Position numbers and translations under genes: made by a program
The notes under the pieces: generated by a model
Databases searched by the model: none
What the model was told of the DNA's origin: nothing
The model's input: only the letters and a program-made list of their open reading frames with translations
Part shown: positions 1 to 64,000 of the stretch, one piece after another
Layout: every line of letters starts with the position of its first letter
Position numbering within the stretch: the first letter of the stretch is position 1
From: an uncultured archaeon
GTDB lineage: Archaea; Iainarchaeota; Iainarchaeia; Iainarchaeales; GCA-2688035
Direction of reading: 5' to 3'
Length of the DNA: 64,000 nucleotides
NCBI GenBank assembly: GCA_964640195.1
Contig: CAZXIC010000005.1
Coordinates: 4,996-68,995, forward strand

Positions 1-10
1 GGTGGTTTGA

Positions 11-2860
11 TTGGCTGAAGCACGGCAGCCTGAAAGGAAAGAGTCCGAGGAAGGGCAGGGCACTGACCTGTTTGAAGAGGTTTTTGGAGAGGAGAGCGGT
101 GCAGAAAGCAGCAGCGCGGAAGAGGGTGCTGCGGAAGGGCAGGGCAAGCCCGAAGAGGGTATAGAGGAGAAAACCGCGAAAAAGCCTGGAAAGCAGGGGA
201 AAAGCAAAATAAAAGTCATTTCCGGCGAAGAAGATGGTGAAAAGAAGCGTGCCATGCGTGACAAGATAAAGCGGGTTGTTATTGCAAAGGCACAAAAGTC
301 TGCGCAGGCAGGGGATGTGCTGCCCGCAGACAAGGAAGCAGGTATAAAGGAGAAGGGGACTAAGGAGGAAGGTGCAGTGGAGCAGCAAAAGGCAGAGCAA
401 GGGCAGCAGCAAGCTGAAGTGGAGCAGCAAAAGAAACCTGCTTTAAAGCCGGTGCTGCGGTTCCTTGAAGACGGCGATGGCAGGGTTTTCATTGGGAGAA
501 AGCAGAGTGTTTTCCAGCGCTATGGCAGGGAAGGGGCGCTTTTTATCGGGGAGGTTGCAGAAGAGGGCAGCAAGGGCAAGCGCGTTTTCCTTGACAGTCT
601 AAACCCGCATGTTGTTTTTGTGTGCGGCGCGAGGGGCAGCGGAAAAAGCTATGTCCTGGGAATCATTGCGGAAGAGCTCGCGCTGCGGAACAGGAATGTC
701 GGTGTGATTGTAATCGACCCTGTCGGCGTTTTCTGGAGCATGCGCTATCCAAACAAGGAGGAAAGGGAGCTGCAGCTGCTTGCAAAGTGGAACATGCTGC
801 CGCAGGGCTTGGACAACATAAAGGTTTTTATCCCGGCAGGCATGCGGGAAAAGGTGCCGAAGAGCACTTACGATGCAACTTTTAGCATGCCCCCAGGCCT
901 GCTTGCAACAGACGACTGGTGCCTTACATTTGGCATCGACAGGTTTAGCCCAAGCGGTCTGCTGCTGGAGAAAGCGCTTGGCAAGGTGAGGGCTGGCTAC
1001 AAAAGCAGGGATGGAAAGAGCGTCAAGGGAAAGAAGGACTTGTTCTCCCTGGATGAGCTGGTTGAATGCCTCAGAAGCGATGCTGAATTGAACAATGTTG
1101 AGAAAGGCTACAAGCCGGATTCAATCAGGGCTTTGGTAAGCAGGTTTGACGCCGCAAAAAGCTGGGGGGTTTTTGACGAGCAGGGCACGCCCCTCGCAGA
1201 GTTGAGCAGGGAGAACCAGCTTACAGTGATTGACACCTCGCTTCTGGAGGACAACGTTTCCGCTCTGGTTATTGGGATTCTTGCAAGAAGGATTCTCGCT
1301 GCGAGGAAAATCAGCACAAGGCAGGAGTCAGCGCAGCGCTACAAGGAGGAAAGGGACATTGACAAGCTGCTTGAGTACGGCATCCCCCCAACCTGGCTGT
1401 TCATTGACGAGGCGCACACCCTCATCCCAAGCGGCAATGTCATGACCCCGGCGAGCAGCGCGTTGATTGAATACGTGAAGCAGGGAAGGCAGCCCGGCTG
1501 CTCCCTCGTGTTTGCAACACAGCAGCCGAGCGCAATACACACAAAGGTCTTGAGCCAGCTCGACATGATGATTGCCCACAAGCTGGTGTTTGACGACGAC
1601 ATAAAGGCTGTTTACAAGAGAACCCCAAGCGTTATGCCGAAGAACTACAAGAAGAGCTCATTTATCAAAACCCTGCCTGTCGGTGTGGCGCTCACAGGGG
1701 ACAGGAGGGAGGAAACAAGCAGGGTTTTCATCCTGAAGGTTAGGCCAAGGATGTCGCAGCATGAGGGCAGGGAAGCAGAGACTGTTGAAAGGGGAAAAAG
1801 GCTTGGCAACGAAAAGGTGCTGCTGCTTGCAATTGAAATGAGCTACAACAAGCTGCAGAGCAGCGGAAAGCTGCAGTCATCAGTAATCGACCAGGGCGTC
1901 AGGACCCTGAATGCCAAGTACAGGTCAAGCATAAAGCTCAGCGATGTTCTGCAGGAATTGGAGAAGAAAGGGGCAGTGATTGACTCAAACAGCGGCGCAG
2001 TGAGCCTGCCTGGCTTTGCAGAGGAAGAGCCTAAAGCTGCCGAGCCTTCAGCCCAGCCAGAGGAAGAGGTCGCAAAGGAAGCCATGTCCGTGCTGCCGGG
2101 TGAAGAGATTGAACTGCTTGCGTTTCCGGCAAAGGTTGGCTTGGAACAGGCAAGAGTCCTGTTCAATTCAGTGAGAAAGAAGCGCTTTCTGGGTTTGCTT
2201 GGCGAGGAAGAAGCGATTGAAAACATCCAACTGCGTTATCTGCCAGTATACAAGCTCAGCCTCCACGCTTTCAACAGCAAGAAAACATTCCACAAGGCAG
2301 AGGCTTTCGTCAACAGCGTTTCAGGCGAATTCCTGCACTTTTTGCCTGGCAGAAGGGAATTTGTTGAAAGCAGGGGGCTGCAGAAAATTGCTGCCTTGAG
2401 CGAAAGGGAATCAAGGATTCTGTTGCTGCTTGACAGGAAGAAAGAGTTTGCCGCGATTGTACAGCAGAGCGGCGAGCCTGAGGCATCAGTGGGGAGGTGC
2501 CTGAAAGGCTTGGTGGACAAGGGCTTTGCCGGCGAGGAGAGCATTGCAGGCAGCAGCTTCTACTTCCTGGCACAGGACATTGATTTGCCGGCAAATGCAT
2601 TGCACCCCTTGCTTTCCTCGCTGGACAGGCTGCCTGTGGAGAACGCAAGCGCAATCAGCCTGGTGAGGGAAGGGATTGACAGGAAGAGCCTGCCCAAATT
2701 GCTGCAGAAGCTTTGGCGGAACGTCATTATCAAGAAGGTTGACGTTGTTTATTTGCCGGTTTACGAGGCGTTTTTGCGTAAGAAGGACGGCAGTGCAAGG
2801 CGCTTGTTGATAGAGGCAGTCAACGGCAGGAAAATAGAGTTAGGCAACCAAGCCGATTAA
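11..2860 (+). CDS. HerA/FtsK-superfamily (DUF87-type) ATPase with disordered N-terminus and long C-terminal extension
   Basis: 949-aa ORF with a TTG start at 11; the true start may lie upstream of the window or internally. Walker A 'FVCGARGSGKSYVLG', Walker B 'WLFIDEAHTLIP' and 'LVFATQQPS' are as in HerA/DUF87. The first ~150 aa are E/K/Q/G low complexity. The C-terminal ~330 aa contain a wHTH-like stretch ('ESRILLLLDRKKEFAAIVQQSGEPEASVGRCLKGLVDKGF'). Confidence 0.75.
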   Translation: MAEARQPERKESEEGQGTDLFEEVFGEESGAESSSAEEGAAEGQGKPEEGIEEKTAKKPGKQGKSKIKVISGEEDGEKKRAMRDKIKRVVIAKAQKSAQAGDVLPADKEAGIKEKGTKEEGAVEQQKAEQGQQQAEVEQQKKPALKPVLRFLEDGDGRVFIGRKQSVFQRYGREGALFIGEVAEEGSKGKRVFLDSLNPHVVFVCGARGSGKSYVLGIIAEELALRNRNVGVIVIDPVGVFWSMRYPNKEERELQLLAKWNMLPQGLDNIKVFIPAGMREKVPKSTYDATFSMPPGLLATDDWCLTFGIDRFSPSGLLLEKALGKVRAGYKSRDGKSVKGKKDLFSLDELVECLRSDAELNNVEKGYKPDSIRALVSRFDAAKSWGVFDEQGTPLAELSRENQLTVIDTSLLEDNVSALVIGILARRILAARKISTRQESAQRYKEERDIDKLLEYGIPPTWLFIDEAHTLIPSGNVMTPASSALIEYVKQGRQPGCSLVFATQQPSAIHTKVLSQLDMMIAHKLVFDDDIKAVYKRTPSVMPKNYKKSSFIKTLPVGVALTGDRREETSRVFILKVRPRMSQHEGREAETVERGKRLGNEKVLLLAIEMSYNKLQSSGKLQSSVIDQGVRTLNAKYRSSIKLSDVLQELEKKGAVIDSNSGAVSLPGFAEEEPKAAEPSAQPEEEVAKEAMSVLPGEEIELLAFPAKVGLEQARVLFNSVRKKRFLGLLGEEEAIENIQLRYLPVYKLSLHAFNSKKTFHKAEAFVNSVSGEFLHFLPGRREFVESRGLQKIAALSERESRILLLLDRKKEFAAIVQQSGEPEASVGRCLKGLVDKGFAGEESIAGSSFYFLAQDIDLPANALHPLLSSLDRLPVENASAISLVREGIDRKSLPKLLQKLWRNVIIKKVDVVYLPVYEAFLRKKDGSARRLLIEAVNGRKIELGNQAD

Positions 2861-4549
2861 AACCCTGGCAAGCTTGCTGCTGTCATGCCTCAGCAGCTGC
2901 TGCTTTGTCGCTTTTTCGTCAAACTCAAGCCTTTTCTCAATCAGGTCTGCCCCAACCAGCTTTGCTTTTGTTTTCTGCAAATTTTGCAGATCGTTTTCAA
3001 CAAAAAAAGACTGGTATGCGGCATATTTCCTCAACAACCGCGGCTCTGGCTTTTTGCTGTTGTAGACAACAAAGTCCAACGCGTTTTTTCCAAGGCACTG
3101 TTCAATTGCATTTACGTGGTCTGAGAGCGCATAGCCGAACGTCTGGTTGACTTGGCTCATCGTGTTTGCAACGTAGACCTTCCTTGCTTTGCTTTTCCTG
3201 AGCGCTTCCTGCATTCCCCTGACAAGAAGGTTTGTTACAATGCTGGTGTAGAGGCTGCCTGGGCCAATTACTATAAGGTCTGCCTCACTGATTGCCCTCT
3301 TGGCTTCTGGCAAAATTGCGGCATTGCCCGGCTTCAGGAAAACCCTCTGAATCCTTGGGCGCTTTGCCAACCTGCTCGGCGCAACACTCCTTTGGACTAT
3401 GTTGTCCTCGCCTTGCAACAGCTTTCCGTCCGCCAGCTCGGCGCAGATGTTCACGTCCTGCAGAGTGGAGGGCAGGACCCTGCCCTTGATTGCGAGTATG
3501 TCGGCTGTCTTCTTCACTGCCCTCTCAAAAGAGCCCGTGACCTGCGTTAATGCGGCAATGAAGAGGTTTCCGAAAGAGATGTCCTTCAAATTTTGGCTGT
3601 TGAACCTGTAGCTGAAAAGCTCTTTCAAAAGCTTTTCAGAACCGCTTAACGCAATCAGGCAATTCCTTATGTCCCCAGGCGGCAGGATGTTAAGCTCCCT
3701 CCGCAGCCTGCCCGAGCTCCTGCCGGTGTCTGTAACAGTGACTATCGCAGTAATGTTCCTGGTGTACTGTTTCAGCCCATCCAAAACAGTTGGCAGGCCT
3801 GTGCCGCCGCCAATCGCAACGACATTTACCCCATTGACTTTGCCTCTTGCATCCTTTATTTTTTCAAGAAGAGCAGGAAGTTCTCCAACGCTTTTTATTG
3901 CATAATCCGGCTCCTCCAGGTCGTTCCTCGGCTTAACTTTGCTGAACCTGCCTTTCAGCACCCTCACGCTATTCATGCCCAGTCTGTTTGCAATCTTTAT
4001 TTCGCTGTAAATCCTGTCGCCGACAACCGCGACATCCCTGGAGCGCAAACAAAGCCTCTGCAGCGCTGCCCTGAACTTGTCCTGCTTTGAAACCTCCTTT
4101 TCAATGTCATGAATCAAAACCAAATCAAAGTGCTTTTGCAGCCCGAGCAGTTCTATTTTCCTCATCTGCCTCGCAAATATGCCGCTGGTAATCAATGCTG
4201 TTTTAATGCCCTTGCTTTTCAGCTTTTGCAGCGTTGGAACTACATCAGGAAACAGGTGGATTTCCTCAACCCTGTCGCTGTTGTATGCGTTGAAGCCTGC
4301 CTCAACTACCCTGCTCTTTGCCTCGCCCTTTACTTTAAGAGAATCGCACATTCTGTCAAAGATGTTCTCCATTGGACCCAAGCGCTTGAACAGTTCAACC
4401 TGCATTTTGTAGGCTTTTTCCGCATCAGCAGGCAGCCCTGCTGCAACCATTGCCTTTGCTGCTCTTTTCCTCGCGTTTTCAACAAGCAAGCCGCTGCAGT
4501 CAAACAGGGTGTCATCCAAGTCAAAGAAAACTGCCTTTATCTGCGGCAT
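2840..4549 (-). CDS. Fusion protein: N-terminal HAD-superfamily hydrolase/mutase + C-terminal YvcK(GlmR)/CofD-family (UPF0052) domain
   Basis: HAD motif I 'AVFFDLDDTLFD', motif II 'ALITSG', motif IV 'VVGDRIYSEI'. The C-terminal half carries the YvcK/CofD signature 'VVAIGGGTGLPTVLDGLK..ITAIVTVTDTGRSSGRLRRELNILPPGDIRNCLIALS'. Its 3' end overlaps the convergent HerA gene by 21 nt. Confidence 0.8.
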   Translation of the reverse strand: MPQIKAVFFDLDDTLFDCSGLLVENARKRAAKAMVAAGLPADAEKAYKMQVELFKRLGPMENIFDRMCDSLKVKGEAKSRVVEAGFNAYNSDRVEEIHLFPDVVPTLQKLKSKGIKTALITSGIFARQMRKIELLGLQKHFDLVLIHDIEKEVSKQDKFRAALQRLCLRSRDVAVVGDRIYSEIKIANRLGMNSVRVLKGRFSKVKPRNDLEEPDYAIKSVGELPALLEKIKDARGKVNGVNVVAIGGGTGLPTVLDGLKQYTRNITAIVTVTDTGRSSGRLRRELNILPPGDIRNCLIALSGSEKLLKELFSYRFNSQNLKDISFGNLFIAALTQVTGSFERAVKKTADILAIKGRVLPSTLQDVNICAELADGKLLQGEDNIVQRSVAPSRLAKRPRIQRVFLKPGNAAILPEAKRAISEADLIVIGPGSLYTSIVTNLLVRGMQEALRKSKARKVYVANTMSQVNQTFGYALSDHVNAIEQCLGKNALDFVVYNSKKPEPRLLRKYAAYQSFFVENDLQNLQKTKAKLVGADLIEKRLEFDEKATKQQLLRHDSSKLARVLIGLVA

Positions 4550-4552
4550 TAC

Positions 4553-5032
4553 TCATCGCTTCCTTTTGAAGAACATCGAGTAAACCACTTCGTCTTCCCC
4601 ATCGTAATAGTGATTCGGCAGCCTTGCCTCTTGCCTAAAACCCAGCTTTTCATAAAAGCAGTGTGCCCTTTTGTTTGAGAAATGGGTCAGCACAAACAGT
4701 TTGCGCAGGTTCTCGCCGTGCCTTGCGTAAAAACCCTTACAGTCCTCAACCATGAACTGGAAGAGCGGCTTTGCAATCCCCTTGCCTCTAAAATCCGGCA
4801 TAACCGCAATCCTGTGCAGTTCCGCAAGCTGGTGTCTGGGCACGTCATGCATCTGCCAGCTTGCAAGCCCGATGACCGCGTCCTTTTCCTCGGCAATTAC
4901 GAAATTCTTCTCCTGCCTGAGCTCCCTCTTGAATGCCTCAACGGCCTCTGCCCTTGACTGAATGTTGTAGCTTTGCAGCAGCACGTCTGCCACTTTCCCA
5001 GCGTCCTCCTCACCAGCCTTCCTAAGCCTCAC
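4553..5032 (-). CDS. GNAT-family N-acetyltransferase
   Basis: 159 aa with the acetyl-CoA binding motif 'IAVMPDFRGKGIAKPLF'. Lies 3 nt upstream of the HAD::YvcK gene and 10 nt downstream of glmS. Confidence 0.8.
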   Translation of the reverse strand: MRLRKAGEEDAGKVADVLLQSYNIQSRAEAVEAFKRELRQEKNFVIAEEKDAVIGLASWQMHDVPRHQLAELHRIAVMPDFRGKGIAKPLFQFMVEDCKGFYARHGENLRKLFVLTHFSNKRAHCFYEKLGFRQEARLPNHYYDGEDEVVYSMFFKRKR

Positions 5033-5042
5033 TCAGCACACC

Positions 5043-6869
5043 TCACTCAACCGTAACGCTTTTTGCAAGGTTCCTCGGCTTGTCGATGTCACAGCCCCTC
5101 AACTCTGCAACACGGTAGGCAAACAGCTGCAGGGGCACAACGTTCAGTATCGGCTGCAGCAGCTCGCTTGTCCTGGGAACGAAGATTATTTCATCCGCCT
5201 TGCTTTTAAGTTTGCTGTCGCCGTTGTTTGCGACAGCGATGACCTTGCCTCCCCTGGCTTTTACCTCCTCAATGTTGCCCAAAATCTTGTCATAGCTCTT
5301 GTCATTCACTGCAATGAAAACCACCGGCATTTCCTCGTCGATAAGCGCAATCGGGCCGTGCTTCATCTCCGCAGCTGGCATCGCCTCTGCGTGAACGTAG
5401 CTTATTTCCTTCAGCTTCAGCGCGCCCTCCAGCGCAATTGGATAGTTAACGCCCCTGCCGAGGAAGAGCGCATTTTTCTTCTCAAAGTAGCGTTTTGCTA
5501 TTGCCTCAACTTCTTTGCCCTGCTGCAGCGCTGATTCAACAAGAGCAGGAAGCCTCTTGAATTCCTTTGTCAATTCGGCCAGCTGCTTATCACTGATACT
5601 GCCAAGCCTGCCTGCGAAGCATGCTGCAAATTCAGCAAGCGAAACAAGCATGCAGGTAAAAGCCTTGGTTGACGCAACCCCTATTTCAGGCCCTGCGTTA
5701 ATGTACAGGACGTAATTTGATTCCCTGGCAATGCTGCTGCCCTCTGCATTCAATACTGAGACAACTGTTGCACCTGCTGCCTTTGCCTCTTTCACTGCGG
5801 CAAGCGTGTCAGCTGTTTCGCCACTCTGGCTCACAGCTATTGCAAGAGTCTTTTCCCCGATTACCGGCTGCCTGTACCTAAACTCTGAAGCATATTCAGC
5901 CCTTGCAGGAAGCCTGCACAGCTGCTCAAAAAGGTATTCGGCGACAAGGCAGGCATGGTATGCTGTCCCGCAGCCAAGTAACACTACTTTATCAAACTCT
6001 GCCGCCTTGTCAAGCACTGCCCTGAGTTCAGGCAAATCAATGGATTCTGCCATGAGCCTTTTACCCATTGCAGCAGCAACCTTCTCAGGCTGCTCTGCTA
6101 TTTCCTTCAGCATGAAGTGCTTGAAGCCCTTCTTTTCAGCCTGCTGCGCGCTCCAGGCAATTGAAACAGGCTTTTTCTCAATTCTCTTCCCAAGGAAAAA
6201 ATTGCTGAACACAGGCTTGCCATTTCCCAGGAAAACAGCCTCGTTGTCGTCAAGGAAAACAGCTTTCTTTGTGTGCTGCAGGAAAGCGGTTACATCACTA
6301 GCAAGGAAAAAGCCGTTGCCTTTCCCAAGGCCGACCACAAGCGGGCTGTTTTTCCTTGCGCCTGCAACAGCGCCTGAGTCGGCATCAAGTATTGCGACAG
6401 CAAAGCTGCCCTGCAGCCTGCGCATTGCAGTGCTTGCTGCAGCCTGGAAATCCTTGCACTGCTTTTTCTCTTCCTCTACCAAGTGTGCAATAACCTCACT
6501 GTCTGTCTCACTCCTGAAAACGTGCCCTCTTTCCAGAAGTTGCTGCTTAAGTTCAGCGTAATTCTCAATTATGCCGTTGTGCACTACCGCAATGCTAGCA
6601 GTGCAGTCAAGGTGCGGGTGCGCGTTAGCCTTGGTCACTTTTCCGTGGGTTGCCCACCTGGTGTGGCCGATTGCAGCTTTAGAGGCTTCCCTTCCGGCAA
6701 GCGCCTTTGCGCTGCTAATCCTTCCAACCCTTTTTTCCACTGCAACCTTTTTTCCGTGCACTGCTGCTATGCCCCAGCTGTCATAGCCCCTGTATTCCAG
6801 CTGTTTCAGCCCCTGTATTACAGCAGAGCACGCGTCCATTCCGCCGAAGCAGGCTGCTATTCCGCACAC
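5043..6869 (-). CDS. glmS: Glutamine--fructose-6-phosphate aminotransferase (isomerising)
   Basis: Start set at GTG 6869 so that the protein begins M-CGIAA (the obligatory N-terminal Cys nucleophile). 'LEYRGYDSWGIA', two SIS domains and the C-terminal 'DKPRNLAKSVTVE' are typical GlmS. The longer ORF reaching 7115 was rejected. Confidence 0.95.
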   Translation of the reverse strand: MCGIAACFGGMDACSAVIQGLKQLEYRGYDSWGIAAVHGKKVAVEKRVGRISSAKALAGREASKAAIGHTRWATHGKVTKANAHPHLDCTASIAVVHNGIIENYAELKQQLLERGHVFRSETDSEVIAHLVEEEKKQCKDFQAAASTAMRRLQGSFAVAILDADSGAVAGARKNSPLVVGLGKGNGFFLASDVTAFLQHTKKAVFLDDNEAVFLGNGKPVFSNFFLGKRIEKKPVSIAWSAQQAEKKGFKHFMLKEIAEQPEKVAAAMGKRLMAESIDLPELRAVLDKAAEFDKVVLLGCGTAYHACLVAEYLFEQLCRLPARAEYASEFRYRQPVIGEKTLAIAVSQSGETADTLAAVKEAKAAGATVVSVLNAEGSSIARESNYVLYINAGPEIGVASTKAFTCMLVSLAEFAACFAGRLGSISDKQLAELTKEFKRLPALVESALQQGKEVEAIAKRYFEKKNALFLGRGVNYPIALEGALKLKEISYVHAEAMPAAEMKHGPIALIDEEMPVVFIAVNDKSYDKILGNIEEVKARGGKVIAVANNGDSKLKSKADEIIFVPRTSELLQPILNVVPLQLFAYRVAELRGCDIDKPRNLAKSVTVE

Positions 6870-6966
6870 TTTGTTTTCCACCCGAAAAATCGCAATGTAT
6901 TGAATAAATTGGGGCTTGTTTTGTTTAAAAAGCCCTTTGATACAAAGCTCAAAGGATTGCAGTAGG

Positions 6967-7509
6967 CTATTTTGCAAAGCGCCTGCCTGGTTTTTTCCTT
7001 TCAGTGGAGGGGGCTTTTTTGATTGATGAGTAAAGGAAAGGCGGGAAAGCCCGCTTTGGTCTGCCGTACACGAGCGGAAGGAAGGTCCTGTTTCTAACAA
7101 CCCTTTTTCTCCCAAAGGCCTCCTGGATTTTCCTGTGTGCGGAAAGGTTTATGCCTTTGTAGCATAGGCTCGCATCGCCCCCAAAGGATATGACTTCAAT
7201 CCTTTCCCGGCTTCCAAGCTTTTTTTTCAGGCGCTCTAGCACCCTTGAAAGAGAACTCTCGTAAGGCGGGAAGGTTTCAGTTGCGACACTTTCCCCTTTT
7301 TTACTCCTTCTTGGCAGGATTGCGACGGAATTTTTCTTTAAAGAGACGGGTGCTTCTCTGATGTTCAGCCGGGTCATTTTTGAGAAATTGCGCGAAGAGT
7401 GAAAATAGAGCAGAAACGTGTTCTTGTCTTTCTTAATCTGCCTCTCCCAAAACGTGTAAAAAGTTTGGGTATTCAGCCCTGCCGGATGGATTGCCAGGAG
7501 TATCTTCAT
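6967..7509 (-). CDS. Hypothetical protein (basic, 180 aa)
   Basis: The ORF was trimmed to ATG 7509 because the upstream part of the ORF is occupied by tRNA-Gly. No family recognised. Confidence 0.45.
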   Translation of the reverse strand: MKILLAIHPAGLNTQTFYTFWERQIKKDKNTFLLYFHSSRNFSKMTRLNIREAPVSLKKNSVAILPRRSKKGESVATETFPPYESSLSRVLERLKKKLGSRERIEVISFGGDASLCYKGINLSAHRKIQEAFGRKRVVRNRTFLPLVYGRPKRAFPPFLYSSIKKAPSTERKKPGRRFAK

Positions 7510-7510
7510 A

Positions 7511-7582
7511 TGCGTTCGTCGGGACTCGAACCCGAATTGCAAGCTTGGGAAGCTTGAAGCCTAACCATTGGCTGACGAACGC
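7511..7582 (-). tRNA. tRNA-Gly (anticodon CCC), no encoded CCA
   Basis: Minus-strand sequence GCGUUCGUCAGCCAAUGGUUAGGCUUCAAGCUUCCCAAGCUUGCAAUUCGGGUUCGAGUCCCGACGAACGCA. It folds by hand into a cloverleaf: 7-bp acceptor GCGUUCG/CGAACGC, D stem AGCC/GGCU, anticodon stem CAAGC/GCUUG with loop UUCCCAA, T arm UCGGG-UUCGAGU-CCCGA. Confidence 0.9.
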
Positions 7583-8410
7583 TTACTTTTTCCTTCCAAG
7601 AATTTCGTTAAGCTGCTTGAAGGGCGCGATGATAAAAATATGCGGGTAATCTATTTTAATTTTTACAGTGCCGAGGTAGAGGTTTATCTGGTTTCTTTCC
7701 AGCTTTGAGTTCCGCTCAATGAAGTTGAGGAGGGGCAGCAGCTGCCCCTGTCCAAGGAACAAATTGTTCTGCTGGCTTTTAACGGCAAATGCCTTGCTTG
7801 CCTTTTTGAAAAAGTCTTCGTTCAGGCACTCAGCTACAAAATCGCGTGCCTTTGCCTTGTCCGCAATTGTCTGGATCGTTTTCTTTGAGGCAGGGCCCCA
7901 CCCTGTTTTCTTGTAATCCGGGAAATCCAGTTCCTGCAGTGAACTTGTCTGCTGGGCAAAGATTTTTTGCAGGTAGCGCAGGCTGTGGATGCGCCTTTCA
8001 ACCTCCTGCCCCAATTCAGTTAAGTCAGCGATGTAAAAGCCGATGCTGCCCTTTGCCGCTTTCAGCAAATCAGCATCCTGCTTGCTTCTCTCAATAAGCG
8101 TGTGCAGCATTTCAACGATTGAATAAATCTTTGCAGCGCTGTCTTTTTCCTTCACTGTTTCGTTCAGCCTTAGCAGCAGCTTGTTCCTCATTTCTGTGTT
8201 GAGCATTGCTGTGCCCTTGCCTGTTGCGAACAGCCTGTTGTCTTTCCTTGCAACCATCCCGAGCGCGTTGAGGTAGCGGATGCTCCTGCTCAACGAAGCC
8301 CTTGCGCTTTCAATGCTGCCGTAGTTTCCGGCAATCTTGTTAAGCAAAGCATTGTACTCTATGCCGGGCTGCTGCTTTATTATTAACAAAATGCTGTTCC
8401 TGGCTGTCAT
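7583..8410 (-). CDS. Hypothetical protein with N-terminal winged-helix-like domain
   Basis: 275 aa. The N-terminus 'ILLIIKQQPGIEYNALLNKIAG..SRSIRYLNALGMVARKDNRLFATGKG' resembles a wHTH. Its stop codon abuts the tRNA 5' end. Confidence 0.55.
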   Translation of the reverse strand: MTARNSILLIIKQQPGIEYNALLNKIAGNYGSIESARASLSRSIRYLNALGMVARKDNRLFATGKGTAMLNTEMRNKLLLRLNETVKEKDSAAKIYSIVEMLHTLIERSKQDADLLKAAKGSIGFYIADLTELGQEVERRIHSLRYLQKIFAQQTSSLQELDFPDYKKTGWGPASKKTIQTIADKAKARDFVAECLNEDFFKKASKAFAVKSQQNNLFLGQGQLLPLLNFIERNSKLERNQINLYLGTVKIKIDYPHIFIIAPFKQLNEILGRKK

Positions 8411-8453
8411 TGTTAATAAGTGATTTGGGCGGAATTATTTAAAAATCAGGCGA

Positions 8454-8735
8454 TTAGGCTGCCTTTGCAGCCAGTTCAACCTTTTTCATCCTTTTGGGGA
8501 TGACGAAGTAGTGCTTTGCGTGGCAAACACTGCATTCCGCGATGAAGCAGGGCTTCTTGTTCTGCTTTTTCACCTTTGCCGGAAACTGGTATTTCCCCTT
8601 GTAGCCCTTTGTTTTCCTTTCATGGCTCCTTGTTCCGGCAGCAAGGGCCCTTGCCCTGCCTGGCTTGAACTGCTTCAGTCTGTGCTCCGTGTGCTTGTTG
8701 CACTTTTTGCAGTAATCCTTTATACTCTTCGGCAT
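8454..8735 (-). CDS. rpl44e: Ribosomal protein eL42 (L44e)
   Basis: 'MPKSIKDYCKKCNKHTEHRL...ECSVCHAKH' shows the C-x2-C...C-x2-C zinc ribbon and basic composition typical of L44e. Start trimmed to ATG 8735. Confidence 0.85.
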   Translation of the reverse strand: MPKSIKDYCKKCNKHTEHRLKQFKPGRARALAAGTRSHERKTKGYKGKYQFPAKVKKQNKKPCFIAECSVCHAKHYFVIPKRMKKVELAAKAA

Positions 8736-8874
8736 ATTCACGGCAAAACACCAAAAAACAGGTTTAATGCTCAACTTAGGTGTGTTGGGGAATGTTTAAA
8801 TTGGTTACTGCAGGCGCATCAGAAAACATTAAAAACAGGAAAGCAGTTAATATAGCATCAGGGGTAGGAAAAAA

Positions 8875-9687
8875 ATGGCTGCTGAAAGCACATCGGCTGC
8901 AGCTGCGCTTATTGGCAGCGTAAGAATGCTTGCCAGGAAGCCTGTTCTGTTTCTGCCAAGCGTAATCGCAGTTGTGTTGATTCTCGTTTTGAGCTATGTG
9001 TTTGCACCGCTTTTGGAAAACATTGCCTTCAACGTGCTGGTTCTGGGTAAAGTGCCTGACGTGGCGCTCAGCGCCCTGCCATTCCAATTTGCAGCAATGT
9101 ATGCGGCAGACCTTTTGGCGCTGCTGTTGTTTATGGTGCTTGTTGGCGTGTTGTTTATAGCACTTGCATTCTGGTACGCGCTATTCCTAAGGGATGCTGC
9201 AGCCGGCAAAGCCTCGTTTGTGCAGACCTGCAGGGAAACTGTTGCAGCTGTTGAAAAGATTGTTGCTCTTGTGCTGTTTGTTTTGGTAATCGCTGTGTTC
9301 GTTGCTGTCCTGTTCTGGTTTTTTGCCCTGGTTGAATCAGTGCTCGCACCGCTCGGTGTGGTGCTTACTGCAGTCCTTGCAATAGCAATGCTCTACTTAT
9401 ACATAAATCTCGCGTTTACTGTTCAGGCGCTTGCGATTTCCGGGAAAAAGGTGAAGGACGCGCTGCAGCAGAGCTGGCGTTTTGTTGCAGGCAGGTTCCT
9501 GCACACGGTTGTATTCCTTGTAGTTCTTGCAGTCGTATACTATGCGTTAATTTCAGCTGGCTTGGCCCTCTCCGATGCAGCCTTGGATGAGGCAACAGAG
9601 CTCGGCTCAGTGGCAGTGTTCTGGGTGATTGCAGCAAGCTATGCAAATGTCGCCATGGCTCAGTACTACCTCGGGGAAAAGCAGTGA
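8875..9687 (+). CDS. Polytopic membrane protein, unknown function
   Basis: 270 aa with roughly 6 hydrophobic helices by eye. No family recognised. Confidence 0.55.
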   Translation: MAAESTSAAAALIGSVRMLARKPVLFLPSVIAVVLILVLSYVFAPLLENIAFNVLVLGKVPDVALSALPFQFAAMYAADLLALLLFMVLVGVLFIALAFWYALFLRDAAAGKASFVQTCRETVAAVEKIVALVLFVLVIAVFVAVLFWFFALVESVLAPLGVVLTAVLAIAMLYLYINLAFTVQALAISGKKVKDALQQSWRFVAGRFLHTVVFLVVLAVVYYALISAGLALSDAALDEATELGSVAVFWVIAASYANVAMAQYYLGEKQ

Positions 9688-9795
9688 AAACAGCTTAAAA
9701 GATTGGGGCAAAAACAGTTTTCCCTGCAAAAAAAGCATTTAAAGGAATTTAGGGCTTCTTTTATATGCCTATAAGCCTTTTTGCTCGGGATTGAG

Positions 9796-12700
9796 ATGGT
9801 CAAACTTAAGCGCCTTGTTTTGCGCAACTTCAAGTCGTTTAAAAAAGCGGAGATTCCAATCAGCAGGGGCTTTACCTGCATTGTCGGCGGCAACGGCTGC
9901 GGCAAGACAAACATACTGGATGCGCTGCTTTTCGTTATGGGAATCACCTCCCTGAAAGCCCTCAGGGCAGGGAAGCTCACAGAGCTGGTGAACAACAATA
10001 CCGTGGAAAACTACGCAAAGGTTGAGCTGACGCTGGGCGACGGTGACAACAACTACACCATACAGAGGATGATTGACAAGCAGGGAAAGTGCGTTTACAG
10101 GCTTGACGGCCAAAGAAAAACACTGGGGGAAATTTCTTCGCTGCTGCTTGAGCTTGGCTTGAGGCCTGATGGCCATAACATCGTTGCACAGGGCGATGTC
10201 ACAAGGGTCATTGAAATGAACCCGGAGCAGAGGAGGCAGATAATAGACGAAACAGCAGGATTGCAGGAATTTGATGAGAAAAAGGAAGAAGCGCTTAAGA
10301 ACCTGGACAAGGTTGACGTAAAGCTGCGCAATGCAAACATCGTTCTGCAGGAAAGGGAAAATTATCTGGCTGAACTGCAGGAGGAAAAAAAAGCAGCAGT
10401 GCTGTTCAAGCAGCTGCAGGAAGAGCGCAAAAGGGCAAAGGCAACAGTGCTGACCTGTGAGATTTGGAAAATAAACAAGTCGCTCAGGGAAGGCGGCAAG
10501 AGGATTTCTGGGCTTGGCTCGGAGAGGGAAGCAGAGCAGCAGCAGGCAGAGCAGGCAGCTGCAGAGGCAGAGAAACTGAAAGCAGAGTCAAACAAGCTCG
10601 GTGAGGAAATGCTGGGCAGCAGCGAAAATACCTACGCAACTGTCGGCGCAAGGCTTGAGGAGGCAAAAGCCGAAAAGAGCCAGCTGCTTGAAAGGATTGA
10701 GAGGAAACAGGAGCTGGTTGCAAGAAACAACAGGAGGCTTGAAGAGAACAAGGGAGGCGTAGCAGGCATTGAGGCTGAGGTCAGGGCAGAAGAGCAGAGG
10801 ATTGCACAGATTTGCAGCGAACTGCCTGGGCTGCGCAACGAACTGCAATCTGTTGAGGAAAAGAAGGCGCTGCTTGAAAAAAGGCTGAAGAAAAGCGAGC
10901 AGTCCCTGCAGGAAAGGAACGCTGCCGAGGAAAGGCTTTCGCTGCTGCTTGCTGAACTCAATGAGCGGAGAACGAAGGCAGTAAGCGCCCTGAACGTGCT
11001 GCAGAACGAGATGGCAATGAAAAAGGAGCTGCTGCAGCAACTGCTGCTGGAACAGGAACAGCTGGCTGCAAAGCTGGATGAAAGGGACAAAAGCAGGCAA
11101 TTGTTGAATACGCTGCACAGGCAGTTTGAAAACCCTGCCCGGCAGCTTTCTGCAACTGAGAAGCAGAACATTTCCTGCCTGGATGAGCTGAAAGCAGTGG
11201 AGGCGGAAAAAAGGGGCTTGGCTGAGAGCATTGCAGTGCTTGGGAAAAGCGTTGCAATTTGCCCTGTCTGCGAAAGCGAGCTGCGGAAGCAGAGAAAGGA
11301 GGATTTGTTGAAGAGGAAGCAATCCGCATTAAAGGGGCTTGCAGCCAGGGAGGCAGAGCTTGGGGCAAGGAAAGCACAGCTTCAGAAGAAGGAAAAGGAG
11401 TTAAGGGAAACTGTGGAAAAGGAAAAAGAGCTGGTTTTCCAGCTGAGGGACAGCGGTGAATTGAAGGAAAGGTCTGCGGCGTGCAGAAAAAAAACAGGGG
11501 AAATAAAGGCTTTTCTTGGGGAAAACAGCGTTGAAAAGAAATCCGGGGAAATAGGTGCAATTGAGGCAGAGATAAAAGGGCAAAAGGCGGAAATGGATAG
11601 AATTGCAGGGCAGAGAAGGCAGTTCACCGAAGGCGCTGCGCTGGAGCAATTCAGGCACGCAAGCAACAAGGCGCTTGAACTGCGCCAACGGCTGCATGAG
11701 CTGGAGCAGGAGAAGCAGGCAATCGCTGGAAAGGCAATCGGACAGCTGCAAAAGCAGAAGCAAAGCATGCTTTCAGAAATAGAGGCACTCAAAACGGAAA
11801 ACAAGGAAACTGTTGCGGAGATTGAGGAAACAAAGGAGGAACTGCAGAAAACCGGCGTAAGGATTGATGAGCTCGAAAAGGAAATGGCGGATGCTGAAAA
11901 GCGCAACAAAAAAACAGCGGAGAAAAAAAAACAATTGGATGCAAAAATAGAGAAGCTCGGCAGCGAGGAAAAAAGCCACGGGCAGAAGTTAAGAACCCTG
12001 GAGCAGGAGGAAAACGCCCTGCGGATTGAAAAAAGTAGGCAAGAGGTGCGCTTGGCTGACATTCAGGAAGAAGCGAGCCAGTTTGAAGGCGTTGGAACAA
12101 TTGAAAAATTCACCCCTAAGCAGCTCGGCGACAGAATTGCTGAAATAGACAAAAAGATTCAGCAGATGGGCGCAATCAACATGCGGGCAATTGAATCGTT
12201 CGACCAGCTGGCTGCCGAGGTGCAGGATGTAAGGAAAAAAGTGGAACAGCTGGAGCGGGAAAGGCAGGCTGTGCTGCAGATGATTGAGAAGATTGACTTG
12301 AGAAGAAAAAACATCTTCATGCGCTGCTTTGAAGCGTTGAACAAAAACTTTTCAAGCCTTTTTTTCAGGCTGTTCAGTGGAGAAGGCAGGCTCAGCCTGA
12401 GCGACCCGCAGCAGCCCCTCGATAGCGGGCTGCTGATTGAGGCAAAGCACAAGGGCGAGAGCATCCAGAACATTGACAGCATGTCCGGAGGGGAGAAAAC
12501 ACTGACAGCGCTTGCATTCCTGTTTGCAATCCAGCTGTATGAGCCGGCTCCCTTTTATGTTTTCGATGAGGCAGATGCTGCCTTGGACAAGGAGAACTCA
12601 ATGAAGATGGTTAAAATAATCAAGGACGTCAGCAGGCAGAGCCAGTTTATTGCAATAACCCACAACGACCCCCTGATTCAGAAGGCAGACCAAATAATCG

Positions 12701-12801
12701 GCGTAACATTGAACAAGCAGAGGAGCAGCGTTATTGGATTGAAGCTGAGGGAAAAGATTGCTGCCGAAGAGGCAATAGCAAAGCAGCCTGTTGTTTCCTA
12801 A
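9796..12801 (+). CDS. smc: SMC-type ABC ATPase with coiled-coil arms and a central CxxC (zinc-hook-like) motif instead of a hinge
   Basis: N-terminal head 'LRNFKSFKK..GFTCIVGGNGCGKTNILDALLFVMG'. SMC-specific neck 'PDGHNIVAQGDVTRVIEMNPEQRRQIIDETAGLQEFDEKKEEALKNL'. C-terminal signature 'MSGGEKTLTALAFLFAIQLYEPAPFYVFDEADAALD' plus the H-loop 'ITHN'. About 650 aa of heptad-like E/K/L/Q sequence lie between the heads. 'CPVC' is at nt 11260-11271, residue ~489 of 1001. Confidence 0.85.
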   Translation: MVKLKRLVLRNFKSFKKAEIPISRGFTCIVGGNGCGKTNILDALLFVMGITSLKALRAGKLTELVNNNTVENYAKVELTLGDGDNNYTIQRMIDKQGKCVYRLDGQRKTLGEISSLLLELGLRPDGHNIVAQGDVTRVIEMNPEQRRQIIDETAGLQEFDEKKEEALKNLDKVDVKLRNANIVLQERENYLAELQEEKKAAVLFKQLQEERKRAKATVLTCEIWKINKSLREGGKRISGLGSEREAEQQQAEQAAAEAEKLKAESNKLGEEMLGSSENTYATVGARLEEAKAEKSQLLERIERKQELVARNNRRLEENKGGVAGIEAEVRAEEQRIAQICSELPGLRNELQSVEEKKALLEKRLKKSEQSLQERNAAEERLSLLLAELNERRTKAVSALNVLQNEMAMKKELLQQLLLEQEQLAAKLDERDKSRQLLNTLHRQFENPARQLSATEKQNISCLDELKAVEAEKRGLAESIAVLGKSVAICPVCESELRKQRKEDLLKRKQSALKGLAAREAELGARKAQLQKKEKELRETVEKEKELVFQLRDSGELKERSAACRKKTGEIKAFLGENSVEKKSGEIGAIEAEIKGQKAEMDRIAGQRRQFTEGAALEQFRHASNKALELRQRLHELEQEKQAIAGKAIGQLQKQKQSMLSEIEALKTENKETVAEIEETKEELQKTGVRIDELEKEMADAEKRNKKTAEKKKQLDAKIEKLGSEEKSHGQKLRTLEQEENALRIEKSRQEVRLADIQEEASQFEGVGTIEKFTPKQLGDRIAEIDKKIQQMGAINMRAIESFDQLAAEVQDVRKKVEQLERERQAVLQMIEKIDLRRKNIFMRCFEALNKNFSSLFFRLFSGEGRLSLSDPQQPLDSGLLIEAKHKGESIQNIDSMSGGEKTLTALAFLFAIQLYEPAPFYVFDEADAALDKENSMKMVKIIKDVSRQSQFIAITHNDPLIQKADQIIGVTLNKQRSSVIGLKLREKIAAEEAIAKQPVVS

Positions 12802-12807
12802 AAAAAG

Positions 12808-13245
12808 CTATTTTTTGCTTTTGTCCAGAAACGCGTCAAAAACCCTGCCGATTATCAGGATGGCAAGCGTAATTATCGTGGCAACAGCAGCCAAAAAATA
12901 GTAGCCGATTCCTACACTCAAGCCGATTGCAGCAATAACCCACAGGTCTGCTGCTGTTGTAAGGCCTTTCAGCCTGTCCTGCTCCCTGAAGATGTTGCCG
13001 GCTGCAATAAAACCAATGCCTGCTACAACCCCTGCGGCAATCCTTGAAATGTCAACAATGCCTGTGCCCTCAATCCCCGCAAAAGACAGGGAAACAAGCG
13101 TAAAGAGTGTTGCGCCAGTGCACACAAGGACATGCGTCCTCAGCCCAGCTGGCTTCTCATGCATTTCCCTCTCAACGCCGATCAGCCCGCCCAATAGAGC
13201 AGATATCAGCAGCCTTTCAACCAACAATGTTTCCGCTATCATCAC
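12808..13245 (-). CDS. MgtC/SapB-family membrane protein
   Basis: 'LLGGLIGVEREMHEKPAGLRTHVLVCTGATLFTLVS' is the MgtC-family N-terminal signature. 145 aa with 4-5 TM helices. Confidence 0.8.
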   Translation of the reverse strand: MMIAETLLVERLLISALLGGLIGVEREMHEKPAGLRTHVLVCTGATLFTLVSLSFAGIEGTGIVDISRIAAGVVAGIGFIAAGNIFREQDRLKGLTTAADLWVIAAIGLSVGIGYYFLAAVATIITLAILIIGRVFDAFLDKSKK

Positions 13246-13260
13246 AGTCCCGGAGGTAAT

Positions 13261-15615
13261 TTATCCGCCCTGCTTAATAATTCTTCCCTTCCCCCTCTTC
13301 GGCTTTTTTGCAGTCTTGCCCTCGGTTTTTGCAATGCTTTCCTCGATTGCCGTTTTTTCAGCCTTTACCTTTCCCACCTCGCTCTTTATGGTTTCCTTCA
13401 GGGCATCAATCCTGTTAGAGCAAAACTGCATTGCTTCCTGGAAGTCAGTTTCAGTTATATTGCCCTTCTTGAACTCCTTCCTCAGCCTCCTGATTGCCCT
13501 CTCGAACGCAAACAGCTTGCTTTTGCTCAAATCCAATTCAACATAGCTCTTGCTGAGCTGCCGCCTTTCCTCAAGCAATTCGTCCAGCCGTTTTTTGTAC
13601 ATTGCACTGAGCTTGCTGTAATCACTTGCTATCAGCTTCTCTTCGTCAAGGTCTTGCTTTAACCTTTTCTGCTTTTTCAATACAGCCCTAATCTCTGACT
13701 CCAGCGAAACATGCCTAATCTTGGGCATTCTTCTGGTTAGGGTGAAGAACAGCAGCACTGCGGCCACTGCCGATAGAAAAGAGGCCAAAAAAACCAAAAC
13801 CAACAGTGGGGGAATGCTCAGTGTTTGGGAGGGCATTACTGCCAGAAACCTCGACTCAGGCAACGTTTCCAGGTACTGGAAGGAGCTGGAAGCGGAGTTA
13901 GCCATGGCCTCAGCCATAAAAACAAGGCTTAGCCCGCTCTTGGCGCTTTCCAGTGCCTTGCTCTGCTGCTGCTGGCTGTAAAAATCGCAGCCCATGAGGT
14001 AATACCTTGCGTGGTCCAGGTAAAGCCTTGCCCAAACAAAGCTGTACTCGCTTTGCTCAAGCCTTGCTTCCAGGGCAGCGATTTTCTGCTGCAGTGAGTC
14101 TCTCAACTGGTTCAGGTCCTTGTTCTTTACGAATATTTCCGCATTGATTAAGGCAAGGGCGGAAGACGAATCAAACAGGGCAGCGTAATGCCATCCCCTG
14201 GCTCTCTCCAATTTCGCTGCATTCAATCTCCTTGATATGTCCTCTGCTTCCTCTTCGCCTACCATTGCAATGCCCTTATCAGCGTTTGCAATATAGCTGT
14301 CAACTGCGTTCAAAAAGTGCTGGTCTGGGAGAACCCTCCTGCTACTCTTTTTCGTTAATTCAAAGAAATCAAGTGCAATGTTATGCCAGGCAAGGGCAAA
14401 CTCATAGTCCAGCAGCTCTGCCAGACGCTGTTCGTCAACGCTGTCGCCGCCGATTGTTATAACCAGCTCTTTTTCCATCAGCAGCTCATCAACGTTCAGC
14501 TTTGCCCAGCTAAGCCTCTGTTTGGCAGCAACGTGCCATTCAAACGCGTCAACAGAAACAAACCGGTTCAAGTCAACTGACAGGCTGTCTATTTGCCTGC
14601 TTAGCTCATTGACCCTTGAATCAAGCATCGTGTTGCTTGGTGAAAGCAGTTGCGGGCTTTCCGCCGCATCCTTAACGAAACTGCTGTCCACAATTGCAAG
14701 AAACGCATAGTTGCCTGCGCTGTACAAGTAGTTCTGGTCAAGCAGAATCCTTGCGTCCTCCAGCGTTTTCTCGCTGTTGGTTAGGTAGCGCAGCAGCGCA
14801 TCTATGAGCGCGGGGTCGTTTAACAGCGTTCCGCTCAAAGCGCTTCTTGCCTTGCTGATGCTTTCACCTGCCTCTTCAATATAGCCCTCGATAAGTGAAT
14901 GCATTGGCTGCAGGTTTTGGGCGAAAGAAATGGGATGCGGCACAAATTCTGGCAAAACAATCTCTGGGGCGTTTACGTCAATGGTTTCAGGGTCGGCAAA
15001 GGCGTACAGCAGAATATCGTTGATGTTGCTTACCTCAACAACCTTCAAACCCCAGTTGCTAAGCGCATAAGAGACAAGGTTTATTGACTGAACGCCGCTA
15101 GGCAGTTTCACAGTCTGCCTGGCTTCACCCGGCGGAATCATGAAAACGCTTATGCCTGTTTTTGCAGCCTCTTTGCTTTTCTCGAAAACGCCGCCGACCG
15201 GGCCAACGCTGCCGTCTGCAGCAATCGTGCCTGTTAAAGCAACATTGTCCGGAACCCTCTTGTCCTGCAGCATTGCAATCACCAAAAGGGTCATGGCTGC
15301 CCCAGCGCTCGGCCCTTCAACCAGGGAAGCATTGCTGTTGATGTCAAAGAAGTAGTCGTGCTTGTCGACAACATTGCTGTACCTTTTTGCAATCTGCACA
15401 GCCAGCTTCTCCGTTGTCTGTGTGCTTGTTCCAACCAAGGGCTCGGTGCTGGTCCACACCTCGCCACTGCCTTCCTTTATCCGCAGGCCGAGGTCAGCGC
15501 TTAAGGCCCCGCCGCTATCTGTTACCGCAAATACCTTGATTGAATCGCTGGTTATTACTGCGCAGGCGTCTGCGGAAAGCAGCAGAAAAAAAAGCAGGGC
15601 AATTGCTCTCTTCAT
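13261..15615 (-). CDS. Exported/membrane-anchored Lon-type (S16) serine protease lacking an AAA+ module
   Basis: Signal peptide 'MKRAIALLFFLLLSADACA'. Lon proteolytic domain 'VEGPSAGAAMTLLVIAMLQDKRVPDNVALTGTIAADGSVGPVGGVFEKSKEAAKTGISVFMIP' (Ser-Lys dyad context). Then a ~350-aa helical region, one TM helix ('LLVLVFLASFLSAVAAVLLFFTL') and a ~160-aa K/E-rich coiled-coil tail. Confidence 0.8.
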   Translation of the reverse strand: MKRAIALLFFLLLSADACAVITSDSIKVFAVTDSGGALSADLGLRIKEGSGEVWTSTEPLVGTSTQTTEKLAVQIAKRYSNVVDKHDYFFDINSNASLVEGPSAGAAMTLLVIAMLQDKRVPDNVALTGTIAADGSVGPVGGVFEKSKEAAKTGISVFMIPPGEARQTVKLPSGVQSINLVSYALSNWGLKVVEVSNINDILLYAFADPETIDVNAPEIVLPEFVPHPISFAQNLQPMHSLIEGYIEEAGESISKARSALSGTLLNDPALIDALLRYLTNSEKTLEDARILLDQNYLYSAGNYAFLAIVDSSFVKDAAESPQLLSPSNTMLDSRVNELSRQIDSLSVDLNRFVSVDAFEWHVAAKQRLSWAKLNVDELLMEKELVITIGGDSVDEQRLAELLDYEFALAWHNIALDFFELTKKSSRRVLPDQHFLNAVDSYIANADKGIAMVGEEEAEDISRRLNAAKLERARGWHYAALFDSSSALALINAEIFVKNKDLNQLRDSLQQKIAALEARLEQSEYSFVWARLYLDHARYYLMGCDFYSQQQQSKALESAKSGLSLVFMAEAMANSASSSFQYLETLPESRFLAVMPSQTLSIPPLLVLVFLASFLSAVAAVLLFFTLTRRMPKIRHVSLESEIRAVLKKQKRLKQDLDEEKLIASDYSKLSAMYKKRLDELLEERRQLSKSYVELDLSKSKLFAFERAIRRLRKEFKKGNITETDFQEAMQFCSNRIDALKETIKSEVGKVKAEKTAIEESIAKTEGKTAKKPKRGKGRIIKQGG

Positions 15616-15697
15616 GACAGCTATTAATTAGCCAAAAGGGGCTATAAATAACTTGCGTGTTGGAAAAAGCAGGCAGAAAAAAGAAAAAAAGGCATGC

Positions 15698-16006
15698 TCA
15701 GCCGAACAGGCTGCTCAAGCCTTCTGCTGCCTCTTCCTCGCTCTTGCCCTCTTCCGCAGCCTTTTCTTCTTTCTTGCCCTCTGGCTTCCCTGCAGCAGGC
15801 GCTGCTGCAGACGCAGCAACCGCTGGAGCAGCTGCTGCCTTCTTGATTGCTTCAGCTATGTTTACGTCCTTCAGAGAAGCAACCAATGCCTTTACCCTTG
15901 CGGAATCCGGCTTTTCGCCGGCAGCTTCCAGCACTTTTGTCACAGCTGCCTCCTTGACTTCCTTTCCGGCAGCGTGCAACAGCAATGCGGCATACACGTA
16001 TTGCAT
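15698..16006 (-). CDS. rpl12: Ribosomal stalk protein P1 (aL12)
   Basis: '[17 protein letters not shown]...' with an Ala-rich hinge and the conserved C-terminus '[13 protein letters not shown]'. Start set at ATG 16006, which is preceded by AAGGAGGT. Confidence 0.93.
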
Positions 16007-16043
16007 TTTCTTGACCTCCTTCAAATTTTTTTAATAAAAAAAA

Positions 16044-17153
16044 TTAAGCATCCTTCTTTTCACCCGCCCCTTGCTTTGCTGGCTTGTCATCTTTTTTTCC
16101 CTCAGCTGGCTTTTCCCCTTTCGCTTCTCCCCCTCCTTTCTTTGCAGGGGCAGGCTTTTCTCCAGCAGGCTTCTCTTTGCCCTCGGGCTTTTCTTTCCCT
16201 TCTGCTGCTTTTTCCTCTTCGGGCTTTTCTTTCCCTTCTGCTGCTTTTTCATCTTCTGGCTTTTCTTTCCCTCCTGCTGATTTTTCATCTTCTGGCTTTT
16301 CTTCGACTGGCACTTGTTGCAGGGCTTCTTTCAAGGCGCTTGCCTGCTTTGCACCTTTTTCCAGCAATTCCTCTGCTGTTGCGCTGTTGAGGATGTTTGC
16401 CTCCAGCGAAAGTGCTTTCGCGTTCCTGAAGCATTTTGACAGCAGGAAATCAATTGTTTCAGCATTGCAGTGGCAAACCTCAACAGCCAGGTTGAACGCG
16501 TTCCTGCGGGCTTCAACGAATTGCCCAAATGCCTTTTCTGTGTCAATGTCCAGAACGCCTGCTGTAAAAACAAGCCCGTTTTCCAGGCATGCAACAATAT
16601 TCAATCCGACCTTAATCGGCTTTATGTCAAGCTTTGCAAGCGCAGCCGCAACAGCAGGGCTTATCTCTTCGCCCTTTTTCGCAACAACCTTCTCCTCTGC
16701 AATGGAGATAGTCGGCCCCTTCACAATTGTTTTAAGGCCAGCCTGCTTCAGGTCGCTCAAGGCAGGCCCTGGCAGCAGCCCTGTGTCGCCGGCGGGCACA
16801 ACAATGTCATCAGGCGCAATCATTCCAGGCTTTGCAGGGACACTGCCCTTGCTTCTCTTCAGAAAAGCAAACAATTCAAACGGGTTCATTTCAGAAAAAA
16901 TGACCGCAATGCTGCCCCTGACATGCTGCAGCAGGTCTTTGGCATCCGTTTTTGAGCTGCCAAGTGCCTTTTTCACCACCCGGGTTTTGCTCACCACAAC
17001 AACGGCTTTTCCATGCAGCCTCTTCCTCAGCACCTGCGCCAAAGAGGCGGGAAAATTCTGCAGGGAGGCAATTGCAATAACCGGAAAGCGCTCTGAAAGG
17101 CTTTTGAGTTGCTGCAGCTGTCCCTCCTTCCACTGCCTTGTGTGCACTGTCAT
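16044..17153 (-). CDS. rpl10: Ribosomal stalk protein P0 (uL10) with repetitive K/E/P tail
   Basis: The position (L1-P0-P1 operon, ATGA overlap with L1) and the N-terminal uL10 fold sequence support the call. The C-terminal ~90 aa are 'EKPEDEKAAEGK'-type repeats ending '...KQGAGEKKDA'. Confidence 0.9.
   Translation of the reverse strand: MTVHTRQWKEGQLQQLKSLSERFPVIAIASLQNFPASLAQVLRKRLHGKAVVVVSKTRVVKKALGSSKTDAKDLLQHVRGSIAVIFSEMNPFELFAFLKRSKGSVPAKPGMIAPDDIVVPAGDTGLLPGPALSDLKQAGLKTIVKGPTISIAEEKVVAKKGEEISPAVAAALAKLDIKPIKVGLNIVACLENGLVFTAGVLDIDTEKAFGQFVEARRNAFNLAVEVCHCNAETIDFLLSKCFRNAKALSLEANILNSATAEELLEKGAKQASALKEALQQVPVEEKPEDEKSAGGKEKPEDEKAAEGKEKPEEEKAAEGKEKPEGKEKPAGEKPAPAKKGGGEAKGEKPAEGKKDDKPAKQGAGEKKDA
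16185..16300 (-). repeat. About 3.3 tandem copies of a 36-nt coding repeat inside the P0 tail
   Basis: Plus-strand units start at 16185, 16221 and 16257 (GGGCTTTTCTTTCCCTTCTGCTGCTTTTTCCTCTTC and close variants), followed by a partial fourth unit. They encode 12-aa 'EEKAAEGKEKPE'-type repeats (variant 'EDEKAAEGKEKP'). Confidence 0.85.
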
Positions 17154-17824
17154 GCCTTCCCAGCCCCCTTTCCCCCGACTCTTATCGGCGGGCCCATTGT
17201 CTCCTTCACATAAACAGACTTGATGTTTCCCTGCCTTTGCGGCAGTTTTGCAACAATTGCGTCAACAACAGAAGCGGCATTTGCTGCAAGCTGCTCATCC
17301 GGCATTTTTTCATTGCCAATTACAACCTGCACAACCGGCATAAACTTCCCCTTTTTGTTTGTAACCCTCGTAACGCTGCTTGCCTGGCTTAGCATTGCCC
17401 CTACCGCTGCAGGCTGCGGCTGCACAGGCTTGGGCATTTTTCCTTTCGGCGCCAGCTGCTGCCCGAGGTAACGCCCAACCGGAATCATCACAGGGCCTTC
17501 AGCAAGCAGCACATCAAATTGGTTTGCAATCTGGGCAACAGCTTTGCTGTCCAATTTCGGGATATCTGCTTCATTGATTATCCTGTCAACTTTCCCATGC
17601 ATCGCAGCAATGAATGCCTTGTCCCTTGCAAAAAGAAGCGTTTTTCCGCCGCTTTTCTTGCCTGTCGCATGAGGCATGCCCACCCTTATGTCAATCTGGT
17701 TCTCCGGCTTTTTGAAATCCATGCCCTTAAAGTTCACTATCAATTCAATGCTCTGGACAAAGCGCCTCTGCTTGCTCTGCTGCCGCATTAGGTGCAAAGC
17801 GCCCTGCAAATCTTTTTGGTTCAT
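17150..17824 (-). CDS. rpl1: Ribosomal protein uL1
   Basis: 224 aa in the position between L11 and P0. The sequence ('FVQSIELIVNFKGMDFKKPENQIDIRV..') is typical of L1. Confidence 0.92.
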   Translation of the reverse strand: MNQKDLQGALHLMRQQSKQRRFVQSIELIVNFKGMDFKKPENQIDIRVGMPHATGKKSGGKTLLFARDKAFIAAMHGKVDRIINEADIPKLDSKAVAQIANQFDVLLAEGPVMIPVGRYLGQQLAPKGKMPKPVQPQPAAVGAMLSQASSVTRVTNKKGKFMPVVQVVIGNEKMPDEQLAANAASVVDAIVAKLPQRQGNIKSVYVKETMGPPIRVGGKGAGKA

Positions 17825-17940
17825 CTAATTTCCTCCCACACAGCATTGAAGCTGGAGTGGTGCAAACGGAGTCAGAAAAAGACTCTCGTGTTAAACCTTA
17901 AGGTATTAAAAATTTAAAACGGAATAATTTAAAAAACAAT

Positions 17941-18669
17941 TCATTTCTGTTCCCGCTTCTGCCCTGCTGCCTTGCCCTGCTTTTCCCGCTGGCTGCCTTG
18001 CCCTGTTTCCTGCTTTGGGACTTCCACCTCAGGCTGCCCTTCACTTTGTTTTCCCAGCCCAGGCTGCTGCTGTTCTCCCCCACGCTGTCCAGGCTGCTGC
18101 TTTTCCTGCCCTGTTTCCTGCTTCTGGGCTTGCGCATCAGGCTGCTGCACTTGCTTTTCTTCCTTCTCTGCTTCCCCCTTTTTTTCCTGCCCTTCCGCCA
18201 GAGCAGAATCATACTCTCCGGCATCAATTGCCTGCTGCACTTCCCTTGCCTTCTTTCCCTCAACTGTTATGCCCATGCTGTCGCAAACGCCAATTATTTC
18301 CTTTGCAGCGCTTTTCACTTTGTAAGACGCAAGGTTCTCAATCTTCATCCTGGCGATTTTAAGCACCTGCTCCATTGACATGTTTCCCTTTACCTCGGTC
18401 TTCGGGTTAGCAGCTGCCTTCTCTAAATTGAGTTCTTTCTTGATAAGCGCGCTGGTTGGCGGCGAGCCAACGCTTATCTCAAAGCCCTTGGTTGCAGAGT
18501 CAACAACTACTTTCACAGGCACCTTCATTCCAGCGTAGGGCTTTGTCTTTTCATTAATCTTGTTGACTACCTCGCCGATATTCACCCCAAGCGGTCCGAG
18601 AGCCGGGCCAAGTGGGGCGCCTGCGCTGGCTTTTCCAGCCTCAACCAAAACACTTATCTCAGGCATCAC
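17941..18669 (-). CDS. rpl11: Ribosomal protein uL11 with ~85-aa Q/E/K/G-rich C-terminal extension
   Basis: 'VEAGKASAGAPLGPALGPLGVNIGEVVNKINEKT' is the L11 signature. Residues ~160-242 are low complexity ('EGQEKKGEAEKEEKQVQQPDAQAQKQETGQEKQQPGQRGGEQQQPG...'). Confidence 0.92.
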   Translation of the reverse strand: MMPEISVLVEAGKASAGAPLGPALGPLGVNIGEVVNKINEKTKPYAGMKVPVKVVVDSATKGFEISVGSPPTSALIKKELNLEKAAANPKTEVKGNMSMEQVLKIARMKIENLASYKVKSAAKEIIGVCDSMGITVEGKKAREVQQAIDAGEYDSALAEGQEKKGEAEKEEKQVQQPDAQAQKQETGQEKQQPGQRGGEQQQPGLGKQSEGQPEVEVPKQETGQGSQREKQGKAAGQKREQK

Positions 18670-18672
18670 AGC

Positions 18673-19116
18673 TCACTCTTTGAGTATCCTGATGTGCTCT
18701 GCCTTGATTGTGACAGGGATTTTTACGGCTGCCTCAAGCAGTTCAACTGTTACCTCTTCCTTCGTGGGGTTAACCCTCAGGACCCTTGCCCTTTCCCCCT
18801 TGAAAGGCCCTGCAATCAGTTCAACGCTTGCCCCCACCTTGATGGACTGCATCAGGGGCTTTGACTCAAGCAGCCCGGAAAGCTCTTCAATCTTGACAGC
18901 CCCCTTGACAATGCCCTGGCCTTTCACATGCGGCGTGTTCGCTATGCTGTGCCTTACAGTCAATTCGTCCTGGGCCTCAATCAGCACATAGCCCTTCAAA
19001 CCAGGGATGACGGAGATTGAGTAAATCGGCAGGCTCTCGCTCCTGATTCTGTTGTTGAGTATGTCCACTACCAACGGCTCTTGGCCGACTGTTGTCCTCA
19101 CCGGAAATATCACCAT
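18673..19116 (-). CDS. spt5: Transcription elongation factor Spt5 (NusG)
   Basis: NGN domain 'MVIFPVRTTVGQE..' plus a KOW motif 'VELIAGPFKGERARVLRVNPTKEEVTVEL'. Sits in the conserved secE-spt5-L11 position. Start trimmed to ATG 19116. Confidence 0.9.
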   Translation of the reverse strand: MVIFPVRTTVGQEPLVVDILNNRIRSESLPIYSISVIPGLKGYVLIEAQDELTVRHSIANTPHVKGQGIVKGAVKIEELSGLLESKPLMQSIKVGASVELIAGPFKGERARVLRVNPTKEEVTVELLEAAVKIPVTIKAEHIRILKE

Positions 19117-19275
19117 TGCTGAACCACTTCCTCTGCAATTAACCATACAACAAAATAAAAAACAAAAAATTGGAGGGAAAATCAATTAGAAAAATTCCCT
19201 GATTTCCCTTAACCTAACTTGTGCCCTGTAAGTATTAAAAAGCTTTTCTAACAGCGGAAACCAGGAGCAGCGCGC

Positions 19276-19467
19276 TCAGCCGCCGATTTTGAGAAGGGCA
19301 AAAAGCAGCGAGACTATGTAGCCAAGCAGTGCGATTATCACTATGCCGATGCCTGTCACCTTCGCCATTGTCTTGAACTCAGCCCAAGTGGGCTTTTTGC
19401 TGATAATCAAAACGCGCCTGCTTGAGGAAAAAAAAGTGCGCAACTTCTCGCCAAGGTTCAGCTGCAT
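19276..19467 (-). CDS. secE: Preprotein translocase subunit SecE (Sec61 gamma)
   Basis: 63 aa with a single C-terminal TM helix, 'RRVLIISKKPTWAEFKTMAKVTGIGIVIIALLGYIV', in the conserved position upstream of spt5. Confidence 0.88.
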   Translation of the reverse strand: MQLNLGEKLRTFFSSSRRVLIISKKPTWAEFKTMAKVTGIGIVIIALLGYIVSLLFALLKIGG

Positions 19468-19540
19468 TTAAACCACTGCAAAAGCAATGCCTAAAAAGGC
19501 TTAAAGGATAATGAAAAAAAAGGTTTTAAAGGAAACCAGT

Positions 19541-20674
19541 TCAGCCAGTGAACTCGATTCCAAGCTCAATCGGTTCAGACAGGTCAACCTTGTCAAGGTC
19601 CTGCAGATACGGGAACTTTCCGCCGGCAATCACAATCATTGCCTGAATCTGGTTCTTCGGCATGTTCTCATCAATCATTGCGCCCCAGATTATGTGGGCG
19701 TTCTCGTGGATTTTCGCTGAAACCGTTTCAACAATCATCTCTGCCTCCCTCAGTGTCATGTCAGCGCCGCCGATTACATTGACCAATGCCCTGTTTGCGC
19801 CGCTTATGTCCACATCAAGCAAAGGAGATGTCAAAGCGTTCTCCACGGCTTCAAGTGCCCTGGCTTCCCCCTGCTCGCTGCTGTGGCTTTCTCCCAGGCC
19901 AATCATTGCAGCGCCGCCCCTGCTCAGGATTGTCTTCAGGTCGGCGTAATCCAGGTTAATCAACCCGGGCTTTGTAACCATTTCGGTTATGCCCTTTACC
20001 GCGTTTGTAAGCACTTCGTCCGCAACCTTGAACGCAGCGTTCACAGGCAAGTCAGGGGCAATCTCCAGGATTTTGTCGTTTGGAATCACGATGACAGTGT
20101 CGGTGTGCTTCCTGAGGCTGGCCAGCCCCTGCAAAGCATTCTCCATCCTCTTCCTGCCTTCAACCGTGAAGGGGATTGTTACAACACCTAGCGTAAGCGC
20201 TTTCATCTGCTTTCCCAGTTCCGCAATCATGGGCGCTGCGCCGGTGCCGGTGCCCCCGCCCATGCCACAGGTGATAAACAGCAAATCGCTGTCGTCAAGC
20301 GCCGTGCTCAATTCGTCCACGCTTTCCCTTGCGGCTGCTTCGCCAATCGAAGGGTCAGACCCCGAGCCAAGGCCTCTTGTCAGCTGCCTGCCGATAAGGA
20401 CCTTTTTGTCAGCCACAGTGTTCAGCAAATCCTGTGCGTCTGTGTTAATCGCAAAAGTCTCCGCGCCGGTTATCCCGACTTCGGTCATCCTCTCAACAGT
20501 GTTGCAGCCTCCGCCTCCTATGCCCACAACCCTGATTTTTGCCTTTGCAGTTTCAAGCAGCCTAATTAGCTCTTCGTTGTCCTGCGTCGGCTTAATCTTT
20601 CTCTTCCTGTTCTTGATGGGCAGCCTCTTTGCCCTCTTAACTGCTTTTTTAACAACGTCCTGCAACTGCCACAC
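19541..20674 (-). CDS. ftsZ: Cell division GTPase FtsZ
   Basis: 'IRVVGIGGGGCNTVERM' and the tubulin signature 'GMGGGTGTGAAPMIAELG'. Has a basic ~45-aa N-terminal extension. Confidence 0.95.
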   Translation of the reverse strand: MWQLQDVVKKAVKRAKRLPIKNRKRKIKPTQDNEELIRLLETAKAKIRVVGIGGGGCNTVERMTEVGITGAETFAINTDAQDLLNTVADKKVLIGRQLTRGLGSGSDPSIGEAAARESVDELSTALDDSDLLFITCGMGGGTGTGAAPMIAELGKQMKALTLGVVTIPFTVEGRKRMENALQGLASLRKHTDTVIVIPNDKILEIAPDLPVNAAFKVADEVLTNAVKGITEMVTKPGLINLDYADLKTILSRGGAAMIGLGESHSSEQGEARALEAVENALTSPLLDVDISGANRALVNVIGGADMTLREAEMIVETVSAKIHENAHIIWGAMIDENMPKNQIQAMIVIAGGKFPYLQDLDKVDLSEPIELGIEFTG

Positions 20675-20791
20675 CCCCGGATTAACCTTTTATATGACTT
20701 AATAAATAATCCTATTGAAAAGGAATTTAAAGGTTGGTGTTGCACTTTCTCGGTTATGTAGCGTTTAAGCGAATTATGTAGAGGCGCTAAA

Positions 20792-21763
20792 ATGGGCGGG
20801 AAAATAATCCAGGAAACTGCAAGAAAAATAAAGAGCCTTGAGGCACAGGGCAGCGCGGCAGTGAGAAAGGCGGTTGTCCAGGCGCTGCGCAAGAGTGCTG
20901 CGCAGTCTAAAGCAAAAACAGCGGTTGCGTTCAGGAGGGAAATGCAGCGCAATGCAGTAACGCTGCTGAAGGCAAGGCCCACAGAGCCTGAGGCAAGGAC
21001 TGCTGTGCGGATAATCCTTAAGGCCGCTTCGCTTGACACTCCGAACTTGCAGCAGTTGCGCGATAACGTTCTTGCAGCAGTAAGAAGGTATGAAAAGGAC
21101 AGAAAAGAGGCAATGCAGCGAATTGCACTGTACGGAAGCAGGATTGTCAAGCCAGGCAGCACCATCCTGACGCACTGCCACAGCCACACTGTTGAGGAGG
21201 TCTTGAAAAAAGCAAGGAGGAAAATCAAGATGGTTTACTGCACTGAGGCAAGGCCCCTGTTCCAGGGCAGGATTATGGCAGAAAACCTTGCAAAGGCAGG
21301 GGTTCCGGCAACGCTGATAGTTGACGGCGCTGCCGACTACTTCATGCATGATGTTGATTTGCTGTTCACGGGCTGCGACGCTGTGTTGAGCGACGGGAGC
21401 ATAGTGAACAAGGTCGGAACGAACCAGATTGCCATGAGCGCAAAAAAGCACCACAACCCGTACTATGTCTTCACATCAAGCCACTGCTTCGACCCGGTTA
21501 CTTGTTATGGCTTTGCTGAGCCGATTGAGGAAAGGGACTGGCGCGAGGTATGGGGACAGAAGCCGAAAAAGGTCCAAATCAGAAACCCTGCGTTTGATTT
21601 GGTTGACTCCTTTTACATCCATGCAATCGTAACAGAGCTTGGGGTGTTTCCCCCGAAAGCGCTGGCGCTTGAAATTTACGAACAGCTCGGGATGTGGCAG
21701 AGGCAGCAGCCTTTCCTCGGCCTGCTGGACTCGCTGAAGGAAAAGAAACAAGGGACAGCATAA
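20792..21763 (+). CDS. eIF-2B alpha/beta/delta-family protein, most likely ribose-1,5-bisphosphate isomerase
   Basis: 323 aa. The N-terminal 'ETARKIKSLEAQGSAAVRKA', 'ILTHCHSHTV' and 'LLFTGCDAVLSDGSIVNKVGT' resemble the Thermococcus R15P-isomerase type of the family. Subfamily assignment is by eye only. Confidence 0.7.
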   Translation: MGGKIIQETARKIKSLEAQGSAAVRKAVVQALRKSAAQSKAKTAVAFRREMQRNAVTLLKARPTEPEARTAVRIILKAASLDTPNLQQLRDNVLAAVRRYEKDRKEAMQRIALYGSRIVKPGSTILTHCHSHTVEEVLKKARRKIKMVYCTEARPLFQGRIMAENLAKAGVPATLIVDGAADYFMHDVDLLFTGCDAVLSDGSIVNKVGTNQIAMSAKKHHNPYYVFTSSHCFDPVTCYGFAEPIEERDWREVWGQKPKKVQIRNPAFDLVDSFYIHAIVTELGVFPPKALALEIYEQLGMWQRQQPFLGLLDSLKEKKQGTA

Positions 21764-21764
21764 T

Positions 21765-22430
21765 CTATTTTATTCCGAATTTTTTCTTTAATTCTTTCAG
21801 GGCTTGCACCGGTTCCTGTTTTCCAAAGACAGCGCTTCCCATCACAAGGACGTCTGCTCCAGCGTCAATGATGCGCTGCCCTGTTTCCGCATTGACCCCG
21901 CAGTCAACCTCTATGAGGCAATCAGCCCCTTCGCTGTCGATTTTTTCCCGCAGCAGCCTTATTTTTTCAAGGTTTTTTTCCTCAAAGCGCTGCGCGCCGA
22001 AGCCGGCGTCAGTTCCCATTACCAATGCAAGGTCAATTTCGCTGAGGAAGGGGAATACAACAGCAGGGTCAATGCTGTTGTTTACCGCAAGCCCTGCTTT
22101 GCAGCCGAGCGATTTAATCCTCTTTATCAGGGCAAGCGGCTGCCGCTCTGTTTCAGGGTGGAAGCAGATGAGGTCGCTGCCTGCCTTTGCAAAGCGTTCA
22201 ACATACCTGCTAGGCGCCTGAATCATGAGGTGGGTGTCCAGAAACAGCTTTGAGTGCCTTCTGGCTGACTCAACCACGATAAAGCCGAACGTAATGTTCG
22301 GGACGTAATCGCCGTCCATGACATCAAGGTGCAGCCAGCGCACTTCCTTTTCAATCAAAGGCAGCTGCTCCCCAAGGAAAAGGATGTCCGAGGAAAGGAT
22401 TGAAGGCACAATAACTGGCATATCGCTCAA
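21765..22430 (-). CDS. rpe: Ribulose-phosphate 3-epimerase
   Basis: 'VPSILSSD', 'LHLDVMDGDYVPNITFG' and 'DTHLM' are Rpe hallmarks. 221 aa. Confidence 0.9.
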   Translation of the reverse strand: MSDMPVIVPSILSSDILFLGEQLPLIEKEVRWLHLDVMDGDYVPNITFGFIVVESARRHSKLFLDTHLMIQAPSRYVERFAKAGSDLICFHPETERQPLALIKRIKSLGCKAGLAVNNSIDPAVVFPFLSEIDLALVMGTDAGFGAQRFEEKNLEKIRLLREKIDSEGADCLIEVDCGVNAETGQRIIDAGADVLVMGSAVFGKQEPVQALKELKKKFGIK

Positions 22431-22531
22431 GAATTTAAAAAGTCAGATGTTTTTATTAAGGTTTGGCAGTTAACGAAAAAAACAAAAAGTTTAAATGCCT
22501 TTCCTATATAAGAGTTATATAGTGGTTATAT

Positions 22532-22759
22532 ATGCAAGGCGTGACCACAATCCAGGTCAAAAAAGAAACCCTCAAGGCGCTCAAGAAAGCCAAGGAATAC
22601 TCAAGGCAGAGTTATGATGAACTAATTATGAGAATGTCAAAGACCTTCGGCAAAGGGCAAAGGCCCACGCAATACGACCGGTTTCTGCACAAGGTGCAGC
22701 AGGCAAAAATGCGTGAACTGTGGGACAACAAGTATGACGAGGCGTGGGAACATGCATAA
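22532..22759 (+). CDS. Putative antitoxin (small ribbon-helix-helix-like protein)
   Basis: 75 aa. Its stop overlaps the ATG of a PemK/MazF-like gene by 8 nt. The N-terminal 'TTIQVKKETLKALKKAKE' is RHH-like. Confidence 0.55.
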   Translation: MQGVTTIQVKKETLKALKKAKEYSRQSYDELIMRMSKTFGKGQRPTQYDRFLHKVQQAKMRELWDNKYDEAWEHA

Positions 22760-23066
22760 GCCCGGAGACGTGATTCTTACCACCATCCAGTTCACTGACA
22801 CGCTTGAAACAAAAACAAGACCAGGGCTTGTGCTATTTGAAGAGTTTGGAAACATTGTCGTGGCAGGTATTACGAGCAACCCGGCAATGCAGGGCATACC
22901 ACTGACAAAAGAGGAAGGCTCGGTTAAGGACAGCGTGATAAAACTGAACTACATCTTCACCGTAAGCAGCATGCTTGTGAAGAAAAAGCTGTTCGAATTG
23001 ACAAGACAAAAAAAGCAGCTTGTTCACAAACAGCTCAGCAGAAGGCTCGGCGGTCTTGTGCAGTAA
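22752..23066 (+). CDS. PemK/MazF-family toxin (endoribonuclease fold)
   Basis: 'MHKPGDVILTTIQFTDTLETKTRPGLVLFEEFGNIVVAGITSN' matches the PemK pattern G-D-[IV]..........K.RP.[LV]V......[IV].....TS. Confidence 0.7.
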   Translation: MHKPGDVILTTIQFTDTLETKTRPGLVLFEEFGNIVVAGITSNPAMQGIPLTKEEGSVKDSVIKLNYIFTVSSMLVKKKLFELTRQKKQLVHKQLSRRLGGLVQ

Positions 23067-23145
23067 AAATCCCCTTTAAAAACAATTCGTAACTGCAACC
23101 ACTAATTTTAAATACATTATTCAATCCAATTATTGACGGGTTTGA

Positions 23146-24530
<1,385 letters not shown>

Positions 24531-24542
24531 TTCACCAAATAG

Positions 24543-25463
24543 GTGCTAGAAGTGCTTGAAACCAGTTTTGCAGGCGTAAAATTAAGCAACCCAACTGTTT
24601 TGGCATCCGGCATCCTGGGAACAAGCGCTGGGCTGCTCCTGCGCGTCTTTGAAGAGGGCGGGGCAGGCGCTGTGACAACCAAGAGCATCGGCCCATGCGA
24701 AAAGGACGGCTACGCAAACCCCACTGTTGTTGAATGGGAGCACGGGCTGATTAACGCTGTTGGCTTGCCATCGCCAGGCTACAAGAATTTGGGGAAGGAA
24801 TTGTCCGAACTGCAGGAATGCGGCATCCCGGTGGTTGCGTCAATCTACGCGCACAGCGTTGAAGAATACGCTGAAATAGCGCATGGCATCGCACCTTTCA
24901 AGCCCGCGATTATTGAACTGAACATGAGCTGCCCGCACAGCAGGGGCGAGGGGCAGGCATTCGGGCTTGACGAAGGAATTGCATCAGAGGTTGTAAAAGC
25001 CGTGAAAAAGGCTGCAGGCGGCATTCCCATAATGCCGAAGCTCACAGCCCAGGCATTGGACATTGCGGCAATAGCAAGCGCATGCGAGAAGGCAGGTGCT
25101 GACGCAGTCTGCGCAATCAACTCCCTTGGGCCAGGAATGCTGATTAACGCTGAGGCAAGGAAGCCTGTCCTTGCGAACAAATTCGGCGGTCTGAGCGGCC
25201 CTGCGATAAAGCCCGTAGCACTTCGCTGTGTTTACCAGATATACGAAAGGGTCAGGATTCCGATTCTTGGCCTGGGCGGAATCAGTTCCGGCAGGGACGC
25301 AATAGAGTTCGTGCAGGCAGGAGCGACCGCTGTCGGGATCGGCTCTGCTGTTCATTATCATGGAATCGGCGTCTTCAAAAAAGTCTGCGGTGAAATGCAG
25401 CAGTGGATGCAAAAGAACAAAGTAAAGAGCCTTGAAGAGATACGGGGCGCGGCGCATGGCTAA
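24543..25463 (+). CDS. pyrD: Dihydroorotate dehydrogenase, class 1B catalytic subunit
   Basis: 'ELNMSCPH' (catalytic Cys), 'GGLSGPAIKP' and 'GLGGISSGRDAIEF'. 306 aa. Confidence 0.93.
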   Translation: MLEVLETSFAGVKLSNPTVLASGILGTSAGLLLRVFEEGGAGAVTTKSIGPCEKDGYANPTVVEWEHGLINAVGLPSPGYKNLGKELSELQECGIPVVASIYAHSVEEYAEIAHGIAPFKPAIIELNMSCPHSRGEGQAFGLDEGIASEVVKAVKKAAGGIPIMPKLTAQALDIAAIASACEKAGADAVCAINSLGPGMLINAEARKPVLANKFGGLSGPAIKPVALRCVYQIYERVRIPILGLGGISSGRDAIEFVQAGATAVGIGSAVHYHGIGVFKKVCGEMQQWMQKNKVKSLEEIRGAAHG

Positions 25464-26109
25464 AATTGGGGTTAAAAAGTCTCCACTAATAAAAAAATTC
25501 AGAAGCAGGACTGTGCTGGCACGCTCTGTCGGGGAAATGATTAGGGAAATGAAACTGGATTCCCTGGCTGATAGCATTATAGCGGATTACGGCTTGGCTG
25601 CGTCGCAGGGCGGGAGGCAAATCCTGAAGCTTGCGCTGCAGAGGGCTTTTCTGAAGGGCTTATGGGGATATGGAAAACGGGGTGAAATCGCAGGGCCGAA
25701 CGAAAGGGCTGTACTCGGTCTTATTGGAAACGCTGAAACAATCAGGGGGGGCATTTGGGCTGGCTTCAGCAGGCCAATCAAGGTTGCGGACGCTGCAAAG
25801 CTATACAGTGCTGTTTTGAAAATAGCGCAAAAAGCGAAGATTGCATTCGGGGGGCGCCACAAGAAATACCTGCAATTGTTGGAAGCAATTGAGAAAAAGG
25901 CAAAAGAAAATGCTGCCGGCATAAAAACAGAAATGGTCAAAAGCTCAGGAGGGCATATAGTTGCAATAAACGAGAAAGAACTGCTGTGGATTGCACAGCA
26001 AGGCGAAAGCGTGATTAAAATGCTCTCGGAGAAACTGCCCGCTGATTCAAGAACAGGCCTGGCGTTAGTTGAAAAAATTGTTAAGGCAAAGCTGGGTGGA
26101 AAAAGATGA
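25456..26109 (+). CDS. Hypothetical protein (217 aa, basic, helical) inserted between pyrD and pyrK
   Basis: The ATG at 25456 overlaps the pyrD stop by 8 nt, and its stop overlaps the pyrK ATG (ATGA). No motif recognised. Confidence 0.6.
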   Translation: MAKIGVKKSPLIKKFRSRTVLARSVGEMIREMKLDSLADSIIADYGLAASQGGRQILKLALQRAFLKGLWGYGKRGEIAGPNERAVLGLIGNAETIRGGIWAGFSRPIKVADAAKLYSAVLKIAQKAKIAFGGRHKKYLQLLEAIEKKAKENAAGIKTEMVKSSGGHIVAINEKELLWIAQQGESVIKMLSEKLPADSRTGLALVEKIVKAKLGGKR

Positions 26110-26918
26110 CTGAAAGTCCAACAGTTGTTAGAATCAAAAAAATAGTCCAGGAAACCCCGAGCATCAAGACATTCTATTTAGATTATCCTATGCGCGCAGA
26201 GCCTGGGCAGTTTGCAATGGTTTGGCTGCCGGGCATTGACGAAAAGCCGTTCACGCTGACAGCACAGGGAAAAGAATGCGCGGTAACAGTGCAGCAAAAA
26301 GGGAAGTTCACAAAAAAACTTTTTGCGCTCAGGGAAGGAAACACGCTCGGCATACGCGGACCTTATGGAAAGGGCTTTGATGTAAAGGGCATACGAAAAG
26401 CCTGCATCGTTGCAGGCGGGTGCGGCGCTGCGCCAGTTGTCATGCTTGCGGAGCAGATGAACTTGAAAGGCGTTAAGGCAGCGGTTGTTCTGGGCGCAAA
26501 AACAGGAAAGGAATGCCTCTTCACCAAGCGCCTTGGAAAAACAACAAAGAACTTATACATAACTACGGATGATGGCACCCTGGGTGAGAAGGGATTCACA
26601 ACAGACACCTTGGAAAGGCTGCTGCCGAAAGAAAAATTTGACTGCGTTTTCGGATGCGGACCTGAAGCTATGCTCAAGCGTGTTTTTGAGCTGTGCGAAA
26701 AGCACAAAGCAAAATGCCAGCTGAACCTTGAGAGGTACATGAGGTGCGGCTTTGGCACCTGCGGCAGCTGCGCAATCGGCAAGTTCCTGGTGTGCAAGGA
26801 CGGCCCTGTTTTCAGGAGCGAGCAGCTGAGGTTAATGCCCGGCTTCGGAAAAACTGCGATGCTCAAATGCGGTAGGGAGGCTTCAATTAAGGAATTTGCT
26901 GGATGGGGGCAGCCCTAA
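26106..26918 (+). CDS. pyrK: Dihydroorotate dehydrogenase electron-transfer subunit (FAD/2Fe-2S)
   Basis: FNR-like fold ('FAMVWLPGIDEKPFT') and a C-terminal cluster 'CGFGTCGSCAIGKFLVCKDGP'. Confidence 0.9.
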   Translation: MTESPTVVRIKKIVQETPSIKTFYLDYPMRAEPGQFAMVWLPGIDEKPFTLTAQGKECAVTVQQKGKFTKKLFALREGNTLGIRGPYGKGFDVKGIRKACIVAGGCGAAPVVMLAEQMNLKGVKAAVVLGAKTGKECLFTKRLGKTTKNLYITTDDGTLGEKGFTTDTLERLLPKEKFDCVFGCGPEAMLKRVFELCEKHKAKCQLNLERYMRCGFGTCGSCAIGKFLVCKDGPVFRSEQLRLMPGFGKTAMLKCGREASIKEFAGWGQP

Positions 26919-28222
26919 TGGATATTGCGCTGGAAAATGCCCTTGTTTTCCTGGGCGGAAAAGTGCAGCCGAAAAGCGTGCTGTTGCAGGATGGCAAGAT
27001 TGCCGCTATTGAGGGCAGCGTTGACGCAGTAAATAGGATTGACTGCAGGGGCTTGGTGCTGCTGCCCGGGCTGGTTGACGCACATGTCCACTTCAGGATT
27101 CCAGGTGCAGCGCAAAAGGAAGACTGGTCAACCGGGAGCAGGGCTGCTGCTGCAGGCGGCGTAACCACTGTTTTTGACATGCCGAACAACAATCCAAGCT
27201 GCACAACTCAGAGGGAGCTGGACTTAAAGAGGAAGGTTGCAGAATCGGACAGTGTGTGCAATTTCGCTTTCCACTTTGGTGCGAGCAACGACAACATGCA
27301 GCAACTTGAAACAGTTAAAGGGACAGGCTCTTTCAAGGTTTTTATGGGAAGCAGCACAGGCACGCTGCTTATAACCGATGAAAAAATTCTGCGCAGGGTT
27401 TTTTCAATCGCAAAAAAACGCAACTTTGTTGTTCTGGTCCACGCAGAGGACGAGGGCACGATAAGGAAGAATAGCGAAGCCGCAAAGAAAAAGGGCTGGA
27501 ACCATGCGCGTTATCATTCAAAAATCAGGACATGCGAGGTAGAGGCAAAAGCAATTGAAAGGGCACTGAAGCTGCAGGCTGAGGTTGGGAACAGGCTGCA
27601 CATCTGCCACGTAAGCAGCGCGCAGGGGCTTGAGCTAATCAGGGAAGCCAAGCAAGGCAGTGCTGGAATTTCATGCGAGGTCACTCCCCATCATTTGTTC
27701 CTCTCCCAAGAGGCAACGGAAGAGCTGGGCAATTTCGCGAAAATGAACCCTAGCCTGAAAACAAGCAGTGATGTTAAAGCGCTCTGGAAAGGAATCAGCA
27801 ATGGCACGGTTGACATTATTGCTACAGACCATGCGCCGCACACGAAAGAGGAAAAGGAAAAGCAATACTGGGAGGCACCGAGCGGTGTTCCCGGCATTGA
27901 AACAATGCTGCCCCTGCTGCTTGATGCTGTTAACAGGGAGAGGATTGAACTGCAAAAAATAGTGGAATTGTGCTGCTCAAGCCCTGCAAAGATTTTTGGC
28001 CTGCCATGCAGCGGGGAAATAAAAATCGGCAACAGTGCCGACCTTGCGCTGGTTGACCTTGAAAGCGAGCAAACAATAAAAAATGGTCGGCTTTTTACTA
28101 AATGCAACTGGAGCCCTTTCGCCACTTGGAAACTGCGGGGCTGCGTTGAAAGAACCTTTGTTTTGGGGGGAGAGGTTTTTAGCAATGAATCCGAAGGAAG
28201 GGCTGTGCAACCAGCTGTTTGA
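26918..28222 (+). CDS. pyrC: Dihydroorotase
   Basis: '[10 protein letters not shown]' metal-binding motif and 'ATDHAPH'. Start either at ATG 26918 (TAATG overlap with pyrK) or at ATG 26903. Confidence 0.92.
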
Positions 28223-28817
28223 GATTGGCGCGGTAAAATTCGGCTGCTTCACCTTGAAGAGCGGGCTGCTCAGTCCAATTTACATTGATTTGAGGGTGCT
28301 GGTCTCGCATCCAAGCGTTCTGAGGAAGGTTGCGTCAGAGCTGATTAAAGTCACAAAGCCCCTGCGCTTTGACAGGATTGCAGGAATTCCCTATGCCGCG
28401 ATTTCAATCGCAACCGCTGTTTCGCTGCAGGCAGACTATCCAATGGTTTACCCTAGGAAGGAGCAGAAAGGATATGGAACAAAGAGAGCAATCGAGGGGG
28501 AATTCAAGCAGGGCGAAACTGTTCTGGTTTACGATGACCTTATCACGACAGGCGCAAGCAAGTTTGAAGCCATCGCCCCCTTGGAGGAAGCTGGCTTGAA
28601 AATAAAAGACATTGTGGTTTTGGTTGACAGGCAGCAGGGCGGAAAGCAGGACCTGGAAGCAAAGGGCTATGCCCTACACTCGGTTTTTACGATAGGCTGG
28701 ATCCTGGAAACCCTGCTCAGGGGCAAAAAAATTTCCCAGCAGCAGTTTGATTCAATCAAGGAATACTTCGCAAGCCCTGAGCAGTGGAGCAAGAAGCACG
28801 AGAGTGAGGGGCAATGA
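28185..28817 (+). CDS. pyrE: Orotate phosphoribosyltransferase
   Basis: '[27 protein letters not shown]' and the PRPP motif '[13 protein letters not shown]'. Start ATG 28185 overlaps the end of pyrC by 38 nt. Confidence 0.92.
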
Positions 28818-29674
28818 ATTACAGCGAGCTGTTGCTGAACAGCGCAGAAAAATTCAGTTCAATTGTCTGCATGGGAGCAGACCCAGTGATTGAAAGGATT
28901 CCCATAAAAGAAAAGGATGTTGAGAAAAAGATTGCAAAATTCTATTCGGAGATAATTGACGCAGCGGTTGCAGAGAACGCTGTTCCCGGCACCGTGAAGC
29001 CGAATTACGCTTTTTACGCCCAGTACGGCTTTCCAGGCCTGCGGGCGCTGAAAACAGTCTGCGGGCTTGCCAGGGAAAAGGGCATTCCCTTGGTCCTTGA
29101 CGCAAAGAGGGGAGACATTGGCAAGACAAACGCCGCTTATGCCAGGGAGGCGTTTGAATTCTGGCAAGCAGACTGCGTTACGCTCAGCCCGTTCCTGGGC
29201 AGTGACAGCGTTGAGCCGTTCGTGCAGCAGTGCGAGCAGAAGGGAAAAGGTGTTTACCTGCTGAACAGGACAAGCAATCCCGGGGCTGCAGAGATACAGA
29301 ACCTTGTCTGCAGCGGAAAGGAATTCTATTCTATCATTTCCGAAAAAATCGTTGAATGGGGCGCGAAAGCGCATGGAAATGTCGGTGCTGTCGTTGGCGC
29401 AACATCAATTGCAGAGTTTGAAAAAATCGCCTCCTTTTTCGCTGAAAGCGGTGCAAAAGTGCCCATGCTGATTCCCGGGGTTGGAGCGCAGGGCGGCAGC
29501 GCAGCAGAGGTTGCTGATGCGATGCGGAAAGCAGGCTATGAGCTGCGCTTAGCGCGCATTAATTCAAGCAGCGGCATCAACTACGCTTTTGAGAAGCAGG
29601 AAACAGAAGATTTCGCAGGCGCTGCAGTGAAAGCGATAAAAGAACTGAACAGGGAAATCGGCTCACTGAAGTGA
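28814..29674 (+). CDS. pyrF: Orotidine-5'-phosphate decarboxylase (long/type 2 form)
   Basis: '[14 protein letters not shown]' active-site motif. ATGA overlap with pyrE. Confidence 0.9.
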
Positions 29675-30216
29675 TTCCCGTGAAACTGAAAATCGGCGTG
29701 ATGGGCGGCGCAGGCGGCACTCACACAAAAGAGCTGCTGGAAAAGGCAGCCCTTGTTGGAAAAGCAATCGCCGAAAGCAACTGTACTCTTTTTTACGGCG
29801 CAACAATCGGCCTGCCGCTGGAAGCGGCAAGGGCTGCAAAGGAAGCCGGCGCAACAGTTGTTGGAGTTAGCCCTGCTGCAAACGAAAAAGAGCACACAGA
29901 GGAATACCGCCTTCCAACCGAACCGTGCGATGCTGTTATTTTCACTGGCTACGGATTTCCCGGCAGGAATGTCATTCTTGTAAGAAGCTGCGACGCGATT
30001 GTAATAATCGGCGGCAGAATCGGGACAATGAGCGAGTTTGCGGTTGCCTACGCAGAGCAGAGGCCGATTGGCGTTCTGCAGGGCAGCGGCGGATTTGCAG
30101 GCAAGGTGCAGGAAATTGAAAGAGATGTCCTAAAAGGGGAGATGCCAACTCAAATCGTCTTTGACGCAGAGCCGAAAAAGCTGGTTGAAAAGCTGCTGCA
30201 GGCGCTGCGAAAGTGA
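29671..30216 (+). CDS. SLOG/LOG-superfamily (TIGR00725-like) Rossmann protein
   Basis: 'KIGVMGGAGG', 'GATIGLPLEAARAAKEAGATVVGVSP' and 'IIGGRIGTMSEFAVAY' resemble LOG/TIGR00725 proteins. The GTG start overlaps the pyrF stop (GTGA). Confidence 0.7.
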   Translation: MIPVKLKIGVMGGAGGTHTKELLEKAALVGKAIAESNCTLFYGATIGLPLEAARAAKEAGATVVGVSPAANEKEHTEEYRLPTEPCDAVIFTGYGFPGRNVILVRSCDAIVIIGGRIGTMSEFAVAYAEQRPIGVLQGSGGFAGKVQEIERDVLKGEMPTQIVFDAEPKKLVEKLLQALRK

Positions 30217-30221
30217 TTTGA

Positions 30222-30542
30222 ATGGCAGGAAACAAAGTCCGGTGGGGCAAATTTGGCAGGATAGTAGTAAGTGCTATTGTGGTTATCGTTGGAGTCTTTT
30301 TTATGTTCTTTCGTTTAGAACAGATTAAAGATAATGCCATAGCACTTGCTGTAGGCGCTTCCTTCACTGGAAGTTTCATCTTCTGGTTTGTAGTATTCCT
30401 TATGTACCAAAAGCGCACCGATACTTATTTGCTAAATAAACTTGAAGCTATTGAACAAGAAATAAAACAAATGTCCAAGGAGTTAAACCACAAGCCAAAA
30501 ACAAAAAAATCAGAAATTGAAACCAAAAAGAAAGGGAATTGA
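30222..30542 (+). CDS. Small membrane protein, unknown function
   Basis: 106 aa with two hydrophobic helices followed by a K/E-rich helix. Confidence 0.45.
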   Translation: MAGNKVRWGKFGRIVVSAIVVIVGVFFMFFRLEQIKDNAIALAVGASFTGSFIFWFVVFLMYQKRTDTYLLNKLEAIEQEIKQMSKELNHKPKTKKSEIETKKKGN

Positions 30543-30609
30543 ACGAACAGTTTATTCCTTCCGTAACTTTATTATACTGCTTTTCACTTCTCTTATTCTG
30601 GAGATTTTT

Positions 30610-32142
30610 ATGCCTGACAGCAGGAGCGAGTACAGCCAGGTGATGGCTGTACTGCCTTTTGACATTGAAGCTAGGAGGATGATTTGCATCCTCAACCACG
30701 GGGATGCGGTTGAGCTCGGGCTGTTTCCGCTCGACAGGGCTGAAATAACGAACATGAGGAACGGCAAGAAGACTGTAACAGTGGTGGACGTAACGAAAAC
30801 AATGGTAGAGGAGAACCAGCTTGGAATTTTCCATGATGTAAAGGAAAGGCTTGCGGTTAAGGCAGGCGACAAGGTTAACGTAAAGCCTGTGGAAAAGCCG
30901 CAGTCAGTCAGCTTCATCAAAAAGAAGATGGAGGGCGAAGAACTGAACGAGTCAGAGATTTTGTCAATTGTGAGGGACATAAGCGCGAACAGGCTGAGTG
31001 AAATAGAGACAAGCGCTTTCGTTGCGGCTGTCTACATCCACGGCTATACACTGGATGAAACAGTTGCGATGACAAAGGCTCTTACTGCAGATGGAAAGCA
31101 GCTAAAGCTTGACAAGGGCCCTGTCCTGGACAAGCACTGCATTGGCGGAATGAACGGCAGGAGCACAATGATTGTTGTGCCGATTGTGGCTGCAGCAGGC
31201 TACTACATCCCGAAAACAAGCAGCAGGAGCATTACCTCTGCTGCGGGAACAGCTGACGTGATGGAAATCCTTGCCGATGTATGCCTCTCCCTTGAGAAGA
31301 TAAAGAGGATAACCGAAAGGGTTGGGGGCGTAATCGCCTGGGGCGGCGCCCTGGACCTTGCACCGGTTGATGACGAGATAATCAAAATAGAGCACCCTTT
31401 TGCCCTTGACCCCATCGGGCAGATAATTGCCAGCGTGATGGCGAAAAAGGCAAGCGTTGGCAGCGAGTACATCGTTGTTGACCTGCCCGTTGGCCAGGAC
31501 GTGAAAATCCACACGAGGGAGCTCGGCGAGGAGATGGCGAAGAAATTCATTGAAGTCGGGAAAAAGCTCGGCATGAGGGTGGAGGCAGTGCTCACAGACG
31601 GCACTGAGCCGAGCGGCAAAGCGTTTGGGCCGGCACTTGAAGCAAAGCACGCCATGCAGATTCTGGAGGGCGAATTTTTTGACAACCTTGCGCAGAAGAG
31701 CTGCGAGCTTGCCGGCGCCTTGTTCGAGCTGGTTGGAAAGACAAAGAAGGGAAAAGGCTACGCGCTTGCAAAGGAAATCCTGCAGAGCGGAAAGGCACTG
31801 CAAAAAATGCAGCAAATAATCAAGGCGCAGGGCGCGAGATGCCTGAAGAGCAGCGACGTTGCCCTCTGCAACACAAAGGCAACCGTCAGGGCAGGCGCCT
31901 TCGGCGAAATCAGCAGGATAAATGTAAGGGAGTGCATTAGCATCGCAAGGATTGCCGGTTCACCAGGAGACAAAAAGGCAGGGCTGCTTCTGCATGTAGA
32001 AGAGGGCGAGAAAATAAAGAAAGGCCAGCCCATGTTCACAATCTACAGCGGGAACAGGCGGAAACTGCGGTTGGCAGAGCATTATGCGAAAAAAGCGAGT
32101 GTTATCGAACTGCAGAAAATCATCCTGCAGAAATTCCAGTAA
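30610..32142 (+). CDS. deoA: AMP phosphorylase (thymidine-phosphorylase family with archaeal N-terminal extension)
   Basis: The N-terminal domain and 'FIKKKMEGEELNESEILSIVRDISANRLSEIETSAFVAAVYIHGYTLDE' align closely with Thermococcus AMP phosphorylase as I recall it. 'DKHCIGG' and 'SSRSITSAAGTADVME' are also present. Start at ATG 30610 or 30643. Confidence 0.88.
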   Translation: MPDSRSEYSQVMAVLPFDIEARRMICILNHGDAVELGLFPLDRAEITNMRNGKKTVTVVDVTKTMVEENQLGIFHDVKERLAVKAGDKVNVKPVEKPQSVSFIKKKMEGEELNESEILSIVRDISANRLSEIETSAFVAAVYIHGYTLDETVAMTKALTADGKQLKLDKGPVLDKHCIGGMNGRSTMIVVPIVAAAGYYIPKTSSRSITSAAGTADVMEILADVCLSLEKIKRITERVGGVIAWGGALDLAPVDDEIIKIEHPFALDPIGQIIASVMAKKASVGSEYIVVDLPVGQDVKIHTRELGEEMAKKFIEVGKKLGMRVEAVLTDGTEPSGKAFGPALEAKHAMQILEGEFFDNLAQKSCELAGALFELVGKTKKGKGYALAKEILQSGKALQKMQQIIKAQGARCLKSSDVALCNTKATVRAGAFGEISRINVRECISIARIAGSPGDKKAGLLLHVEEGEKIKKGQPMFTIYSGNRRKLRLAEHYAKKASVIELQKIILQKFQ

Positions 32143-32144
32143 TG

Positions 32145-32966
32145 CTACCTGCTTAGGCTGTTGAATATCTGCACGAATTCCCTTACAGAAATAAGGTTGA
32201 CTTTCACGTTCTGCATCTGCAGCATCCTGGCTTTTTTCCTGAACTCTTTCTCTTTCACCCCAACTGCCTGCCTGAAGAAGGGGTATGCATCAAGCAATGC
32301 ATTCCTCAGGTTCTTGTTCTTGAACCTGAAAACAGACTTTATGAAAAGCGAGAATGCCTTTTTGTCAGCAACCCTGCCATGCCTCTGCGTTTTAACCATT
32401 TTCACGATGCAGCTTTCACCCTCTGGTTTCGGGAAAAAGCAGCCAGGCTCCAGCCTCTGCGCGATTTCTATGTCAAAGCTGTGCTGCGTCAAAACACTCA
32501 ATGCATTGTACTGCTTAAAGCCCGGCAGGGCAGCGAGCTTTTCCACGAACTCCCGCTGGAAAACGAGCACAGCCAGCTCCGAGCCATGTTGCAGCAGCCT
32601 GTACATTATTGCAGCGCTGTGACCATAGGGCGGCAGGGACACAACCTTGTTGAACCTGGGCAGCTGCACTTCCAGGAAGTCGCCGCAGATAACCTGCAGG
32701 TTTTTTTCAGGCAGCTCTTCCCTGAGAAGCCTGCACAGCGTTTCATCCAGCTCAACTGCCGCAACAGTGCAGTGCTGCTGCAGGTGCCTTGTGAGGAAGC
32801 CTGTGCCGCTGCCTATCTCAAGCACGGTGTCGGTGGCCTTCAGCTCTGCCAGCTCCACTATTTTAAGCAGCACCGCCTCGTTTACTATGAAGTGCTGCCC
32901 CCGCTTTTTGTTTGGTGCAAACCTGTAGCGCACCATCAGGTTCTGCAGCTCGTTAAAAAGAGCCAT
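32145..32966 (-). CDS. ksgA: 16S rRNA (adenine-N6,N6)-dimethyltransferase KsgA/Dim1
   Basis: 'KKRGQHFIVNEAVLLKIVE' and the SAM motif 'VLEIGSGTGFLT'. Confidence 0.92.
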   Translation of the reverse strand: MALFNELQNLMVRYRFAPNKKRGQHFIVNEAVLLKIVELAELKATDTVLEIGSGTGFLTRHLQQHCTVAAVELDETLCRLLREELPEKNLQVICGDFLEVQLPRFNKVVSLPPYGHSAAIMYRLLQHGSELAVLVFQREFVEKLAALPGFKQYNALSVLTQHSFDIEIAQRLEPGCFFPKPEGESCIVKMVKTQRHGRVADKKAFSLFIKSVFRFKNKNLRNALLDAYPFFRQAVGVKEKEFRKKARMLQMQNVKVNLISVREFVQIFNSLSR

Positions 32967-32971
32967 AAACG

Positions 32972-33550
32972 CTATCTTTTGAACAACCGCTTTTCCTTTG
33001 CCGGAGGCCTTGCGAAAAGGTAGTGATTCAGCCCGGGCTCCTGCAGCTCCAGCTCAATCCTCTTGACTATTGCCTTGAAGGGGTCAGGCAGGAATTTCAC
33101 CCTCTTGTTCAGGTCGTCAAAAGACTCAAACGGCTTTTTTGCCCTCTCCCTTATTATGTCCTGCATGTGCTTTTTCCCAAATCCCGGCAGCAGCTCCAGC
33201 TGGTGCCTCCTGATTGTGACAGACCCGGCAGTGTTGTAAAAATCCAGGAAGCGCTTCTGGTCATCCTTGACAATTTTTTCAATCGCCTTCTCCAATTCAG
33301 CTACAGCCGTAGAGGTCAGTTCCTCGAATTTTATCCTCCTCTTTATGTAGTCTATCTTATCCCTCTCCTCCTTTCCAACGTAGATGCTTTCCATGACTTT
33401 AAGCTCTGCCTTTGGGATAACCTCAAGCAGCGTAAAGAACTGTTCGCCAAGCACCTGCGCAAACGGCTCGCTCTTGTAGCTGTCGGGCTTCCCCTTCGGC
33501 AGATAATCCAGTACCAATGCCTTTTCCTCGTTCGGCATGCCTAAAACCAA
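32972..33550 (-). CDS. DUF655-family protein (conserved archaeal partner of ksgA/rpo4)
   Basis: 'EEKALVLDYLPKGKP...AQVLGEQFFTLLEV' plus a C-terminal helix-hairpin-helix-like region. Sits in the conserved L21e-rpo4-DUF655-ksgA neighbourhood. Confidence 0.75.
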   Translation of the reverse strand: MVLGMPNEEKALVLDYLPKGKPDSYKSEPFAQVLGEQFFTLLEVIPKAELKVMESIYVGKEERDKIDYIKRRIKFEELTSTAVAELEKAIEKIVKDDQKRFLDFYNTAGSVTIRRHQLELLPGFGKKHMQDIIRERAKKPFESFDDLNKRVKFLPDPFKAIVKRIELELQEPGLNHYLFARPPAKEKRLFKR

Positions 33551-33556
33551 CCCTCT

Positions 33557-33892
33557 TTATTTCTTGTATTTCTTGACCAAAAGCAGTATTTTCTGCAGCG
33601 TTTGCTCATTCAGCTTTGAATCCTTGGGCAGGAACAGCTGCAGTATTTCCTTCTTTTCCGGCAGGATGTCAACGATTTTCACAACAACCGCATCGCTAAG
33701 CCCGACGATTTTCCGCAGCTCTGCCTGCAGCTTCTCGCTGCTGGCAACACTGAGCTTTGAGAACTTTTTAGAATACTTGAGCGTCAAATCCTGCTCGTAG
33801 CCCAGGTCTTTCTCCTTCTTCCTCTCAGACAGCAGCTGCTTTACCTCATTCAAGCTCACTGGCTTCTGATGCAGCAGCTTTTCCCCAATCAT
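33557..33892 (-). CDS. rpo4: RNA polymerase subunit Rpo4 (RpoF)
   Basis: 111 aa from ATG 33892: 'MIGEKLLHQKPVSLNEVKQLLSERKK..'. The position next to L21e supports the call. The longer 213-aa ORF overlaps L21e out of frame and was rejected. Confidence 0.8.
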   Translation of the reverse strand: MIGEKLLHQKPVSLNEVKQLLSERKKEKDLGYEQDLTLKYSKKFSKLSVASSEKLQAELRKIVGLSDAVVVKIVDILPEKKEILQLFLPKDSKLNEQTLQKILLLVKKYKK

Positions 33893-33897
33893 CTGCC

Positions 33898-34188
33898 TCA
33901 CACTCCTGCTTCCCTGAGGTGGGCGCTGTGAACCAGCAGCCTTTTCTGCAGGCTGCCTTTCCTGACAACAACCGCGTGCAGCTTGCCCTGCTTTCCCGCC
34001 ACAACGCCGCTGCTGCCGTGATACCCTTTGTGGGGCATCCCGCTGTGCTCTGCCGGGTTTATCAATACCCTTACCCTGCTGCCATCCTTGAATTCCCTGA
34101 GCAGCTGGTTGACAGTTGCCTTTTTTCCAGTGCCTTTCATCTTGCTCCTGGTCTTGGCTCTCTTGCCCCTTGCCTTCTTGTTGCTCAC
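33898..34188 (-). CDS. rpl21e: Ribosomal protein eL21 (L21e)
   Basis: 'KARGKRAKTRSKM..REFKDGSRVRVLINPAEHSGMPHKGYHGSSGVV' is typical L21e. GTG start preceded by AGGTGA. Confidence 0.9.
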   Translation of the reverse strand: MSNKKARGKRAKTRSKMKGTGKKATVNQLLREFKDGSRVRVLINPAEHSGMPHKGYHGSSGVVAGKQGKLHAVVVRKGSLQKRLLVHSAHLREAGV

Positions 34189-34467
34189 AGCAATTCACCT
34201 TTTCGCCAAATATATCTACTCAAGCTAATACAGCGAATAAGAATAAGGGTGCTGGGAAAAATTTAAAAAACCGTTCAAGGCGGCTGTGCAGCCTGCTGGA
34301 ACGGTACGTGGGGCGGGTGCACCGTAACCCGCTCTCCCGCGCTTCGGCTTTGTTACAAAAGTAGGGTATTTTTGCAACAGAATTGCTAAAAACAGCAAGT
34401 TGTTGAAAAATCACCGGAAGTCTCCTCTATCGTAAGCCATTTAAAAGCCAAAGTATAAGGCTTAATT

Positions 34468-35088
34468 ATGGGCCATTTATTTTTGGATATTGAAACTTAT
34501 TCTTCTCCAAAGAATAGCGATTCTTCACTTAATCCTCACATTGAAGGAGCGAAAGTAATTGTGGTCGCATACAATTACTACGATTCCTTTAAACCACCTA
34601 AAAAAGAAGCAATAAAGCCACCAACATTTTTGAAGGAATGGGAAAGTGATGAGAAAACAATTTTGACCCAATTTTATAAGTTTCTAAAGGAGGCGAGAAG
34701 GAATGACCCTTTTTTGAAAATAATTGGTTTTAATACAACAAAATTTGATTTACCATACTTGTTTGGGAGGATGTCATTGCTAAAAATAGCACCAGATGAG
34801 GAATTACATGAGCTTTTATTTGGACCTTTTGCTGTGGATATGTTTCAGCTTAGTGCCATAATATCCCCCATAACAAAACAATACGAGCAATTATGGACTA
34901 TGAATCACAAAGAAACCTCCTCTTTCTTTAAATTGCAGGAAAAAGAGGGAACTGGTTTGGGATGTAGCAGATTTTACGATGCTGAGGAGTTTGAAAAAAT
35001 AATGAAATATTGTACAGAAGAGTTCAATCTAGAACAGATGCTTGATTGCTTTTATCTCCATGTTCTTGAAACATCCCTCAAAGGATAG
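34468..35088 (+). CDS. Stand-alone RNase-H-fold 3'-5' exonuclease related to the family-B DNA polymerase exonuclease domain
   Basis: Exo I-like 'LFLDIETYS' and Exo II-like 'IIGFNTTKFDLPYLFGR' motifs. The gene is visibly AT-rich compared with its flanks. Confidence 0.65.
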   Translation: MGHLFLDIETYSSPKNSDSSLNPHIEGAKVIVVAYNYYDSFKPPKKEAIKPPTFLKEWESDEKTILTQFYKFLKEARRNDPFLKIIGFNTTKFDLPYLFGRMSLLKIAPDEELHELLFGPFAVDMFQLSAIISPITKQYEQLWTMNHKETSSFFKLQEKEGTGLGCSRFYDAEEFEKIMKYCTEEFNLEQMLDCFYLHVLETSLKG

Positions 35089-35210
35089 AGTCAATAAAAG
35101 GCGAGTTGTTGAAAAAATAACTCTTTTTTGAAACCCAACATTCTATTTATACTTTCCTGCTTGCAGAGGCAGGAAAGTTTTTATAGTGCTGTGAGTGTTA
35201 GTACCTTATC

Positions 35211-35819
35211 ATGTCAAAATGGAAATCTAGGAAAAAGAAAGAGAAGAAGAGATTAGCAAAAAATAAGTTAGTTCCAATGAATATTGTAAGAAGATGCCTT
35301 TACATCATAGAAAATCTAAGAACTATTTATCTAGATACCGCAATTTTGGGCTATAAAACAGACGCTGACAGAGAGCAGAGAAGTGGAAAAAGTTTGCTAT
35401 GGTTTGTAAAAAGACACAATCGTACAACATTCATCTCGTTTGTTGATGTTTATGAAATAAGGCCAATTTTTAGAATTAGAAAAGGAAAAGAGAGTTTAAA
35501 AAAGAAGATTATTGATGCAACAGAAGAATTCTCCCCAAAAGTTATTATGGAAAAAGAAACCTTGGAGACATTAAGAAAAAATAGAGATTTTCTGGACTTC
35601 CTCTTGAAGCTTGGAATTGAAGATGCTGACGCAGCTCATTTTACTATCGCTTTATTTAAGAAAATAGATTTGTTTGTAAGCTTTAACAAAAGAATATTTA
35701 AAAATAAAAAAACCAGAATCTTGAGGGAGGTAATGCGAAGAAGACTAAAAATGCCAGTAGTGTGGTGTATAGAAGATATAGAGTCAAATCTTGAAGAAAT
35801 GAAGAAGCATAATTTTTGA
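35211..35819 (+). CDS. Hypothetical protein, possibly PIN-like
   Basis: 202 aa, AT-rich and very basic. 'TIYLDTAILGY' and 'EDADAAHFTIALFKKIDLFVSFNKR' weakly resemble the first and last acidic motifs of PIN domains. The ORF is solid but the PIN assignment is weak. Confidence 0.4.
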   Translation: MSKWKSRKKKEKKRLAKNKLVPMNIVRRCLYIIENLRTIYLDTAILGYKTDADREQRSGKSLLWFVKRHNRTTFISFVDVYEIRPIFRIRKGKESLKKKIIDATEEFSPKVIMEKETLETLRKNRDFLDFLLKLGIEDADAAHFTIALFKKIDLFVSFNKRIFKNKKTRILREVMRRRLKMPVVWCIEDIESNLEEMKKHNF

Positions 35820-35824
35820 AACGG

Positions 35825-36043
35825 CTATTTGCTTAAATCTCGATAGAGGCCTATTTTACTAAACTCTCTTCTTAGCTTTCTAAAATATTTTGTAGCCCCT
35901 TCGTGAGAATAGATTTCCATCATCTTTGGGGCAGTAGCTATCTCAATCAGTTCTTTACTGTGCCCATTTGGCCCTATCCTAGGGTTATTAAAAAGCCGCA
36001 TATAGTCAATGCCAGTATTCTTGACCTTGCTCATCTTTCTCAC
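35825..36043 (-). CDS. Hypothetical small protein
   Basis: 72-aa ORF in the low-GC island. No family recognised. Confidence 0.35.
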   Translation of the reverse strand: MRKMSKVKNTGIDYMRLFNNPRIGPNGHSKELIEIATAPKMMEIYSHEGATKYFRKLRREFSKIGLYRDLSK

Positions 36044-36147
36044 TAAATAATTATCATTTAGGAATCTTTTTAAACTGGCATCAATTTAAGACAGCATAAT
36101 AAGAATTTTTGAACTATAAAAATTTATGCGTTGTCTACATAATTCCT

Positions 36148-36199
36148 GATTTTATGTGCAACTCATTACCTTTTATGTGCAGGATTGATTTTATGTGCA
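36148..36199 (+). repeat. Three direct copies of TTTTATGTGCA (two extended to GATTTTATGTGCA)
   Basis: Copies start at 36150, 36171 and 36189 (spacing 21 and 18 nt). They lie directly before the right-hand copy of the 12-nt repeat CCCGCGCTTCGG (36205-36216). Confidence 0.8.
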
Positions 36200-36251
36200 A
36201 ACCCCCCGCGCTTCGGGCTAAAACTCCCCTTTTTTAAATGTTTGCGAAGCC

Positions 36252-36261
36252 TTTTTATATA
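36252..36261 (+). promoter_or_regulatory. TATA-box-like element upstream of the TBP gene
   Basis: TTTTTATATA lies ~55 nt upstream of GTG 36316, with a GGGGAG Shine-Dalgarno-like element at 36300-36305. Confidence 0.45.
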
Positions 36262-36315
36262 GGGTTTTTAAAGCCCTTTTTAATGCCTTGAAAACAACCG
36301 GGGAGTTGATGCCTT

Positions 36316-36915
36316 GTGCGCTACACCATCGTGAACCTTGTTGCCTCAGCGAACCTGAACGCAACGCTTGACCTGTACAACCTTGCGATAACGATTCCGA
36401 ACATTGAGTATGAACCAGAGCAGTTTCCTGGCGCAATCCTGAAGCTGAAGGAGCCCAAAGTTTCAATGCTGCTGTTCAAGAACGGGAAAGTGATTTGCAG
36501 CGGCGCGAGCAGCGAGAGGGAAATCAGCCTTGCGATAAGGAAGGCAAGCAAGCTGATTCACGAGATACAGAAAAAGGTGAAGGTGCAGAAAAGGGTAAAG
36601 TACAACGTCGTTAACCTTGTTGCAACCGCTAACCTGAACCAGATGCTCGACCTGTTCCAGATTGCCCTGAAGCTTGACAACGTTGAATATGAGCCGGAGC
36701 AGTTTCCCGGCGCAATCCTCAGAATCAGCGAGCCAAAGCTTACCTTGCTCTTGTTCAAGAACGGCAAAATGATTTGCGCCGGCGCAAAGAGGGAATCGCT
36801 GTTGAAAAGGGGCCTCAAGGTTGCGGCAGAGCTGATTGTCGGAAAACGGAGGAAAAAAGCTGCAAAAAAGCAGGGCAAGGCAGGGAAGAAGAAGGCAAAA
36901 GGAAAAAGAAAGTAG
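36316..36915 (+). CDS. tbp: TATA-box-binding protein with basic C-terminal tail
   Basis: Two direct repeats: 'IVNLVASANLNATLDLYNLAI..EYEPEQFPGAILKLKEPKVSMLLFKNGKVICSGA' and 'VVNLVATANLNQMLDLFQIAL..EYEPEQFPGAILRISEPKLTLLLFKNGKMICAGA'. GTG is the first possible start, with an in-frame stop 9 nt upstream. Tail 'GKRRKKAAKKQGKAGKKKAKGKRK'. Confidence 0.95.
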   Translation: MRYTIVNLVASANLNATLDLYNLAITIPNIEYEPEQFPGAILKLKEPKVSMLLFKNGKVICSGASSEREISLAIRKASKLIHEIQKKVKVQKRVKYNVVNLVATANLNQMLDLFQIALKLDNVEYEPEQFPGAILRISEPKLTLLLFKNGKMICAGAKRESLLKRGLKVAAELIVGKRRKKAAKKQGKAGKKKAKGKRK

Positions 36916-36962
36916 GGGAAAAACAAGCCTTCCGGGAACCGCAAAAACGCAGGAAAGCAAGC

Positions 36963-36971
36963 TTTTTAAAG
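36963..36971 (+). promoter_or_regulatory. TATA-box-like element of the 5S rRNA gene
   Basis: TTTTTAAAG is centred ~26 nt upstream of the predicted 5S 5' end. Confidence 0.5.
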
Positions 36972-36992
36972 TAGTGCAAACCAATTATATTT

Positions 36993-37110
36993 GATTAGCG
37001 GCCATGCCGCAGGGGAAACACCTGGACTCATTCCGAACCCAGAAGTTAAGCCCTGCAGGGAAAAGGTTCGCGCTGAGCTGCTGCTTGGAGCGGTCTAGAC
37101 GCTGCTAATC
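36993..37110 (+). rRNA. rrf: 5S ribosomal RNA (stand-alone gene)
   Basis: GATTAGCGGCCATGCCGCAGGGGAAACACCTGGACTCATTCCGAACCCAGAAGTTAAGCCCTGCAGGG...GCTGCTAATC. Helix I pairs GATTAGC with GCTAATC. The universal 'CCGAACCC..GAAGTTAAGCC' loop C/helix III motif is present. No 16S/23S is nearby. Confidence 0.88.
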
Positions 37111-37114
37111 ATTA
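37098..37114 (+). repeat. Left copy of the 17-bp direct repeat GACGCTGCTAATCATTA (last 13 nt of 5S plus 4 nt)
   Basis: Exact match to 37823-37839. Confidence 0.9.
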
Positions 37115-37137
37115 AACTAATAGAAGGCCTTTAATCG

Positions 37138-37674
37138 CTATTTTTTCCAGCGAATTTTTTCAACTTCTTCTTCTCCAATCGAGATTGTTTCATTGCAAAC
37201 TTGGTTTAAATGAAATGACTTTGTTTTTGGAAAGCAAACGTTTACGATTTTCTTTCCAAAGTCTTGTGCGGCTTTGATTGCTGGCACAAAGTCTGCATCG
37301 CCTGAAACAATAATGCCTCTGTCATAGAGACTCGAATAGGCATGCGTTACGATGTCAACTGCCATTCTGACATCAACACCTTTCTCAACTGGCGGCCCTT
37401 TTGACCTTTTTTCAAGCCTACCTAACTTTACCTCAAATTTTGGAATCTTCGAAAGCGCGGAGAAAAACTTTTGCTGGTTCTGGTAAGCTTTTGGGTCTAC
37501 TTTCTGATTCAAGGGCGCATTGTAATAGTAGACTTGAACAAGCCTGTGCTGACCAGCAAGAAAATAAACAAATTTCTCAAAGTCAAGTTTCGCTTTGCCA
37601 AAATTCTTAAGTAGGTCATGATAGAGATTGCTCCCATCAATAAAAACAATTACTTTCTCTTTCTTAAAGCGCAT
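37138..37674 (-). CDS. NYN-domain (LabA/DUF88-like) putative ribonuclease
   Basis: 'VIVFIDGSNLYHDL', 'EKGVDVRMAVDIV' and 'IIVSGDADFVPAI' are the acidic NYN/LabA motifs. Start trimmed to ATG 37674. Confidence 0.8.
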   Translation of the reverse strand: MRFKKEKVIVFIDGSNLYHDLLKNFGKAKLDFEKFVYFLAGQHRLVQVYYYNAPLNQKVDPKAYQNQQKFFSALSKIPKFEVKLGRLEKRSKGPPVEKGVDVRMAVDIVTHAYSSLYDRGIIVSGDADFVPAIKAAQDFGKKIVNVCFPKTKSFHLNQVCNETISIGEEEVEKIRWKK

Positions 37675-37690
37675 GAACAAAACCAGAAAC

Positions 37691-37714
37691 AAGGGATTGC
37701 AATTGCAATCCCTT
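37691..37714. promoter_or_regulatory. Perfect 24-bp palindrome AAGGGATTGCAATTGCAATCCCTT
   Basis: Lies 17 nt upstream of the NYN gene ATG. A second imperfect hairpin, CCTGCCgTTGC-CAAA-GCAAaGGCAGG, is at 37727-37752. Confidence 0.7.
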
Positions 37715-37822
37715 GGAGATAATAAACCTGCCGTTGCCAAAGCAAAGGCAGGGAGATAATACAATAATATTGTAATTAGCAGAAGTTAATAAAGTTAACT
37801 TATACATAAAATGTGAATGCCG

Positions 37823-37839
37823 GACGCTGCTAATCATTA
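37823..37839 (+). repeat. Right copy of the 17-bp direct repeat GACGCTGCTAATCATTA
   Basis: Exact match to 37098-37114. Confidence 0.9.
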
Positions 37840-37961
37840 TTTAATGCAACTGCCGTAATCACCCTTGTTTTTGCAGTTTGCGCCGTTTTTCGCAGCAGCC
37901 CCTCCCTTTTGCCCTTATTTATTAGTTTTATATATAATACTATAAAAGAGAGGACGGGAAA

Positions 37962-38264
37962 TTAGGGCTGTTGAAAAACATCTGGTACAACATAGTAGAC
38001 TGTTTTGATGTTTAGGCCTTTCTCCTTCTTAACCAAAGGCCTGTTAATGCCCTTGTTCTGCAAAGGGTTGTAGGTTGCCCGCATCTGCAGCAAACTCAGC
38101 TGCTTCCCGATAGTGTAGACAGAAGAACCAGTTCGCTTGCTCAAAAGCTTCAAGGTCAGCGGACCTGAAGCCAGCTCAAGCATTATTTTCTGCTGCAATG
38201 GCGACAGATTCGCCAAAACAGTCTCATCCAAGAGAAAGACTTTTTCTTTTGAATGCAAAGGCAA
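37962..38264 (-). CDS. Small winged-helix transcription regulator (ArsR/MarR-like)
   Basis: 100 aa. 'LQQKIMLELASGPLTLKLLSKRTGSSVYTIGKQLSLLQ' is wHTH-like. Divergent from the giant surface-protein gene. Confidence 0.6.
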   Translation of the reverse strand: MPLHSKEKVFLLDETVLANLSPLQQKIMLELASGPLTLKLLSKRTGSSVYTIGKQLSLLQMRATYNPLQNKGINRPLVKKEKGLNIKTVYYVVPDVFQQP

Positions 38265-38552
38265 GTTTTATTCCCACCAAGAAAGGCAAATTTTTTGACA
38301 CTTCCTACAATTAATTAGTTAACTAAAACAATTTAAAGTTAATGTTGTAACCATAAGGGGTTAACTTTTTGATTTTTAGCAAAAAGCCTTTGATTTTATT
38401 AAAAACCTGCAATTACAGATAGCTTAAACATAATTTTTTCCGATTTTCAAACTTAAACATAATGTTTGACTAAAAGAAAAGATATTTAATAAAGAGTTGC
38501 CAGATATTATAGGATAATTTTTCACCGAAGAGTGAAAAGGGGGTAGGGTTAA

Positions 38553-41500
38553 ATGAGCAGGCAAGAGCATAAGCACTTATTTTCAAAAACAACTTCTTGG
38601 GGTGAAGGAATCCTTCCATACGCAAGGCTTCCGCTGCTCTTCCTTATCATGTTCTCACTGGCCGTTTCGGCTTTCGCAGCTCATGACACCGTTGTAACCG
38701 TTTCCCCCGACTACGCACGATGCGGTGACCTCCCACTTGAGTACACAATAAATGTCTACAACAAAGATACTTCAGCAGACAGCGTAAGGGAAGTCAGGAT
38801 TTATGATGATGTTGATGGAGACGGTCAGAGAGACCCTGGAATAGTTGACTTCCAGTGCGGACCAGCACCAACAGGCTGGACTCTTGATGACAGGCTCGCG
38901 CTTTATAATTATTGCCACTATGAAACAGGGGTTGCTGGCGGGTATATGATTGACCCAGATGAAGACCTTGATTTTAGTTTTTCTGCACAATTGGATGACA
39001 GCAGCCTGGAAGAATGTGGAAACGAATTTAAGATTGCTTCAATTGACGACAAAATTCCAATCGGGGAAGTTGTATTCAAATTCCCGAAGATTTTGGTTGA
39101 CTGTTCAGACCCTGTAGTTACAAAAGCAGTCGGAACACCAAAAGTACTTATTAGCGCACCGGGCTGTGATGAAGGCCCGTTCCAGGGAGAGGGCGAGACA
39201 GCATGCGACTGGTGGATTAGACATGGCACAGAGATTGAAACTGAAGCCACTGAATACGACGAATGCGACCTAGGATTAGATTATTGTGAAATAACATACA
39301 CAGTTGACGGCGGAGCCCCGATAACGCAGGTTCACGCGGACTTTGAGCCAGAAACCTATGATTGGGATTATGACTGGGACTTTGACGAAGACTCAGTGCA
39401 CGTTATCGAAATAAAATGTACCGACGTTGTAGGAAACAAGACTGTTGTAACAGAAAGTGACAAGGTTGACGACACGCCGCCGGTAACTACAAAGGTTGTC
39501 TCAGAGCCGAAGAAGATTGATAGCGGCGTTGAATGGATTGACTCAGTAACAGAAATAAGCTTAAGCGCGGAAGACAAGGGAGAGACCTGCCACATAGGCG
39601 TGGAGAACACCTTCTATAACATAATACAGGCAGAAGACAGCTACTGCTGGGAACAGTGCGCAGGATGGCAGCCAGGTATCCCGAACAGGGAAGGTGAAGG
39701 CTGGACACAGTACACCGGCCCAATTAGTGACATTGCAGAATCATGCCACGTAATGGAATATTACAGCGTGGACAAGATTGGAAATATTGAAGACGTGAAG
39801 GTAAACTGCTTCTTCGTTGACAAGACAGCTCCGGAGCAGATTAAGACTATTGGAGAGCCAAACGTGCCTTGCAGGGACTTGGAATGCGAGGAGTTCGACT
39901 ACTGGGTAAGGGACCAGAGCACGCTGCCAGGGACAGAGATAACCTTGGACTGTGACGACAGCTGGAGTGGAAAAGCACCACACCCATCAGGAGATGAGGA
40001 AGTTTGCTACAAGGTTTCATACGACATTCCAGCACCCATGACAGACATAACAGCCAAGTACTGCCCGGAGGCACTGGAAACAGTAACAGACTCAGGGTAT
40101 GAGGGCGACTGGTGCTGTATTCCTGCACCGGAAGTGATAGTATTTGCGGAAGACTCGCTGCACAACCTTGAGTACTTCTGCATGGATGCAGTGAACAAGA
40201 AGAGCCCTATAGACCTTGAATACTTCAGGGTTGACTCCCAGCCGCCAATCATAGACAAGACAATGAGCGGCCCGCAGATTGGGGGCTGCCCGCCGGGAGA
40301 AGGCGAGGACTGCTGGATAAAGGACTGGGAGCAGGCAGAAGGAACAACAATCCACATTGAGGCAACTGACGACGACACATATGGTTGCGCGGTTGACGAT
40401 ATCACCTGTGAATGGTCGTACAAGCTGGATGGCGAGCCGATGCAGGGAGAAGGCTGCTTGGGACCGTCCTTTGACATAAAGTTCTACGATGAAACACAGC
40501 ACGAGCTGTTAGTTAAATGCTGCGACAAGCTTGGCAACTGCGCGGAAGACGTTGAAACATTCTACGTTGACTCAAGCGGCCCAACAGTGGAGAAAGAGTT
40601 CATCGGACCGAAGAAGATTGATGGCAGCGTTGAATGGATTGACAGCGTAACAACGATTGAGCTGACGGCAACAGACCAGCCTGACGCGCCGTGCGCGGTA
40701 GGCGAGGACAAGATATACTATGTAATAACGCCAATGGAAGACGATGCCTGCTGGATGCCGGAAAAGTACTGCTACTCAGGGGAATATATGCCAGGCGCAT
40801 TCACAGAATACGCTGGTCCCATCGGGGGCATAGAGGAATCCTGCCACAGGATAGAGTTCTATGCTGTGGACAAGCTCGGAAACATCGGCCCAATGGGAAA
40901 GAATTGCTTCTTTGTTGACAAGACAGCGCCAACAATTACCAAGGACAACGGAGACGCGATTCCTGACACAGGCGAGCCAGCATTCATGACCGAAGACAAC
41001 CCTGGGGGGGACTTCAACTGGATTTCAAAGAACATGCCGATAACGTTCACCTGTGAAGACCAGGGAGACCACCCATCAGGAGACGAAGAGCTTTGCTACA
41101 AGGTTTCATACGACTATGTTGAAGTGGAGCCAGGCGCCTATGACTGGGGTTACATTACAGGGGAATACTGCAGCACAGAACTAACTGCAGAGGGCTACTG
41201 CTGTATGACTGGAACAGCACAAGAGCCATTTGAGTTCTACTTCCAGGAGGACTCAATGCACAACCTTGAGTACTACTGCAGGGACGCGGTGGAGAAATCG
41301 AGCGGTGTCCACGTGCAGTACTACAAGGTTGACACTGAAGGACCGGAAATAACAAAGACACTTAATGAGCCATACTATGGCGAGTGCCCGCCAGAAGACG
41401 AGGGCGATGTATGCTACGTTGACAGCGCAACAACCATCGACGTGGAAACTGAAGACGGCGGTGAAATCTGCGCTGTTGGCGGCGTTGAATGTAGATGGCA

Positions 41501-43001
41501 GCTGTTGGACGTAAGCGGTTACCCAGTTGTAGACTGGACAACTGATATGCCAATAAGCTTCCCGGAAGAATGCCAGCACACTCTTGTAATTGAGTGTGAG
41601 GATGCGCTTGGAAACGTGGAAACAGACACAGAAACATTCTTTGTTGACAAGACGCCTCCAGGAATCTGGAAAGAATACGGAAGCCCGTACTTTGCAGGCA
41701 GCGTTGACGACTGGGAAGCAGAATGGATCAACAAGAACACACTAATCTCCGCAGGCGTCACTGATGACGGCCCGCACCAGTCAGGCATTGCGGCAGTGGA
41801 ATACAGGGCCACAATAGTGGACGAGGAGTACTGCAGGAACAGGGACGAAGACGAGATGGTCTGCGAAGATGCTGAAGGAAGCGGAGTCTGGACTGAGGTT
41901 GAGGCAGAGGACTGGGATGAATTTGAGTTCAGCATAACAGAAGAGTCCTGCCACCTGATAGAGATATACGCAGAAGACAACGTGGAAAAGAACAGGACCC
42001 ACAAGCAGTGCGTGTTCGTTGACAGCACAGCACCAACGCCGGAGAAGACTGTTGGCGAGCCAAAAACGCCGTGGGACGGAAAGGACTCACAGTTCTATGA
42101 ACTGGATGATTTCTGCAGTATAGCAGGAAACTGCTGGGCAGTGACTTTGCTGACTCCAATTGCTTTGGAGTGCATTGACCCACAACCGCATCCTGTTGAT
42201 AATGAAACAGTGTGCTTTTATGTGGAAAGGAATGCAGACAACGAAACAGCAGAATACTGCGAGTTTTACGGCGGAAGCATAAACGATGAGGGGTTCTGCT
42301 GTATGGAGAAGACCACTCCGGAGTTTTACTTCCTCGAAGAGTGCGAGCATAACCTGCAGTATTACTGCGTTGATGCACTGGGGAACATGGGGCCAATAGA
42401 CGATGAGAAATTTAAGGTAGCTGGTACAACGTTTGAAATACAGTTGAACAAGAAATGGAACCTTGTTTCAGTTCCATACGTATTGCTCAATGATGACATT
42501 GAGGAAGTGTTAAGCGGAGTAAGCGATAACCTCGATTCAGTGTGGCAGTACGACGCTGTCGCTGACCAATGGTATGTCTATAGACCAGACGACCCGCTTG
42601 GAAGCAACCTTTCAACAATAGAACCAGGCTGGGGTTACTGGATAGCAATGGACGATGCCGACCTGCTTACAATAGGCGGAAGCCTATTCAGCCCGGTAAC
42701 AACACCGCCAGAAAGGGCATTGAAGCACGGCTGGAACCTGATTGGCTATTACGGAGCTGAGGGCCAGGGAGGCTACTACGGACCAGTTGGCAGCGGAAAG
42801 ATGGCTAGATGCGCTCTGTTCTCACTAGGGGAATCCTTCACCGACAAGGGCTGGACAGCCCTGTTAACATATTGGGAACCAGACAATCCAGGCCAGTGGA
42901 AAGAATACAGCTACTACCAAAGCCTAGACCCAGGGGCAGGATACTGGCTTTTTGCCTCGGAAGACAGCATATACAGCTATGTGACTATATGCGGCGGATA
43001 G
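38553..43001 (+). CDS. Giant secreted/cell-surface protein: ~10 tandem Cys- and Asp/Glu-rich beta-sandwich-type modules plus a C-terminal Trp-rich domain
   Basis: 1482 aa with an N-terminal signal/anchor 'LPLLFLIMFSLAVSAFAAHD'. Modules end in 'GN....F[FY]VD[KS][ST][AGP]P'-type motifs, in the manner of Ig-like/OmpL47-type domains. Recurrent 'HPSGDEE[VL]CYKVSYD' and 'KKID[SG][GS]VEWIDSVT'. The C-terminal ~220 aa contain two 'WNL[VI]..' / 'PG.GYW[IL]' half-repeats. Confidence 0.85.
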   Translation: MSRQEHKHLFSKTTSWGEGILPYARLPLLFLIMFSLAVSAFAAHDTVVTVSPDYARCGDLPLEYTINVYNKDTSADSVREVRIYDDVDGDGQRDPGIVDFQCGPAPTGWTLDDRLALYNYCHYETGVAGGYMIDPDEDLDFSFSAQLDDSSLEECGNEFKIASIDDKIPIGEVVFKFPKILVDCSDPVVTKAVGTPKVLISAPGCDEGPFQGEGETACDWWIRHGTEIETEATEYDECDLGLDYCEITYTVDGGAPITQVHADFEPETYDWDYDWDFDEDSVHVIEIKCTDVVGNKTVVTESDKVDDTPPVTTKVVSEPKKIDSGVEWIDSVTEISLSAEDKGETCHIGVENTFYNIIQAEDSYCWEQCAGWQPGIPNREGEGWTQYTGPISDIAESCHVMEYYSVDKIGNIEDVKVNCFFVDKTAPEQIKTIGEPNVPCRDLECEEFDYWVRDQSTLPGTEITLDCDDSWSGKAPHPSGDEEVCYKVSYDIPAPMTDITAKYCPEALETVTDSGYEGDWCCIPAPEVIVFAEDSLHNLEYFCMDAVNKKSPIDLEYFRVDSQPPIIDKTMSGPQIGGCPPGEGEDCWIKDWEQAEGTTIHIEATDDDTYGCAVDDITCEWSYKLDGEPMQGEGCLGPSFDIKFYDETQHELLVKCCDKLGNCAEDVETFYVDSSGPTVEKEFIGPKKIDGSVEWIDSVTTIELTATDQPDAPCAVGEDKIYYVITPMEDDACWMPEKYCYSGEYMPGAFTEYAGPIGGIEESCHRIEFYAVDKLGNIGPMGKNCFFVDKTAPTITKDNGDAIPDTGEPAFMTEDNPGGDFNWISKNMPITFTCEDQGDHPSGDEELCYKVSYDYVEVEPGAYDWGYITGEYCSTELTAEGYCCMTGTAQEPFEFYFQEDSMHNLEYYCRDAVEKSSGVHVQYYKVDTEGPEITKTLNEPYYGECPPEDEGDVCYVDSATTIDVETEDGGEICAVGGVECRWQLLDVSGYPVVDWTTDMPISFPEECQHTLVIECEDALGNVETDTETFFVDKTPPGIWKEYGSPYFAGSVDDWEAEWINKNTLISAGVTDDGPHQSGIAAVEYRATIVDEEYCRNRDEDEMVCEDAEGSGVWTEVEAEDWDEFEFSITEESCHLIEIYAEDNVEKNRTHKQCVFVDSTAPTPEKTVGEPKTPWDGKDSQFYELDDFCSIAGNCWAVTLLTPIALECIDPQPHPVDNETVCFYVERNADNETAEYCEFYGGSINDEGFCCMEKTTPEFYFLEECEHNLQYYCVDALGNMGPIDDEKFKVAGTTFEIQLNKKWNLVSVPYVLLNDDIEEVLSGVSDNLDSVWQYDAVADQWYVYRPDDPLGSNLSTIEPGWGYWIAMDDADLLTIGGSLFSPVTTPPERALKHGWNLIGYYGAEGQGGYYGPVGSGKMARCALFSLGESFTDKGWTALLTYWEPDNPGQWKEYSYYQSLDPGAGYWLFASEDSIYSYVTICGG
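39507..41708 (+). repeat. Two tandem ~1.1-kb (367-codon) super-repeats inside the giant gene, followed by a third degenerate copy to ~42.4 kb
   Basis: CCGAAGAAGATTGAT(A/G)GC.GCGTTGAATGGATTGAC occurs at 39507 and 40608 (period 1101 nt). CACCCATCAGGAGA.GA.GA..T.TGCTACAAGGTTTCATACGAC occurs at ~39981 and ~41071. Each super-repeat comprises three module types. Confidence 0.8.
42926..42975 (+). repeat. Copy 1 of a perfect 50-bp direct repeat (inside the 3' end of the giant gene)
   Basis: AGACCCAGGGGCAGGATACTGGCTTTTTGCCTCGGAAGACAGCATATACA is identical to 43089-43138. Confidence 0.95.
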
Positions 43002-43016
43002 TGTAAATTCCGCCAA

Positions 43017-43036
43017 TTTTTTATTTTTTAGTTTTT
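43017..43036 (+). terminator. Oligo-T tracts (archaeal-type terminator) after the giant gene
   Basis: TTTTTTATTTTTTAGTTTTT begins 16 nt after the stop codon. Confidence 0.5.
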
Positions 43037-43088
43037 CTTCCAGTGGGGTGAGGCAGTGACATTTTTTGAAAACAGTGGTATGACTGCA

Positions 43089-43143
43089 AGACCCAGGGGC
43101 AGGATACTGGCTTTTTGCCTCGGAAGACAGCATATACAACTAA
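43089..43143 (+). pseudogene. Orphan 3'-terminal gene fragment (17 codons plus stop) homologous to the end of the giant surface-protein gene
   Basis: In frame it reads DPGAGYWLFASEDSIYN-stop, identical to the giant protein over 'DPGAGYWLFASEDSIY'. The frame is closed by TGA two codons upstream (43081-43083). Confidence 0.7.
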
Positions 43144-43228
43144 TACAACAGGGCGTTAGGCAATAGAACCAGAAAAAAGGAAAGCATTTAAATATATTTT
43201 CATTTATTAACTATATAAAGTGGGGAAA

Positions 43229-44305
43229 ATGGGTTTTTCAAGATACCTTGCCCTGATTGCGTTTTCACTGCTTTTTTTGGGGGCGGCTTTTGCTGTTCCT
43301 GGCATACCGCACCAGTTTCGCGGCAATGTGACTGTTAATGGCGCGGCAGCCGATGGCGCAACAATCGTGGCAAAAATAAATGATGTTGAACATGGAAGCA
43401 CGACCAGTGTTGACGGCACATACGGCCAGAGCCCAAACGTGTTTTTTGTAGAAAACCCAAGTGGGGAGAACCTTGATGGAAAAACCATTGAATTCTATTT
43501 GAATGGCACAAAAGTCGCAAGCGCTGTTTTTGAGAGGGGCGCAAAAACAGAGCTTGACCTGAGCCTTGGCACTGCGCCTTACTGCGGCGATGGAGCCTGC
43601 GGTGCCGGCGAAGACTGCGGAAACTGCCCTGCTGACTGTGGCGAATGCAGCACACCGCCTTCATCGCCGCCTTCATCTTCACCGCCTTCATCGTCCCCCA
43701 GTAGTGGCAGCATCAACAAGCTTACCGTCAGGGTTGCCGGAAACTGCATTGACCAGAATATTGTTGTCACTGTTTTGAACACGATGGGAAACCCTGCGGC
43801 TGATGCAACTGTTGCGCTTGTAAGGGGCTTCAAGCAGCTGGAAGAGAAGGTAACAGGCTCTGACGGAATTGTTTATTTTATAATAACTGAAGCAGGCGAG
43901 TACACCTTTGTTACAACAAAAAACTTGTACACTGCGACCTACACGAAAATCGAGGTTGGCGAGTGTACTGACGAAGAAGTGACTGCCAGTGACAGTGAGC
44001 AAACGACTAACCCGTGCGAGAGCATCAATTGTGATGATTCAAATCCCTGCACTGTAGAATATTGCTCTTTGGCAACAGGGCATTGTATTTATGAGAACCA
44101 GCCTGACGGTACAGTCTGCAGCCTGGAAGGAAAGTGCGAGAAAGGTGTTTGCACTGAACCCGAACCAGAAGAGATGCCACTAGGCCAAACGGGCTTTTTT
44201 GGGCTTAATGCAGGGCAGGGGGGCGGGCTTGGCTTGCTTATTGTGGCATTGGCCGCAGGAGCTGGCTATTTATACGCTCTCAGCAAGAGAAAAAAGAAGA
44301 AATAA
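43229..44305 (+). CDS. Secreted, C-terminally membrane-anchored surface protein with Cys-rich modules and a Ser/Pro linker
   Basis: Signal peptide 'MGFSRYLALIAFSLLFLGAAFA'. 'YCGDGACGAGEDCGNCPADCGEC', 'PPSSPPSSSPPSSSPSSG' and 'CESINCDDSNPCTVEYCSLATGHCIYENQPDGTVCSLEGKCEKGVC' are present. The C-terminal TM helix 'GLGLLIVALAAGAGYLYAL' is followed by 'SKRKKKK'. Confidence 0.8.
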   Translation: MGFSRYLALIAFSLLFLGAAFAVPGIPHQFRGNVTVNGAAADGATIVAKINDVEHGSTTSVDGTYGQSPNVFFVENPSGENLDGKTIEFYLNGTKVASAVFERGAKTELDLSLGTAPYCGDGACGAGEDCGNCPADCGECSTPPSSPPSSSPPSSSPSSGSINKLTVRVAGNCIDQNIVVTVLNTMGNPAADATVALVRGFKQLEEKVTGSDGIVYFIITEAGEYTFVTTKNLYTATYTKIEVGECTDEEVTASDSEQTTNPCESINCDDSNPCTVEYCSLATGHCIYENQPDGTVCSLEGKCEKGVCTEPEPEEMPLGQTGFFGLNAGQGGGLGLLIVALAAGAGYLYALSKRKKKK

Positions 44306-44492
44306 TGCGCTTTTTTTCAGATAAAGGCACCTAACCCAATTAGATTCTGCTGGCAGACAGCCCCAATTTTGCCGCCAATTAAGGGGATTTCCCTAATCAT
44401 TTTCCACCATCAACCAGTGTTGATTTTTCTTGTCCCTCTTGGCAAAAAGGTTTTTAAGTATATAGCTATTTCATTATACTTGTGAAGTCTTA

Positions 44493-44708
44493 ATGACTAC
44501 ACTGGGAATTGTGAAGACAGCCCATTACAAACGCTTCCATGAAAGGTTTGTCCCCTGGAGCTTGGTTGTTGAGACGATTTTCACAGGAAAGCAGAAAAGG
44601 AAGGGACGTGACTTCATTGAATTTAAAGGGAGAAAAATTTATGTTTTTTGCAAAAGGGACAGGGCAAGAAACATGCTGAAAGTGATTAACGCCAAAAAGG
44701 AGGGTTGA
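44493..44708 (+). CDS. Small protein, possible DUF4258-like toxin
   Basis: 71 aa. 'KTAHYKRFHERFVPWSLVVETIFTG....FKGRKIYVFCKRDRARNMLKVINA' loosely fits the DUF4258 pattern (H-x3-R...R). The next ORF starts 1 nt after its stop codon. Confidence 0.4.
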   Translation: MTTLGIVKTAHYKRFHERFVPWSLVVETIFTGKQKRKGRDFIEFKGRKIYVFCKRDRARNMLKVINAKKEG

Positions 44709-44709
44709 A

Positions 44710-45042
44710 ATGCTGTGCAAAAAATGCGGTGGAAAACTTGAGCGTTTCGCTGTAGAGGTCGAGGACAGCGATTTAGGCAGCGAAGGATTCGAATGCAAAA
44801 AATGCGGAGAACTGTTCTTTGATGAGAAAAAGGGCAAGGCATTGGTAGAAGGCTTGAAGAGAAAAGAATTGCTCAGGGAATTGCCGGCACTAAGCATAAG
44901 GCAGAAAATAATCAAGCTTTCAAAGGACAGGCTGGGGTTCTACTTCAACAAGGACTTGGCAAGGTGCGCAGAATTGAAGGCCGGAGAGCCGATAGAAGTA
45001 AGCTTGTTGGACAAAAAAAGAATTTTGATAGAAGTTGAATGA
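44710..45042 (+). CDS. Zinc-ribbon + AbrB/SpoVT-like domain protein, possible antitoxin
   Basis: 'CKKCGGKL....ECKKCGELFFDE' (a C-x2-C...C-x2-C motif, MqsA/YgiT-like) followed by 'IRQKIIKLSKDRLGFYFNKDLARCAELKAGEPIEVSLLDKKRILIEV' (swapped-hairpin AbrB-like). Confidence 0.5.
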   Translation: MLCKKCGGKLERFAVEVEDSDLGSEGFECKKCGELFFDEKKGKALVEGLKRKELLRELPALSIRQKIIKLSKDRLGFYFNKDLARCAELKAGEPIEVSLLDKKRILIEVE

Positions 45043-45143
45043 GAACACTGCCTTGGAGAAGCCACTTTCCCCCTAACCCAAAACACCTTTTAAAAACTCT
45101 TTATTGGAAAATATATTGCAACCTTGGTTGGGGCGGTGCTTTC

Positions 45144-46448
45144 TTGAAGGTAACTCTGCTGAATGTTCGCTCTGAGAAAAATTACTGCATGAACAAGGAT
45201 GTCATGGGCAGCATGGGCAGCGTTACGCACATCGGCAAGGGACTAAGGGCAAAGGCGATTGAGTGGGGCAAGAAGCGTGGCGTGAGGCTGCCTGTCTTCT
45301 CGTTTGGTTATCTTGCAGCGATTTTTTCTGATGCAGGGCATGAAGTGCAGGTTTTGGAGAATGCTGTGCCAAAGGAAAGTGATTTGGTCATAATAGCAAG
45401 CTCGATTGTTGACGTCAGGGCGGAAACAGCCTTTGCGGAAAGGGTTAAAAGGGAAACAAACGCAACTGTTGGATTCATCGGTGCGTTTGCCTCAGCCAAG
45501 CCTGAGATTTTCCTCAGAAGGGCAGATTTCGTTATAATGGGCGAGCCTGAGAATGCGGCGAAAAAAATCGCTACCGGGACAAAACCAAAAGGCGTTATCA
45601 AGAGCAAGCCTGTCCAGAAGCTTGAGGAACTGCCATTCCCGAAATGGCAATTGTTTCCGGTAGAGGAATACAGCTATTTCCCGCAGCTGCGGAAAAAGCC
45701 CTTCCTGCCCATCCTCTCAAGCAGGGGCTGTAGTTTCAGCTGCACCTACTGCCCCTACAGGGCATTCTACGGCGGCTGGAGGCGGAGGCAGCCAAGGAAC
45801 GTTCTTGCTGAGATAGATTACCTTGTGCAGAATTTCGGCGTACGCTCAATTCTTTTCCGCGACCCGCTGTTCAGCCTGGACAGGAAGAGGGTGCTGCAGA
45901 TAGCAGAAGGCATCAAGGAAAGGAAACTTGGATTGGAGTGGGCTTGCGAGACAAGGCTTGAGTTCTTGGACAAGCAACTTGTTGACGGGATGCACGAGGC
46001 AGGCTTCAGGGCATTGAATGTCGGCATTGAATCGCAAAGTGGCAGGGTGCTGCACGGCGTAAAGAGGAAATCGCCGGGAAGAAGCCAGGGGGAGAAGATT
46101 ATTGAGTACTGCAACAGGAAAGGCATCAGGGTCGCGGCATTCTACGTCCTGGGGCTGCCTGATGACACAGAGGAAACAATCAAAGCGACTGTTGAGTACG
46201 CGAAGAAACTGGACACGAACGTCGCGCAGTTCACCCTGTGCACGCCCTTTCCCGGAACAAAGCTTTATGAGCAGCTGAAGCCGAGGGTTTTTGAGCGGGA
46301 CTGGGAAAAGTTTGACTCATTCACGCCAGTGTTCAGGCACGATAATTTTTCAAAGGAGAGGCTGGAGCAGCTGAAGGAAGAAGCGTTTGCCTCCTATTAC
46401 TTCAGGCCAAGGTATTTGCTGAAATTCCTTCTAAGAATGTTTGGGTGA
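45144..46448 (+). CDS. B12-binding-domain radical SAM enzyme (~434 aa)
   Basis: The N-terminal Rossmann-like region ('DLVIIASSIVD', 'VGFIGAFAS') precedes the radical SAM motif 'LSSRGCSFSCTYCPY' (CxxxCxxC). The start is uncertain (TTG 45144, or ATG 45039 as in the ORF track). Confidence 0.8.
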   Translation: MKVTLLNVRSEKNYCMNKDVMGSMGSVTHIGKGLRAKAIEWGKKRGVRLPVFSFGYLAAIFSDAGHEVQVLENAVPKESDLVIIASSIVDVRAETAFAERVKRETNATVGFIGAFASAKPEIFLRRADFVIMGEPENAAKKIATGTKPKGVIKSKPVQKLEELPFPKWQLFPVEEYSYFPQLRKKPFLPILSSRGCSFSCTYCPYRAFYGGWRRRQPRNVLAEIDYLVQNFGVRSILFRDPLFSLDRKRVLQIAEGIKERKLGLEWACETRLEFLDKQLVDGMHEAGFRALNVGIESQSGRVLHGVKRKSPGRSQGEKIIEYCNRKGIRVAAFYVLGLPDDTEETIKATVEYAKKLDTNVAQFTLCTPFPGTKLYEQLKPRVFERDWEKFDSFTPVFRHDNFSKERLEQLKEEAFASYYFRPRYLLKFLLRMFG

Positions 46449-46456
46449 CATGGAAA

Positions 46457-47311
46457 ATGGATTTGGTTACGGGCGCAACTGGCTTCATCGGCTTGAACCT
46501 TGCGGAAGAGCTCAGCAAAAGGGGAAAAGTGAGGTGCCTTGCAAGGGAAAGCAGCAAGGGTCTAGGGCAACTGCGGAAGCTCAATGCTGAAATAGTTTTC
46601 GGCAGCCTTGAGGACAGGCAGAGCCTTGACAGGGCAACGAAGGGCGTTGCAACCGTGTTCCATCTCGCTGCTTCGCTCAATTCTCGGAATGCACTCGAAC
46701 TGCAGAGGGTTAATGTTGAAGGGGCAAGGAATTTGGCGGAAGCGTGCAGAAGGAATGGTGTCAAGAGAATCGTTTTCCTGAGCACCTACCTTGCCTCAGA
46801 GCAGTATAGCAGCGTTTACGGGAAAACAAAGAGGGAAGCTGAAAAGAGGGTGCGGAAAAGCGGGATTCCCTTCGTGATTGTAAGAGCCTCCGTTGTTTAC
46901 GGCAAGCATGACAGGAGAAATCTCGCAAAAATAATAAGTGCAGTGAGGAGAATGCCGGTTATCCCAGTTATTGGCGGGATAAAAATGCAGCCTGTTTTTA
47001 TCCTTGACCTTGTGAAGGCGCTGCTTGCGTGCGCAGCTGAGAAGAAAGCCCTGGGCAACGTATATAACATTGCGGGAGACAGGGTTTACTCTTTCAGGGA
47101 AATCGTTTCACTGATTGAGGAAGCAGTTGGGGTGAGGAGGATAAAGGTTCCATTGCCTTTCTGGATTGCAAAGCTGCTGTTCAGGCCTGCAGCGCGCCTG
47201 GAAGACATGGCGAGGTTTTCAGTTATTGACTGCAGCAGGGCAAAAAAAGACCTTGGATTCAGGGCAACGCCCTTTGCCCTGGGGATAAAGTCAACGCTTG
47301 AATGCCAGTGA
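46457..47311 (+). CDS. NAD-dependent epimerase/dehydratase (extended SDR)
   Basis: 'MDLVTGATGFIGLNLAEEL' glycine-rich motif and 'YGKTK' (YxxxK). Confidence 0.85.
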   Translation: MDLVTGATGFIGLNLAEELSKRGKVRCLARESSKGLGQLRKLNAEIVFGSLEDRQSLDRATKGVATVFHLAASLNSRNALELQRVNVEGARNLAEACRRNGVKRIVFLSTYLASEQYSSVYGKTKREAEKRVRKSGIPFVIVRASVVYGKHDRRNLAKIISAVRRMPVIPVIGGIKMQPVFILDLVKALLACAAEKKALGNVYNIAGDRVYSFREIVSLIEEAVGVRRIKVPLPFWIAKLLFRPAARLEDMARFSVIDCSRAKKDLGFRATPFALGIKSTLECQ

Positions 47312-47313
47312 TT

Positions 47314-48846
47314 TCATTCGTGCTCTGTTGCCGTTGAGCCGGTCAGCATTGTCCTGGTGCCTGTGTACAGCCTGTACATAGCGTATTCCACCGGAAAGCG
47401 GAAGAACCTGTGGCGCCAGCGCCACAGGGAAGTCCTGTGGAATATTTTCTGCAGGAACCTGAACCGCTTTATGTGCCTCTCCAGATAGCCGTCTCTTGCA
47501 TAGGGAAAGTAAAAGTCGTTCAACTGCTTGCGCAGCCCCAGTATCTTCTTCGGAATCCACGGCGCGGTCTTTATTCTGCTCCATTCCTCCAGCTTTTTCG
47601 GCTGCGGGAAACCCAGCTTGCAGGCAAGGTCGTACAGCGGGTTTCCAGGATAGGGGATGTAGCAGTACAGCCTTATTTCATCGTAGTCCTTTTTGCTGGC
47701 ATAGCACCTGTCAAGCAAATCAAACATTGAGTGCACCTGCTCGTCCAGAAAGCCGTTTATCTGTTCCTGCGAGGCGTTGCTGAATTTCTCTGTGGGCAGT
47801 CCGAGTATGAGCGCTGGCAGCACTTTTATCTTGAAGCGCCTTGCCCTCTCAATGAACTGCACCGATTCTCCAACTGTAAGGTTCTTGTTGATGAAGTCAA
47901 GGATTTCCTGGCTGCCCGTCTCTGCTCCAAACTGCACGTCGGTGCAGCCCGATTCGCGTATCAGCCGCCAGGTTTCGTCTGAGAAGGCAAGCATCTGCCT
48001 TGCCCTGCCCTGGGCCCTGCCCCATTTCAGCGGCAGGTTTTTCCTGATAAGCTTCTTGCAGAAGTCCTGCACCTTTTTCTCGTTGATGAAGAAGTTGTCA
48101 TCGCCGACCATCATGTACTCGATGTTGTGCTTTTCCACAAGAAATTGCCAGTCCTTCAGGATCCTGTCGTTGGAAAGGGCTGACCAGCGCTGCCTGAAGA
48201 CAAGCGGCTCTGCGCAGAACTTGCATGTGAAGGGGCAGCCTTGGCTGGTGATGTAGAACATTGAGCGCTTGCCGTCAACGTATTCAACGTGGTCTTCCAC
48301 ATTGACAAGCCCATAAGGCAAAGGCGGGAAATTGTTTATGTCCTCAAACGGCCTGTCATTATTGTGGATTATTTTTCCACTCTTGTCCTTGTAGGATGTG
48401 CCAAGCAGGCCTTTAAGGGATTGCCCTGCTGCAAGCCTTTCAACAAGCTCTTTGAAAGTCCTCTCCCCCTGAGCCCTTACTATTATGTCAACGTATTCGC
48501 TTTCCAGTGTCTGCTGCGGCAGGATTGAGGCGTGCCAGCCGCCCCACACAATCGGCACACCTGGGTTGGTTTTCCTTATCTCCTTCACTGCCTCAATCGC
48601 TGCAAGGATGTCATGCCCGGTCATGACGCTTAAGCAAACGCAGAGCGCATTTGCTGATTCGGCTGCAACCTGCTCCACGAAATCAACATCAGGCCTTGAA
48701 GTAACTATCTTCGGCTCAAAGCGTTTCCTGTCAAGCATTGAGGCAAGCTTAAGCAGCGGAATCGGCAGGCTTGTGCTGAATGTGTGCCTCCTGGGCTTGG
48801 GCAGAAACAGGACTACCTTGTGCTTTGCTTTGGGCATTGTAAACAA
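47314..48846 (-). CDS. B12-binding-domain radical SAM enzyme (510 aa), paralogue of 61561-63087
   Basis: 'IVWGGWHASILPQQTL', 'IIVRAQGERTFKELVERLAAGQSLKGL' and the radical SAM motif 'ITSQGCPFTCKFCAEP'. By eye, roughly half or more of positions are identical to the 508-aa protein at 61561-63087. Confidence 0.85.
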   Translation of the reverse strand: MFTMPKAKHKVVLFLPKPRRHTFSTSLPIPLLKLASMLDRKRFEPKIVTSRPDVDFVEQVAAESANALCVCLSVMTGHDILAAIEAVKEIRKTNPGVPIVWGGWHASILPQQTLESEYVDIIVRAQGERTFKELVERLAAGQSLKGLLGTSYKDKSGKIIHNNDRPFEDINNFPPLPYGLVNVEDHVEYVDGKRSMFYITSQGCPFTCKFCAEPLVFRQRWSALSNDRILKDWQFLVEKHNIEYMMVGDDNFFINEKKVQDFCKKLIRKNLPLKWGRAQGRARQMLAFSDETWRLIRESGCTDVQFGAETGSQEILDFINKNLTVGESVQFIERARRFKIKVLPALILGLPTEKFSNASQEQINGFLDEQVHSMFDLLDRCYASKKDYDEIRLYCYIPYPGNPLYDLACKLGFPQPKKLEEWSRIKTAPWIPKKILGLRKQLNDFYFPYARDGYLERHIKRFRFLQKIFHRTSLWRWRHRFFRFPVEYAMYRLYTGTRTMLTGSTATEHE

Positions 48847-48890
48847 AAAGTGGGATGATTAATTTAAATAAATTGGTGCAAAAACCGCAT

Positions 48891-49538
48891 TTATTTGAAT
48901 ATTTTGCCTGTTTCCCTGCTCCAGAAAAGAAGGTCAAGCTCTGCAAGCGGGATGCCTGCGCGCTTGCTGAATGAACGCATTTTTTCCTCAACCGCAAGGT
49001 ATTTCCTTGGGCTGAGGCTTTGGGGCATTTCCCTGATTGCACCGTAACGCAGCAGGTTGCGCAGTATGTGCCTGTCAAGGATTGCGACATCGGAGCCAAA
49101 GCCGATGTTGCGCAGAAAATGGGATGCCTCTTTCATCCCGATGCCTTTGACGTTGGCAGCCAGCCAGCCCCTTGCAGCTTTCTGGTTCCTGTCAATGCCG
49201 AGGCCCAGCAGCTTTTGCTTGATGCCTGGCATCATGAGATTGTGGGCTGCAACTATGTAGGATGCCTTGTTCCTGTGGAACCTGGCCTTTTTTGCAATAA
49301 TTCTGGCAATCTCTGTCTTGTCCCCCTTGTCCAAAACGCGTTTTGCAATCATTTCGTTCACAGCTGCGTCGCACTGCAGTGCATTGCTCTGCGGGGTGCA
49401 TAGGCAGAATGCAAGCTCGGCAAAAACTGCCTCGCTGCCCTTCTCCCAGGTCCTGCTGAATTCCCCAAGCCTTTTGCGTATCTCGCGCCTCTTTTCCTTG
49501 TGTTCCCGACGCAGTTGCCCTAGTTTTTTGCCAGGCAT
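48891..49538 (-). CDS. ogg: 8-oxoguanine DNA glycosylase/AP lyase (Ogg2-type, HhH-GPD)
   Basis: 'FAELAFCLCTPQSNA' and the HhH 'VKGIGMKEASHFLRNIGFGSDVAILDRHILR' (Lys/Asp catalytic pair context). Confidence 0.8.
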   Translation of the reverse strand: MPGKKLGQLRREHKEKRREIRKRLGEFSRTWEKGSEAVFAELAFCLCTPQSNALQCDAAVNEMIAKRVLDKGDKTEIARIIAKKARFHRNKASYIVAAHNLMMPGIKQKLLGLGIDRNQKAARGWLAANVKGIGMKEASHFLRNIGFGSDVAILDRHILRNLLRYGAIREMPQSLSPRKYLAVEEKMRSFSKRAGIPLAELDLLFWSRETGKIFK

Positions 49539-49636
49539 CTGCTAAAAGAGTTGCCTAAGAAGCTTTTTCTTTTAATGCCTTTCCCTCCGCAGGGCGGTTT
49601 TGTTATTTAAATTTATTGCTCTTACCATAGTAAAGC

Positions 49637-51733
49637 ATGGATTTATCCAATATATTTGAGAGGGCTAAGAGAGCAGACAAGAAACAGCTTTTTCTGCTTG
49701 CAGTGATTTTTCTGCTAGCCTTTGGAACAAGGGGGCATTTGCTGGTCTACGAATACATGTTCGGCTTTGACTCATACTACCACGCGAGAATGACTGGGTT
49801 CCTGCTGCAGAACGGTTACGTGCCTGCACATGACATGATGTCCTATTATTTCATGGGGGGCGCGCCGCCGCCGCAGAACATTTTCTTCTGGTATTTCACT
49901 GCAGCAATCTACAAAATTGCAACCCTCGGCGCTGCCTATAACAAAGCGTTGTGGATTCAGTTTGTAAAGGTTCTGCCTGCCCTGTTCGGCGCGCTAATCA
50001 GCGTTGCAATGTTCTTCTTCGGGAAGGAGGTGTACGGCAAAAAGGCAGGCTATGCAATGGCATTCATTGCAGCTGTTGTGCCCTCTTTCGTTTACAGAAC
50101 TCTAGGTGGCTTCTTTGAAGAGGACTGCCTTGGCTTCCTCTGGCTGCTTATTGGCTTAGTGTTCTTCGTTAGGGCTGTCAAGGACCCTGTCTTCAACAGG
50201 AAGGGCATCCAGAACGCTGTACTAGCAGGCTTTTTCTTCGGGGTGATGGCTCTGACCTGGGAGATGTTTCTGCTCATCCCGCTTGTGCTGAGCGGCTACC
50301 TGGTTTTTGCGTTAATGCACATCTACAGCAAGAGAGGCACACAGCAATTCCTTGACTTCATAAAGCTGTTTGCCATTTCCTTTGCGATTTTCGCAGGCCT
50401 AGCTACAATGAATTACGGGCTTGGCTGGGTTAACAGTGCAGCAAACTATGCCTTGGCGTCAATTCCCGGAAACCTGGAAATATTTGCTTTTGCTGGGGCA
50501 GTGCTGCTTGCAGCAGTTCTTGTTTACTTGGGGTATGAGATGCGCAATCCTGCAAAGCACGACAGCAATGCAAAGACAATCAACCTGATTTCAATGGTTC
50601 TGCTTTACTGCGTTCTCCTTGCGCTTGTAATAACCTTCCTGTCAATTGACAGCCTCTTCGTTGAAACCAGCGTTTTGGGGCAGAGTGTAGGGGAAGAGAA
50701 CACAGGCAAGCAGTTTTTTGGAATAAAGTACAACGCCTTAATCATTTTCCCAGCTCTTGCAATGCTCTTAATCCCAATCAGGATGTACAGGGAGAAAAAC
50801 GAGCATTTAAGCGCAATGATTTTCTTTTGGATTCTGATAACTTATTTCATGGCGTGGTACAAGCTGAAGTTCACTTACACTTTTGGACTGCCCATAGCAG
50901 CGGCGGTTGGCGTTGTTACAACCGAGCTGTTCTATTACACGAAAGGCAGAAGCGGCCTTGAAGTGAAAAGCGTTGCACTTGCCCTGGGCTTCATGCTGTT
51001 GACTGGCGTTGCTGCTGCAACGATTTTTGTTCCCGACAAGATTCCACACATAGAAACCCACAACCCGACGTGGAAAAAAACCCTGCAGTGGATGCAGGAG
51101 CCGGAAAACATTCCACCTGATGCGAAGATGTTCAACTGGTGGGACGAAGGGCACTGGATCAGCTTTATCGGCGAGAGGGCGGTGCTTGTTGACAACAGGA
51201 ACCTCAGCTGGGAGGGCGACAGCGATTTCGCAAGATTCATCCTAACAAAAGACTTGGGTGAAGCGGTTGAAATAATCAAGAACTATGACAGCGACTACAT
51301 TGTCCTAAGCAACGACATGTTTTTGAAAGTTGGCTCCTTCGGCTACTACGCCTACAACACGACAAACAGCAGCGACCCCCGAATCATCAATTTCCTTTTT
51401 ATGCCGCACTATGCCATTCCCTGCGGCAGAACAACAGAACAGGGCGTTGTCTACTACCAGTGCGGCGGCAACAGGTGGAGCGAGGCTGAAATGAACAGCC
51501 TTCCCACTAACTGGCAGAGCCAGGCTTTGGGCGTAACAGAGCAGAGCGTGCCGTACTTTGTTTACAGGGACAGTGACAACATGAACGTTTACTTCCTAAA
51601 CATTGCCACCAATGAGAGCATGCTGGCAAAGCTGTGGTTTAACCAAACAGAGGCAGCGCAGTACTTTGAGGAAGTGTATGGCAGCGAGGGCATGAAGATA
51701 ATCAAAGTAAAGAAAGAGCAGCTGGCGGCGTAG
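49637..51733 (+). CDS. aglB: Oligosaccharyltransferase AglB (STT3 family)
   Basis: Polytopic N-terminal domain with 'FGFDSYYHARM' (first-loop acidic motif) and the catalytic 'NWWDEGHWISF' (WWDxG). 698 aa. Confidence 0.9.
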   Translation: MDLSNIFERAKRADKKQLFLLAVIFLLAFGTRGHLLVYEYMFGFDSYYHARMTGFLLQNGYVPAHDMMSYYFMGGAPPPQNIFFWYFTAAIYKIATLGAAYNKALWIQFVKVLPALFGALISVAMFFFGKEVYGKKAGYAMAFIAAVVPSFVYRTLGGFFEEDCLGFLWLLIGLVFFVRAVKDPVFNRKGIQNAVLAGFFFGVMALTWEMFLLIPLVLSGYLVFALMHIYSKRGTQQFLDFIKLFAISFAIFAGLATMNYGLGWVNSAANYALASIPGNLEIFAFAGAVLLAAVLVYLGYEMRNPAKHDSNAKTINLISMVLLYCVLLALVITFLSIDSLFVETSVLGQSVGEENTGKQFFGIKYNALIIFPALAMLLIPIRMYREKNEHLSAMIFFWILITYFMAWYKLKFTYTFGLPIAAAVGVVTTELFYYTKGRSGLEVKSVALALGFMLLTGVAAATIFVPDKIPHIETHNPTWKKTLQWMQEPENIPPDAKMFNWWDEGHWISFIGERAVLVDNRNLSWEGDSDFARFILTKDLGEAVEIIKNYDSDYIVLSNDMFLKVGSFGYYAYNTTNSSDPRIINFLFMPHYAIPCGRTTEQGVVYYQCGGNRWSEAEMNSLPTNWQSQALGVTEQSVPYFVYRDSDNMNVYFLNIATNESMLAKLWFNQTEAAQYFEEVYGSEGMKIIKVKKEQLAA

Positions 51734-51778
51734 CGAGTAAATGCCGCGGCGCAACCCAAATTTTCAACGAGGTAGAAT

Positions 51779-52039
51779 TTAACTGAAATATTCATACTTT
51801 ATTTTTAGAAACAGGATTGAGAGGGCAAGTATCAAACCGACGGTATTCATTGCGGCTACGGGCCCGTTTTGGATTAGGACTGCATACGTTATCCAAAGAA
51901 CTAAACCGATTGTATAGATAATGTATCTCCAAAAGGACAAATCTTTTGTGGACTTTGTTCTCCAGCTTTTTATTGTCTGCGGAAGCAATGAGATTACAAC
52001 AAAAATGCCTGCGGCGTACCCTAAAATATCAATCCACAT
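51779..52039 (-). CDS. SemiSWEET / PQ-loop (MtN3-like) three-helix membrane protein
   Basis: 86 aa from ATG 52039: 'ILGYAAGIFVVISLLPQTIKSWRTKSTKDLSFWRYIIYTIGLVLWITYAVL'. Shows the PQ motif and 3 TM helices. Confidence 0.75.
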   Translation of the reverse strand: MWIDILGYAAGIFVVISLLPQTIKSWRTKSTKDLSFWRYIIYTIGLVLWITYAVLIQNGPVAAMNTVGLILALSILFLKIKYEYFS

Positions 52040-52224
52040 ACAATGGGGAAGGGTAAAAGAATATAAAAAACCATTTCTATTCGGCAAGGATATTTTTTAT
52101 AAAAGAGCGGGCATTAGCTCCTGCCTGTGGTTCAATCTTGAAACAGTCCTGTGTTAAACATTTATATAAACCTTTTTTTTAATTATTAAATTATCTTAAC
52201 GTTTTTTTGCAGGAGATTATTTGT

Positions 52225-53262
52225 ATGCTTCCGTTGGTTGCAACACTGTTGATAGCCGTTGTAGCATCTTTCGCTGTAACAACCTACTTCCTGCCCCTCT
52301 GGATTGGGAGGATGGCAAAGAGAAGGATTGTGGGGATAGATATAAACAAGCTCGGCAAGCCAAAGGTTGCGGAAATGGGCGGCGTCTGCGTCTGGCTTGG
52401 CTTCAGCGCTGGCATAATCCTTTCAATTTTCTGCTTCAGCTACCTGCACCTCGTTGAGCTGAATCTGACCCTGCTGCTTGCGGGCTTCACAACGATTGCA
52501 ATGGTTGGCTTTTTGGGCGTACTGGATGATTTGATTGGCTGGAAGAGCGGCATAAGGCAATGGCAGCACGCCCTAATACCTGTTTTTGCAGCGCTTCCCC
52601 TGATGGCTGTGAAGGTAAGCAATCCGCCGATAAAGCTGCCCTTCCTTGGGCTTGTTCCGGCAGAATACGCCCTGCCGCTGCTTGGCACTGTGAGCTTTGG
52701 CTTGATTTACAGCCTTTTCTTCGTGCCAATCGGCGTGACAGGGGCGAGCAACGCGGCAAACATGCTGGCTGGGCTCAACGGCCTGGAGGCAGGGCTTGGC
52801 TCCATAATCCTCGCAACACTGCTTGCAATCGCACTCGATGCAGGACAGGTTGAGGCAGCAATAGTTGCGGCAGCAATGCTCGCAGCATTGCTTGCGTTCC
52901 TGCGCTTCAACTGGTTTCCCACAAAGGTTTTTGGCGGAGATTCCCTTACCCTGATGATTGGGGCGAGCATTGCAACTGTTGCAATCCTGGGCAACATTGA
53001 AAAAATCGGCGTGCTGCTGATGAGCCTTTACTTCGTTGAGCTGTTTTTGAAGGGGCGCTTCAGGATGCAGAGGGAGGGCTTCGGCATCCCGCAGAAAGAC
53101 GGAACCCTGCTCGCACCAGCCGGGCCTGCTGCAAGCATCAACCATATTGTAATGCGGCTTGGGAAATTCAGCGAAAAGCAGGTTGTTCTGGCAATCCTCG
53201 GCATGCAGTTGCTTGTCAGCCTTGCGGTATTTTATTTGAGTTTCTTTAAATTATTCTCGTGA
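52225..53262 (+). CDS. aglH: UDP-GlcNAc:dolichyl-phosphate GlcNAc-1-phosphotransferase-like (MraY/WecA/GPT family)
   Basis: 'LGVLDDLIGW', 'GASNAANMLAGLNGLEAG' and 10-11 TM helices. AGGAG lies 10 nt upstream of ATG 52225. Confidence 0.85.
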   Translation: MLPLVATLLIAVVASFAVTTYFLPLWIGRMAKRRIVGIDINKLGKPKVAEMGGVCVWLGFSAGIILSIFCFSYLHLVELNLTLLLAGFTTIAMVGFLGVLDDLIGWKSGIRQWQHALIPVFAALPLMAVKVSNPPIKLPFLGLVPAEYALPLLGTVSFGLIYSLFFVPIGVTGASNAANMLAGLNGLEAGLGSIILATLLAIALDAGQVEAAIVAAAMLAALLAFLRFNWFPTKVFGGDSLTLMIGASIATVAILGNIEKIGVLLMSLYFVELFLKGRFRMQREGFGIPQKDGTLLAPAGPAASINHIVMRLGKFSEKQVVLAILGMQLLVSLAVFYLSFFKLFS

Positions 53263-53735
53263 AACAGGCGCTGGGCATGGGAAAGAAAGCAAAGGTTTGC
53301 CTTGCCTGCTCCGCAGGCGGGCATCTGACTGAGCTGCTGCAGCTTGAAAGGGCATGGCAGGGCTTCTATCATTACTTTGTCTCGGACAAAAGGCTGAACG
53401 CAATTGAGCTGAGCAAAAGGGAACGGGTTTACTTTGTGAAATGTCCAAGGAGAAACCCACTGCTGCTTGCAATCAATTTTTTCCAGTCTCTGCAGATATT
53501 TCTGCGGGAAAAGCCAGATGTAGTTTTGAGCATCGGCGCTGACACCGCGGTTGCAACATGCCTGGTTGCAAAGCTGTTCGGGAAGCGCGTTGTTTTCATT
53601 GAGTCATTCTGCAGGGTAAAAACCCCGAGCCTCAGCGGAAGGATAATGTACAGGGTAGCGGACCTTTTCCTTGTGCAGTGGAAGCAGAACTTGGGGTTTT
53701 TCCCGAAGGCAGAATTCTCTGGGGGCGTTTTCTGA
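53259..53735 (+). CDS. Alg14-like glycosyltransferase subunit (membrane-association/acceptor half)
   Basis: 'VCLACSAGGHLTELLQL' and 'SIGADTAVATCLVAKLFGKRVVFIES' are as in the Alg14/EpsE/Cps14F family. GTGA overlap with aglH. Confidence 0.8.
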   Translation: MKQALGMGKKAKVCLACSAGGHLTELLQLERAWQGFYHYFVSDKRLNAIELSKRERVYFVKCPRRNPLLLAINFFQSLQIFLREKPDVVLSIGADTAVATCLVAKLFGKRVVFIESFCRVKTPSLSGRIMYRVADLFLVQWKQNLGFFPKAEFSGGVF

Positions 53736-54227
53736 ATGAAGGTGTTCGTGAGTGTTGGAACACACCCACAGCCGTTTGACAGGTTGTTGAGGGAACTGGA
53801 TTCGATTGCTGCAAGGAAAAAGAATTTTTCTTTTTTTGCCCAGACAGGCAGCAGCAGCTACAAGCCAAAAAATTTTCCAAGCAAGCCCTTTCTGGGCGAG
53901 CAGGAATACAAGCGGCGGATAAGAGAAGCAAGCCTTGTGATAAGCCATGCCGGCGCTGGAACAATCATCAACAGCATGCTGCAGCGCAAGAGGCTCATCG
54001 TGGTGCCGAGGCTGCTCCGCTTCGCGGAGCACACAGACGACCACCAGGTTGACCTGGCAGAGGCCCTGGATGCACAGGGCAAGGTGATTGCCGTAAAGGA
54101 GATGGGGCAGCTGGCAGCTGCGATTGAAAGGGCTGCAAAATTCAAGCCTTCAGCAGCCTCTGGAAGGGAGCGGCTTGTGGCTAGAATCATGGGCTTTCTG
54201 AATGAAGCGGGGGCGCTGCGCAAGTGA
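53736..54227 (+). CDS. Alg13-like glycosyltransferase subunit (GT28 C-terminal, catalytic half)
   Basis: 'MKVFVSVGTHPQPFDRLL' and 'LVISHAGAGTIINSM' are as in the Alg13/Cps14G family. Starts directly after the Alg14-like stop codon. Confidence 0.8.
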   Translation: MKVFVSVGTHPQPFDRLLRELDSIAARKKNFSFFAQTGSSSYKPKNFPSKPFLGEQEYKRRIREASLVISHAGAGTIINSMLQRKRLIVVPRLLRFAEHTDDHQVDLAEALDAQGKVIAVKEMGQLAAAIERAAKFKPSAASGRERLVARIMGFLNEAGALRK

Positions 54228-54913
54228 AGCTTACAATAATCGTACCGGTTTTCAACGAGGAGAAAACAGTTGCGCAGGTCATCAAGGGCTTGCAGAAGCT
54301 GGATTTGCGGCAGCTGGGTCTGCGGAAGGAAATTGTGGTGGTGGATGACGGCAGCACTGACAGAAGCAGCAGGATTATAGGAGGGTTGAAGGGGATAAAG
54401 TTCCTCAGGCACGGGCAAAACCAGGGCAAGGGCGCTGCCGTAAGGACAGCCCTGGCAAACAGTTCCGGGGAAGTGGTTGTAATACAGGACGCTGACCTGG
54501 AATACGATTTGAAGGATTTGCCAAAAGTGCTTGCGCCAATCGTGCAGGGAAAAACAGATGTTGTTTTTGGAAGCAGGTTCAAGGGCAGGATAAGGGGCAA
54601 GATACTGTTCTGGCACCAGATTGGAAACAAGGTACTGTCGCTTGCAACAGCGCTGCTTTTCTCCACGGGAATCAGCGACATGGAGACAGGGTACAAGGCG
54701 TTCAAGAGAAGCGTGTTAAAAGGCGTGAGCATGCGCTCAAGGGGCTTTGACTTTGAGCCGGAGATAACCGCAAAAATCCTGAAAAGGGGCTGCAGAATCC
54801 TTGAAGTGCCTATAACATACAACGCAAGGACTTTTGCCGAGGGCAAAAAGATAACTGCAAAGGACGGCATCATTGCCCTGGCAACGCTTTTCCGCTGCAG
54901 GTTTTTTGGTTAG
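54224..54913 (+). CDS. GT2-family glycosyltransferase (dolichyl-phosphate hexose synthase-like)
   Basis: 'LTIIVPVFNEEKTV', 'VVVDDGSTDRS' and 'VIQDADLEYD'. GTGA overlap with the Alg13-like gene. Confidence 0.85.
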   Translation: MKLTIIVPVFNEEKTVAQVIKGLQKLDLRQLGLRKEIVVVDDGSTDRSSRIIGGLKGIKFLRHGQNQGKGAAVRTALANSSGEVVVIQDADLEYDLKDLPKVLAPIVQGKTDVVFGSRFKGRIRGKILFWHQIGNKVLSLATALLFSTGISDMETGYKAFKRSVLKGVSMRSRGFDFEPEITAKILKRGCRILEVPITYNARTFAEGKKITAKDGIIALATLFRCRFFG

Positions 54914-54983
54914 TTTTACTGCCTTCGCTGGTTGTTCTTTGGTTGGCTTTCAACTGCCTTGGGATAGGATATCCAACCAGCCT

Positions 54984-56420
54984 TCAGCCGCCCTGCTCAA
55001 ACTGCGTCCAGGGCATGATGTCTGTTTCTATCCTGCTTCCCTCAATCCACATTCGCATGTAGTAGGTGTTTTCTTCCCCAAGGCTGCTGATGTACTGCTG
55101 GTAGGGCTGCTTCAATGTTGTCAGCTTCCTGTCGCCGAACATTTCGGAAAAGAACATTCCTGTGAAAGGCGATTCCTTCATTGCTGGCAGCTGCCTGAAC
55201 TGCTCGTCTGCTACTATCAATGCGCCTGCCTTTGTTTCGCTGTAAATTTCTTGGAAAGCAGCGTACTTCAAATCCTGCCTTTCCTTCAACTCCGCTTGTA
55301 CAATCACGGCGGGCACAAGCAACAGGATTGCCACTGCTACCAGAATCTTTGCCCTGTGGGCTGCGAGGTTTGCCCGTGAAAGGGCTCTTTCAAAAGCGCT
55401 TGCGAAGGTTAAAATCAAAAGAAAAATCACTGGCACCAGCTTGCTTATCCCTGTAACGAGGTCTGTTGCATTGAAATTGAAGTAGCTCCAGCTGTAAACG
55501 CTGAAAAAGAATGTAAAGAATATTGCGGAAAGGGCTGCCTCTGCCCTCAGCCTCTTTTGCGCAAAAAGCGGTGAAAAGAACATCAAGGGATAGAACGCTG
55601 AAAGCAGCAGGACAAAGTAAAAAAACCTGCTCGGCAACTCTCCCAGACTGAAAACAGCCAGGCTTGAGAGATGATAGCCTGTCGTGAAAAAGCCGCCATA
55701 CATGTAATTGTTGTAAAGCAGCGCAGCAATCGCAAACGGCGCAGCTGCTGCCATAAGCAAGGCAAGCTTTTTCCTGTCCCTGCATAGCAGAATTAGTGCG
55801 ACAGCCGCAAGTGCCAGAATATTTGTGTAGCGCGCCAGCAGAGACAGCCCGAAAAAGGCTCCGGACAGCAGATTGCTCTTCTTGCGGGGGTTGAGGTAAA
55901 ACAAGTAGGCAAGCAGCAGCAGCGTAAGCGAGCTCATGTCTGCAAAAAGCGATTTGCTCAGGAAAACAAATGCAGGGAAAAGCAGGAAAAGCAGGGAGTA
56001 AAGCAGTGGCAGTTGCAGCTTCTTCAGAATCCTGCAGAAGATGAAAAGGTTCAGGAAATGGAAGAACAGCCCATAGAGGAAGACGTTCTGCCAGCCAAGC
56101 AGCGCAAACGGCACAAGGAAAACAGAGTGCAGTATTGGGTATTGTGTAACATACTCACTGCCATTGAAAATGTAGGCGTAGCTGTACAACGGATTAGTTA
56201 TTTTCAGGTTTCCTGAGAGAAGAAGGCCAGCGTTCCTCAAGTACTGGGCCTCATCAGGCGCCCAGTAGAAGCTTGGGTAAAAGAGAAAGAAGGTTGCGAT
56301 GAAGATTACTGAAAATGCCAGCAGGATTTTCTGCTCGCTGTTCAGATTTACTTTACTTAGATTCATTCCCAGAACCTTGCTATAACTAAATCCCGTTATG
56401 GTTTTTAAAATTGTTTCCAT
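54984..56420 (-). CDS. GT-C-fold membrane glycosyltransferase (ArnT/PMT-like)
   Basis: 478 aa with ~12 TM helices and a first-loop acidic motif 'YWAPDEAQYLRNA', typical of lipid-linked-donor GT-C enzymes. Confidence 0.7.
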   Translation of the reverse strand: METILKTITGFSYSKVLGMNLSKVNLNSEQKILLAFSVIFIATFFLFYPSFYWAPDEAQYLRNAGLLLSGNLKITNPLYSYAYIFNGSEYVTQYPILHSVFLVPFALLGWQNVFLYGLFFHFLNLFIFCRILKKLQLPLLYSLLFLLFPAFVFLSKSLFADMSSLTLLLLAYLFYLNPRKKSNLLSGAFFGLSLLARYTNILALAAVALILLCRDRKKLALLMAAAAPFAIAALLYNNYMYGGFFTTGYHLSSLAVFSLGELPSRFFYFVLLLSAFYPLMFFSPLFAQKRLRAEAALSAIFFTFFFSVYSWSYFNFNATDLVTGISKLVPVIFLLILTFASAFERALSRANLAAHRAKILVAVAILLLVPAVIVQAELKERQDLKYAAFQEIYSETKAGALIVADEQFRQLPAMKESPFTGMFFSEMFGDRKLTTLKQPYQQYISSLGEENTYYMRMWIEGSRIETDIMPWTQFEQGG

Positions 56421-56435
56421 TCATTAATTCATCTT

Positions 56436-57296
56436 ATGCCGGGAAAACCGCCGCTTGTCTCAATCATCATCCTGAACTGGAACGGGAAGCGCTTTGTACA
56501 GGGCTGCCTGCGCTCTATCAAGAAAAACACCTCTTATCCGAATTACGAGGTTATTGTTGTAGACAACGGCAGTACTGACGGCAGCGTGGCAATCCTGCGA
56601 AAGCTGAAAAAGCAGGGGCTGCTGCAGGAACTGGTTCTGAACAGGGAAAACAAGGGTTTTTCTGCAGGAAACAACCAGGGCTTTGCCGCTGCAAAGGGCA
56701 GCTTCTTCCTCATGCTGAACAACGACACAACCGTTACAAAAAACTGGCTTGGCAACAGCATGCGCTTGATGCTGGGCGATGAGGCAATTGCTGCGGTCGG
56801 CTGCAGGCTCATCGATTTGCCCTTCTGGAAGAGGAAACAGTACAGGCTTTATCCAGACAGGGAAGTGAAAACAACCTGCGGCGCAGCAATGCTCATCAGG
56901 AAAAAAGTAGTTGAGAAAATTGGTGCGCTGGACGCTGAGCATTTCTCCCCAATCTACGGCGAGGAAACAGACTGGTGTTTCAGGGCGAGGAACGCAGGCT
57001 ATAGGATAATGGAAACAGACAAGGCAATTGTCGTGCACCTAGGCAGCCATGACACGAGGAAGGGAAGGGGAAAGGCTGATGCGTTCGAGCTGCTGAACAA
57101 CCACAGGATGAAGGCAATGCTTTTCAACCTCACAATCCCTGGGTTCCTGGCTTACGTTCCAGGGCTACTTGCACTTGTTGCAGAGGCAACGGTTGAGGAG
57201 CTGCTCGGCTCGCTGTTCAGGGCATGGTGGAGCAACCTGCGCAACTGGAGGGAGATTGCAGTGGAAAGGAAAAAGCGGGGAGCAAAGCTATTTTAG
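56436..57296 (+). CDS. GT2-family glycosyltransferase
   Basis: 'VSIIILNWNGKRF', 'IVVDNGSTDGS', 'MLNNDT' and 'EETDWCFRA'. Confidence 0.88.
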   Translation: MPGKPPLVSIIILNWNGKRFVQGCLRSIKKNTSYPNYEVIVVDNGSTDGSVAILRKLKKQGLLQELVLNRENKGFSAGNNQGFAAAKGSFFLMLNNDTTVTKNWLGNSMRLMLGDEAIAAVGCRLIDLPFWKRKQYRLYPDREVKTTCGAAMLIRKKVVEKIGALDAEHFSPIYGEETDWCFRARNAGYRIMETDKAIVVHLGSHDTRKGRGKADAFELLNNHRMKAMLFNLTIPGFLAYVPGLLALVAEATVEELLGSLFRAWWSNLRNWREIAVERKKRGAKLF

Positions 57297-58424
57297 GCTT
57301 TTGTAAATTTGCTCGAATTTTTCTGCAGCTGCCTCAATTGAGTAAAGCTTTTCTGCCCTGTGCCTTGCCTTTTTCCCGAGACTCTTGCGCAGCTCAGGGC
57401 TTTCAATCAGCTTTATCAGCGCAGTTGCAATGCTCTTCTCCTCCTTTTGCCTTGCAAGCAATGCTGCATCAGCAACGGTTGGCTTAACCTCGCCTGATTC
57501 GGTTGCAACAACCGCCTTGCCTGCAGCCATGCTCTCCATCAATGCAATTGATGTCGTTGCCTTGAATGCAAAGCTGTGCGCAACAATCTCGGCTGCAGCA
57601 TACACTCTTGGCATTTCGCTGTTTGGCATTTCTCCCATAAAAAAAACACTTTTCCCAAGCCCAAGCTCTCTTGCGAGCTTTTCAAGCATTCCCCTGCTCT
57701 GGCCGTCTCCAACTATCGCGTACTTCCACCCTGGATGCTTTCTTGCAACCACTGCCATTGCCCTTATCACATAGGAAATGCCCTCTGCGTTTGTCTTGTG
57801 CAGCGGCTTTGCGCTCACAATCAAATTTTTGCCAAGCCTTGCAAGCGCTGGATGCGGCTTGCTTTTGCCATGGAACTTTTTCACATCAACCGCACCAGGG
57901 ACAACGGAAATTTTTTTCTTTGGAATGCCCCAGGGTAGGAAAAATTTTTCCACAACAAACCTGCTCCAGCTCACAATCATGTCGTAATTCAGCTTTGGCA
58001 GCAAGAACTTGTTTATTGCAAAAACGAGTTTGAGGTTCAGGCTGACCGCCTGGTCGCTGAGGTATTCCACTGCAACAACCAGGGGCTTGCCTGTGAACAA
58101 CTTGACAAAATGCCCGATAAGGCCAGGGAATGCATCGTTCTGCGCGTGAATCACGTCCGGCTTGAATTTCCTGGCTTTTAAAACTGCGACTGGCCAGACC
58201 TTTGCATACTCGAACTTGTGCAGCGCGTGGTGCCCAAAAACAGGGCAGTGGTAAACCTGCAAGCCGAGTTTTTTCTCTTGTGCAGAAAACTGCTTTCCGC
58301 CGGGCGTGAAAACAAAAATTTTGTGACCCCTCCGCAGCATCTCATGCAGGAAGCTGCTCACGAACTGCTCTCCGCCGCCAGGGCTGCCGAGCGCATAGGT
58401 ATGGGTAATGAAAAATATTCTCAT
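57288..58424 (-). CDS. GT4-family (GT-B fold) glycosyltransferase
   Basis: 'MRIFFITHTYALGSPGGGEQFV' and a C-terminal 'E..........E'-type region 'ALMESMAAGKAVVATESGE'. Confidence 0.85.
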   Translation of the reverse strand: MRIFFITHTYALGSPGGGEQFVSSFLHEMLRRGHKIFVFTPGGKQFSAQEKKLGLQVYHCPVFGHHALHKFEYAKVWPVAVLKARKFKPDVIHAQNDAFPGLIGHFVKLFTGKPLVVAVEYLSDQAVSLNLKLVFAINKFLLPKLNYDMIVSWSRFVVEKFFLPWGIPKKKISVVPGAVDVKKFHGKSKPHPALARLGKNLIVSAKPLHKTNAEGISYVIRAMAVVARKHPGWKYAIVGDGQSRGMLEKLARELGLGKSVFFMGEMPNSEMPRVYAAAEIVAHSFAFKATTSIALMESMAAGKAVVATESGEVKPTVADAALLARQKEEKSIATALIKLIESPELRKSLGKKARHRAEKLYSIEAAAEKFEQIYKSLK

Positions 58425-58548
58425 GCTAGCACTTCCTTGCCTGGAACAAATAAAAAGCCTTTTGCATTCTCTCAGCGGTTAATTCGAGTTTTGAACCAAA
58501 CAACTATTTAAGTGTTTTTAAAAATAAATCCATAGCAGCTGGTTTTCG

Positions 58549-59601
58549 ATGGGTTATTACATCTCGCAGGCAAAGAGGAGCCTGCAGCGCTTTGTGTTCA
58601 CGCCCTACCTCGGGCTTACAAAGCTTTTGAACGCTGCAGCCCTGTTCCTGCAGTTCGGGCTGTTCAAAAACAGCAGGGTTTTTGGCTATCCCCTGAAGCT
58701 GTCCTTGGACCCTACTTCAATTTGCCAGCTGCACTGCCCATTGTGCCCGACTGGCCAGGGCAGCAGGGGCAGGAGCAGGGGCATAATGAAATTTGCGGAA
58801 TTCAAAAAAGTTGTTGACGAAATGGCACCTTACCTTTATGAAATTGACCTGAACAACTGGGGAGAACCCTTTCTCAACAAGGAACTGGCAAAGATGGTTG
58901 GGCATGCGCATGGTAAAAAGATAAGGACAAGCGTTAACACAAACCTGAACGTTGCCTTGAGTGAAAAGGATGCTGCAGGAATTGTTAAGGCAGGGCTTGA
59001 CGTGCTCTACGTTTCAATGGATGGGGTAATACAAAAAACTTATGAGAGGTACAGGAAGGGCGGAAAGCTGAAAATTGTCTGGGACAACATCAGGCTGGTT
59101 GTGGATAAGAAAAGGCAGCTGGGAAAGCGGAATCCGAAGATTGTCTGGCAGTTTTTGGTCAGCAAATTCAACGAGCATGAACTGCCACGACTGGAGCAGG
59201 TGCGGAAAGACTTGGGCATTGACCAAGTGATTATAGGCCTGCTGCGGAGCGACATGGCCAAAGAGATTTTCACTCCGGACAGGGAGAAAATTGAAAGCGT
59301 GAGGAAATGGCTCCCAAAAAACGAGCAGCTGAGCAGGTACGATTACAAGCTAAAAAAGCGCAAGCTGCAGAAACGCTACTGCCACTTCCCCTGGTTTGTG
59401 AGTGTAATAAACTGGAACGGCAGCGTGAGCCCCTGCTGCGCAAGCTACAATGAAAAGCTTGACTTCGGGAACGCGTTTACAGATGGGTTTAAAGCAGTTT
59501 GGAACAACCAAAAATACCGAGCAGCGAGGAAAGCCGTTGCATCACGCAAAGCAACGGGAACAGTGTGCGACAACTGCCTCAAAACAGGCTTTATTGACTG
59601 A
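58549..59601 (+). CDS. Radical SAM enzyme with C-terminal SPASM/twitch-like Cys cluster
   Basis: 'PTSICQLHCPLCPTG' (CxxxCxxC) and the C-terminal 'CHFPW...NGSVSPCC...CDNC' motifs. Confidence 0.8.
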   Translation: MGYYISQAKRSLQRFVFTPYLGLTKLLNAAALFLQFGLFKNSRVFGYPLKLSLDPTSICQLHCPLCPTGQGSRGRSRGIMKFAEFKKVVDEMAPYLYEIDLNNWGEPFLNKELAKMVGHAHGKKIRTSVNTNLNVALSEKDAAGIVKAGLDVLYVSMDGVIQKTYERYRKGGKLKIVWDNIRLVVDKKRQLGKRNPKIVWQFLVSKFNEHELPRLEQVRKDLGIDQVIIGLLRSDMAKEIFTPDREKIESVRKWLPKNEQLSRYDYKLKKRKLQKRYCHFPWFVSVINWNGSVSPCCASYNEKLDFGNAFTDGFKAVWNNQKYRAARKAVASRKATGTVCDNCLKTGFID

Positions 59602-59613
59602 AGCGGTGTTTGG

Positions 59614-60621
59614 ATGGAAAGTGTTCTGGTAACAGGCGGGGCTGGCTTCATCGGCTCGCACGTTGTAAACGAGCTGAGGAAGAGAAAAAAGCAGGTAAAA
59701 GTGCTGGACAATTTGGTCGGCGGCGAGCAGAACCTGCGCTATTTCGGCAAAGGGGTTGAGTTCATCAGGGGAGACTGCTGCAACAGGCAGCAGTGCAAAA
59801 AAGCCTTGCAAGGGGTTGACACTGTTTTCCATCTGGCAGCGCACGCGGCAGAAGGGCAGAGCGTCTTCATCCCGGTTTTCAACGCAAACACTAACCTGCT
59901 TGGCTCTCTCACTGTGCTGAGCGAGGCGATAAACCAGGGCATTGAAAACTTTGTGTTCACCTCAAGCATCGCTGTTTACGGCAGGCAGAGGAAAATGCCG
60001 ATTAAGGAGAGCGCGCCTTTGCTGCCGGATGACCCTTACGCTGTGACAAAGAAGGCTTTTGAGGACTATCTGCGCGTTTACCACGAGCTGACAGGCATAA
60101 AGCCGTACATTGTCAGGTTTTTCAACGTTTACGGCCCGAGGCAGAGGATGGACGACCCCTACAGGGGTGTCGTTCCAATCACCATCAACAAGTTCCTGAA
60201 AGGCGAAGCGCCGGTAATTTTCGGCGACGGGCTACAGAAGCGGGCTTTCACTTACATAAGTGACGTGGTTGAGCCAATCTGCGACATTGTCGGAAAAAAT
60301 CAGCTTGTCAACAATCCAATAAACATCGGGAGCGAAGAGGTCCACACAGTGAGGGAGCTTGCGGAAATGGTCAAGGAAAAGATGCGGGCAGCTCAGGAAG
60401 TGCAGTTCGTTGACAGGCGGAGCAGCGACGTAAAGATTGCCTACTGCGATACGGGCAAGGCCAGAAAGCTGCTTGGCTACAGTGCAAAGGTTTCGCTCAG
60501 CGAAGGCTTGGACAGGACGATTGAGTGGGCAAAGGCTGAAGGGCCAAAAGAATTCAGGTACTTTGACTACACTGAGATAGGGAAGCTCACGCACAAAACA
60601 TATACAAAGAAAAAAATCTGA
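59614..60621 (+). CDS. NAD-dependent sugar-nucleotide epimerase/dehydratase (extended SDR)
   Basis: 'VLVTGGAGFIGSHVVNEL' and 'YAVTK'. Confidence 0.88.
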   Translation: MESVLVTGGAGFIGSHVVNELRKRKKQVKVLDNLVGGEQNLRYFGKGVEFIRGDCCNRQQCKKALQGVDTVFHLAAHAAEGQSVFIPVFNANTNLLGSLTVLSEAINQGIENFVFTSSIAVYGRQRKMPIKESAPLLPDDPYAVTKKAFEDYLRVYHELTGIKPYIVRFFNVYGPRQRMDDPYRGVVPITINKFLKGEAPVIFGDGLQKRAFTYISDVVEPICDIVGKNQLVNNPINIGSEEVHTVRELAEMVKEKMRAAQEVQFVDRRSSDVKIAYCDTGKARKLLGYSAKVSLSEGLDRTIEWAKAEGPKEFRYFDYTEIGKLTHKTYTKKKI

Positions 60622-60673
60622 TTCAGCATGCAGGGCAATTTTTTTCAAAACAAAAGCAAAAAACTGGTTTGAC

Positions 60674-61564
60674 ATGCAGGGCTCTTTTCCGAATGCAAGC
60701 GTTGTAATCGCGACATACAACAACGCAAAAGTGCTGCGCAAGGTTCTTTCAGCAATGCTGCGACTGGATTACCCCGCAGAATATGAAATCATTGTAGTTG
60801 ACGACGGAAGCAGCGACGGGACAGCAGAGATGCTCCACAGGGAATTCGGGAAAGAGAAGGCAGTGAAGATTATCGCCTTCAAGCGCAACCAGGGCGTCTG
60901 CAGGGCAAGGAACGCAGGGATTAAGGCTGCGCGCTATCCGATTGTAGTGAACATGGACCACGACTGCATTCCTGAGAAGAGATGGTTGCGTGAGATTGTG
61001 AAGGGCTTTGATTCAGAAAAGATTGGTGTGGTAAGCAGCTTCGGCGATTATGGGGGAACGTCAACGGCTTTCAGGAAAGAGCTTCTTGACAGGGTAGGCG
61101 GTTATGACGAAAGATACCGCTACTACAGGGAGGACACAGACCTTACTTTCAGCATCATGGACCTTGGCTATAAGTACAGGCGCCTGCGGAAGCAGTTCTA
61201 CTTCCATGACCACAGGGAGATAAAGCCGAAGGGCGCTGCGCAAATGCTGCGCTACTTGTTCAGGCGATTGTCTTATCATATGAACGACGCGCTGCTTTTC
61301 AAGAAGCACGGGAGGCTTGCAGCAAAGTTCCTGGATGTCAGGCTCGGCTTCCTTGTAAACCCGAGGAAAGACTTTGCTGTCGTAACAGGCACATGGATGA
61401 AACCTTACAAGCTTGTTTTCAGCTCCCCAAGGGGAATGCGACTCATTGAGAATAAGAGCCCATTGCACGCTACCGCAATCATTATGCTTGGCATTGCATA
61501 CGTTTTCGCTGTGAAGTTCAACAGGCTGCTGGGCAGCATAAAATTCAAGACATTCCTGCTTTAA
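60674..61564 (+). CDS. GT2-family glycosyltransferase
   Basis: 'ASVVIATYNNAKVL', 'IVVDDGSSDGT', 'NMDHDC' and 'YREDTDL'. Confidence 0.88.
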   Translation: MQGSFPNASVVIATYNNAKVLRKVLSAMLRLDYPAEYEIIVVDDGSSDGTAEMLHREFGKEKAVKIIAFKRNQGVCRARNAGIKAARYPIVVNMDHDCIPEKRWLREIVKGFDSEKIGVVSSFGDYGGTSTAFRKELLDRVGGYDERYRYYREDTDLTFSIMDLGYKYRRLRKQFYFHDHREIKPKGAAQMLRYLFRRLSYHMNDALLFKKHGRLAAKFLDVRLGFLVNPRKDFAVVTGTWMKPYKLVFSSPRGMRLIENKSPLHATAIIMLGIAYVFAVKFNRLLGSIKFKTFLL

Positions 61565-63087
61565 TGCTGCTGCTTCCTCAGCCTGTCCCTGATTCCCTTG
61601 AAGAACCTCAGCGCCTTGTGCTCTATCGGGAAAGCATAGAACCTGTGCTTCCACCTGAACAATGCTGTCCTGTGGAAAAGCATGTGCACCAGCTTGAAGC
61701 GCTTTGTGTGCCTGAGCAAGTACTTGTCGCAGGCGTAGGGAAAAATGAATTCCATCAAATGCTGTACTCTTCCATACATCTTTGCAGGATACCAGGGCAG
61801 GTTCTGCTGCACGATGTCAAAGTTTGACCATTCCTCAAGGCGCTTCGGCGGCCTGAAGCCGAGAGCCTTGCTTTTCTCAAAAAGCGGGTTTCCTGGATAG
61901 GGGGTGTAGATGAAAAGCAGGATTTCAAAGTAGTCCTTTGTCGGATAGCATTTGTCAAGCAGGTCAAGTATTGCATCCAGTTCCTTTTCAGCAATGCGCA
62001 TTTTTTCTTTCTCTTTTTTTGCATTCTTGTAGGCATCGAACGGCAGCCCAACCATGAGCGAGGGCGTAATCTCAATATTGTACCTCCTCGCCAGCTCAAT
62101 CAGGCGCTGGGTGTCCTCAACAGTAACCATCTTGTTAATCAAATCCAGGCCTTCCTGCAGGCCTGATTCCGCTCCAACAAGGAGGTCTTTGCAGCCACTT
62201 TTCTTCATCAGCCGCCATGTTTCTTCAGGCAGATCCGCCAGCTGCTTTGTCCTGCCGTTCACCCTGCCCCAGTGAATACGCAGCTTTCTCTTTAATATCT
62301 CCCGCGATATCTCCTTTACCCTGTTCTTGTCAACGAAAAAGTTCTCGTCGATTATGAGAAATAGCTCAACGCCGTACCTTTTTGCAAGCGCCTCAATCTC
62401 CGTTCCCACTCTCTTTGACTTCAAGCCGAACCACCTTCTCCTGTAAACAAGGGGGTCGGCGCAGAAGGCGCAGTTGAATGGGCACCCCTGGCTTGACATA
62501 TAGGAAAGGGCGCGCATTCCGTCAAGCTCAACTATGAAGTCCTCAACGTTTATCAGGTCAAATGGCATCCTTGGAAAGTTGTTTATGTCCTCAAAATCCC
62601 TTGGCTCGTTTTTCACTATTTTCCCGTCTCTGTCCTTGAAGTATATTCCTGGCAATCCGTGCAGCGACTTTCCGGCAGCAAGCCTTTCAACCAGCTCTTT
62701 CATTGTCCTCTCGCCCTGCCCTATCACAACAATGTCAGCATATTCGCTCTGCAGCGTCTGTTCAGGGAGAATCGAAGCGTGCCATCCGCCCCACACTATG
62801 GGCAAGCCAGGCCTTTTCCTCTTAACCTCCTTTATAGCATCTATCGCGCTTTTTATCTGGTAGCCTGTGAGGCTGCTTACAGCAAAGCACACCGCACCAT
62901 CAAGGTGTTTCTTGACCCTCTCAATGTAATCGTATTTCGGCGTGGTAGCGAAAATCTTGACGTCAAAGCGCTTCCTGTCAATAAGCGAGGAAACGCCCAA
63001 GAGGGTTAGCGGAGCCCCGGGGCTTATGTTTCCCGGGCCTGGCTGGGGCAGCAGCATCACCACTTTCTTTTTTTCCTGTCCCTGCAT
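61561..63087 (-). CDS. B12-binding-domain radical SAM enzyme (508 aa), paralogue of 47314-48846
   Basis: 'IVWGGWHASILPEQTL', 'VVIGQGERTMKELVERLAAGKSLHGL' and 'MSSQGCPFNCAFCADP'. Confidence 0.85.
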   Translation of the reverse strand: MQGQEKKKVVMLLPQPGPGNISPGAPLTLLGVSSLIDRKRFDVKIFATTPKYDYIERVKKHLDGAVCFAVSSLTGYQIKSAIDAIKEVKRKRPGLPIVWGGWHASILPEQTLQSEYADIVVIGQGERTMKELVERLAAGKSLHGLPGIYFKDRDGKIVKNEPRDFEDINNFPRMPFDLINVEDFIVELDGMRALSYMSSQGCPFNCAFCADPLVYRRRWFGLKSKRVGTEIEALAKRYGVELFLIIDENFFVDKNRVKEISREILKRKLRIHWGRVNGRTKQLADLPEETWRLMKKSGCKDLLVGAESGLQEGLDLINKMVTVEDTQRLIELARRYNIEITPSLMVGLPFDAYKNAKKEKEKMRIAEKELDAILDLLDKCYPTKDYFEILLFIYTPYPGNPLFEKSKALGFRPPKRLEEWSNFDIVQQNLPWYPAKMYGRVQHLMEFIFPYACDKYLLRHTKRFKLVHMLFHRTALFRWKHRFYAFPIEHKALRFFKGIRDRLRKQQH

Positions 63088-63168
63088 GCTCTCACTTGAA
63101 CTGTGCCTTTAAAGTTTTAAAATATGTTTGCTAGAGCAATCCTTACAACTAATCCAGCGGGTTTTTCT

Positions 63169-64000
63169 ATGCACAGTTCTCTGCAAGAAAAAAGGGTTCT
63201 TGTAACAGGCGCAGGCGGCTTCATTGGCGGCTGGCTGTGCAAAAGGCTGGTTGAAGAGAAGGCAGAGGTAATTGGGCTTGTGCACAGGGGAACAGAAGGG
63301 CTGGCAGTCCATGGCATCAGTGAAAGCGTTGAAGCAGTGAAGTGCGACATAAACAATGCAGCAGAACTCAGCAGGGTTTTCAGCGGAAAGAAACCGGCAC
63401 TGTGCTTCCACCTTGCAGCGGTTTCCTCTACGAGGGACGCTGCAAATGACCTTGCCGCAACATTCCAGACAAATGTAATCGCAACACTGAATGTTCTGGA
63501 GGCAGCAAAGCAGGCTGGAACAGCTGTGTGCTTTGCCTCAACAGTCAAGGTCTACGGTGGAAGAACGGAAAACGGTTTTAAGGAAGATGCGCCACAGCTT
63601 GGGAGCAACGCTTATGCAACCTCAAAGATATGCGGCGAGGAGGTCTGCAGGATGTACGCCGAAGAAAGGGGCATGGACATTGCGATTGCAAGGCCTAGCA
63701 ACGTCTTCGGATGGGGAGACATGCGCTTTGAAAGGCTCGTTCCAGGGGCAATAAAAGCGGTTCTCAGTGGAGAAAAGCCAAGGGTCAAGGGAAAGGGTGA
63801 AAGCAGCTTTGACTGGGTTTTTGTTGGAGATGTTGCCGATGCCCTGGCTGCAATAGGCGAAAGGATGCTGCAAAGGAGGATGGTGGCAGAGCCCTTCAAC
63901 ATAGGCACAGGGCAGGCTGCCAGCGTAAGGGAGGTTGTTGAAAAAATCATCAGGCTCAGTGGAAGCAAGGCTGAAATGGAGTTTTTCGGAGAAGAAAAGC
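63169..64000 (+). CDS. NAD-dependent epimerase/dehydratase (extended SDR), 3'-truncated by the window end
   Basis: Not in the ORF track because it has no stop in the window. My translation from ATG 63169 is open to 64000: 'MHSSLQEKRVLVTGAGGFIGGWLCKRLV...YATSK...'. An alternative ATG lies at 63124. Confidence 0.8.
   Translation, partial: MHSSLQEKRVLVTGAGGFIGGWLCKRLVEEKAEVIGLVHRGTEGLAVHGISESVEAVKCDINNAAELSRVFSGKKPALCFHLAAVSSTRDAANDLAATFQTNVIATLNVLEAAKQAGTAVCFASTVKVYGGRTENGFKEDAPQLGSNAYATSKICGEEVCRMYAEERGMDIAIARPSNVFGWGDMRFERLVPGAIKAVLSGEKPRVKGKGESSFDWVFVGDVADALAAIGERMLQRRMVAEPFNIGTGQAASVREVVEKIIRLSGSKAEMEFFGEEK

Follow-up and report, generated by a model that had tools for sequence, protein, structure and literature searches.

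The last 12-13 nt of the 5S rRNA gene (ACGCTGCTAATC) were found to be a recurrent, oriented junction for small gene cassettes in 12 of 100 archaeal genomes of the same order. The stretch of DNA analyzed here (64,000 nt, hereafter the window) carries one such cassette, an AT-rich segment that encodes a single NYN/LabA-like nuclease and is bracketed by an exact 17-bp direct repeat of the 5S 3' end. This architecture marks the 5S tail as a putative, previously undescribed docking site for mobile cassettes without a recombination enzyme of their own. The cassette of the window is probably a non-autonomous element that an enzyme acting in trans inserted into the 3' end of the 5S gene, at an attachment core of 12-13 nt.

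The source genome of the window is a metagenome-assembled draft (36 contigs, 88 % complete). The features of the locus, in window coordinates, are as follows.

36316-36915, plus strand: TBP gene (PF00352, E 8.8e-52), the conserved upstream neighbor of 5S, outside the element
36994-37110, plus strand: 5S rRNA gene (RF00001, Rfam), the intact insertion target
37098-37114, plus strand: proximal direct repeat (attL-like), the last 13 nt of 5S plus ATTA
37099-37110: 12-nt core ACGCTGCTAATC, common to all cassettes in the order
37115-37822: inserted cassette, 708 bp, AT-rich, single-copy in the source genome
37115-37140, plus strand: cassette-specific left end (P'-arm-like, 26 nt), which shares no homology with NYN modules elsewhere
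37138-37674, minus strand: NYN/LabA-like nuclease gene, 178 aa (PF01936, E 6.7e-25)
37690-37715, minus strand: leader hairpin 2, with UUUAUUAUCUCC ahead of a perfect 13+13 palindrome (NYN sense)
37727-37752, minus strand: leader hairpin 1, with UAUUAUCUCC ahead of a conserved 12-bp stem
37752-37761: the plus-strand reading of UAUUAUCUCC, GGAGATAATA
37786-37793, minus strand: TATA-like box of the NYN gene, TTTATTAA, inferred promoter
37801-37822, plus strand: cassette-specific right end (P-arm-like, 22 nt), beyond the end of NYN-module homology
37823-37839, plus strand: distal direct repeat (attR-like), a displaced copy of the 5S tail
49637-51733, plus strand: AglB/STT3-type oligosaccharyltransferase gene (TIGR04154, 1.6e-29), the ancestral downstream neighbor of 5S

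The original prediction had noted that a 17-mer covering 13 nt of the 5S gene plus 4 nt occurs at both borders of the enclosed DNA, and exact search agreed: GACGCTGCTAATCATTA has exactly two exact copies in the window (37098-37114 and 37823-37839), no third copy with up to two mismatches allowed, and only these two copies in the whole 1.19-Mb genome. The repeats are identical at 17/17 positions, with 13 nt inside the 5S gene, and the identity ends abruptly on both sides. When the sequence was shuffled, 0/100 shuffles gave two matches to GACGCTGCTAATCATTA. The accompanying estimate, a chance expectation of about 0.1 for any 17-mer pair in 64 kb, calls for a caveat: two further unexplained exact 17-18-mers link distant sites of the window (48332/62579 and 55768/63070), so that such a pair is not rare as such. 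What is rare is for such a pair to be separated by less than 1 kb and to coincide with an RNA gene end. The 5S gene, the only one in the genome and the target in the insertion model, is still full-length after the insertion, with a match to RF00001 over model positions 1-120 of 120 (70.8 bits vs a gathering score of 38). Downstream of the distal repeat lie a T-rich, terminator-like flank and a TAATC motif (37856-37860), the second of the locus. The first run of at least five T residues is found 31-36 nt past the 5S gene of the window vs 2-10 nt in relatives.

The enclosed ~0.7 kb had been described as AT-rich, and its composition was found to deviate strongly from that of the genome. The GC content of the cassette was 0.3785, within the lowest 1.9 % of 708-nt windows across the genome (mean 0.482, sd 0.038), and the GC3 of the NYN gene was 0.385 vs 0.55-0.68 in neighboring genes. 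A single NYN/LabA-like gene had been expected, and the encoded protein matched PF01936 with 88.7 bits (cut-off 24.2) over profile positions 1-144 of 145. Three conserved acidic motifs (FIDGSN, GVDVRMAVD and SGDADF) were read in its translation. By match length, score and these acidic residues, the protein is predicted to belong to the NYN domain nucleases; the domain is matched full-length and the acidic motifs are retained, and VPA0982 (PDB 2QIP) is matched at 2.5e-6. PADLOC profiles for the candidate defense gene HEC-09 (3.2e-24, positions 2-181 of 203) and NYN (2e-12) were also matched, while the score against the archaeal TIGR00288 equivalog was far under its cut-off (36 vs 178 bits). The cargo is most likely a stand-alone defense or toxin nuclease.

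The strong palindromes that had been predicted within the segment were located at 37690-37715 and 37727-37752, in the leader of the NYN gene. For hairpin 1, 91.7 % of cells were paired across 10 homologous copies, four pairs displayed compensatory changes, the covariation score was reached in 0/500 shuffles, and G-U wobbles were confined to the NYN-sense strand. Hairpin 2 was detected only in the window, G004 and L058. The TATA-like box, the predicted NYN promoter, is kept in G004 and in two G039 copies (G039a and G039b), and its predicted position is ~24 nt upstream of the conserved leader motif. A conserved leader hairpin with UAUUAUCUCC is not known from the NYN/LabA-like nuclease family, and the nuclease may act on this hairpin of its own leader.

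Homology to other NYN modules begins at ~37141 and stops at ~37796-37801, and the left end of the cassette carries a TAATC motif at 37132-37136, 22 nt past the core. The absence of an integrase or transposase, noted in the original prediction, was upheld by profile search of the segment's genes. No inverted repeat was found to join the two cassette ends, and no transposase or casposase gene is present in the cassette; it thus has neither the terminal inverted repeats nor the enzyme that define transposons, insertion sequences and casposons. Likewise, with NYN as the sole gene in 708 bp, it is not an element with an integrase inside.

Comparison with related genomes revealed that the insertion is lineage-specific as well as deviant in composition. 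In the 57 relatives with a 5S gene found, the gene ends in ...GCTGCTAATC and is followed directly by a T-rich terminator, and the NYN gene of the window adjoins 5S in 0/57. These results ran counter to two possibilities raised beforehand, that relatives carry the same NYN gene at this position without a repeat, and that the repeat is part of a larger conserved structure flanking 5S. The gene order L21e(-)-TBP(+)-5S(+) is kept across the order. By contrast, the ancestral order L21e-TBP-5S-AglB is broken in the window: AglB starts at most ~1 kb from the 5S end in many relatives (~85 nt in G036, several kb in others) vs 12.5 kb past 5S in the window, where the intervening DNA is a patchwork of accessory genes. 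AglB thus marks the far edge of a variable island that begins at the 5S tail. As there is no same-genus genome, the empty site of the window, with ATTATTTAATGCAACTGCCGTAATCACC expected directly behind 5S, was predicted from more distant relatives outside its genus, whose flanks are not alignable with it. The native flank of the window is not alignable because the downstream wHTH gene and giant surface-protein gene display no synteny with any relative. Exact-pattern scans of metagenomes, using the right junction and a lineage-specific 24-mer of the 5S 3' end, gave no match.

The terminal 12-mer of each genome's own 5S gene was next sought downstream of that gene in 100 related genomes of the same order. 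By this approach, the last 12 nt were found to recur 14 times in 11 of the 100 genomes, always as direct and never as inverted copies, compared to a chance expectation of about 0.035 per strand. In a twelfth genome the last 10 nt are repeated, and a PWM scan agreed (3 forward and 0 reverse hits). Across four families, the site recurs in one orientation. The repeats delimit cassettes of one or two genes, at times in tandem arrays (G012, G124, G132 and G131), with cargo that includes Fic, NYN, AbiEi/AbiEii, methyltransferase, GNAT, AAA ATPase and other proteins. Without exception, the ~18 cassettes of these 12 genomes are small (0.09 to 5.9 kb), and no integrase or integrase fragment was detected in any of them. 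They bring their own promoters, mostly oriented against the 5S gene. A 413-427-aa protein that recurs next to the distal repeats was considered as an integrase candidate and proved to be a Fic-domain protein. Taken together, the survey supports the original reading of an att-like insertion into the 5S gene, with the same architecture in 11 other genomes and different cargo.

The same data bear on whether the repeat arose by chance next to a vertically inherited NYN gene or through an assembly artefact. The two unexplained 17-18-mer pairs and the fragmented, incomplete state of the draft assembly (36 contigs, 88 % complete) would allow for this. It is nonetheless extremely improbable and was effectively refuted by the shuffles, the composition, a precise empty site in a congener pair (below) and the 100-genome survey. 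No shuffle (0/100) gives two matches; the two copies are 725 nt apart, coincide with an RNA gene end and enclose DNA of outlying composition; and 11 further independent assemblies display this signature, at a strand asymmetry of 14:0. The comparative data on related genomes therefore remove chance as an explanation of the repeat. Repeats of 12-17 nt are shorter than the word sizes that short-read assemblers usually use, and the repeat should thus not cause a false join.

The edges of the repeats differ in their behavior. On the left, identity has a constant edge at 12-13 nt in 12/18 copies; on the right, the edge varies from 0 to >30 nt. Most duplications measure 12-20 nt, and that of G131 exceeds 130 nt. 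In the G012 array, the middle repeat copy has neither its native left nor its native right neighbor. A second TAATC motif is found 18-26 nt past the core in 8/29 flanks of cassette-bearing genomes vs 3/88 others (background frequency 0.009), and both repeat copies of the window have the motif. Conservation of TAATC in the arms suggests recognition by a protein. The right end of one cassette is 94 % conserved between G124 and G127, although its gene is 72 % identical at the DNA level, whereas the left (P') ends of homologous cassettes are poorly conserved.

Genome G020 provides a precise comparison of an occupied and an empty site. It has a 1.3-kb AbiEi/AbiEii insertion behind 5S, and its congener G004 has the precise empty site. 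The distal copy in G020, TTTGGAGGGCCCTTGACGCTGCTAATC, matches the host tail at 26/32 positions, and the adjacent native non-coding flank is conserved with congeners. Because its 5S-like sequence is not the host allele, the distal repeat of G020 must have come in with the cassette. Mismatched 5S-like extensions are likewise present on the distal copies of G107 and G012.

These observations weigh on a second explanation, target-site duplication, in which a cassette is ligated into a staggered break that is cut 12-13 nt before the 5S end and at a variable distance downstream, followed by fill-in. The same kind of insertion was reportedly described for restriction-modification genes by Nobusato et al. 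in 2000. This explanation, which needs no attachment site on the cassette, amounts to a hotspot form of the 'insertion with long and variable target duplication' known for restriction-modification and other genes (PMC2853133; Lim, Furuta and Kobayashi 2012, PMC3457768). The exact 17/17 repeat of the window with its abrupt ends, the lack of mobility genes in the inserts, the variable right edge (0 to >30 nt, and >130 nt in G131) and cargo types that resemble those of the published cases (toxins, methyltransferase and defense genes; PMC2853133, PMC3457768) are all in its favor. We nevertheless consider it unlikely. Duplication of the target does not account for the G020 copy, which differs from the host 5S at 6/32 positions with the flank still conserved, nor for the mismatched extensions in G107 and G012 or the middle copy of the G012 array, for which sequential att recombination is a direct explanation. 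Recurrence of an oriented site across four families, repeats that are mostly 12-20 nt and thus under the 30-bp threshold of the class (PMC2853133), and TAATC in the arms, with its suggestion of protein recognition, likewise argue against it.

Whether the cassette is instead a decayed remnant was also weighed. By this account, an integrase-encoding plasmid or provirus entered at the 5S 3' end, and internal deletions left the NYN gene between the att sites. Such decay would agree with the classical att-like geometry, the 'scar' duplications 55-98 nt downstream of three tRNA genes, the fused or truncated modules of G127 and the 12.5-kb patchwork of accessory genes between 5S and AglB. It would, however, require that deletions be almost perfectly flush, as the NYN module stops just 26 and 22 nt short of the repeats, and that some 18 cassettes in 12 genomes, of 0.09 to 5.9 kb, each be left with no trace of an integrase. 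In addition, Fic precedes NYN in the array of G124 and NYN precedes Fic in that of G132, which indicates that homologous cassettes act as independent units. With an undamaged repeat and a composition not yet shifted towards that of the host, the event is recent. A remnant is thus very unlikely. The original prediction had left a remnant and a non-autonomous element mobilized in trans side by side; the latter fits better, because the ~18 cassettes in 12 genomes are small and without integrase.

Other copies of the cargo were found outside the 5S setting. The segment itself is single-copy in the source genome, and NYN homologs with 68-80 % identity occur in at least six different genomic contexts; window-type NYN modules are present in G004, G023, G039, G015 and L058-L061. 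At these modules no tRNA, 5S or other Rfam match was detected nearby, nor was any 5S-tail-like sequence. Flanking direct repeats of at least 11 nt were absent from all but one, the sole exception being one G039 copy, whose surrounding 15-mer overlaps the promoter of the module itself. Thus, the 5S-tail junction is a property of the window insertion and not of the NYN module generally, and the NYN gene also moves or is inherited by other routes. High identity across families was considered as a sign of mobility; this argument was weakened, as L059, L060 and L061 keep the module in a syntenic position with identities similar to those of neighboring genes.

We propose the following course of events for integration in trans. 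A horizontally acquired 708-bp cassette, composed of the NYN gene with its own promoter and structured leader and ~20-26 nt of specific sequence at each end, would have inserted at the 3' end of the genome's one 5S rRNA gene. It would have entered as a small circle (~725 bp) with an attachment site that mimics the 5S tail and terminator-like flank. An enzyme specific for the 5S tail and encoded elsewhere would then recombine the circle with the chromosomal tail inside the 12-13-nt core, which would leave 5S intact, with its last 13 nt (+4) present once more at the distal border of the cassette. Repeated events may build the arrays of relatives, much as islands accrete at tRNA genes or cassettes in integrons. 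Candidate enzymes are one of three orphan tyrosine recombinases of the genome, XerA, or an enzyme on an unseen plasmid or virus.

The genome encodes four tyrosine recombinases (PF00589), the three orphans (C8:11467-11973, C3:76279-76782 and C3:60794-61282) and XerA (C2:144339-144821), on contigs other than that of the window, and no 5S-tail-like sequence was found near them. Scans of viral contigs for a mimic of the 5S tail plus terminator gave no match, and no free or circular form, plasmid or virus bearing the site was detected in the metagenome and viral-contig scans. Running against the proposed course of events, no recombinase is linked to the site. The repeat of the window, exact and with no 5S-like extension, fits a 17-bp target duplication equally well, and the >130-nt duplication of G131 looks more like a long target duplication.

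Similar signatures occur at other RNA genes of the same genome. Direct repeats of their own 3' ends were found for 4/16 detected tRNA genes, one of which brackets a 3.15-kb AT-rich block without an integrase, and behind three tRNA genes short 'scar' duplications of the tRNA 3' end occur at a distance of 55-98 nt. DPANN archaea, whose genomes are tiny, probably depend on hosts. It is possible, if somewhat doubtful, that Iainarchaeales-type DPANN archaea have an integron-like form of gene capture that docks at the terminal 12 nt of 5S, and probably at the 3' ends of other stable RNAs too, with the recombinase encoded outside the cassettes. Promoter-bearing toxin and defense cassettes (NYN, Fic, AbiE and others) would in that case be inserted, stacked and exchanged between lineages, and the recombinase may be either a novel type of enzyme or a host enzyme put to another use.

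A 12-nt docking site behind a universal gene, used by integrase-free cassettes, would explain the hypervariable island next to 5S in this order. The 5S-tail rule would give a simple sequence test for recently acquired genes in metagenome bins and natural cassette boundaries for candidate single-gene defense systems (such as HEC-09-like NYN and Fic proteins). It would also point to a recombinase with a short portable target, possibly a useful tool.

Among known systems, integration at tRNA and tmRNA genes is textbook. The use of 5S as a target had been called unusual in the original prediction, and indeed no published report of a 5S rRNA gene as an attachment site was found in a literature search. 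As in tRNA and tmRNA islands, a direct repeat of an RNA 3' end brackets foreign DNA of deviant composition and insertion restores an intact RNA gene; in the copy on the element side, the RNA 3' end can be the element's own variant (G020, G107 and G012); arrays form by successive insertion; and the same genome displays the signature at tRNA genes. Unlike these islands, the target is 5S, the inserts are 0.1-6 kb with mostly one or two genes and never an integrase, and the core is 12-13 nt.

The long-target-duplication class of Furuta, Abe and Kobayashi (2010) is defined by duplications of >30 bp (PMC2853133). The 5S cassettes share with it selfish or defense genes without a mobility gene, flanked by direct target repeats, and rRNA operons have been noted among its partial-duplication sites. 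By contrast to its non-recurrent sites and copies identical to the target, the repeat of the window is 17 bp and the site recurs in 12 genomes, with the same 12-13 nt in the same orientation in four families. The recipient-derived copies expected of this class are exact in the window, whereas G020 has only 26/32 matches next to a conserved flank, so that at least one distal copy departs from the host allele.

Integron cassettes, pdif modules and IMEX elements are small toxin or defense cassettes that use short sites, form arrays and rely on a recombinase not encoded by the cassette. The 5S cassettes appear analogous to integron and Xer-dependent modules (pdif, IMEX) in that small, often single-gene units are stacked at one chromosomal site. 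A dif-like 11-6-11 dyad was not seen by eye, and an attC-like fold of the putative circle junction as single-stranded DNA was not significant (z -1.23). Unlike in integrons, no IntI-type gene adjoins the site, the neighbors of 5S being TBP and the cassette, and the cassettes carry their own promoters, mostly directed against 5S.

Rfam placed one full-length 5S rRNA gene in the window, and the 3' end of this gene was found to be repeated behind a 708-bp insert, referred to here as the cassette. The features of the locus are listed below.

Features of the 5S locus (positions in the window)
33898-34188, - strand: L21e
34468-35088: stand-alone PolB-type 3'-5' exonuclease domain gene (PF03104, 3.3e-7), between L21e and TBP
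36994-37110, + strand: 5S rRNA gene (Rfam, 70.8 bits, model 1-120 of 120)
37098-37114 and 37823-37839: 17-mer direct repeat GACGCTGCTAATCATTA, proximal and distal copies
37132-37136 and 37856-37860: TAATC, after each copy
37138-37674, - strand: NYN domain protein gene (PF01936, 6.7e-25), sole gene of the cassette
37690-37715, NYN sense: second leader unit, UUUAUUAUCUCC plus perfect 13+13 palindrome, directly before the ATG
37727-37752, NYN sense: first leader hairpin, 12 bp, preceded by the invariant motif UAUUAUCUCC
37786-37793, NYN sense: TATA-like TTTATTAA, upstream of the NYN ORF
49637-51733: AglB/STT3-type oligosaccharyltransferase (TIGR04154)

The proximal copy comprises the 13 terminal nt of 5S and ATTA. 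Only these two copies of GACGCTGCTAATCATTA were detected in the window, even when two mismatches were allowed, and the same two across the whole 1.19-Mb genome (G000; 36 contigs, 88% complete); two matches were found in none of 100 dinucleotide-preserving shuffles. The cassette (37115-37822) has a GC content of 0.3785 compared to a genome mean of 0.482 (sd 0.038 for windows of the same size), which is within the lowest 1.9% of such windows, and the GC3 of the NYN gene is 0.385 compared to 0.55-0.68 in neighbouring genes. Thus, the exact pair at the 5S end, the AT-rich insert, its single NYN gene and its strong palindromes, all noted in the original prediction from the sequence alone, were confirmed. 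The chance figure given there for any 17-mer pair was about right, if arguably optimistic: two other exact 17-18-nt direct repeats lie at distant sites in the window (48332/62579 and 55768/63070) without obvious explanation, and these provided an observed baseline for repeats that arise by chance. A pair spaced by 725 nt and lying at an RNA gene end has to be judged differently; a chance repeat or artefact was excluded for practical purposes.

The locus was compared among 60 relatives, in 57 of which a single 5S gene could be found. The order L21e (-), TBP (+), 5S (+) is conserved, and the 5S 3' end is nearly invariant (...GACGCTGCTAATC), leading directly into a T-rich (A/G)(C/T)TTTT. AglB/STT3 follows within ~1 kb in many relatives (after ~85 nt in genome G036) and after several kb in others, with gap lengths of ~0.1 to >8 kb in the order as a whole. 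Its start 12.5 kb past 5S in the window, compared to its proximity in many relatives, identifies the DNA starting at the 5S tail as a variable island with the NYN cassette as its first unit. In the window, it is the distal repeat that is followed by a terminator-type flank (ATTATTTAATGC...) resembling the one behind 5S in relatives; the true 5S end leads into ATTAAACTAATAGAAGG..., which is unlike it. None of the 57 relatives had an NYN gene beside 5S, and hence the same gene at the same place without a repeat, against which the original prediction had been set, was not seen. The segment from 5S to AglB/STT3 (37111-49636) is without synteny to any relative and includes a 100-aa ORF without family match (37962-38264, - strand) and a 1482-aa surface protein; an exact 50-nt duplication (42926-42975 and 43089-43138) places a copy of the 3' end of the 1482-aa gene 163 nt downstream of that gene. 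No same-genus genome or metagenome contig was found in the searches made. Several 5S contigs in relatives stop within 1 kb of the gene; these short contigs may hide further cassettes and may themselves reflect strain variation at the site.

DNA downstream of 5S was taken from 116 genomes of the order, all of them, like G000, draft bins (up to 10 kb for the first 56 and ~6 kb for 60 further), and the 5S tail could be located in 100, to which the counts refer. By this approach, the terminal 12 nt of a genome's own 5S were found to recur downstream on the same strand 14 times in 11 genomes, and on the opposite strand not once in the 586 kb covered for the 100 genomes, the chance expectation being ~0.035 for each strand. 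When the first genome set was scanned with a 24-nt position-weight matrix, three forward and no reverse matches were obtained. A twelfth genome, G020, has an exact core of 10 nt. Cassettes bounded by tail repeats range from 87 nt to 5.9 kb.

Cargo of tail-bounded cassettes in related genomes
G012: SAM-methyltransferase cassette, then 164-aa ORF cassette (three tail copies)
G020: AbiEi/AbiEii
G124: Fic, then NYN
G132: NYN, then Fic
G125, G116 and G131: Fic
G126: nrdAB and Fic
G127: GNAT and truncated NYN
G073: AAA_14/DUF4143 ATPase and others

The NYN proteins of G124, G132 and G127 form another subfamily, 28-30% identical to that of the window. The predicted lack of an integrase held for the window cassette, and no integrase gene was found in any tail-bounded cassette of these genomes. 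A recurrent 413-427-aa cassette protein, considered as an integrase candidate, was rejected as a Fic protein. The likeness to att-site duplication at tRNA genes was likewise upheld; the 5S-tail repeat borders cassettes in relatives too. Together, the data show that the NYN cassette is a recently and horizontally acquired, non-autonomous unit. It sits at a junction that recurs in a single orientation and is made up of the terminal 12-13 nt of 5S.

The window alone is fitted equally well by a staggered cut with target duplication at the 5S tail and by recombination of this tail with a site brought in by the cassette. We next turn to G020 and its congener G004, in which the 5S region aligns (positions 57-346 in both) and alignment resumes at G020 1594 and G004 286, with 80% identity over 2.7 kb; this break and resumption identifies G004 as the empty site and G020 as the carrier of a 1.3-kb insertion. 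The native flank GTTTTCAATTTC is found directly after 5S in G004 and G021, and after the distal copy in G020. This distal copy, TTTGGAGGGCCCTTGACGCTGCTAATC, resembles ~32 nt of a 5S 3' end and differs from the host tail, TTGGAGCGTTCTAGATGCTGCTAATC, at six positions despite conservation of the adjoining non-coding flank, which shows that it arrived with the cassette and, contrary to the staggered-cut model, is not a duplication of the target. A mismatched 5S-like extension is likewise present in G107 and in the third G012 copy. Within the G012 array, the middle copy has just ACGCTGCTAATC in common with the others and non-native neighbours on its left and right, and the outer copy is followed by a native convergent asparagine-synthase gene with its stop codon inside the repeat. 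Two successive recombinations within the 12-nt core would account for every G012 junction, whereas two target duplications do not. The staggered cut is the better fit to the long duplication in G131 (locus L243, 317-1603), where an 87-nt unit with a tail copy at either end lies on each side of a Fic cassette, the two units differing by two bases. Either a minimal cassette lacking cargo was inserted here on two occasions, or the target was duplicated over more than 130 nt. Overall, we consider a staggered cut unlikely.

Of 18 distal copies, 12 match the host tail exactly over 12-13 nt and no further, whereas the right-hand limit of the match is variable (0 to >30 nt). TAATC, the last five bases of 5S, occurs again 18-26 nt past the core in 8 of 29 flanks from cassette-bearing genomes, compared to 3 of 88 other native flanks and a background chance of 0.009 per flank. 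Because the distal window flank also has TAATC, a further and older cassette may start in the DNA past 37839. Between G124 and G127, the type-2 NYN cassette shows 94% identity over 53 nt at its right end, compared to only 72% DNA identity in the genes; left ends are kept less well, and fused or truncated modules occur (e.g., G127). Based on the foreign distal copies, array junctions, fixed core edge and conserved arm motif, conservative site-specific recombination is the probable mechanism. A small circular cassette with a site that mimics the tail would recombine with the chromosomal 5S tail, and the enzyme, not encoded by the cassette, would act in trans. Of the remnant and the non-autonomous element offered in the original prediction, the latter, probably moved in trans, is the better fit; decay of an integrase-bearing element is very unlikely, as integrases are uniformly absent and cassette ends are near-flush.

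HEC-09, a candidate defence profile of PADLOC, is matched by the NYN protein (3.2e-24), as is the LabA-like NYN profile; the closest solved structure to the protein is 2QIP. Its nearest homologues are on contigs labelled Candidatus Iainarchaeum, which makes an Iainarchaeales-type DPANN archaeon the most likely source of the window. A search for further copies, as had been suggested, found the cassette segment to be single-copy in its own genome and 37141-37801 to be similar at the DNA level to NYN loci of G004 (77%), G023 (71%), G039 (two copies) and G015. The shared module consists of the ORF and ~125 nt of upstream non-coding DNA, with similarity ending 26 and 22 nt before the two repeats. 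Pairing in the first leader hairpin (91.7% of cells in ten copies), compensatory changes in four pairs, a covariation score reached by 0 of 500 shuffles, and wobble pairs that are G-U solely on the NYN-sense strand indicate that it is most likely an RNA structure in the NYN mRNA leader. The second leader unit is limited to the window, G004 and locus L058. Within 37690-37762, a 38-nt non-coding element (UAUUAUCUCC plus the covarying hairpin) is identical in three genomes with coding sequences 71-77% identical; the nuclease may act on this element to regulate its own expression. About nine genomes carry the module, in six or more unrelated contexts. Three genomes, L059, L060 (Ca. Iainarchaeum andersonii) and L061, share one NYN context, with identities similar to those of neighbouring genes; the gene is patchy, yet not always freshly transferred. 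The syntenic gene of L061 (4001-4540) is broken into two ORFs of 82 and 78 aa and is probably a frameshifted pseudogene. Two window-type modules lie 1.4 kb apart on one G039 contig (L055, G039:C76; 7412-8052 and 9362-9990), one flanked by a 15-mer, AAGCTTAACTTTTCT, that overlaps the module's own promoter region.

Other RNA genes of the genome were also surveyed (ARAGORN), and direct 3'-end repeats were found downstream of 4 of 16 tRNA genes.

tRNA genes with repeated 3' ends
contig C15, 20201-20293: tRNA-Gln, 17-mer ACTCTCACCGGGGCTAA from the 3' end, again 3155 nt downstream
contigs C1, C10 and C21: tRNA-Ile, tRNA-Arg and tRNA-Gln, respectively, 16-22-nt 3'-end copies 55-98 nt downstream

The C15 block between the ACTCTCACCGGGGCTAA copies (about 20.2-23.5 kb) has a GC content of 0.37 and carries two radical-SAM-type genes and a 147-aa ORF, without integrase. 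Four tyrosine recombinases are encoded in the genome, one XerA-like and three orphans of 400-495 aa; no 5S-tail-like sequence was found near any of the four. A second lineage-specific AT-rich island (34336-36216, GC 0.31-0.35) separates L21e from TBP, a gap of 2.1 kb compared to ~260 nt in the closest relative (L032). It holds two ORFs without family besides the exonuclease gene and is bracketed by the 12-mer CCCGCGCTTCGG at 34336 and 36205. On the + strand, a ~75-nt GC-rich segment (34270-34347) is predicted to form two hairpins (-41 kcal/mol, z -2.4). A TATA-like, AT-rich stretch precedes it, and its end falls precisely in the left CCCGCGCTTCGG copy; Rfam gave no match, and the DNA is not conserved in L032. 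This segment could be an unannotated small RNA with its 3' end as another insertion point.

A full-text literature search revealed, within the library searched, no published use of 5S rRNA genes as attachment sites. Integration at tRNA and tmRNA genes has a comparable layout and also an accretion of islands, but those elements encode an integrase and the window cassette does not. Insertions with long target duplications lack mobility genes, as here, and have repeats of >30 bp and non-recurrent sites (PMC2853133, PMC3457768), features by which the 5S cassettes fall outside this class. Repeat copies in that class are also host-derived, an origin with which the exact window pair is compatible and the G020 distal copy is not. 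Unlike integrons, the 5S site is without an adjacent intI and without attC-like folding; its likeness to integrons and Xer-dependent modules is in the stacked cassettes and in a recombinase that would act in trans.

What the first reader, a model, noticed from the sequence alone, without database searches (positions are those of the whole stretch)
45144..63087. N-glycosylation super-locus interleaved with four radical SAM enzymes (three B12-binding, one SPASM)
Gene content seen in the sequence, within ~18 kb:
- Three cobalamin-binding-domain radical SAM genes: 45144-46448, plus the paralogue pair 47314-48846 and 61561-63087.
- One SPASM-type radical SAM gene (58549-59601).
- Three SDR sugar-nucleotide epimerase/dehydratases.
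- Three GT2, one GT4 and one GT-C glycosyltransferase.
- AglB, AglH and an Alg14/Alg13-like pair.

The two ~510-aa paralogues are both on the minus strand, each convergent with a plus-strand sugar gene. They roughly bracket the core of the locus.

From established knowledge, B12-dependent radical SAM enzymes typically methylate or rearrange unactivated carbon centres. Examples are the GenK/Fom3/HpnP type, and archaeal GDGT ring synthases are also B12-domain radical SAM proteins.

By inference, the glycan (or its dolichol/lipid carrier) receives radical-mediated modifications not described for archaeal N-glycans. Dependence on cobalamin would also be notable in a reduced genome.
Basis: partly seen in the sequence, partly recalled or inferred. 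Interest (0 to 1): 0.7.

Follow-up and report, generated by a model that had tools for sequence, protein, structure and literature searches.

The report
Radical SAM enzymes in archaeal glycan locus
A small uncultivated archaeon keeps four radical SAM enzymes (five counting one just past the window) inside its protein-glycosylation gene cluster, and the same pairing recurs in many uncultivated archaea and bacteria, which points to undescribed radical chemistry on cell-surface sugars.

Summary
The gene content is real at the stated coordinates: AglB, AglH, an Alg14/Alg13-like pair, three GT2, one GT4, three SDRs and four radical SAM (rSAM) genes. Four details need correcting.
- Only the two 508/510-aa paralogues (48% identical) have a solid cobalamin-binding domain.
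- The 434-aa rSAM is sub-threshold for that domain. Its model matches AprD4, a cobalamin-free sugar diol-dehydratase (TM 0.82-0.84).
- The "SPASM" protein has only the four-cysteine, single-cluster "twitch" motif of BtrN.
- The "GT-C" is an unassigned protein with about eight predicted membrane segments.

The locus continues past the window with RmlA/RmlB, two methyltransferases and a fifth, HpnJ-like rSAM. None of the rSAMs reaches a curated family threshold.

Linkage to glycan genes is conserved in related archaea and in Omnitrophota, Patescibacteria, Elusimicrobia and Chloroflexota. One relative is fused to a glycosyltransferase. The AprD4-like gene is followed by the same type of SDR in at least 28 of 53 loci.

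Best reading: these are sugar-tailoring enzymes of a lipid-linked surface glycan. The candidate reactions are deoxygenation, C-methylation and alcohol oxidation. The chemistry is inferred, not shown. Cobalamin supply could not be assessed.

The parts
45144..46448 (+). 434-aa radical SAM enzyme with an AprD4-like fold. The ORF could start at 45039; homologues begin at the 45144 position.
   Evidence: PF04055 65.7 bits; PF02310 22.5 bits, below the 32.1 cut-off. Best NCBIfam matches are HpnJ at 174 bits (cut-off 577.6) and AprD4 at 115 bits (cut-off 500). AF2 pLDDT 94.6. Foldseek top hit is AprD4 6fd2, TM 0.82-0.84, E 3e-28; the next hits reach TM 0.63.
46445..47311 (+). 288-aa extended SDR, the predicted reductase partner. 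It overlaps the rSAM stop codon by 4 nt.
   Evidence: PF01370 97.8 bits. Best NCBIfam is HpnA at 111 bits (cut-off 367). It has GATGFIG and YGKTK motifs. Nearest PDB entries are 3wj7, NDUFA9 and MoeE5. An SDR sits directly downstream of the rSAM in 28/53 loci; of the 29 such SDR ORFs counted, 28 are most similar to this gene.
47314..48846 (-). 510-aa cobalamin-domain (class B type) radical SAM enzyme, paralogue 1.
   Evidence: PF02310 51.9 bits and PF04055 58.3 bits. 48% identical to paralogue 2. Separate orthologues exist in L001 and L002.
48891..49538 (-). 8-oxoguanine DNA glycosylase. Probably unrelated, although it also neighbours AglB in L014.
   Evidence: PF22175 180 bits; L014 gene order.
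49637..51733 (+). AglB/STT3 oligosaccharyltransferase.
   Evidence: PF02516 67.9 bits and PF22627. WWDEG at residue 501. TIGR04154 at 103 bits, below the 450 cut-off.
51779..52087 (-). 102-aa PQ-loop / SemiSWEET-type membrane protein.
   Evidence: PF04193 42.8 bits and PF03083 39.7 bits.
52207..53262 (+). AglH-type polyprenyl-phosphate HexNAc-1-phosphate transferase.
   Evidence: PF00953 105.9 bits; about eight membrane-like segments.
53259..53735 (+). Alg14-like / PssD-family subunit of a split glycosyltransferase.
   Evidence: PF08660 69.6 bits. NF041549 142 bits, above the 110 cut-off.
53736..54227 (+). Alg13-like / PssE-family catalytic subunit.
   Evidence: PF04101 61.3 bits. NF041548 134 bits, above the 120 cut-off.
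54224..54913 (+). 229-aa GT2 of the polyprenyl-phosphate-sugar synthase type.
   Evidence: PF00535 114 bits. Best NCBIfam matches are AglJ at 137 bits, dolichyl-phosphate hexose transferase, PpgS and ArnC, all below their cut-offs.
54984..56420 (-). 478-aa polytopic membrane protein.
   Evidence: No Pfam match even at E<0.5. About eight membrane-like segments. Weak NCBIfam hits, E about 5e-7, to LA_3751/3752 putative glycosyltransferase and a glycopolymer-formation protein.
56436..57296 (+). GT2 glycosyltransferase.
   Evidence: PF00535 95.3 bits.
57288..58424 (-). GT4 (GT-B fold) glycosyltransferase.
   Evidence: PF00534 98.4 bits and PF13439 61.9 bits.
58549..59601 (+). 350-aa radical SAM enzyme with a BtrN-type twitch domain (single auxiliary cluster).
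   Evidence: PF13186 54.6 bits and PF04055 37.9 bits. C278/C296/C340/C343 are invariant in 30 homologues and align to the four BtrN cysteines. The family profile hits BtrN at E 1.5e-18.
59614..60621 (+). 335-aa SDR of the GalE / LegB / 4,6-dehydratase type.
   Evidence: PF01370 178.9 bits. LegB 164 bits, GalE 159 bits and RmlB 152 bits, all below their cut-offs.
60674..61564 (+). GT2 glycosyltransferase.
   Evidence: PF00535 110.7 bits.
61561..63087 (-). 508-aa cobalamin-domain (class B type) radical SAM enzyme, paralogue 2.
   Evidence: PF02310 49.7 bits and PF04055 63.1 bits. AF2 pLDDT 93.9. Foldseek top hits are the cobalamin-bound TsrM and OxsB, then MgmA, TokK and CysS, all TM about 0.6.
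63169..64000 (+). Third SDR, 4,6-dehydratase-like, cut by the window end. The full gene is 316 aa in L092.
   Evidence: Translation. L092 gene table. CDP-glucose and dTDP-glucose 4,6-dehydratase models at about 155 bits, below their cut-offs.

Best explanation
This is a compact, chromosomal surface-glycan assembly locus, AglB-dependent and so most likely N-glycosylation. The host is an uncultivated DPANN archaeon; the nearest named relatives are Candidatus Diapherotrites / Iainarchaeum. The rSAM enzymes are conserved sugar-tailoring steps in that pathway.

Shown:
- Gene identities, conserved linkage to glycan genes, fold assignments and cysteine motifs.

Inferred:
1. AglH and the Alg14/Alg13-like pair start a lipid-linked oligosaccharide. 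GT2 and GT4 enzymes extend it, and AglB transfers it to protein.
2. The 229-aa GT2 makes a polyprenyl-phosphate sugar. The neighbouring polytopic membrane protein may use that sugar on the outer face of the membrane.
3. The 434-aa AprD4-fold rSAM and its translationally coupled SDR act as a pair, like AprD4/AprD3. The rSAM would carry out a radical 1,2-diol dehydration of a sugar to a keto-deoxy intermediate. The SDR would then reduce it with NAD(P)H, giving net deoxygenation. My probability for this specific chemistry is about 0.35.
4. The two old cobalamin-domain paralogues each modify a different unactivated sugar carbon, most likely by C-methylation as GenK or MoeK5 do. My probability is about 0.35.
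5. The BtrN-like twitch rSAM oxidises a sugar hydroxyl to a ketone without NAD. The adjacent SDR could then re-reduce it, giving epimerisation. My probability is about 0.3.
6. Just beyond the window, an RmlA/RmlB 6-deoxyhexose branch with two class I methyltransferases and an HpnJ-like rSAM supplies a further modified sugar.
For: Gene map.

Conserved synteny of the paralogues, twitch rSAM and HpnJ-like rSAM:
- L002 has AglB-AglH-Alg14-Alg13-GT2 with separate orthologues of both paralogues (67% and 60% identity) and of the HpnJ-like rSAM (62%).
- L008 has AglB-AglH-Alg14-Alg13 followed by several twitch/SPASM rSAMs (one 61% identical), GTs and the HpnJ-like rSAM (61%).
- L001 has four B12-domain rSAMs plus one more rSAM among GT2, GT4, SDR and nucleotidyltransferase genes.
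- Bacterial and other archaeal loci show the same mix with flippase or Wzy genes (L003, L004, L005, L007, L009, L011).

AprD4-like family in GTDB species genomes:
- 30 of 36 long non-acidobacterial loci hold at least 2 glycan genes.
- An SDR lies directly downstream in 28/53 loci; of the 29 such SDR ORFs counted, 28 are most similar to the window's SDR.
- These are lower bounds from single-sequence phmmer.

Paralogue family in metagenomes:
- Of 39 long loci, 32 hold at least 2 rSAM genes, 28 hold a class I methyltransferase and at least 21 hold 2 or more glycan genes.

Other evidence:
- P0035 fuses a methyltransferase, a GT1-family glycosyltransferase domain and a B12-rSAM in one protein.
- The AprD4 fold match has TM 0.82-0.84.
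- AprD4/AprD3 perform a radical dehydration plus NADPH reduction on a sugar (PMC5461906).
- The BtrN twitch cysteines are invariant.
- The paralogues match cobalamin-bound rSAM structures.
- RmlB passes its NCBIfam cut-off (448 bits against 365), and the fifth rSAM scores 422 bits full-length on HpnJ.
Against: - No rSAM here reaches any curated family threshold, so all chemistry is by analogy.
- Sequence identity to AprD4 is only about 21%. I could not check its substrate-contacting residues.
- The closest curated model for the 434-aa protein is HpnJ (ring contraction), not AprD4.
- The rSAM-SDR pair lies 7 kb from the Dol-P-sugar-type GT2 and membrane-protein pair in this genome.
- The window contains no flippase, no aminotransferase and no cobalamin gene.
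- The synteny counts lack a matched random-locus control.
- Whether the substrate is a nucleotide sugar, a lipid-linked sugar or a finished glycan is unknown.
Confidence: 0.65

Rival explanations
1. The rSAM enzymes modify a lipid rather than the glycan. The target could be the dolichol carrier or a membrane glycolipid head group, as with HpnJ on hopanoid glucosamine, Cds on glycosyl-GDGT, or GrsA/B on GDGT chains.
For: - HpnJ is the best curated match for two of the rSAMs: 174 bits for the 434-aa protein and 422 bits for the fifth rSAM.
- The partner SDR resembles HpnA, OleD, sterol-type SDRs and NDUFA9, not nucleotide-sugar enzymes.
- LPG_synthase_TM proteins neighbour some loci; I recall the hopanoid protein HpnL as belonging to that family.
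- HpnJ and Cds act on sugars already attached to lipids (PMC13459092, PMC9092360).
Against: - No hopanoid or isoprenoid-lipid gene is in the window or in the related loci inspected.
- The same families occur in bacteria and archaea with different membrane lipids.
- All HpnJ scores fall below the 577.6 cut-off.
- The only similarity to Tes (7tol) is generic rSAM-core similarity of the twitch enzyme.
- GrsA/B could not be compared directly.
- A lipid-LINKED sugar substrate is compatible with the main explanation, so this rival overlaps it in part.
Confidence: 0.12
2. The rSAM enzymes act on protein or peptide. They could modify the surface glycoprotein itself or a small ribosomal peptide, and they sit next to glycosylation genes because they share the same protein substrate.
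For: - SPASM/twitch rSAMs are often peptide maturases. The twitch family's core also resembles SuiB, CteB and SkfB.
- The paralogues score about 115 bits on the RiPP enzyme ApyD and about 50-62 bits on RiPP C-methyltransferases.
- Two predicted secreted proteins lie just upstream, at 38553-44305.
Against: - Those scores are generic and far below the cut-offs (750 and 282).
- No short precursor gene, leader-binding domain or peptide-export gene was seen.
- The consistent neighbours across phyla are GT2, GT4, SDR and nucleotidyltransferase genes.
- The fusion partner in P0035 is a glycosyltransferase.
- The best solved relative of the twitch enzyme is the sugar/cyclitol dehydrogenase BtrN.
Confidence: 0.08
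3. The rSAM genes belong to a small-molecule pathway for an aminoglycoside- or cyclitol-like pseudo-oligosaccharide, and that pathway merely borders the agl genes.
For: The nearest characterised analogues all come from aminoglycoside pathways. They are AprD4 (apramycin), BtrN (butirosin) and, by class, GenK-type B12 methylases (PMC9204698).
Against: - No 2-deoxy-scyllo-inosose synthase, aminotransferase or resistance gene is in the window.
- The rSAM genes are interleaved with AglB, AglH and the GTs, not set beside them.
- Related loci carry Wzx/Wzy-type flippase and polymerase genes.
Confidence: 0.05
4. The co-location is coincidental. The rSAM genes have unrelated housekeeping roles and happen to lie in a variable surface-gene region.
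For: An unrelated DNA-repair gene (Ogg) also sits inside the cluster.
Against: Linkage is conserved across archaeal and bacterial phyla at 35-70% identity. There is also a gene fusion and 4-nt translational coupling of the rSAM with its SDR.
Confidence: 0.04

Closest known systems
AprD4/AprD3: a radical SAM 1,2-diol dehydratase with an NADPH-dependent reductase, performing C3'-deoxygenation of paromamine in apramycin biosynthesis.
   Same: - The full-length fold of the 434-aa protein matches AprD4 (TM 0.82-0.84).
- AprD4 is also the best PDB sequence hit (E 1.8e-27).
- Both are two-gene systems of an rSAM plus a dedicated reductase-type partner, and both would act on a sugar ring.
- AprD4 has an N-terminal Rossmann-like domain that does not bind cobalamin. 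The window protein's B12-domain score is sub-threshold, which fits that picture.
   Different: - Identity is only about 21%.
- The protein scores 115 bits against the 500-bit cut-off of the AprD4 equivalog model.
- The context is a surface-glycan locus of an archaeon, not an actinomycete antibiotic cluster.
- The substrate is unknown.
- I could not establish whether AprD3 belongs to the same SDR subfamily as the partner here.
HpnJ (with HpnI, HpnK and HpnA): the hopanoid side-chain glucosamine-to-cyclitol ring-contraction rSAM. Archaeal calditol synthase Cds is the analogous enzyme.
   Same: - HpnJ is the best curated match for the 434-aa protein (174 bits) and especially for the fifth rSAM just beyond the window (422 bits, full length).
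- The partner SDR's best curated match is HpnA.
- HpnJ acts on a sugar attached to a lipid.
   Different: - Both scores are below the 577.6-bit equivalog cut-off.
- No shc, hpnI, hpnK or other hopanoid gene is present, and the host is an archaeon.
- HpnJ itself has never been characterised biochemically.
- Cds could not be compared because no sequence was available.
BtrN: the radical SAM 2-deoxy-scyllo-inosamine dehydrogenase of butirosin biosynthesis and the founding 'twitch' enzyme.
   Same: - The four auxiliary-cluster cysteines have the same spacing (C278/C296/C340/C343 against 169/187/232/235) and are invariant in the family.
- BtrN is the best solved relative of the family profile, with both the core and the twitch domain matched (E 1.5e-18).
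   Different: - The window protein is 80 residues longer. It has a hydrophobic N-terminal stretch and a longer core.
- Similarity in the core is low.
- The best curated hit is a tungsten-cofactor maturase model at 121 bits against a 380-bit cut-off.
- The context is glycan genes, not aminocyclitol genes.
Class B (cobalamin-dependent) radical SAM enzymes that act on sugars or nucleotide-linked substrates: GenK, GenD1, Fms7, MoeK5 and Fom3. Solved members of the class include TsrM, TokK, OxsB, MgmA/QCMT and CysS.
   Same: - The paralogues have an N-terminal B12-binding Rossmann domain above the Pfam cut-off, followed by a CX3CX2C rSAM core.
- The best structural matches are cobalamin-bound TsrM and OxsB, then MgmA and TokK.
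- Sugar C-methylation by this class is established in antibiotic pathways.
   Different: - TM is only about 0.6 and identity about 18-20% to any solved member.
- No curated family is matched; the best scores are BchE, ApyD and HpnJ at about 115-121 bits.
- The family has its own conserved Trp/Arg-rich helical C-terminal region.
- The context is N-glycosylation.
- Neither methyltransfer nor cobalamin binding is demonstrated.
Archaeal Agl N-glycosylation pathways of Haloferax, Methanococcus and Sulfolobus.
   Same: The locus has an AglB oligosaccharyltransferase, an AglH-type initiating transferase, an AglJ-like Dol-P-sugar GT2, soluble GT2/GT4 enzymes and nucleotide-sugar SDRs clustered around aglB.
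   Different: As far as I know, and as far as my library searches show, described Agl pathways tailor sugars with SAM-dependent O-methyltransferases, amidotransferases, sulfoquinovose synthase and similar enzymes, not with rSAM enzymes. This locus has four to five rSAM genes.

Membership tests
Radical SAM superfamily (all four genes) | A PF04055 match above the gathering score, and a CX3CX2C cluster motif. | tested here: met
   PF04055 scores are 65.7, 58.3, 37.9 and 63.1 bits against a 29.5 cut-off. The motifs lie at residues 196-203, 204-211, 59-66 and 202-209.
Class B cobalamin-dependent rSAM (paralogues 47314-48846 and 61561-63087) | An N-terminal B12-binding domain (PF02310) above the gathering score. 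| tested here: met
   51.9 and 49.7 bits against a 32.1 cut-off.
Class B cobalamin-dependent rSAM (paralogues) | An overall fold like the solved cobalamin-bound members. | tested here: met
   AF2 pLDDT 93.9. Foldseek top hits are TsrM, OxsB, MgmA, TokK and CysS, with E 1e-19 to 1e-15 and TM about 0.6.
Class B cobalamin-dependent rSAM (paralogues) | Actual cobalamin binding and cobalamin-dependent turnover. | not testable with these tools
   This needs purified protein. No cobalamin transport or salvage gene was seen in the 64-kb window, and the rest of the genome is not available.
Class B cobalamin-dependent rSAM (gene 45144-46448) | An N-terminal B12-binding domain (PF02310) above the gathering score. 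| tested here: not met
   22.5 bits against a 32.1 cut-off. Only a few of the 120 listed homologues carry PF02310. The best structural match is cobalamin-free AprD4.
AprD4-family rSAM diol-dehydratase (NF033070) | The equivalog model score cut-off of 500 bits. | tested here: not met
   114.8 bits. Relatives L012, L061 and L078 score 111-125 bits.
AprD4-family rSAM diol-dehydratase | The same full-length fold. | tested here: met
   TM 0.82-0.84 and E 3e-28 to 6fd2. The next-best structures reach TM 0.63.
AprD4-family rSAM diol-dehydratase | A dedicated NAD(P)H-dependent reductase partner. | tested here: inconclusive
   An SDR overlaps the rSAM stop codon by 4 nt. An SDR lies directly downstream in at least 28/53 loci, and 28 of the 29 such ORFs counted are most similar to the window's SDR. 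Whether it works as a ketoreductase, and whether it is related to AprD3, was not established.
HpnJ (TIGR03471) | The equivalog score cut-off of 577.6 bits. | tested here: not met
   174.2 bits for the 434-aa protein, 114-120 bits for the paralogues, and 422 bits for the fifth rSAM beyond the window.
HpnJ | A hopanoid biosynthesis context (shc, hpnH, hpnI, hpnK). | tested here: not met
   None of these genes is in the window or in L092.
SPASM-domain rSAM (two auxiliary 4Fe-4S clusters) | A PF13186 match. | tested here: met
   54.6 bits against a 21.5 cut-off.
SPASM-domain rSAM (two auxiliary 4Fe-4S clusters) | The seven-cysteine motif needed to ligate two auxiliary clusters. | tested here: not met
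   There are only five cysteines after the core: 278, 296, 297, 340 and 343. Four are invariant in the family and one is nearly invariant.
Twitch-domain rSAM (BtrN type, one auxiliary cluster) | Four cysteines with the BtrN spacing, aligned to the BtrN ligands. | tested here: met
   C278, C296, C340 and C343 align to the four cysteines of the BtrN C-terminal domain. I recall these as the auxiliary-cluster ligands Cys169/187/232/235. The family profile hits BtrN at E 1.5e-18.
GDGT-modifying rSAM (GrsA/GrsB, Tes/GDGT-MAS) | Specific sequence or structure similarity to these enzymes. | tested here: inconclusive
   Tes (7tol) is hit only by the twitch enzyme's generic core (E 0.0035 for the single sequence, 4e-9 for the profile). 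No GrsA/B sequence or model was available to compare.
Archaeal AglB-dependent N-glycosylation locus | An STT3/AglB protein with a WWDXG catalytic motif. | tested here: met
   PF02516 and PF22627. WWDEG at residue 501.
Archaeal AglB-dependent N-glycosylation locus | An initiating polyprenyl-phosphate sugar-1-phosphate transferase and extending GTs next to aglB. | tested here: met
   PF00953 AglH, the Alg14/Alg13 pair, three GT2 and one GT4 lie within 9 kb.
GT-C glycosyltransferase (gene 54984-56420) | A match to a GT-C family model such as PMT, PMT_2, STT3 or ArnT. | tested here: not met
   No Pfam match at E<0.5. The only support is about eight membrane-like segments and weak NCBIfam hints.

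The most novel reading that the evidence does not exclude
Anaerobic, uncultivated lineages share a toolkit of at least four uncharacterised rSAM families. These lineages include DPANN archaea, Patescibacteria/CPR, Omnitrophota and Elusimicrobia. The families are AprD4-fold, HpnJ-like, a new class B clade and BtrN-type twitch. In this reading they tailor cell-surface glycans at the nucleotide- or lipid-linked stage and produce C-methylated, deoxygenated, oxidised or epimerised, or even carbocyclic sugars. In this archaeon those sugars would end up on N-glycans. That would be an undescribed general mode of glycan diversification.
Probability: 0.45. Interest if true: 0.8.

Novelty: new variant of a known kind. 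Interest (0 to 1): 0.62.

Why it matters
Radical SAM tailoring of sugars is known from antibiotic pathways (AprD4, BtrN, GenK, DesII) and from hopanoid and calditol head groups. To my knowledge, and in the library I searched, it is not known from protein N-glycosylation or from ordinary cell-surface polysaccharide assembly.

If these enzymes act as inferred, several things follow:
- The surface glycans of DPANN, CPR and Omnitrophota organisms contain sugar structures that current glycan databases and mass-spectrometry search spaces do not anticipate. These organisms live attached to or dependent on other cells.
- The conserved rSAM-SDR cassette would be a second, widespread example of radical deoxygenation.
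- The new class B clade would add cobalamin demand to organisms with small genomes.

The families are compact and well conserved, and their models have pLDDT above 93. They are therefore directly testable by heterologous expression.

Tried and rejected
- **Curated families.** NCBIfam and Pfam scans were run on all rSAMs. Every specific model was far below its cut-off, so none can be filed as HpnJ, AprD4, BchE, HpnR, PhpK, a W-cofactor maturase or similar.
- **Acidobacterial relatives as true HpnJ.** I tested whether the relatives at 38-40% identity, including cultured Pyrinomonas methylaliphatogenes, are HpnJ that could anchor a function. They are not (120 bits or less), and they lack the SDR and GT context, so they form a separate subfamily.
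- **Literature.** Five searches for rSAM enzymes in N-glycosylation, O-antigen or polysaccharide loci, or in DPANN, found nothing relevant in the held library. The primary AprD4/AprD3 and Cds papers are not held.
- **anSME-like role for the twitch enzyme.** Sulfatase- and phosphodiesterase-family genes occur in some related loci. I rejected this idea because no anSME model appeared among the 25 listed curated matches (of 32 found) and no sulfatase gene is in the window.
- **Taxonomy and full contig.** The exact cluster look-up returned no names. The look-up of the twitch protein's contig failed. The paralogue look-up returned only a 10-kb Logan contig. The organism is therefore inferred from named homologues only.
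- **N-glycosylation sequons.** They are not enriched in the two upstream surface-protein candidates.
- **Family size.** The representative-library search shows the AprD4-like core family has roughly 50 representatives at 50% identity scoring above 390 bits. The counts at looser thresholds mix in general B12-type rSAMs and are not informative.

Full report
**1. What is in the sequence**

ORF listing and profile scans confirm a dense block of sugar genes from about 45.1 kb to the window end. In order they are:
- a 434-aa rSAM (45144-46448, +)
- an SDR that overlaps its stop codon by 4 nt (46445-47311, +)
- a 510-aa rSAM with a B12-binding domain (47314-48846, -)
- an unrelated 8-oxoguanine glycosylase
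- AglB/STT3 (49637-51733, +; WWDEG at residue 501)
- a 102-aa PQ-loop/SemiSWEET protein
- AglH (52207-53262)
- an Alg14-like/Alg13-like pair, which also passes the PssD/PssE cut-offs
- a 229-aa GT2 whose best curated matches are AglJ, Dol-P-hexose transferase, PpgS and ArnC
- a 478-aa membrane protein with about eight predicted membrane segments and no family match
- a GT2, then a GT4
- a 350-aa rSAM with a PF13186 domain (58549-59601, +)
- an SDR, then a GT2
- a 508-aa rSAM with a B12-binding domain (61561-63087, -)
- a third SDR that starts at 63169 and is cut by the window end

The two large rSAMs are 48% identical.

The rest of the window is ordinary archaeal chromosome. It holds ribosomal proteins L1, L10 and L11, FtsZ, SMC, pyrimidine synthesis genes and GlmS. 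No cobalamin gene was seen.

The named homologues closest to the rSAMs come from Candidatus Diapherotrites / Iainarchaeum, which belong to DPANN.

**2. The locus is larger than the window shows**

A 10.3-kb public contig, L092, is identical to window 59216-64000 (4785/4785 bases). It continues about 5.5 kb further. That extension encodes:
- the full third SDR
- a true RmlB (448 bits against a 365 cut-off)
- an RmlA-like nucleotidyltransferase
- a class I methyltransferase
- a fifth rSAM of 486 aa
- a second methyltransferase
- another GT2

The fifth rSAM has a B12 domain and matches the HpnJ model end to end at 422 bits, below the 577.6 cut-off.

**3. The four rSAM genes are four different things, not 'three B12 plus one SPASM'**

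(a) The paralogues pass the Pfam B12-binding cut-off (51.9 and 49.7 bits against 32.1). Their high-confidence model (pLDDT 93.9) is most like cobalamin-bound TsrM and OxsB, then MgmA/QCMT, TokK and CysS. The match is only TM about 0.6, and no curated family is reached. They are class B-type rSAMs from an undescribed clade.

(b) The 434-aa protein scores only 22.5 bits on PF02310. Its model (pLDDT 94.6) matches AprD4 over the full length (TM 0.82-0.84, E 3e-28). Cobalamin enzymes reach only TM 0.63. AprD4 is a sugar 1,2-diol dehydratase that does not bind cobalamin, and it works with the NADPH-dependent reductase AprD3. By sequence profile the nearest curated model is HpnJ at 174 bits, far below its cut-off.

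(c) The 'SPASM' protein has only five C-terminal cysteines. C278, C296, C340 and C343 are invariant in 30 homologues and align to the four cysteines of BtrN's C-terminal domain. I recall these as BtrN's single auxiliary-cluster ligands. The family profile hits BtrN at E 1.5e-18. It is therefore a twitch-type enzyme. BtrN is an NAD-independent dehydrogenase acting on a sugar-like alcohol.

**4.

Related archaeal loci:
- L002 has AglB-AglH-Alg14-Alg13-GT2. It also has separate orthologues of both paralogues (67% and 60% identity) and of the HpnJ-like rSAM (62%). The duplication is therefore old and both copies have been kept.
- L008 has the same AglB core followed by several twitch/SPASM rSAMs (one 61% identical to the window's), GTs and the HpnJ-like rSAM.
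- L001 carries four B12-domain rSAMs plus one more rSAM among GT2, GT4, SDR and nucleotidyltransferase genes.

More distant loci:
- Relatives in Omnitrophota, Aenigmarchaeota, Chloroflexota, a marine archaeon and a Microgenomates (CPR) bacterium lie among GT2, GT4, SDR, Wzx-type flippase, Wzy and PMT_2 genes.
- One relative, P0035, is a single protein with methyltransferase, GT1 and B12-rSAM domains.

Scan of one genome per GTDB species with the AprD4-like family (222 relatives, 80 loci kept):
- 30 of 36 long non-acidobacterial loci hold at least 2 glycan genes.
- An SDR lies immediately downstream on the same strand in 28/53 loci. Of the 29 such SDR ORFs counted, 28 are most similar to the window's SDR.
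- These are lower bounds. Detection used single-sequence phmmer with the window's own proteins, and no random-locus control was run.
- An acidobacterial subgroup at 38-40% identity lacks this context and is a different subfamily.

Metagenome scan with the paralogue family:
- Of 39 long loci, 32 have at least 2 rSAM genes and at least 21 have 2 or more glycan genes.
- 28 have a small class I methyltransferase, often directly adjacent.

**5. Most likely mechanism**

The steps below are inferred.
1. AglH and the Alg14/13-like pair start a lipid-linked oligosaccharide. GT2 and GT4 enzymes extend it, and AglB transfers it to protein.
2. The AglJ/ArnC-like GT2 and the adjacent polytopic membrane protein resemble the two-step 'polyprenyl-P-sugar then outside transfer' systems. 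The membrane protein's family is unproven.
3. The rSAM enzymes tailor individual sugars.
   - The AprD4-fold enzyme and its coupled SDR most plausibly carry out radical dehydration followed by ketoreduction, giving net deoxygenation. The SDR resembles HpnA, OleD, sterol-type SDRs and NDUFA9, not nucleotide-sugar enzymes. That hints at a lipid-linked substrate.
   - The two class B paralogues most plausibly C-methylate two different positions or residues. Another cobalamin-assisted rearrangement is possible.
   - The twitch enzyme most plausibly oxidises a hydroxyl to a ketone for the neighbouring SDR.
   - The HpnJ-like enzyme beyond the window sits in a dTDP-6-deoxyhexose branch with two methyltransferases. 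It could perform a ring rearrangement or a methylation.

I put 0.65 on 'sugar/glycan tailoring' as a class. I put roughly 0.3-0.35 on each specific reaction.

**6. Rivals**
- Lipid or carrier modification (0.12). HpnJ and HpnA are the nearest curated names, and HpnJ and Cds work on lipid-attached sugars. No lipid pathway genes accompany these rSAMs, and the families cross the bacterial-archaeal lipid divide.
- Peptide or protein modification (0.08). Only generic similarity supports it, no precursor gene was seen, and the consistent neighbours are sugar genes.
- A small-molecule aminoglycoside-like pathway (0.05). The analogues come from such pathways, but the rSAM genes are interleaved with AglB and AglH, and related loci carry Wzx/Wzy genes.
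- Coincidence (0.04). Conserved synteny, gene fusion and translational coupling argue against it.

**7. Comparison with known systems, and novelty**

The enzymes resemble AprD4/AprD3, HpnJ/HpnA, BtrN and class B methylases. Every family-membership threshold I could test was failed. They are best described as new families with recognisable folds.

rSAM tailoring of sugars is established in antibiotic and lipid head-group pathways. I found no description of it in archaeal N-glycosylation or in general surface-glycan loci. The held library covers only open-access papers. I therefore rate this a new variant of a known kind.

It applies to at most the two paralogues and the HpnJ-like enzyme, and the genome beyond 64 kb was not available.

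Noticed in passing
window 51779-52087 (-): A 102-aa PQ-loop / MtN3 (SemiSWEET-type) membrane protein sits between AglB and AglH. From my own knowledge, the eukaryotic Dol-P-sugar utilisation factor MPDU1 is a PQ-loop protein. This gene could therefore be a lipid-linked-sugar handling factor and not a sugar transporter.
   Followed up: no
L092 1-6329, which corresponds to about 64.1-69.5 kb, just past the window end: The locus continues with RmlB, a 102-aa protein, an RmlA-like gene, a class I methyltransferase, a fifth rSAM, a second methyltransferase and a GT2. The fifth rSAM is 486 aa, has a B12 domain and scores 422 bits full-length on HpnJ.
   Followed up: partly
L093-L172 (metagenome relatives of the paralogues): A class I methyltransferase of about 205 aa lies in 28 of 39 long loci, often directly next to the B12-rSAM gene. 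32 of 39 loci carry two or more rSAM genes, and some carry five or six in a row (see also L007). The reason for the rSAM-methyltransferase pairing is unexplained.
   Followed up: partly
P0411, P0420, P0428, P0432, P0443, P0447: These are giant proteins of 1,800-2,600 aa. Each contains two to five stretches matching the AprD4-like rSAM profile, so they look like multi-rSAM fusion proteins.
   Followed up: no
L068-L091, e.g. L078 10001-11284 (Pyrinomonas methylaliphatogenes K22): An acidobacterial subgroup of the AprD4-like family (38-40% identity) has no adjacent SDR or glycosyltransferase genes. It reaches neither the HpnJ nor the AprD4 threshold. It includes a cultured organism that could be used for genetics.
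   Followed up: partly
window 38553-43001 (+) and 43220-44305 (+): The first gene encodes a 1482-aa acidic, cysteine-rich (4.3%) protein with a signal-peptide-like N-terminus and no Pfam match. The second encodes a 361-aa protein with a signal peptide and a C-terminal membrane anchor ending in KKKK. Both are likely surface proteins directly upstream of the glycan locus. N-X-S/T sequons are not enriched in either.
   Followed up: partly
window 34000-38000: This stretch has low G+C (0.37-0.42 against about 0.50 elsewhere). It holds a 206-aa fragment of a family B DNA polymerase exonuclease domain (34468-35088), a TBP gene (36316-36915) and an NYN-domain protein (37138-37764). It may be a foreign or degraded insertion.
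   Followed up: no
window 2840-4549 (-): A 569-aa protein fuses an N-terminal HAD-family hydrolase to a CofD (2-phospho-L-lactate transferase family) domain.
   Followed up: no
window 48891-49538 (-) and L014: An 8-oxoguanine DNA glycosylase gene lies next to AglB in the window and also in the related archaeal locus L014. Its position is conserved, but it has no obvious link to glycosylation.
   Followed up: no
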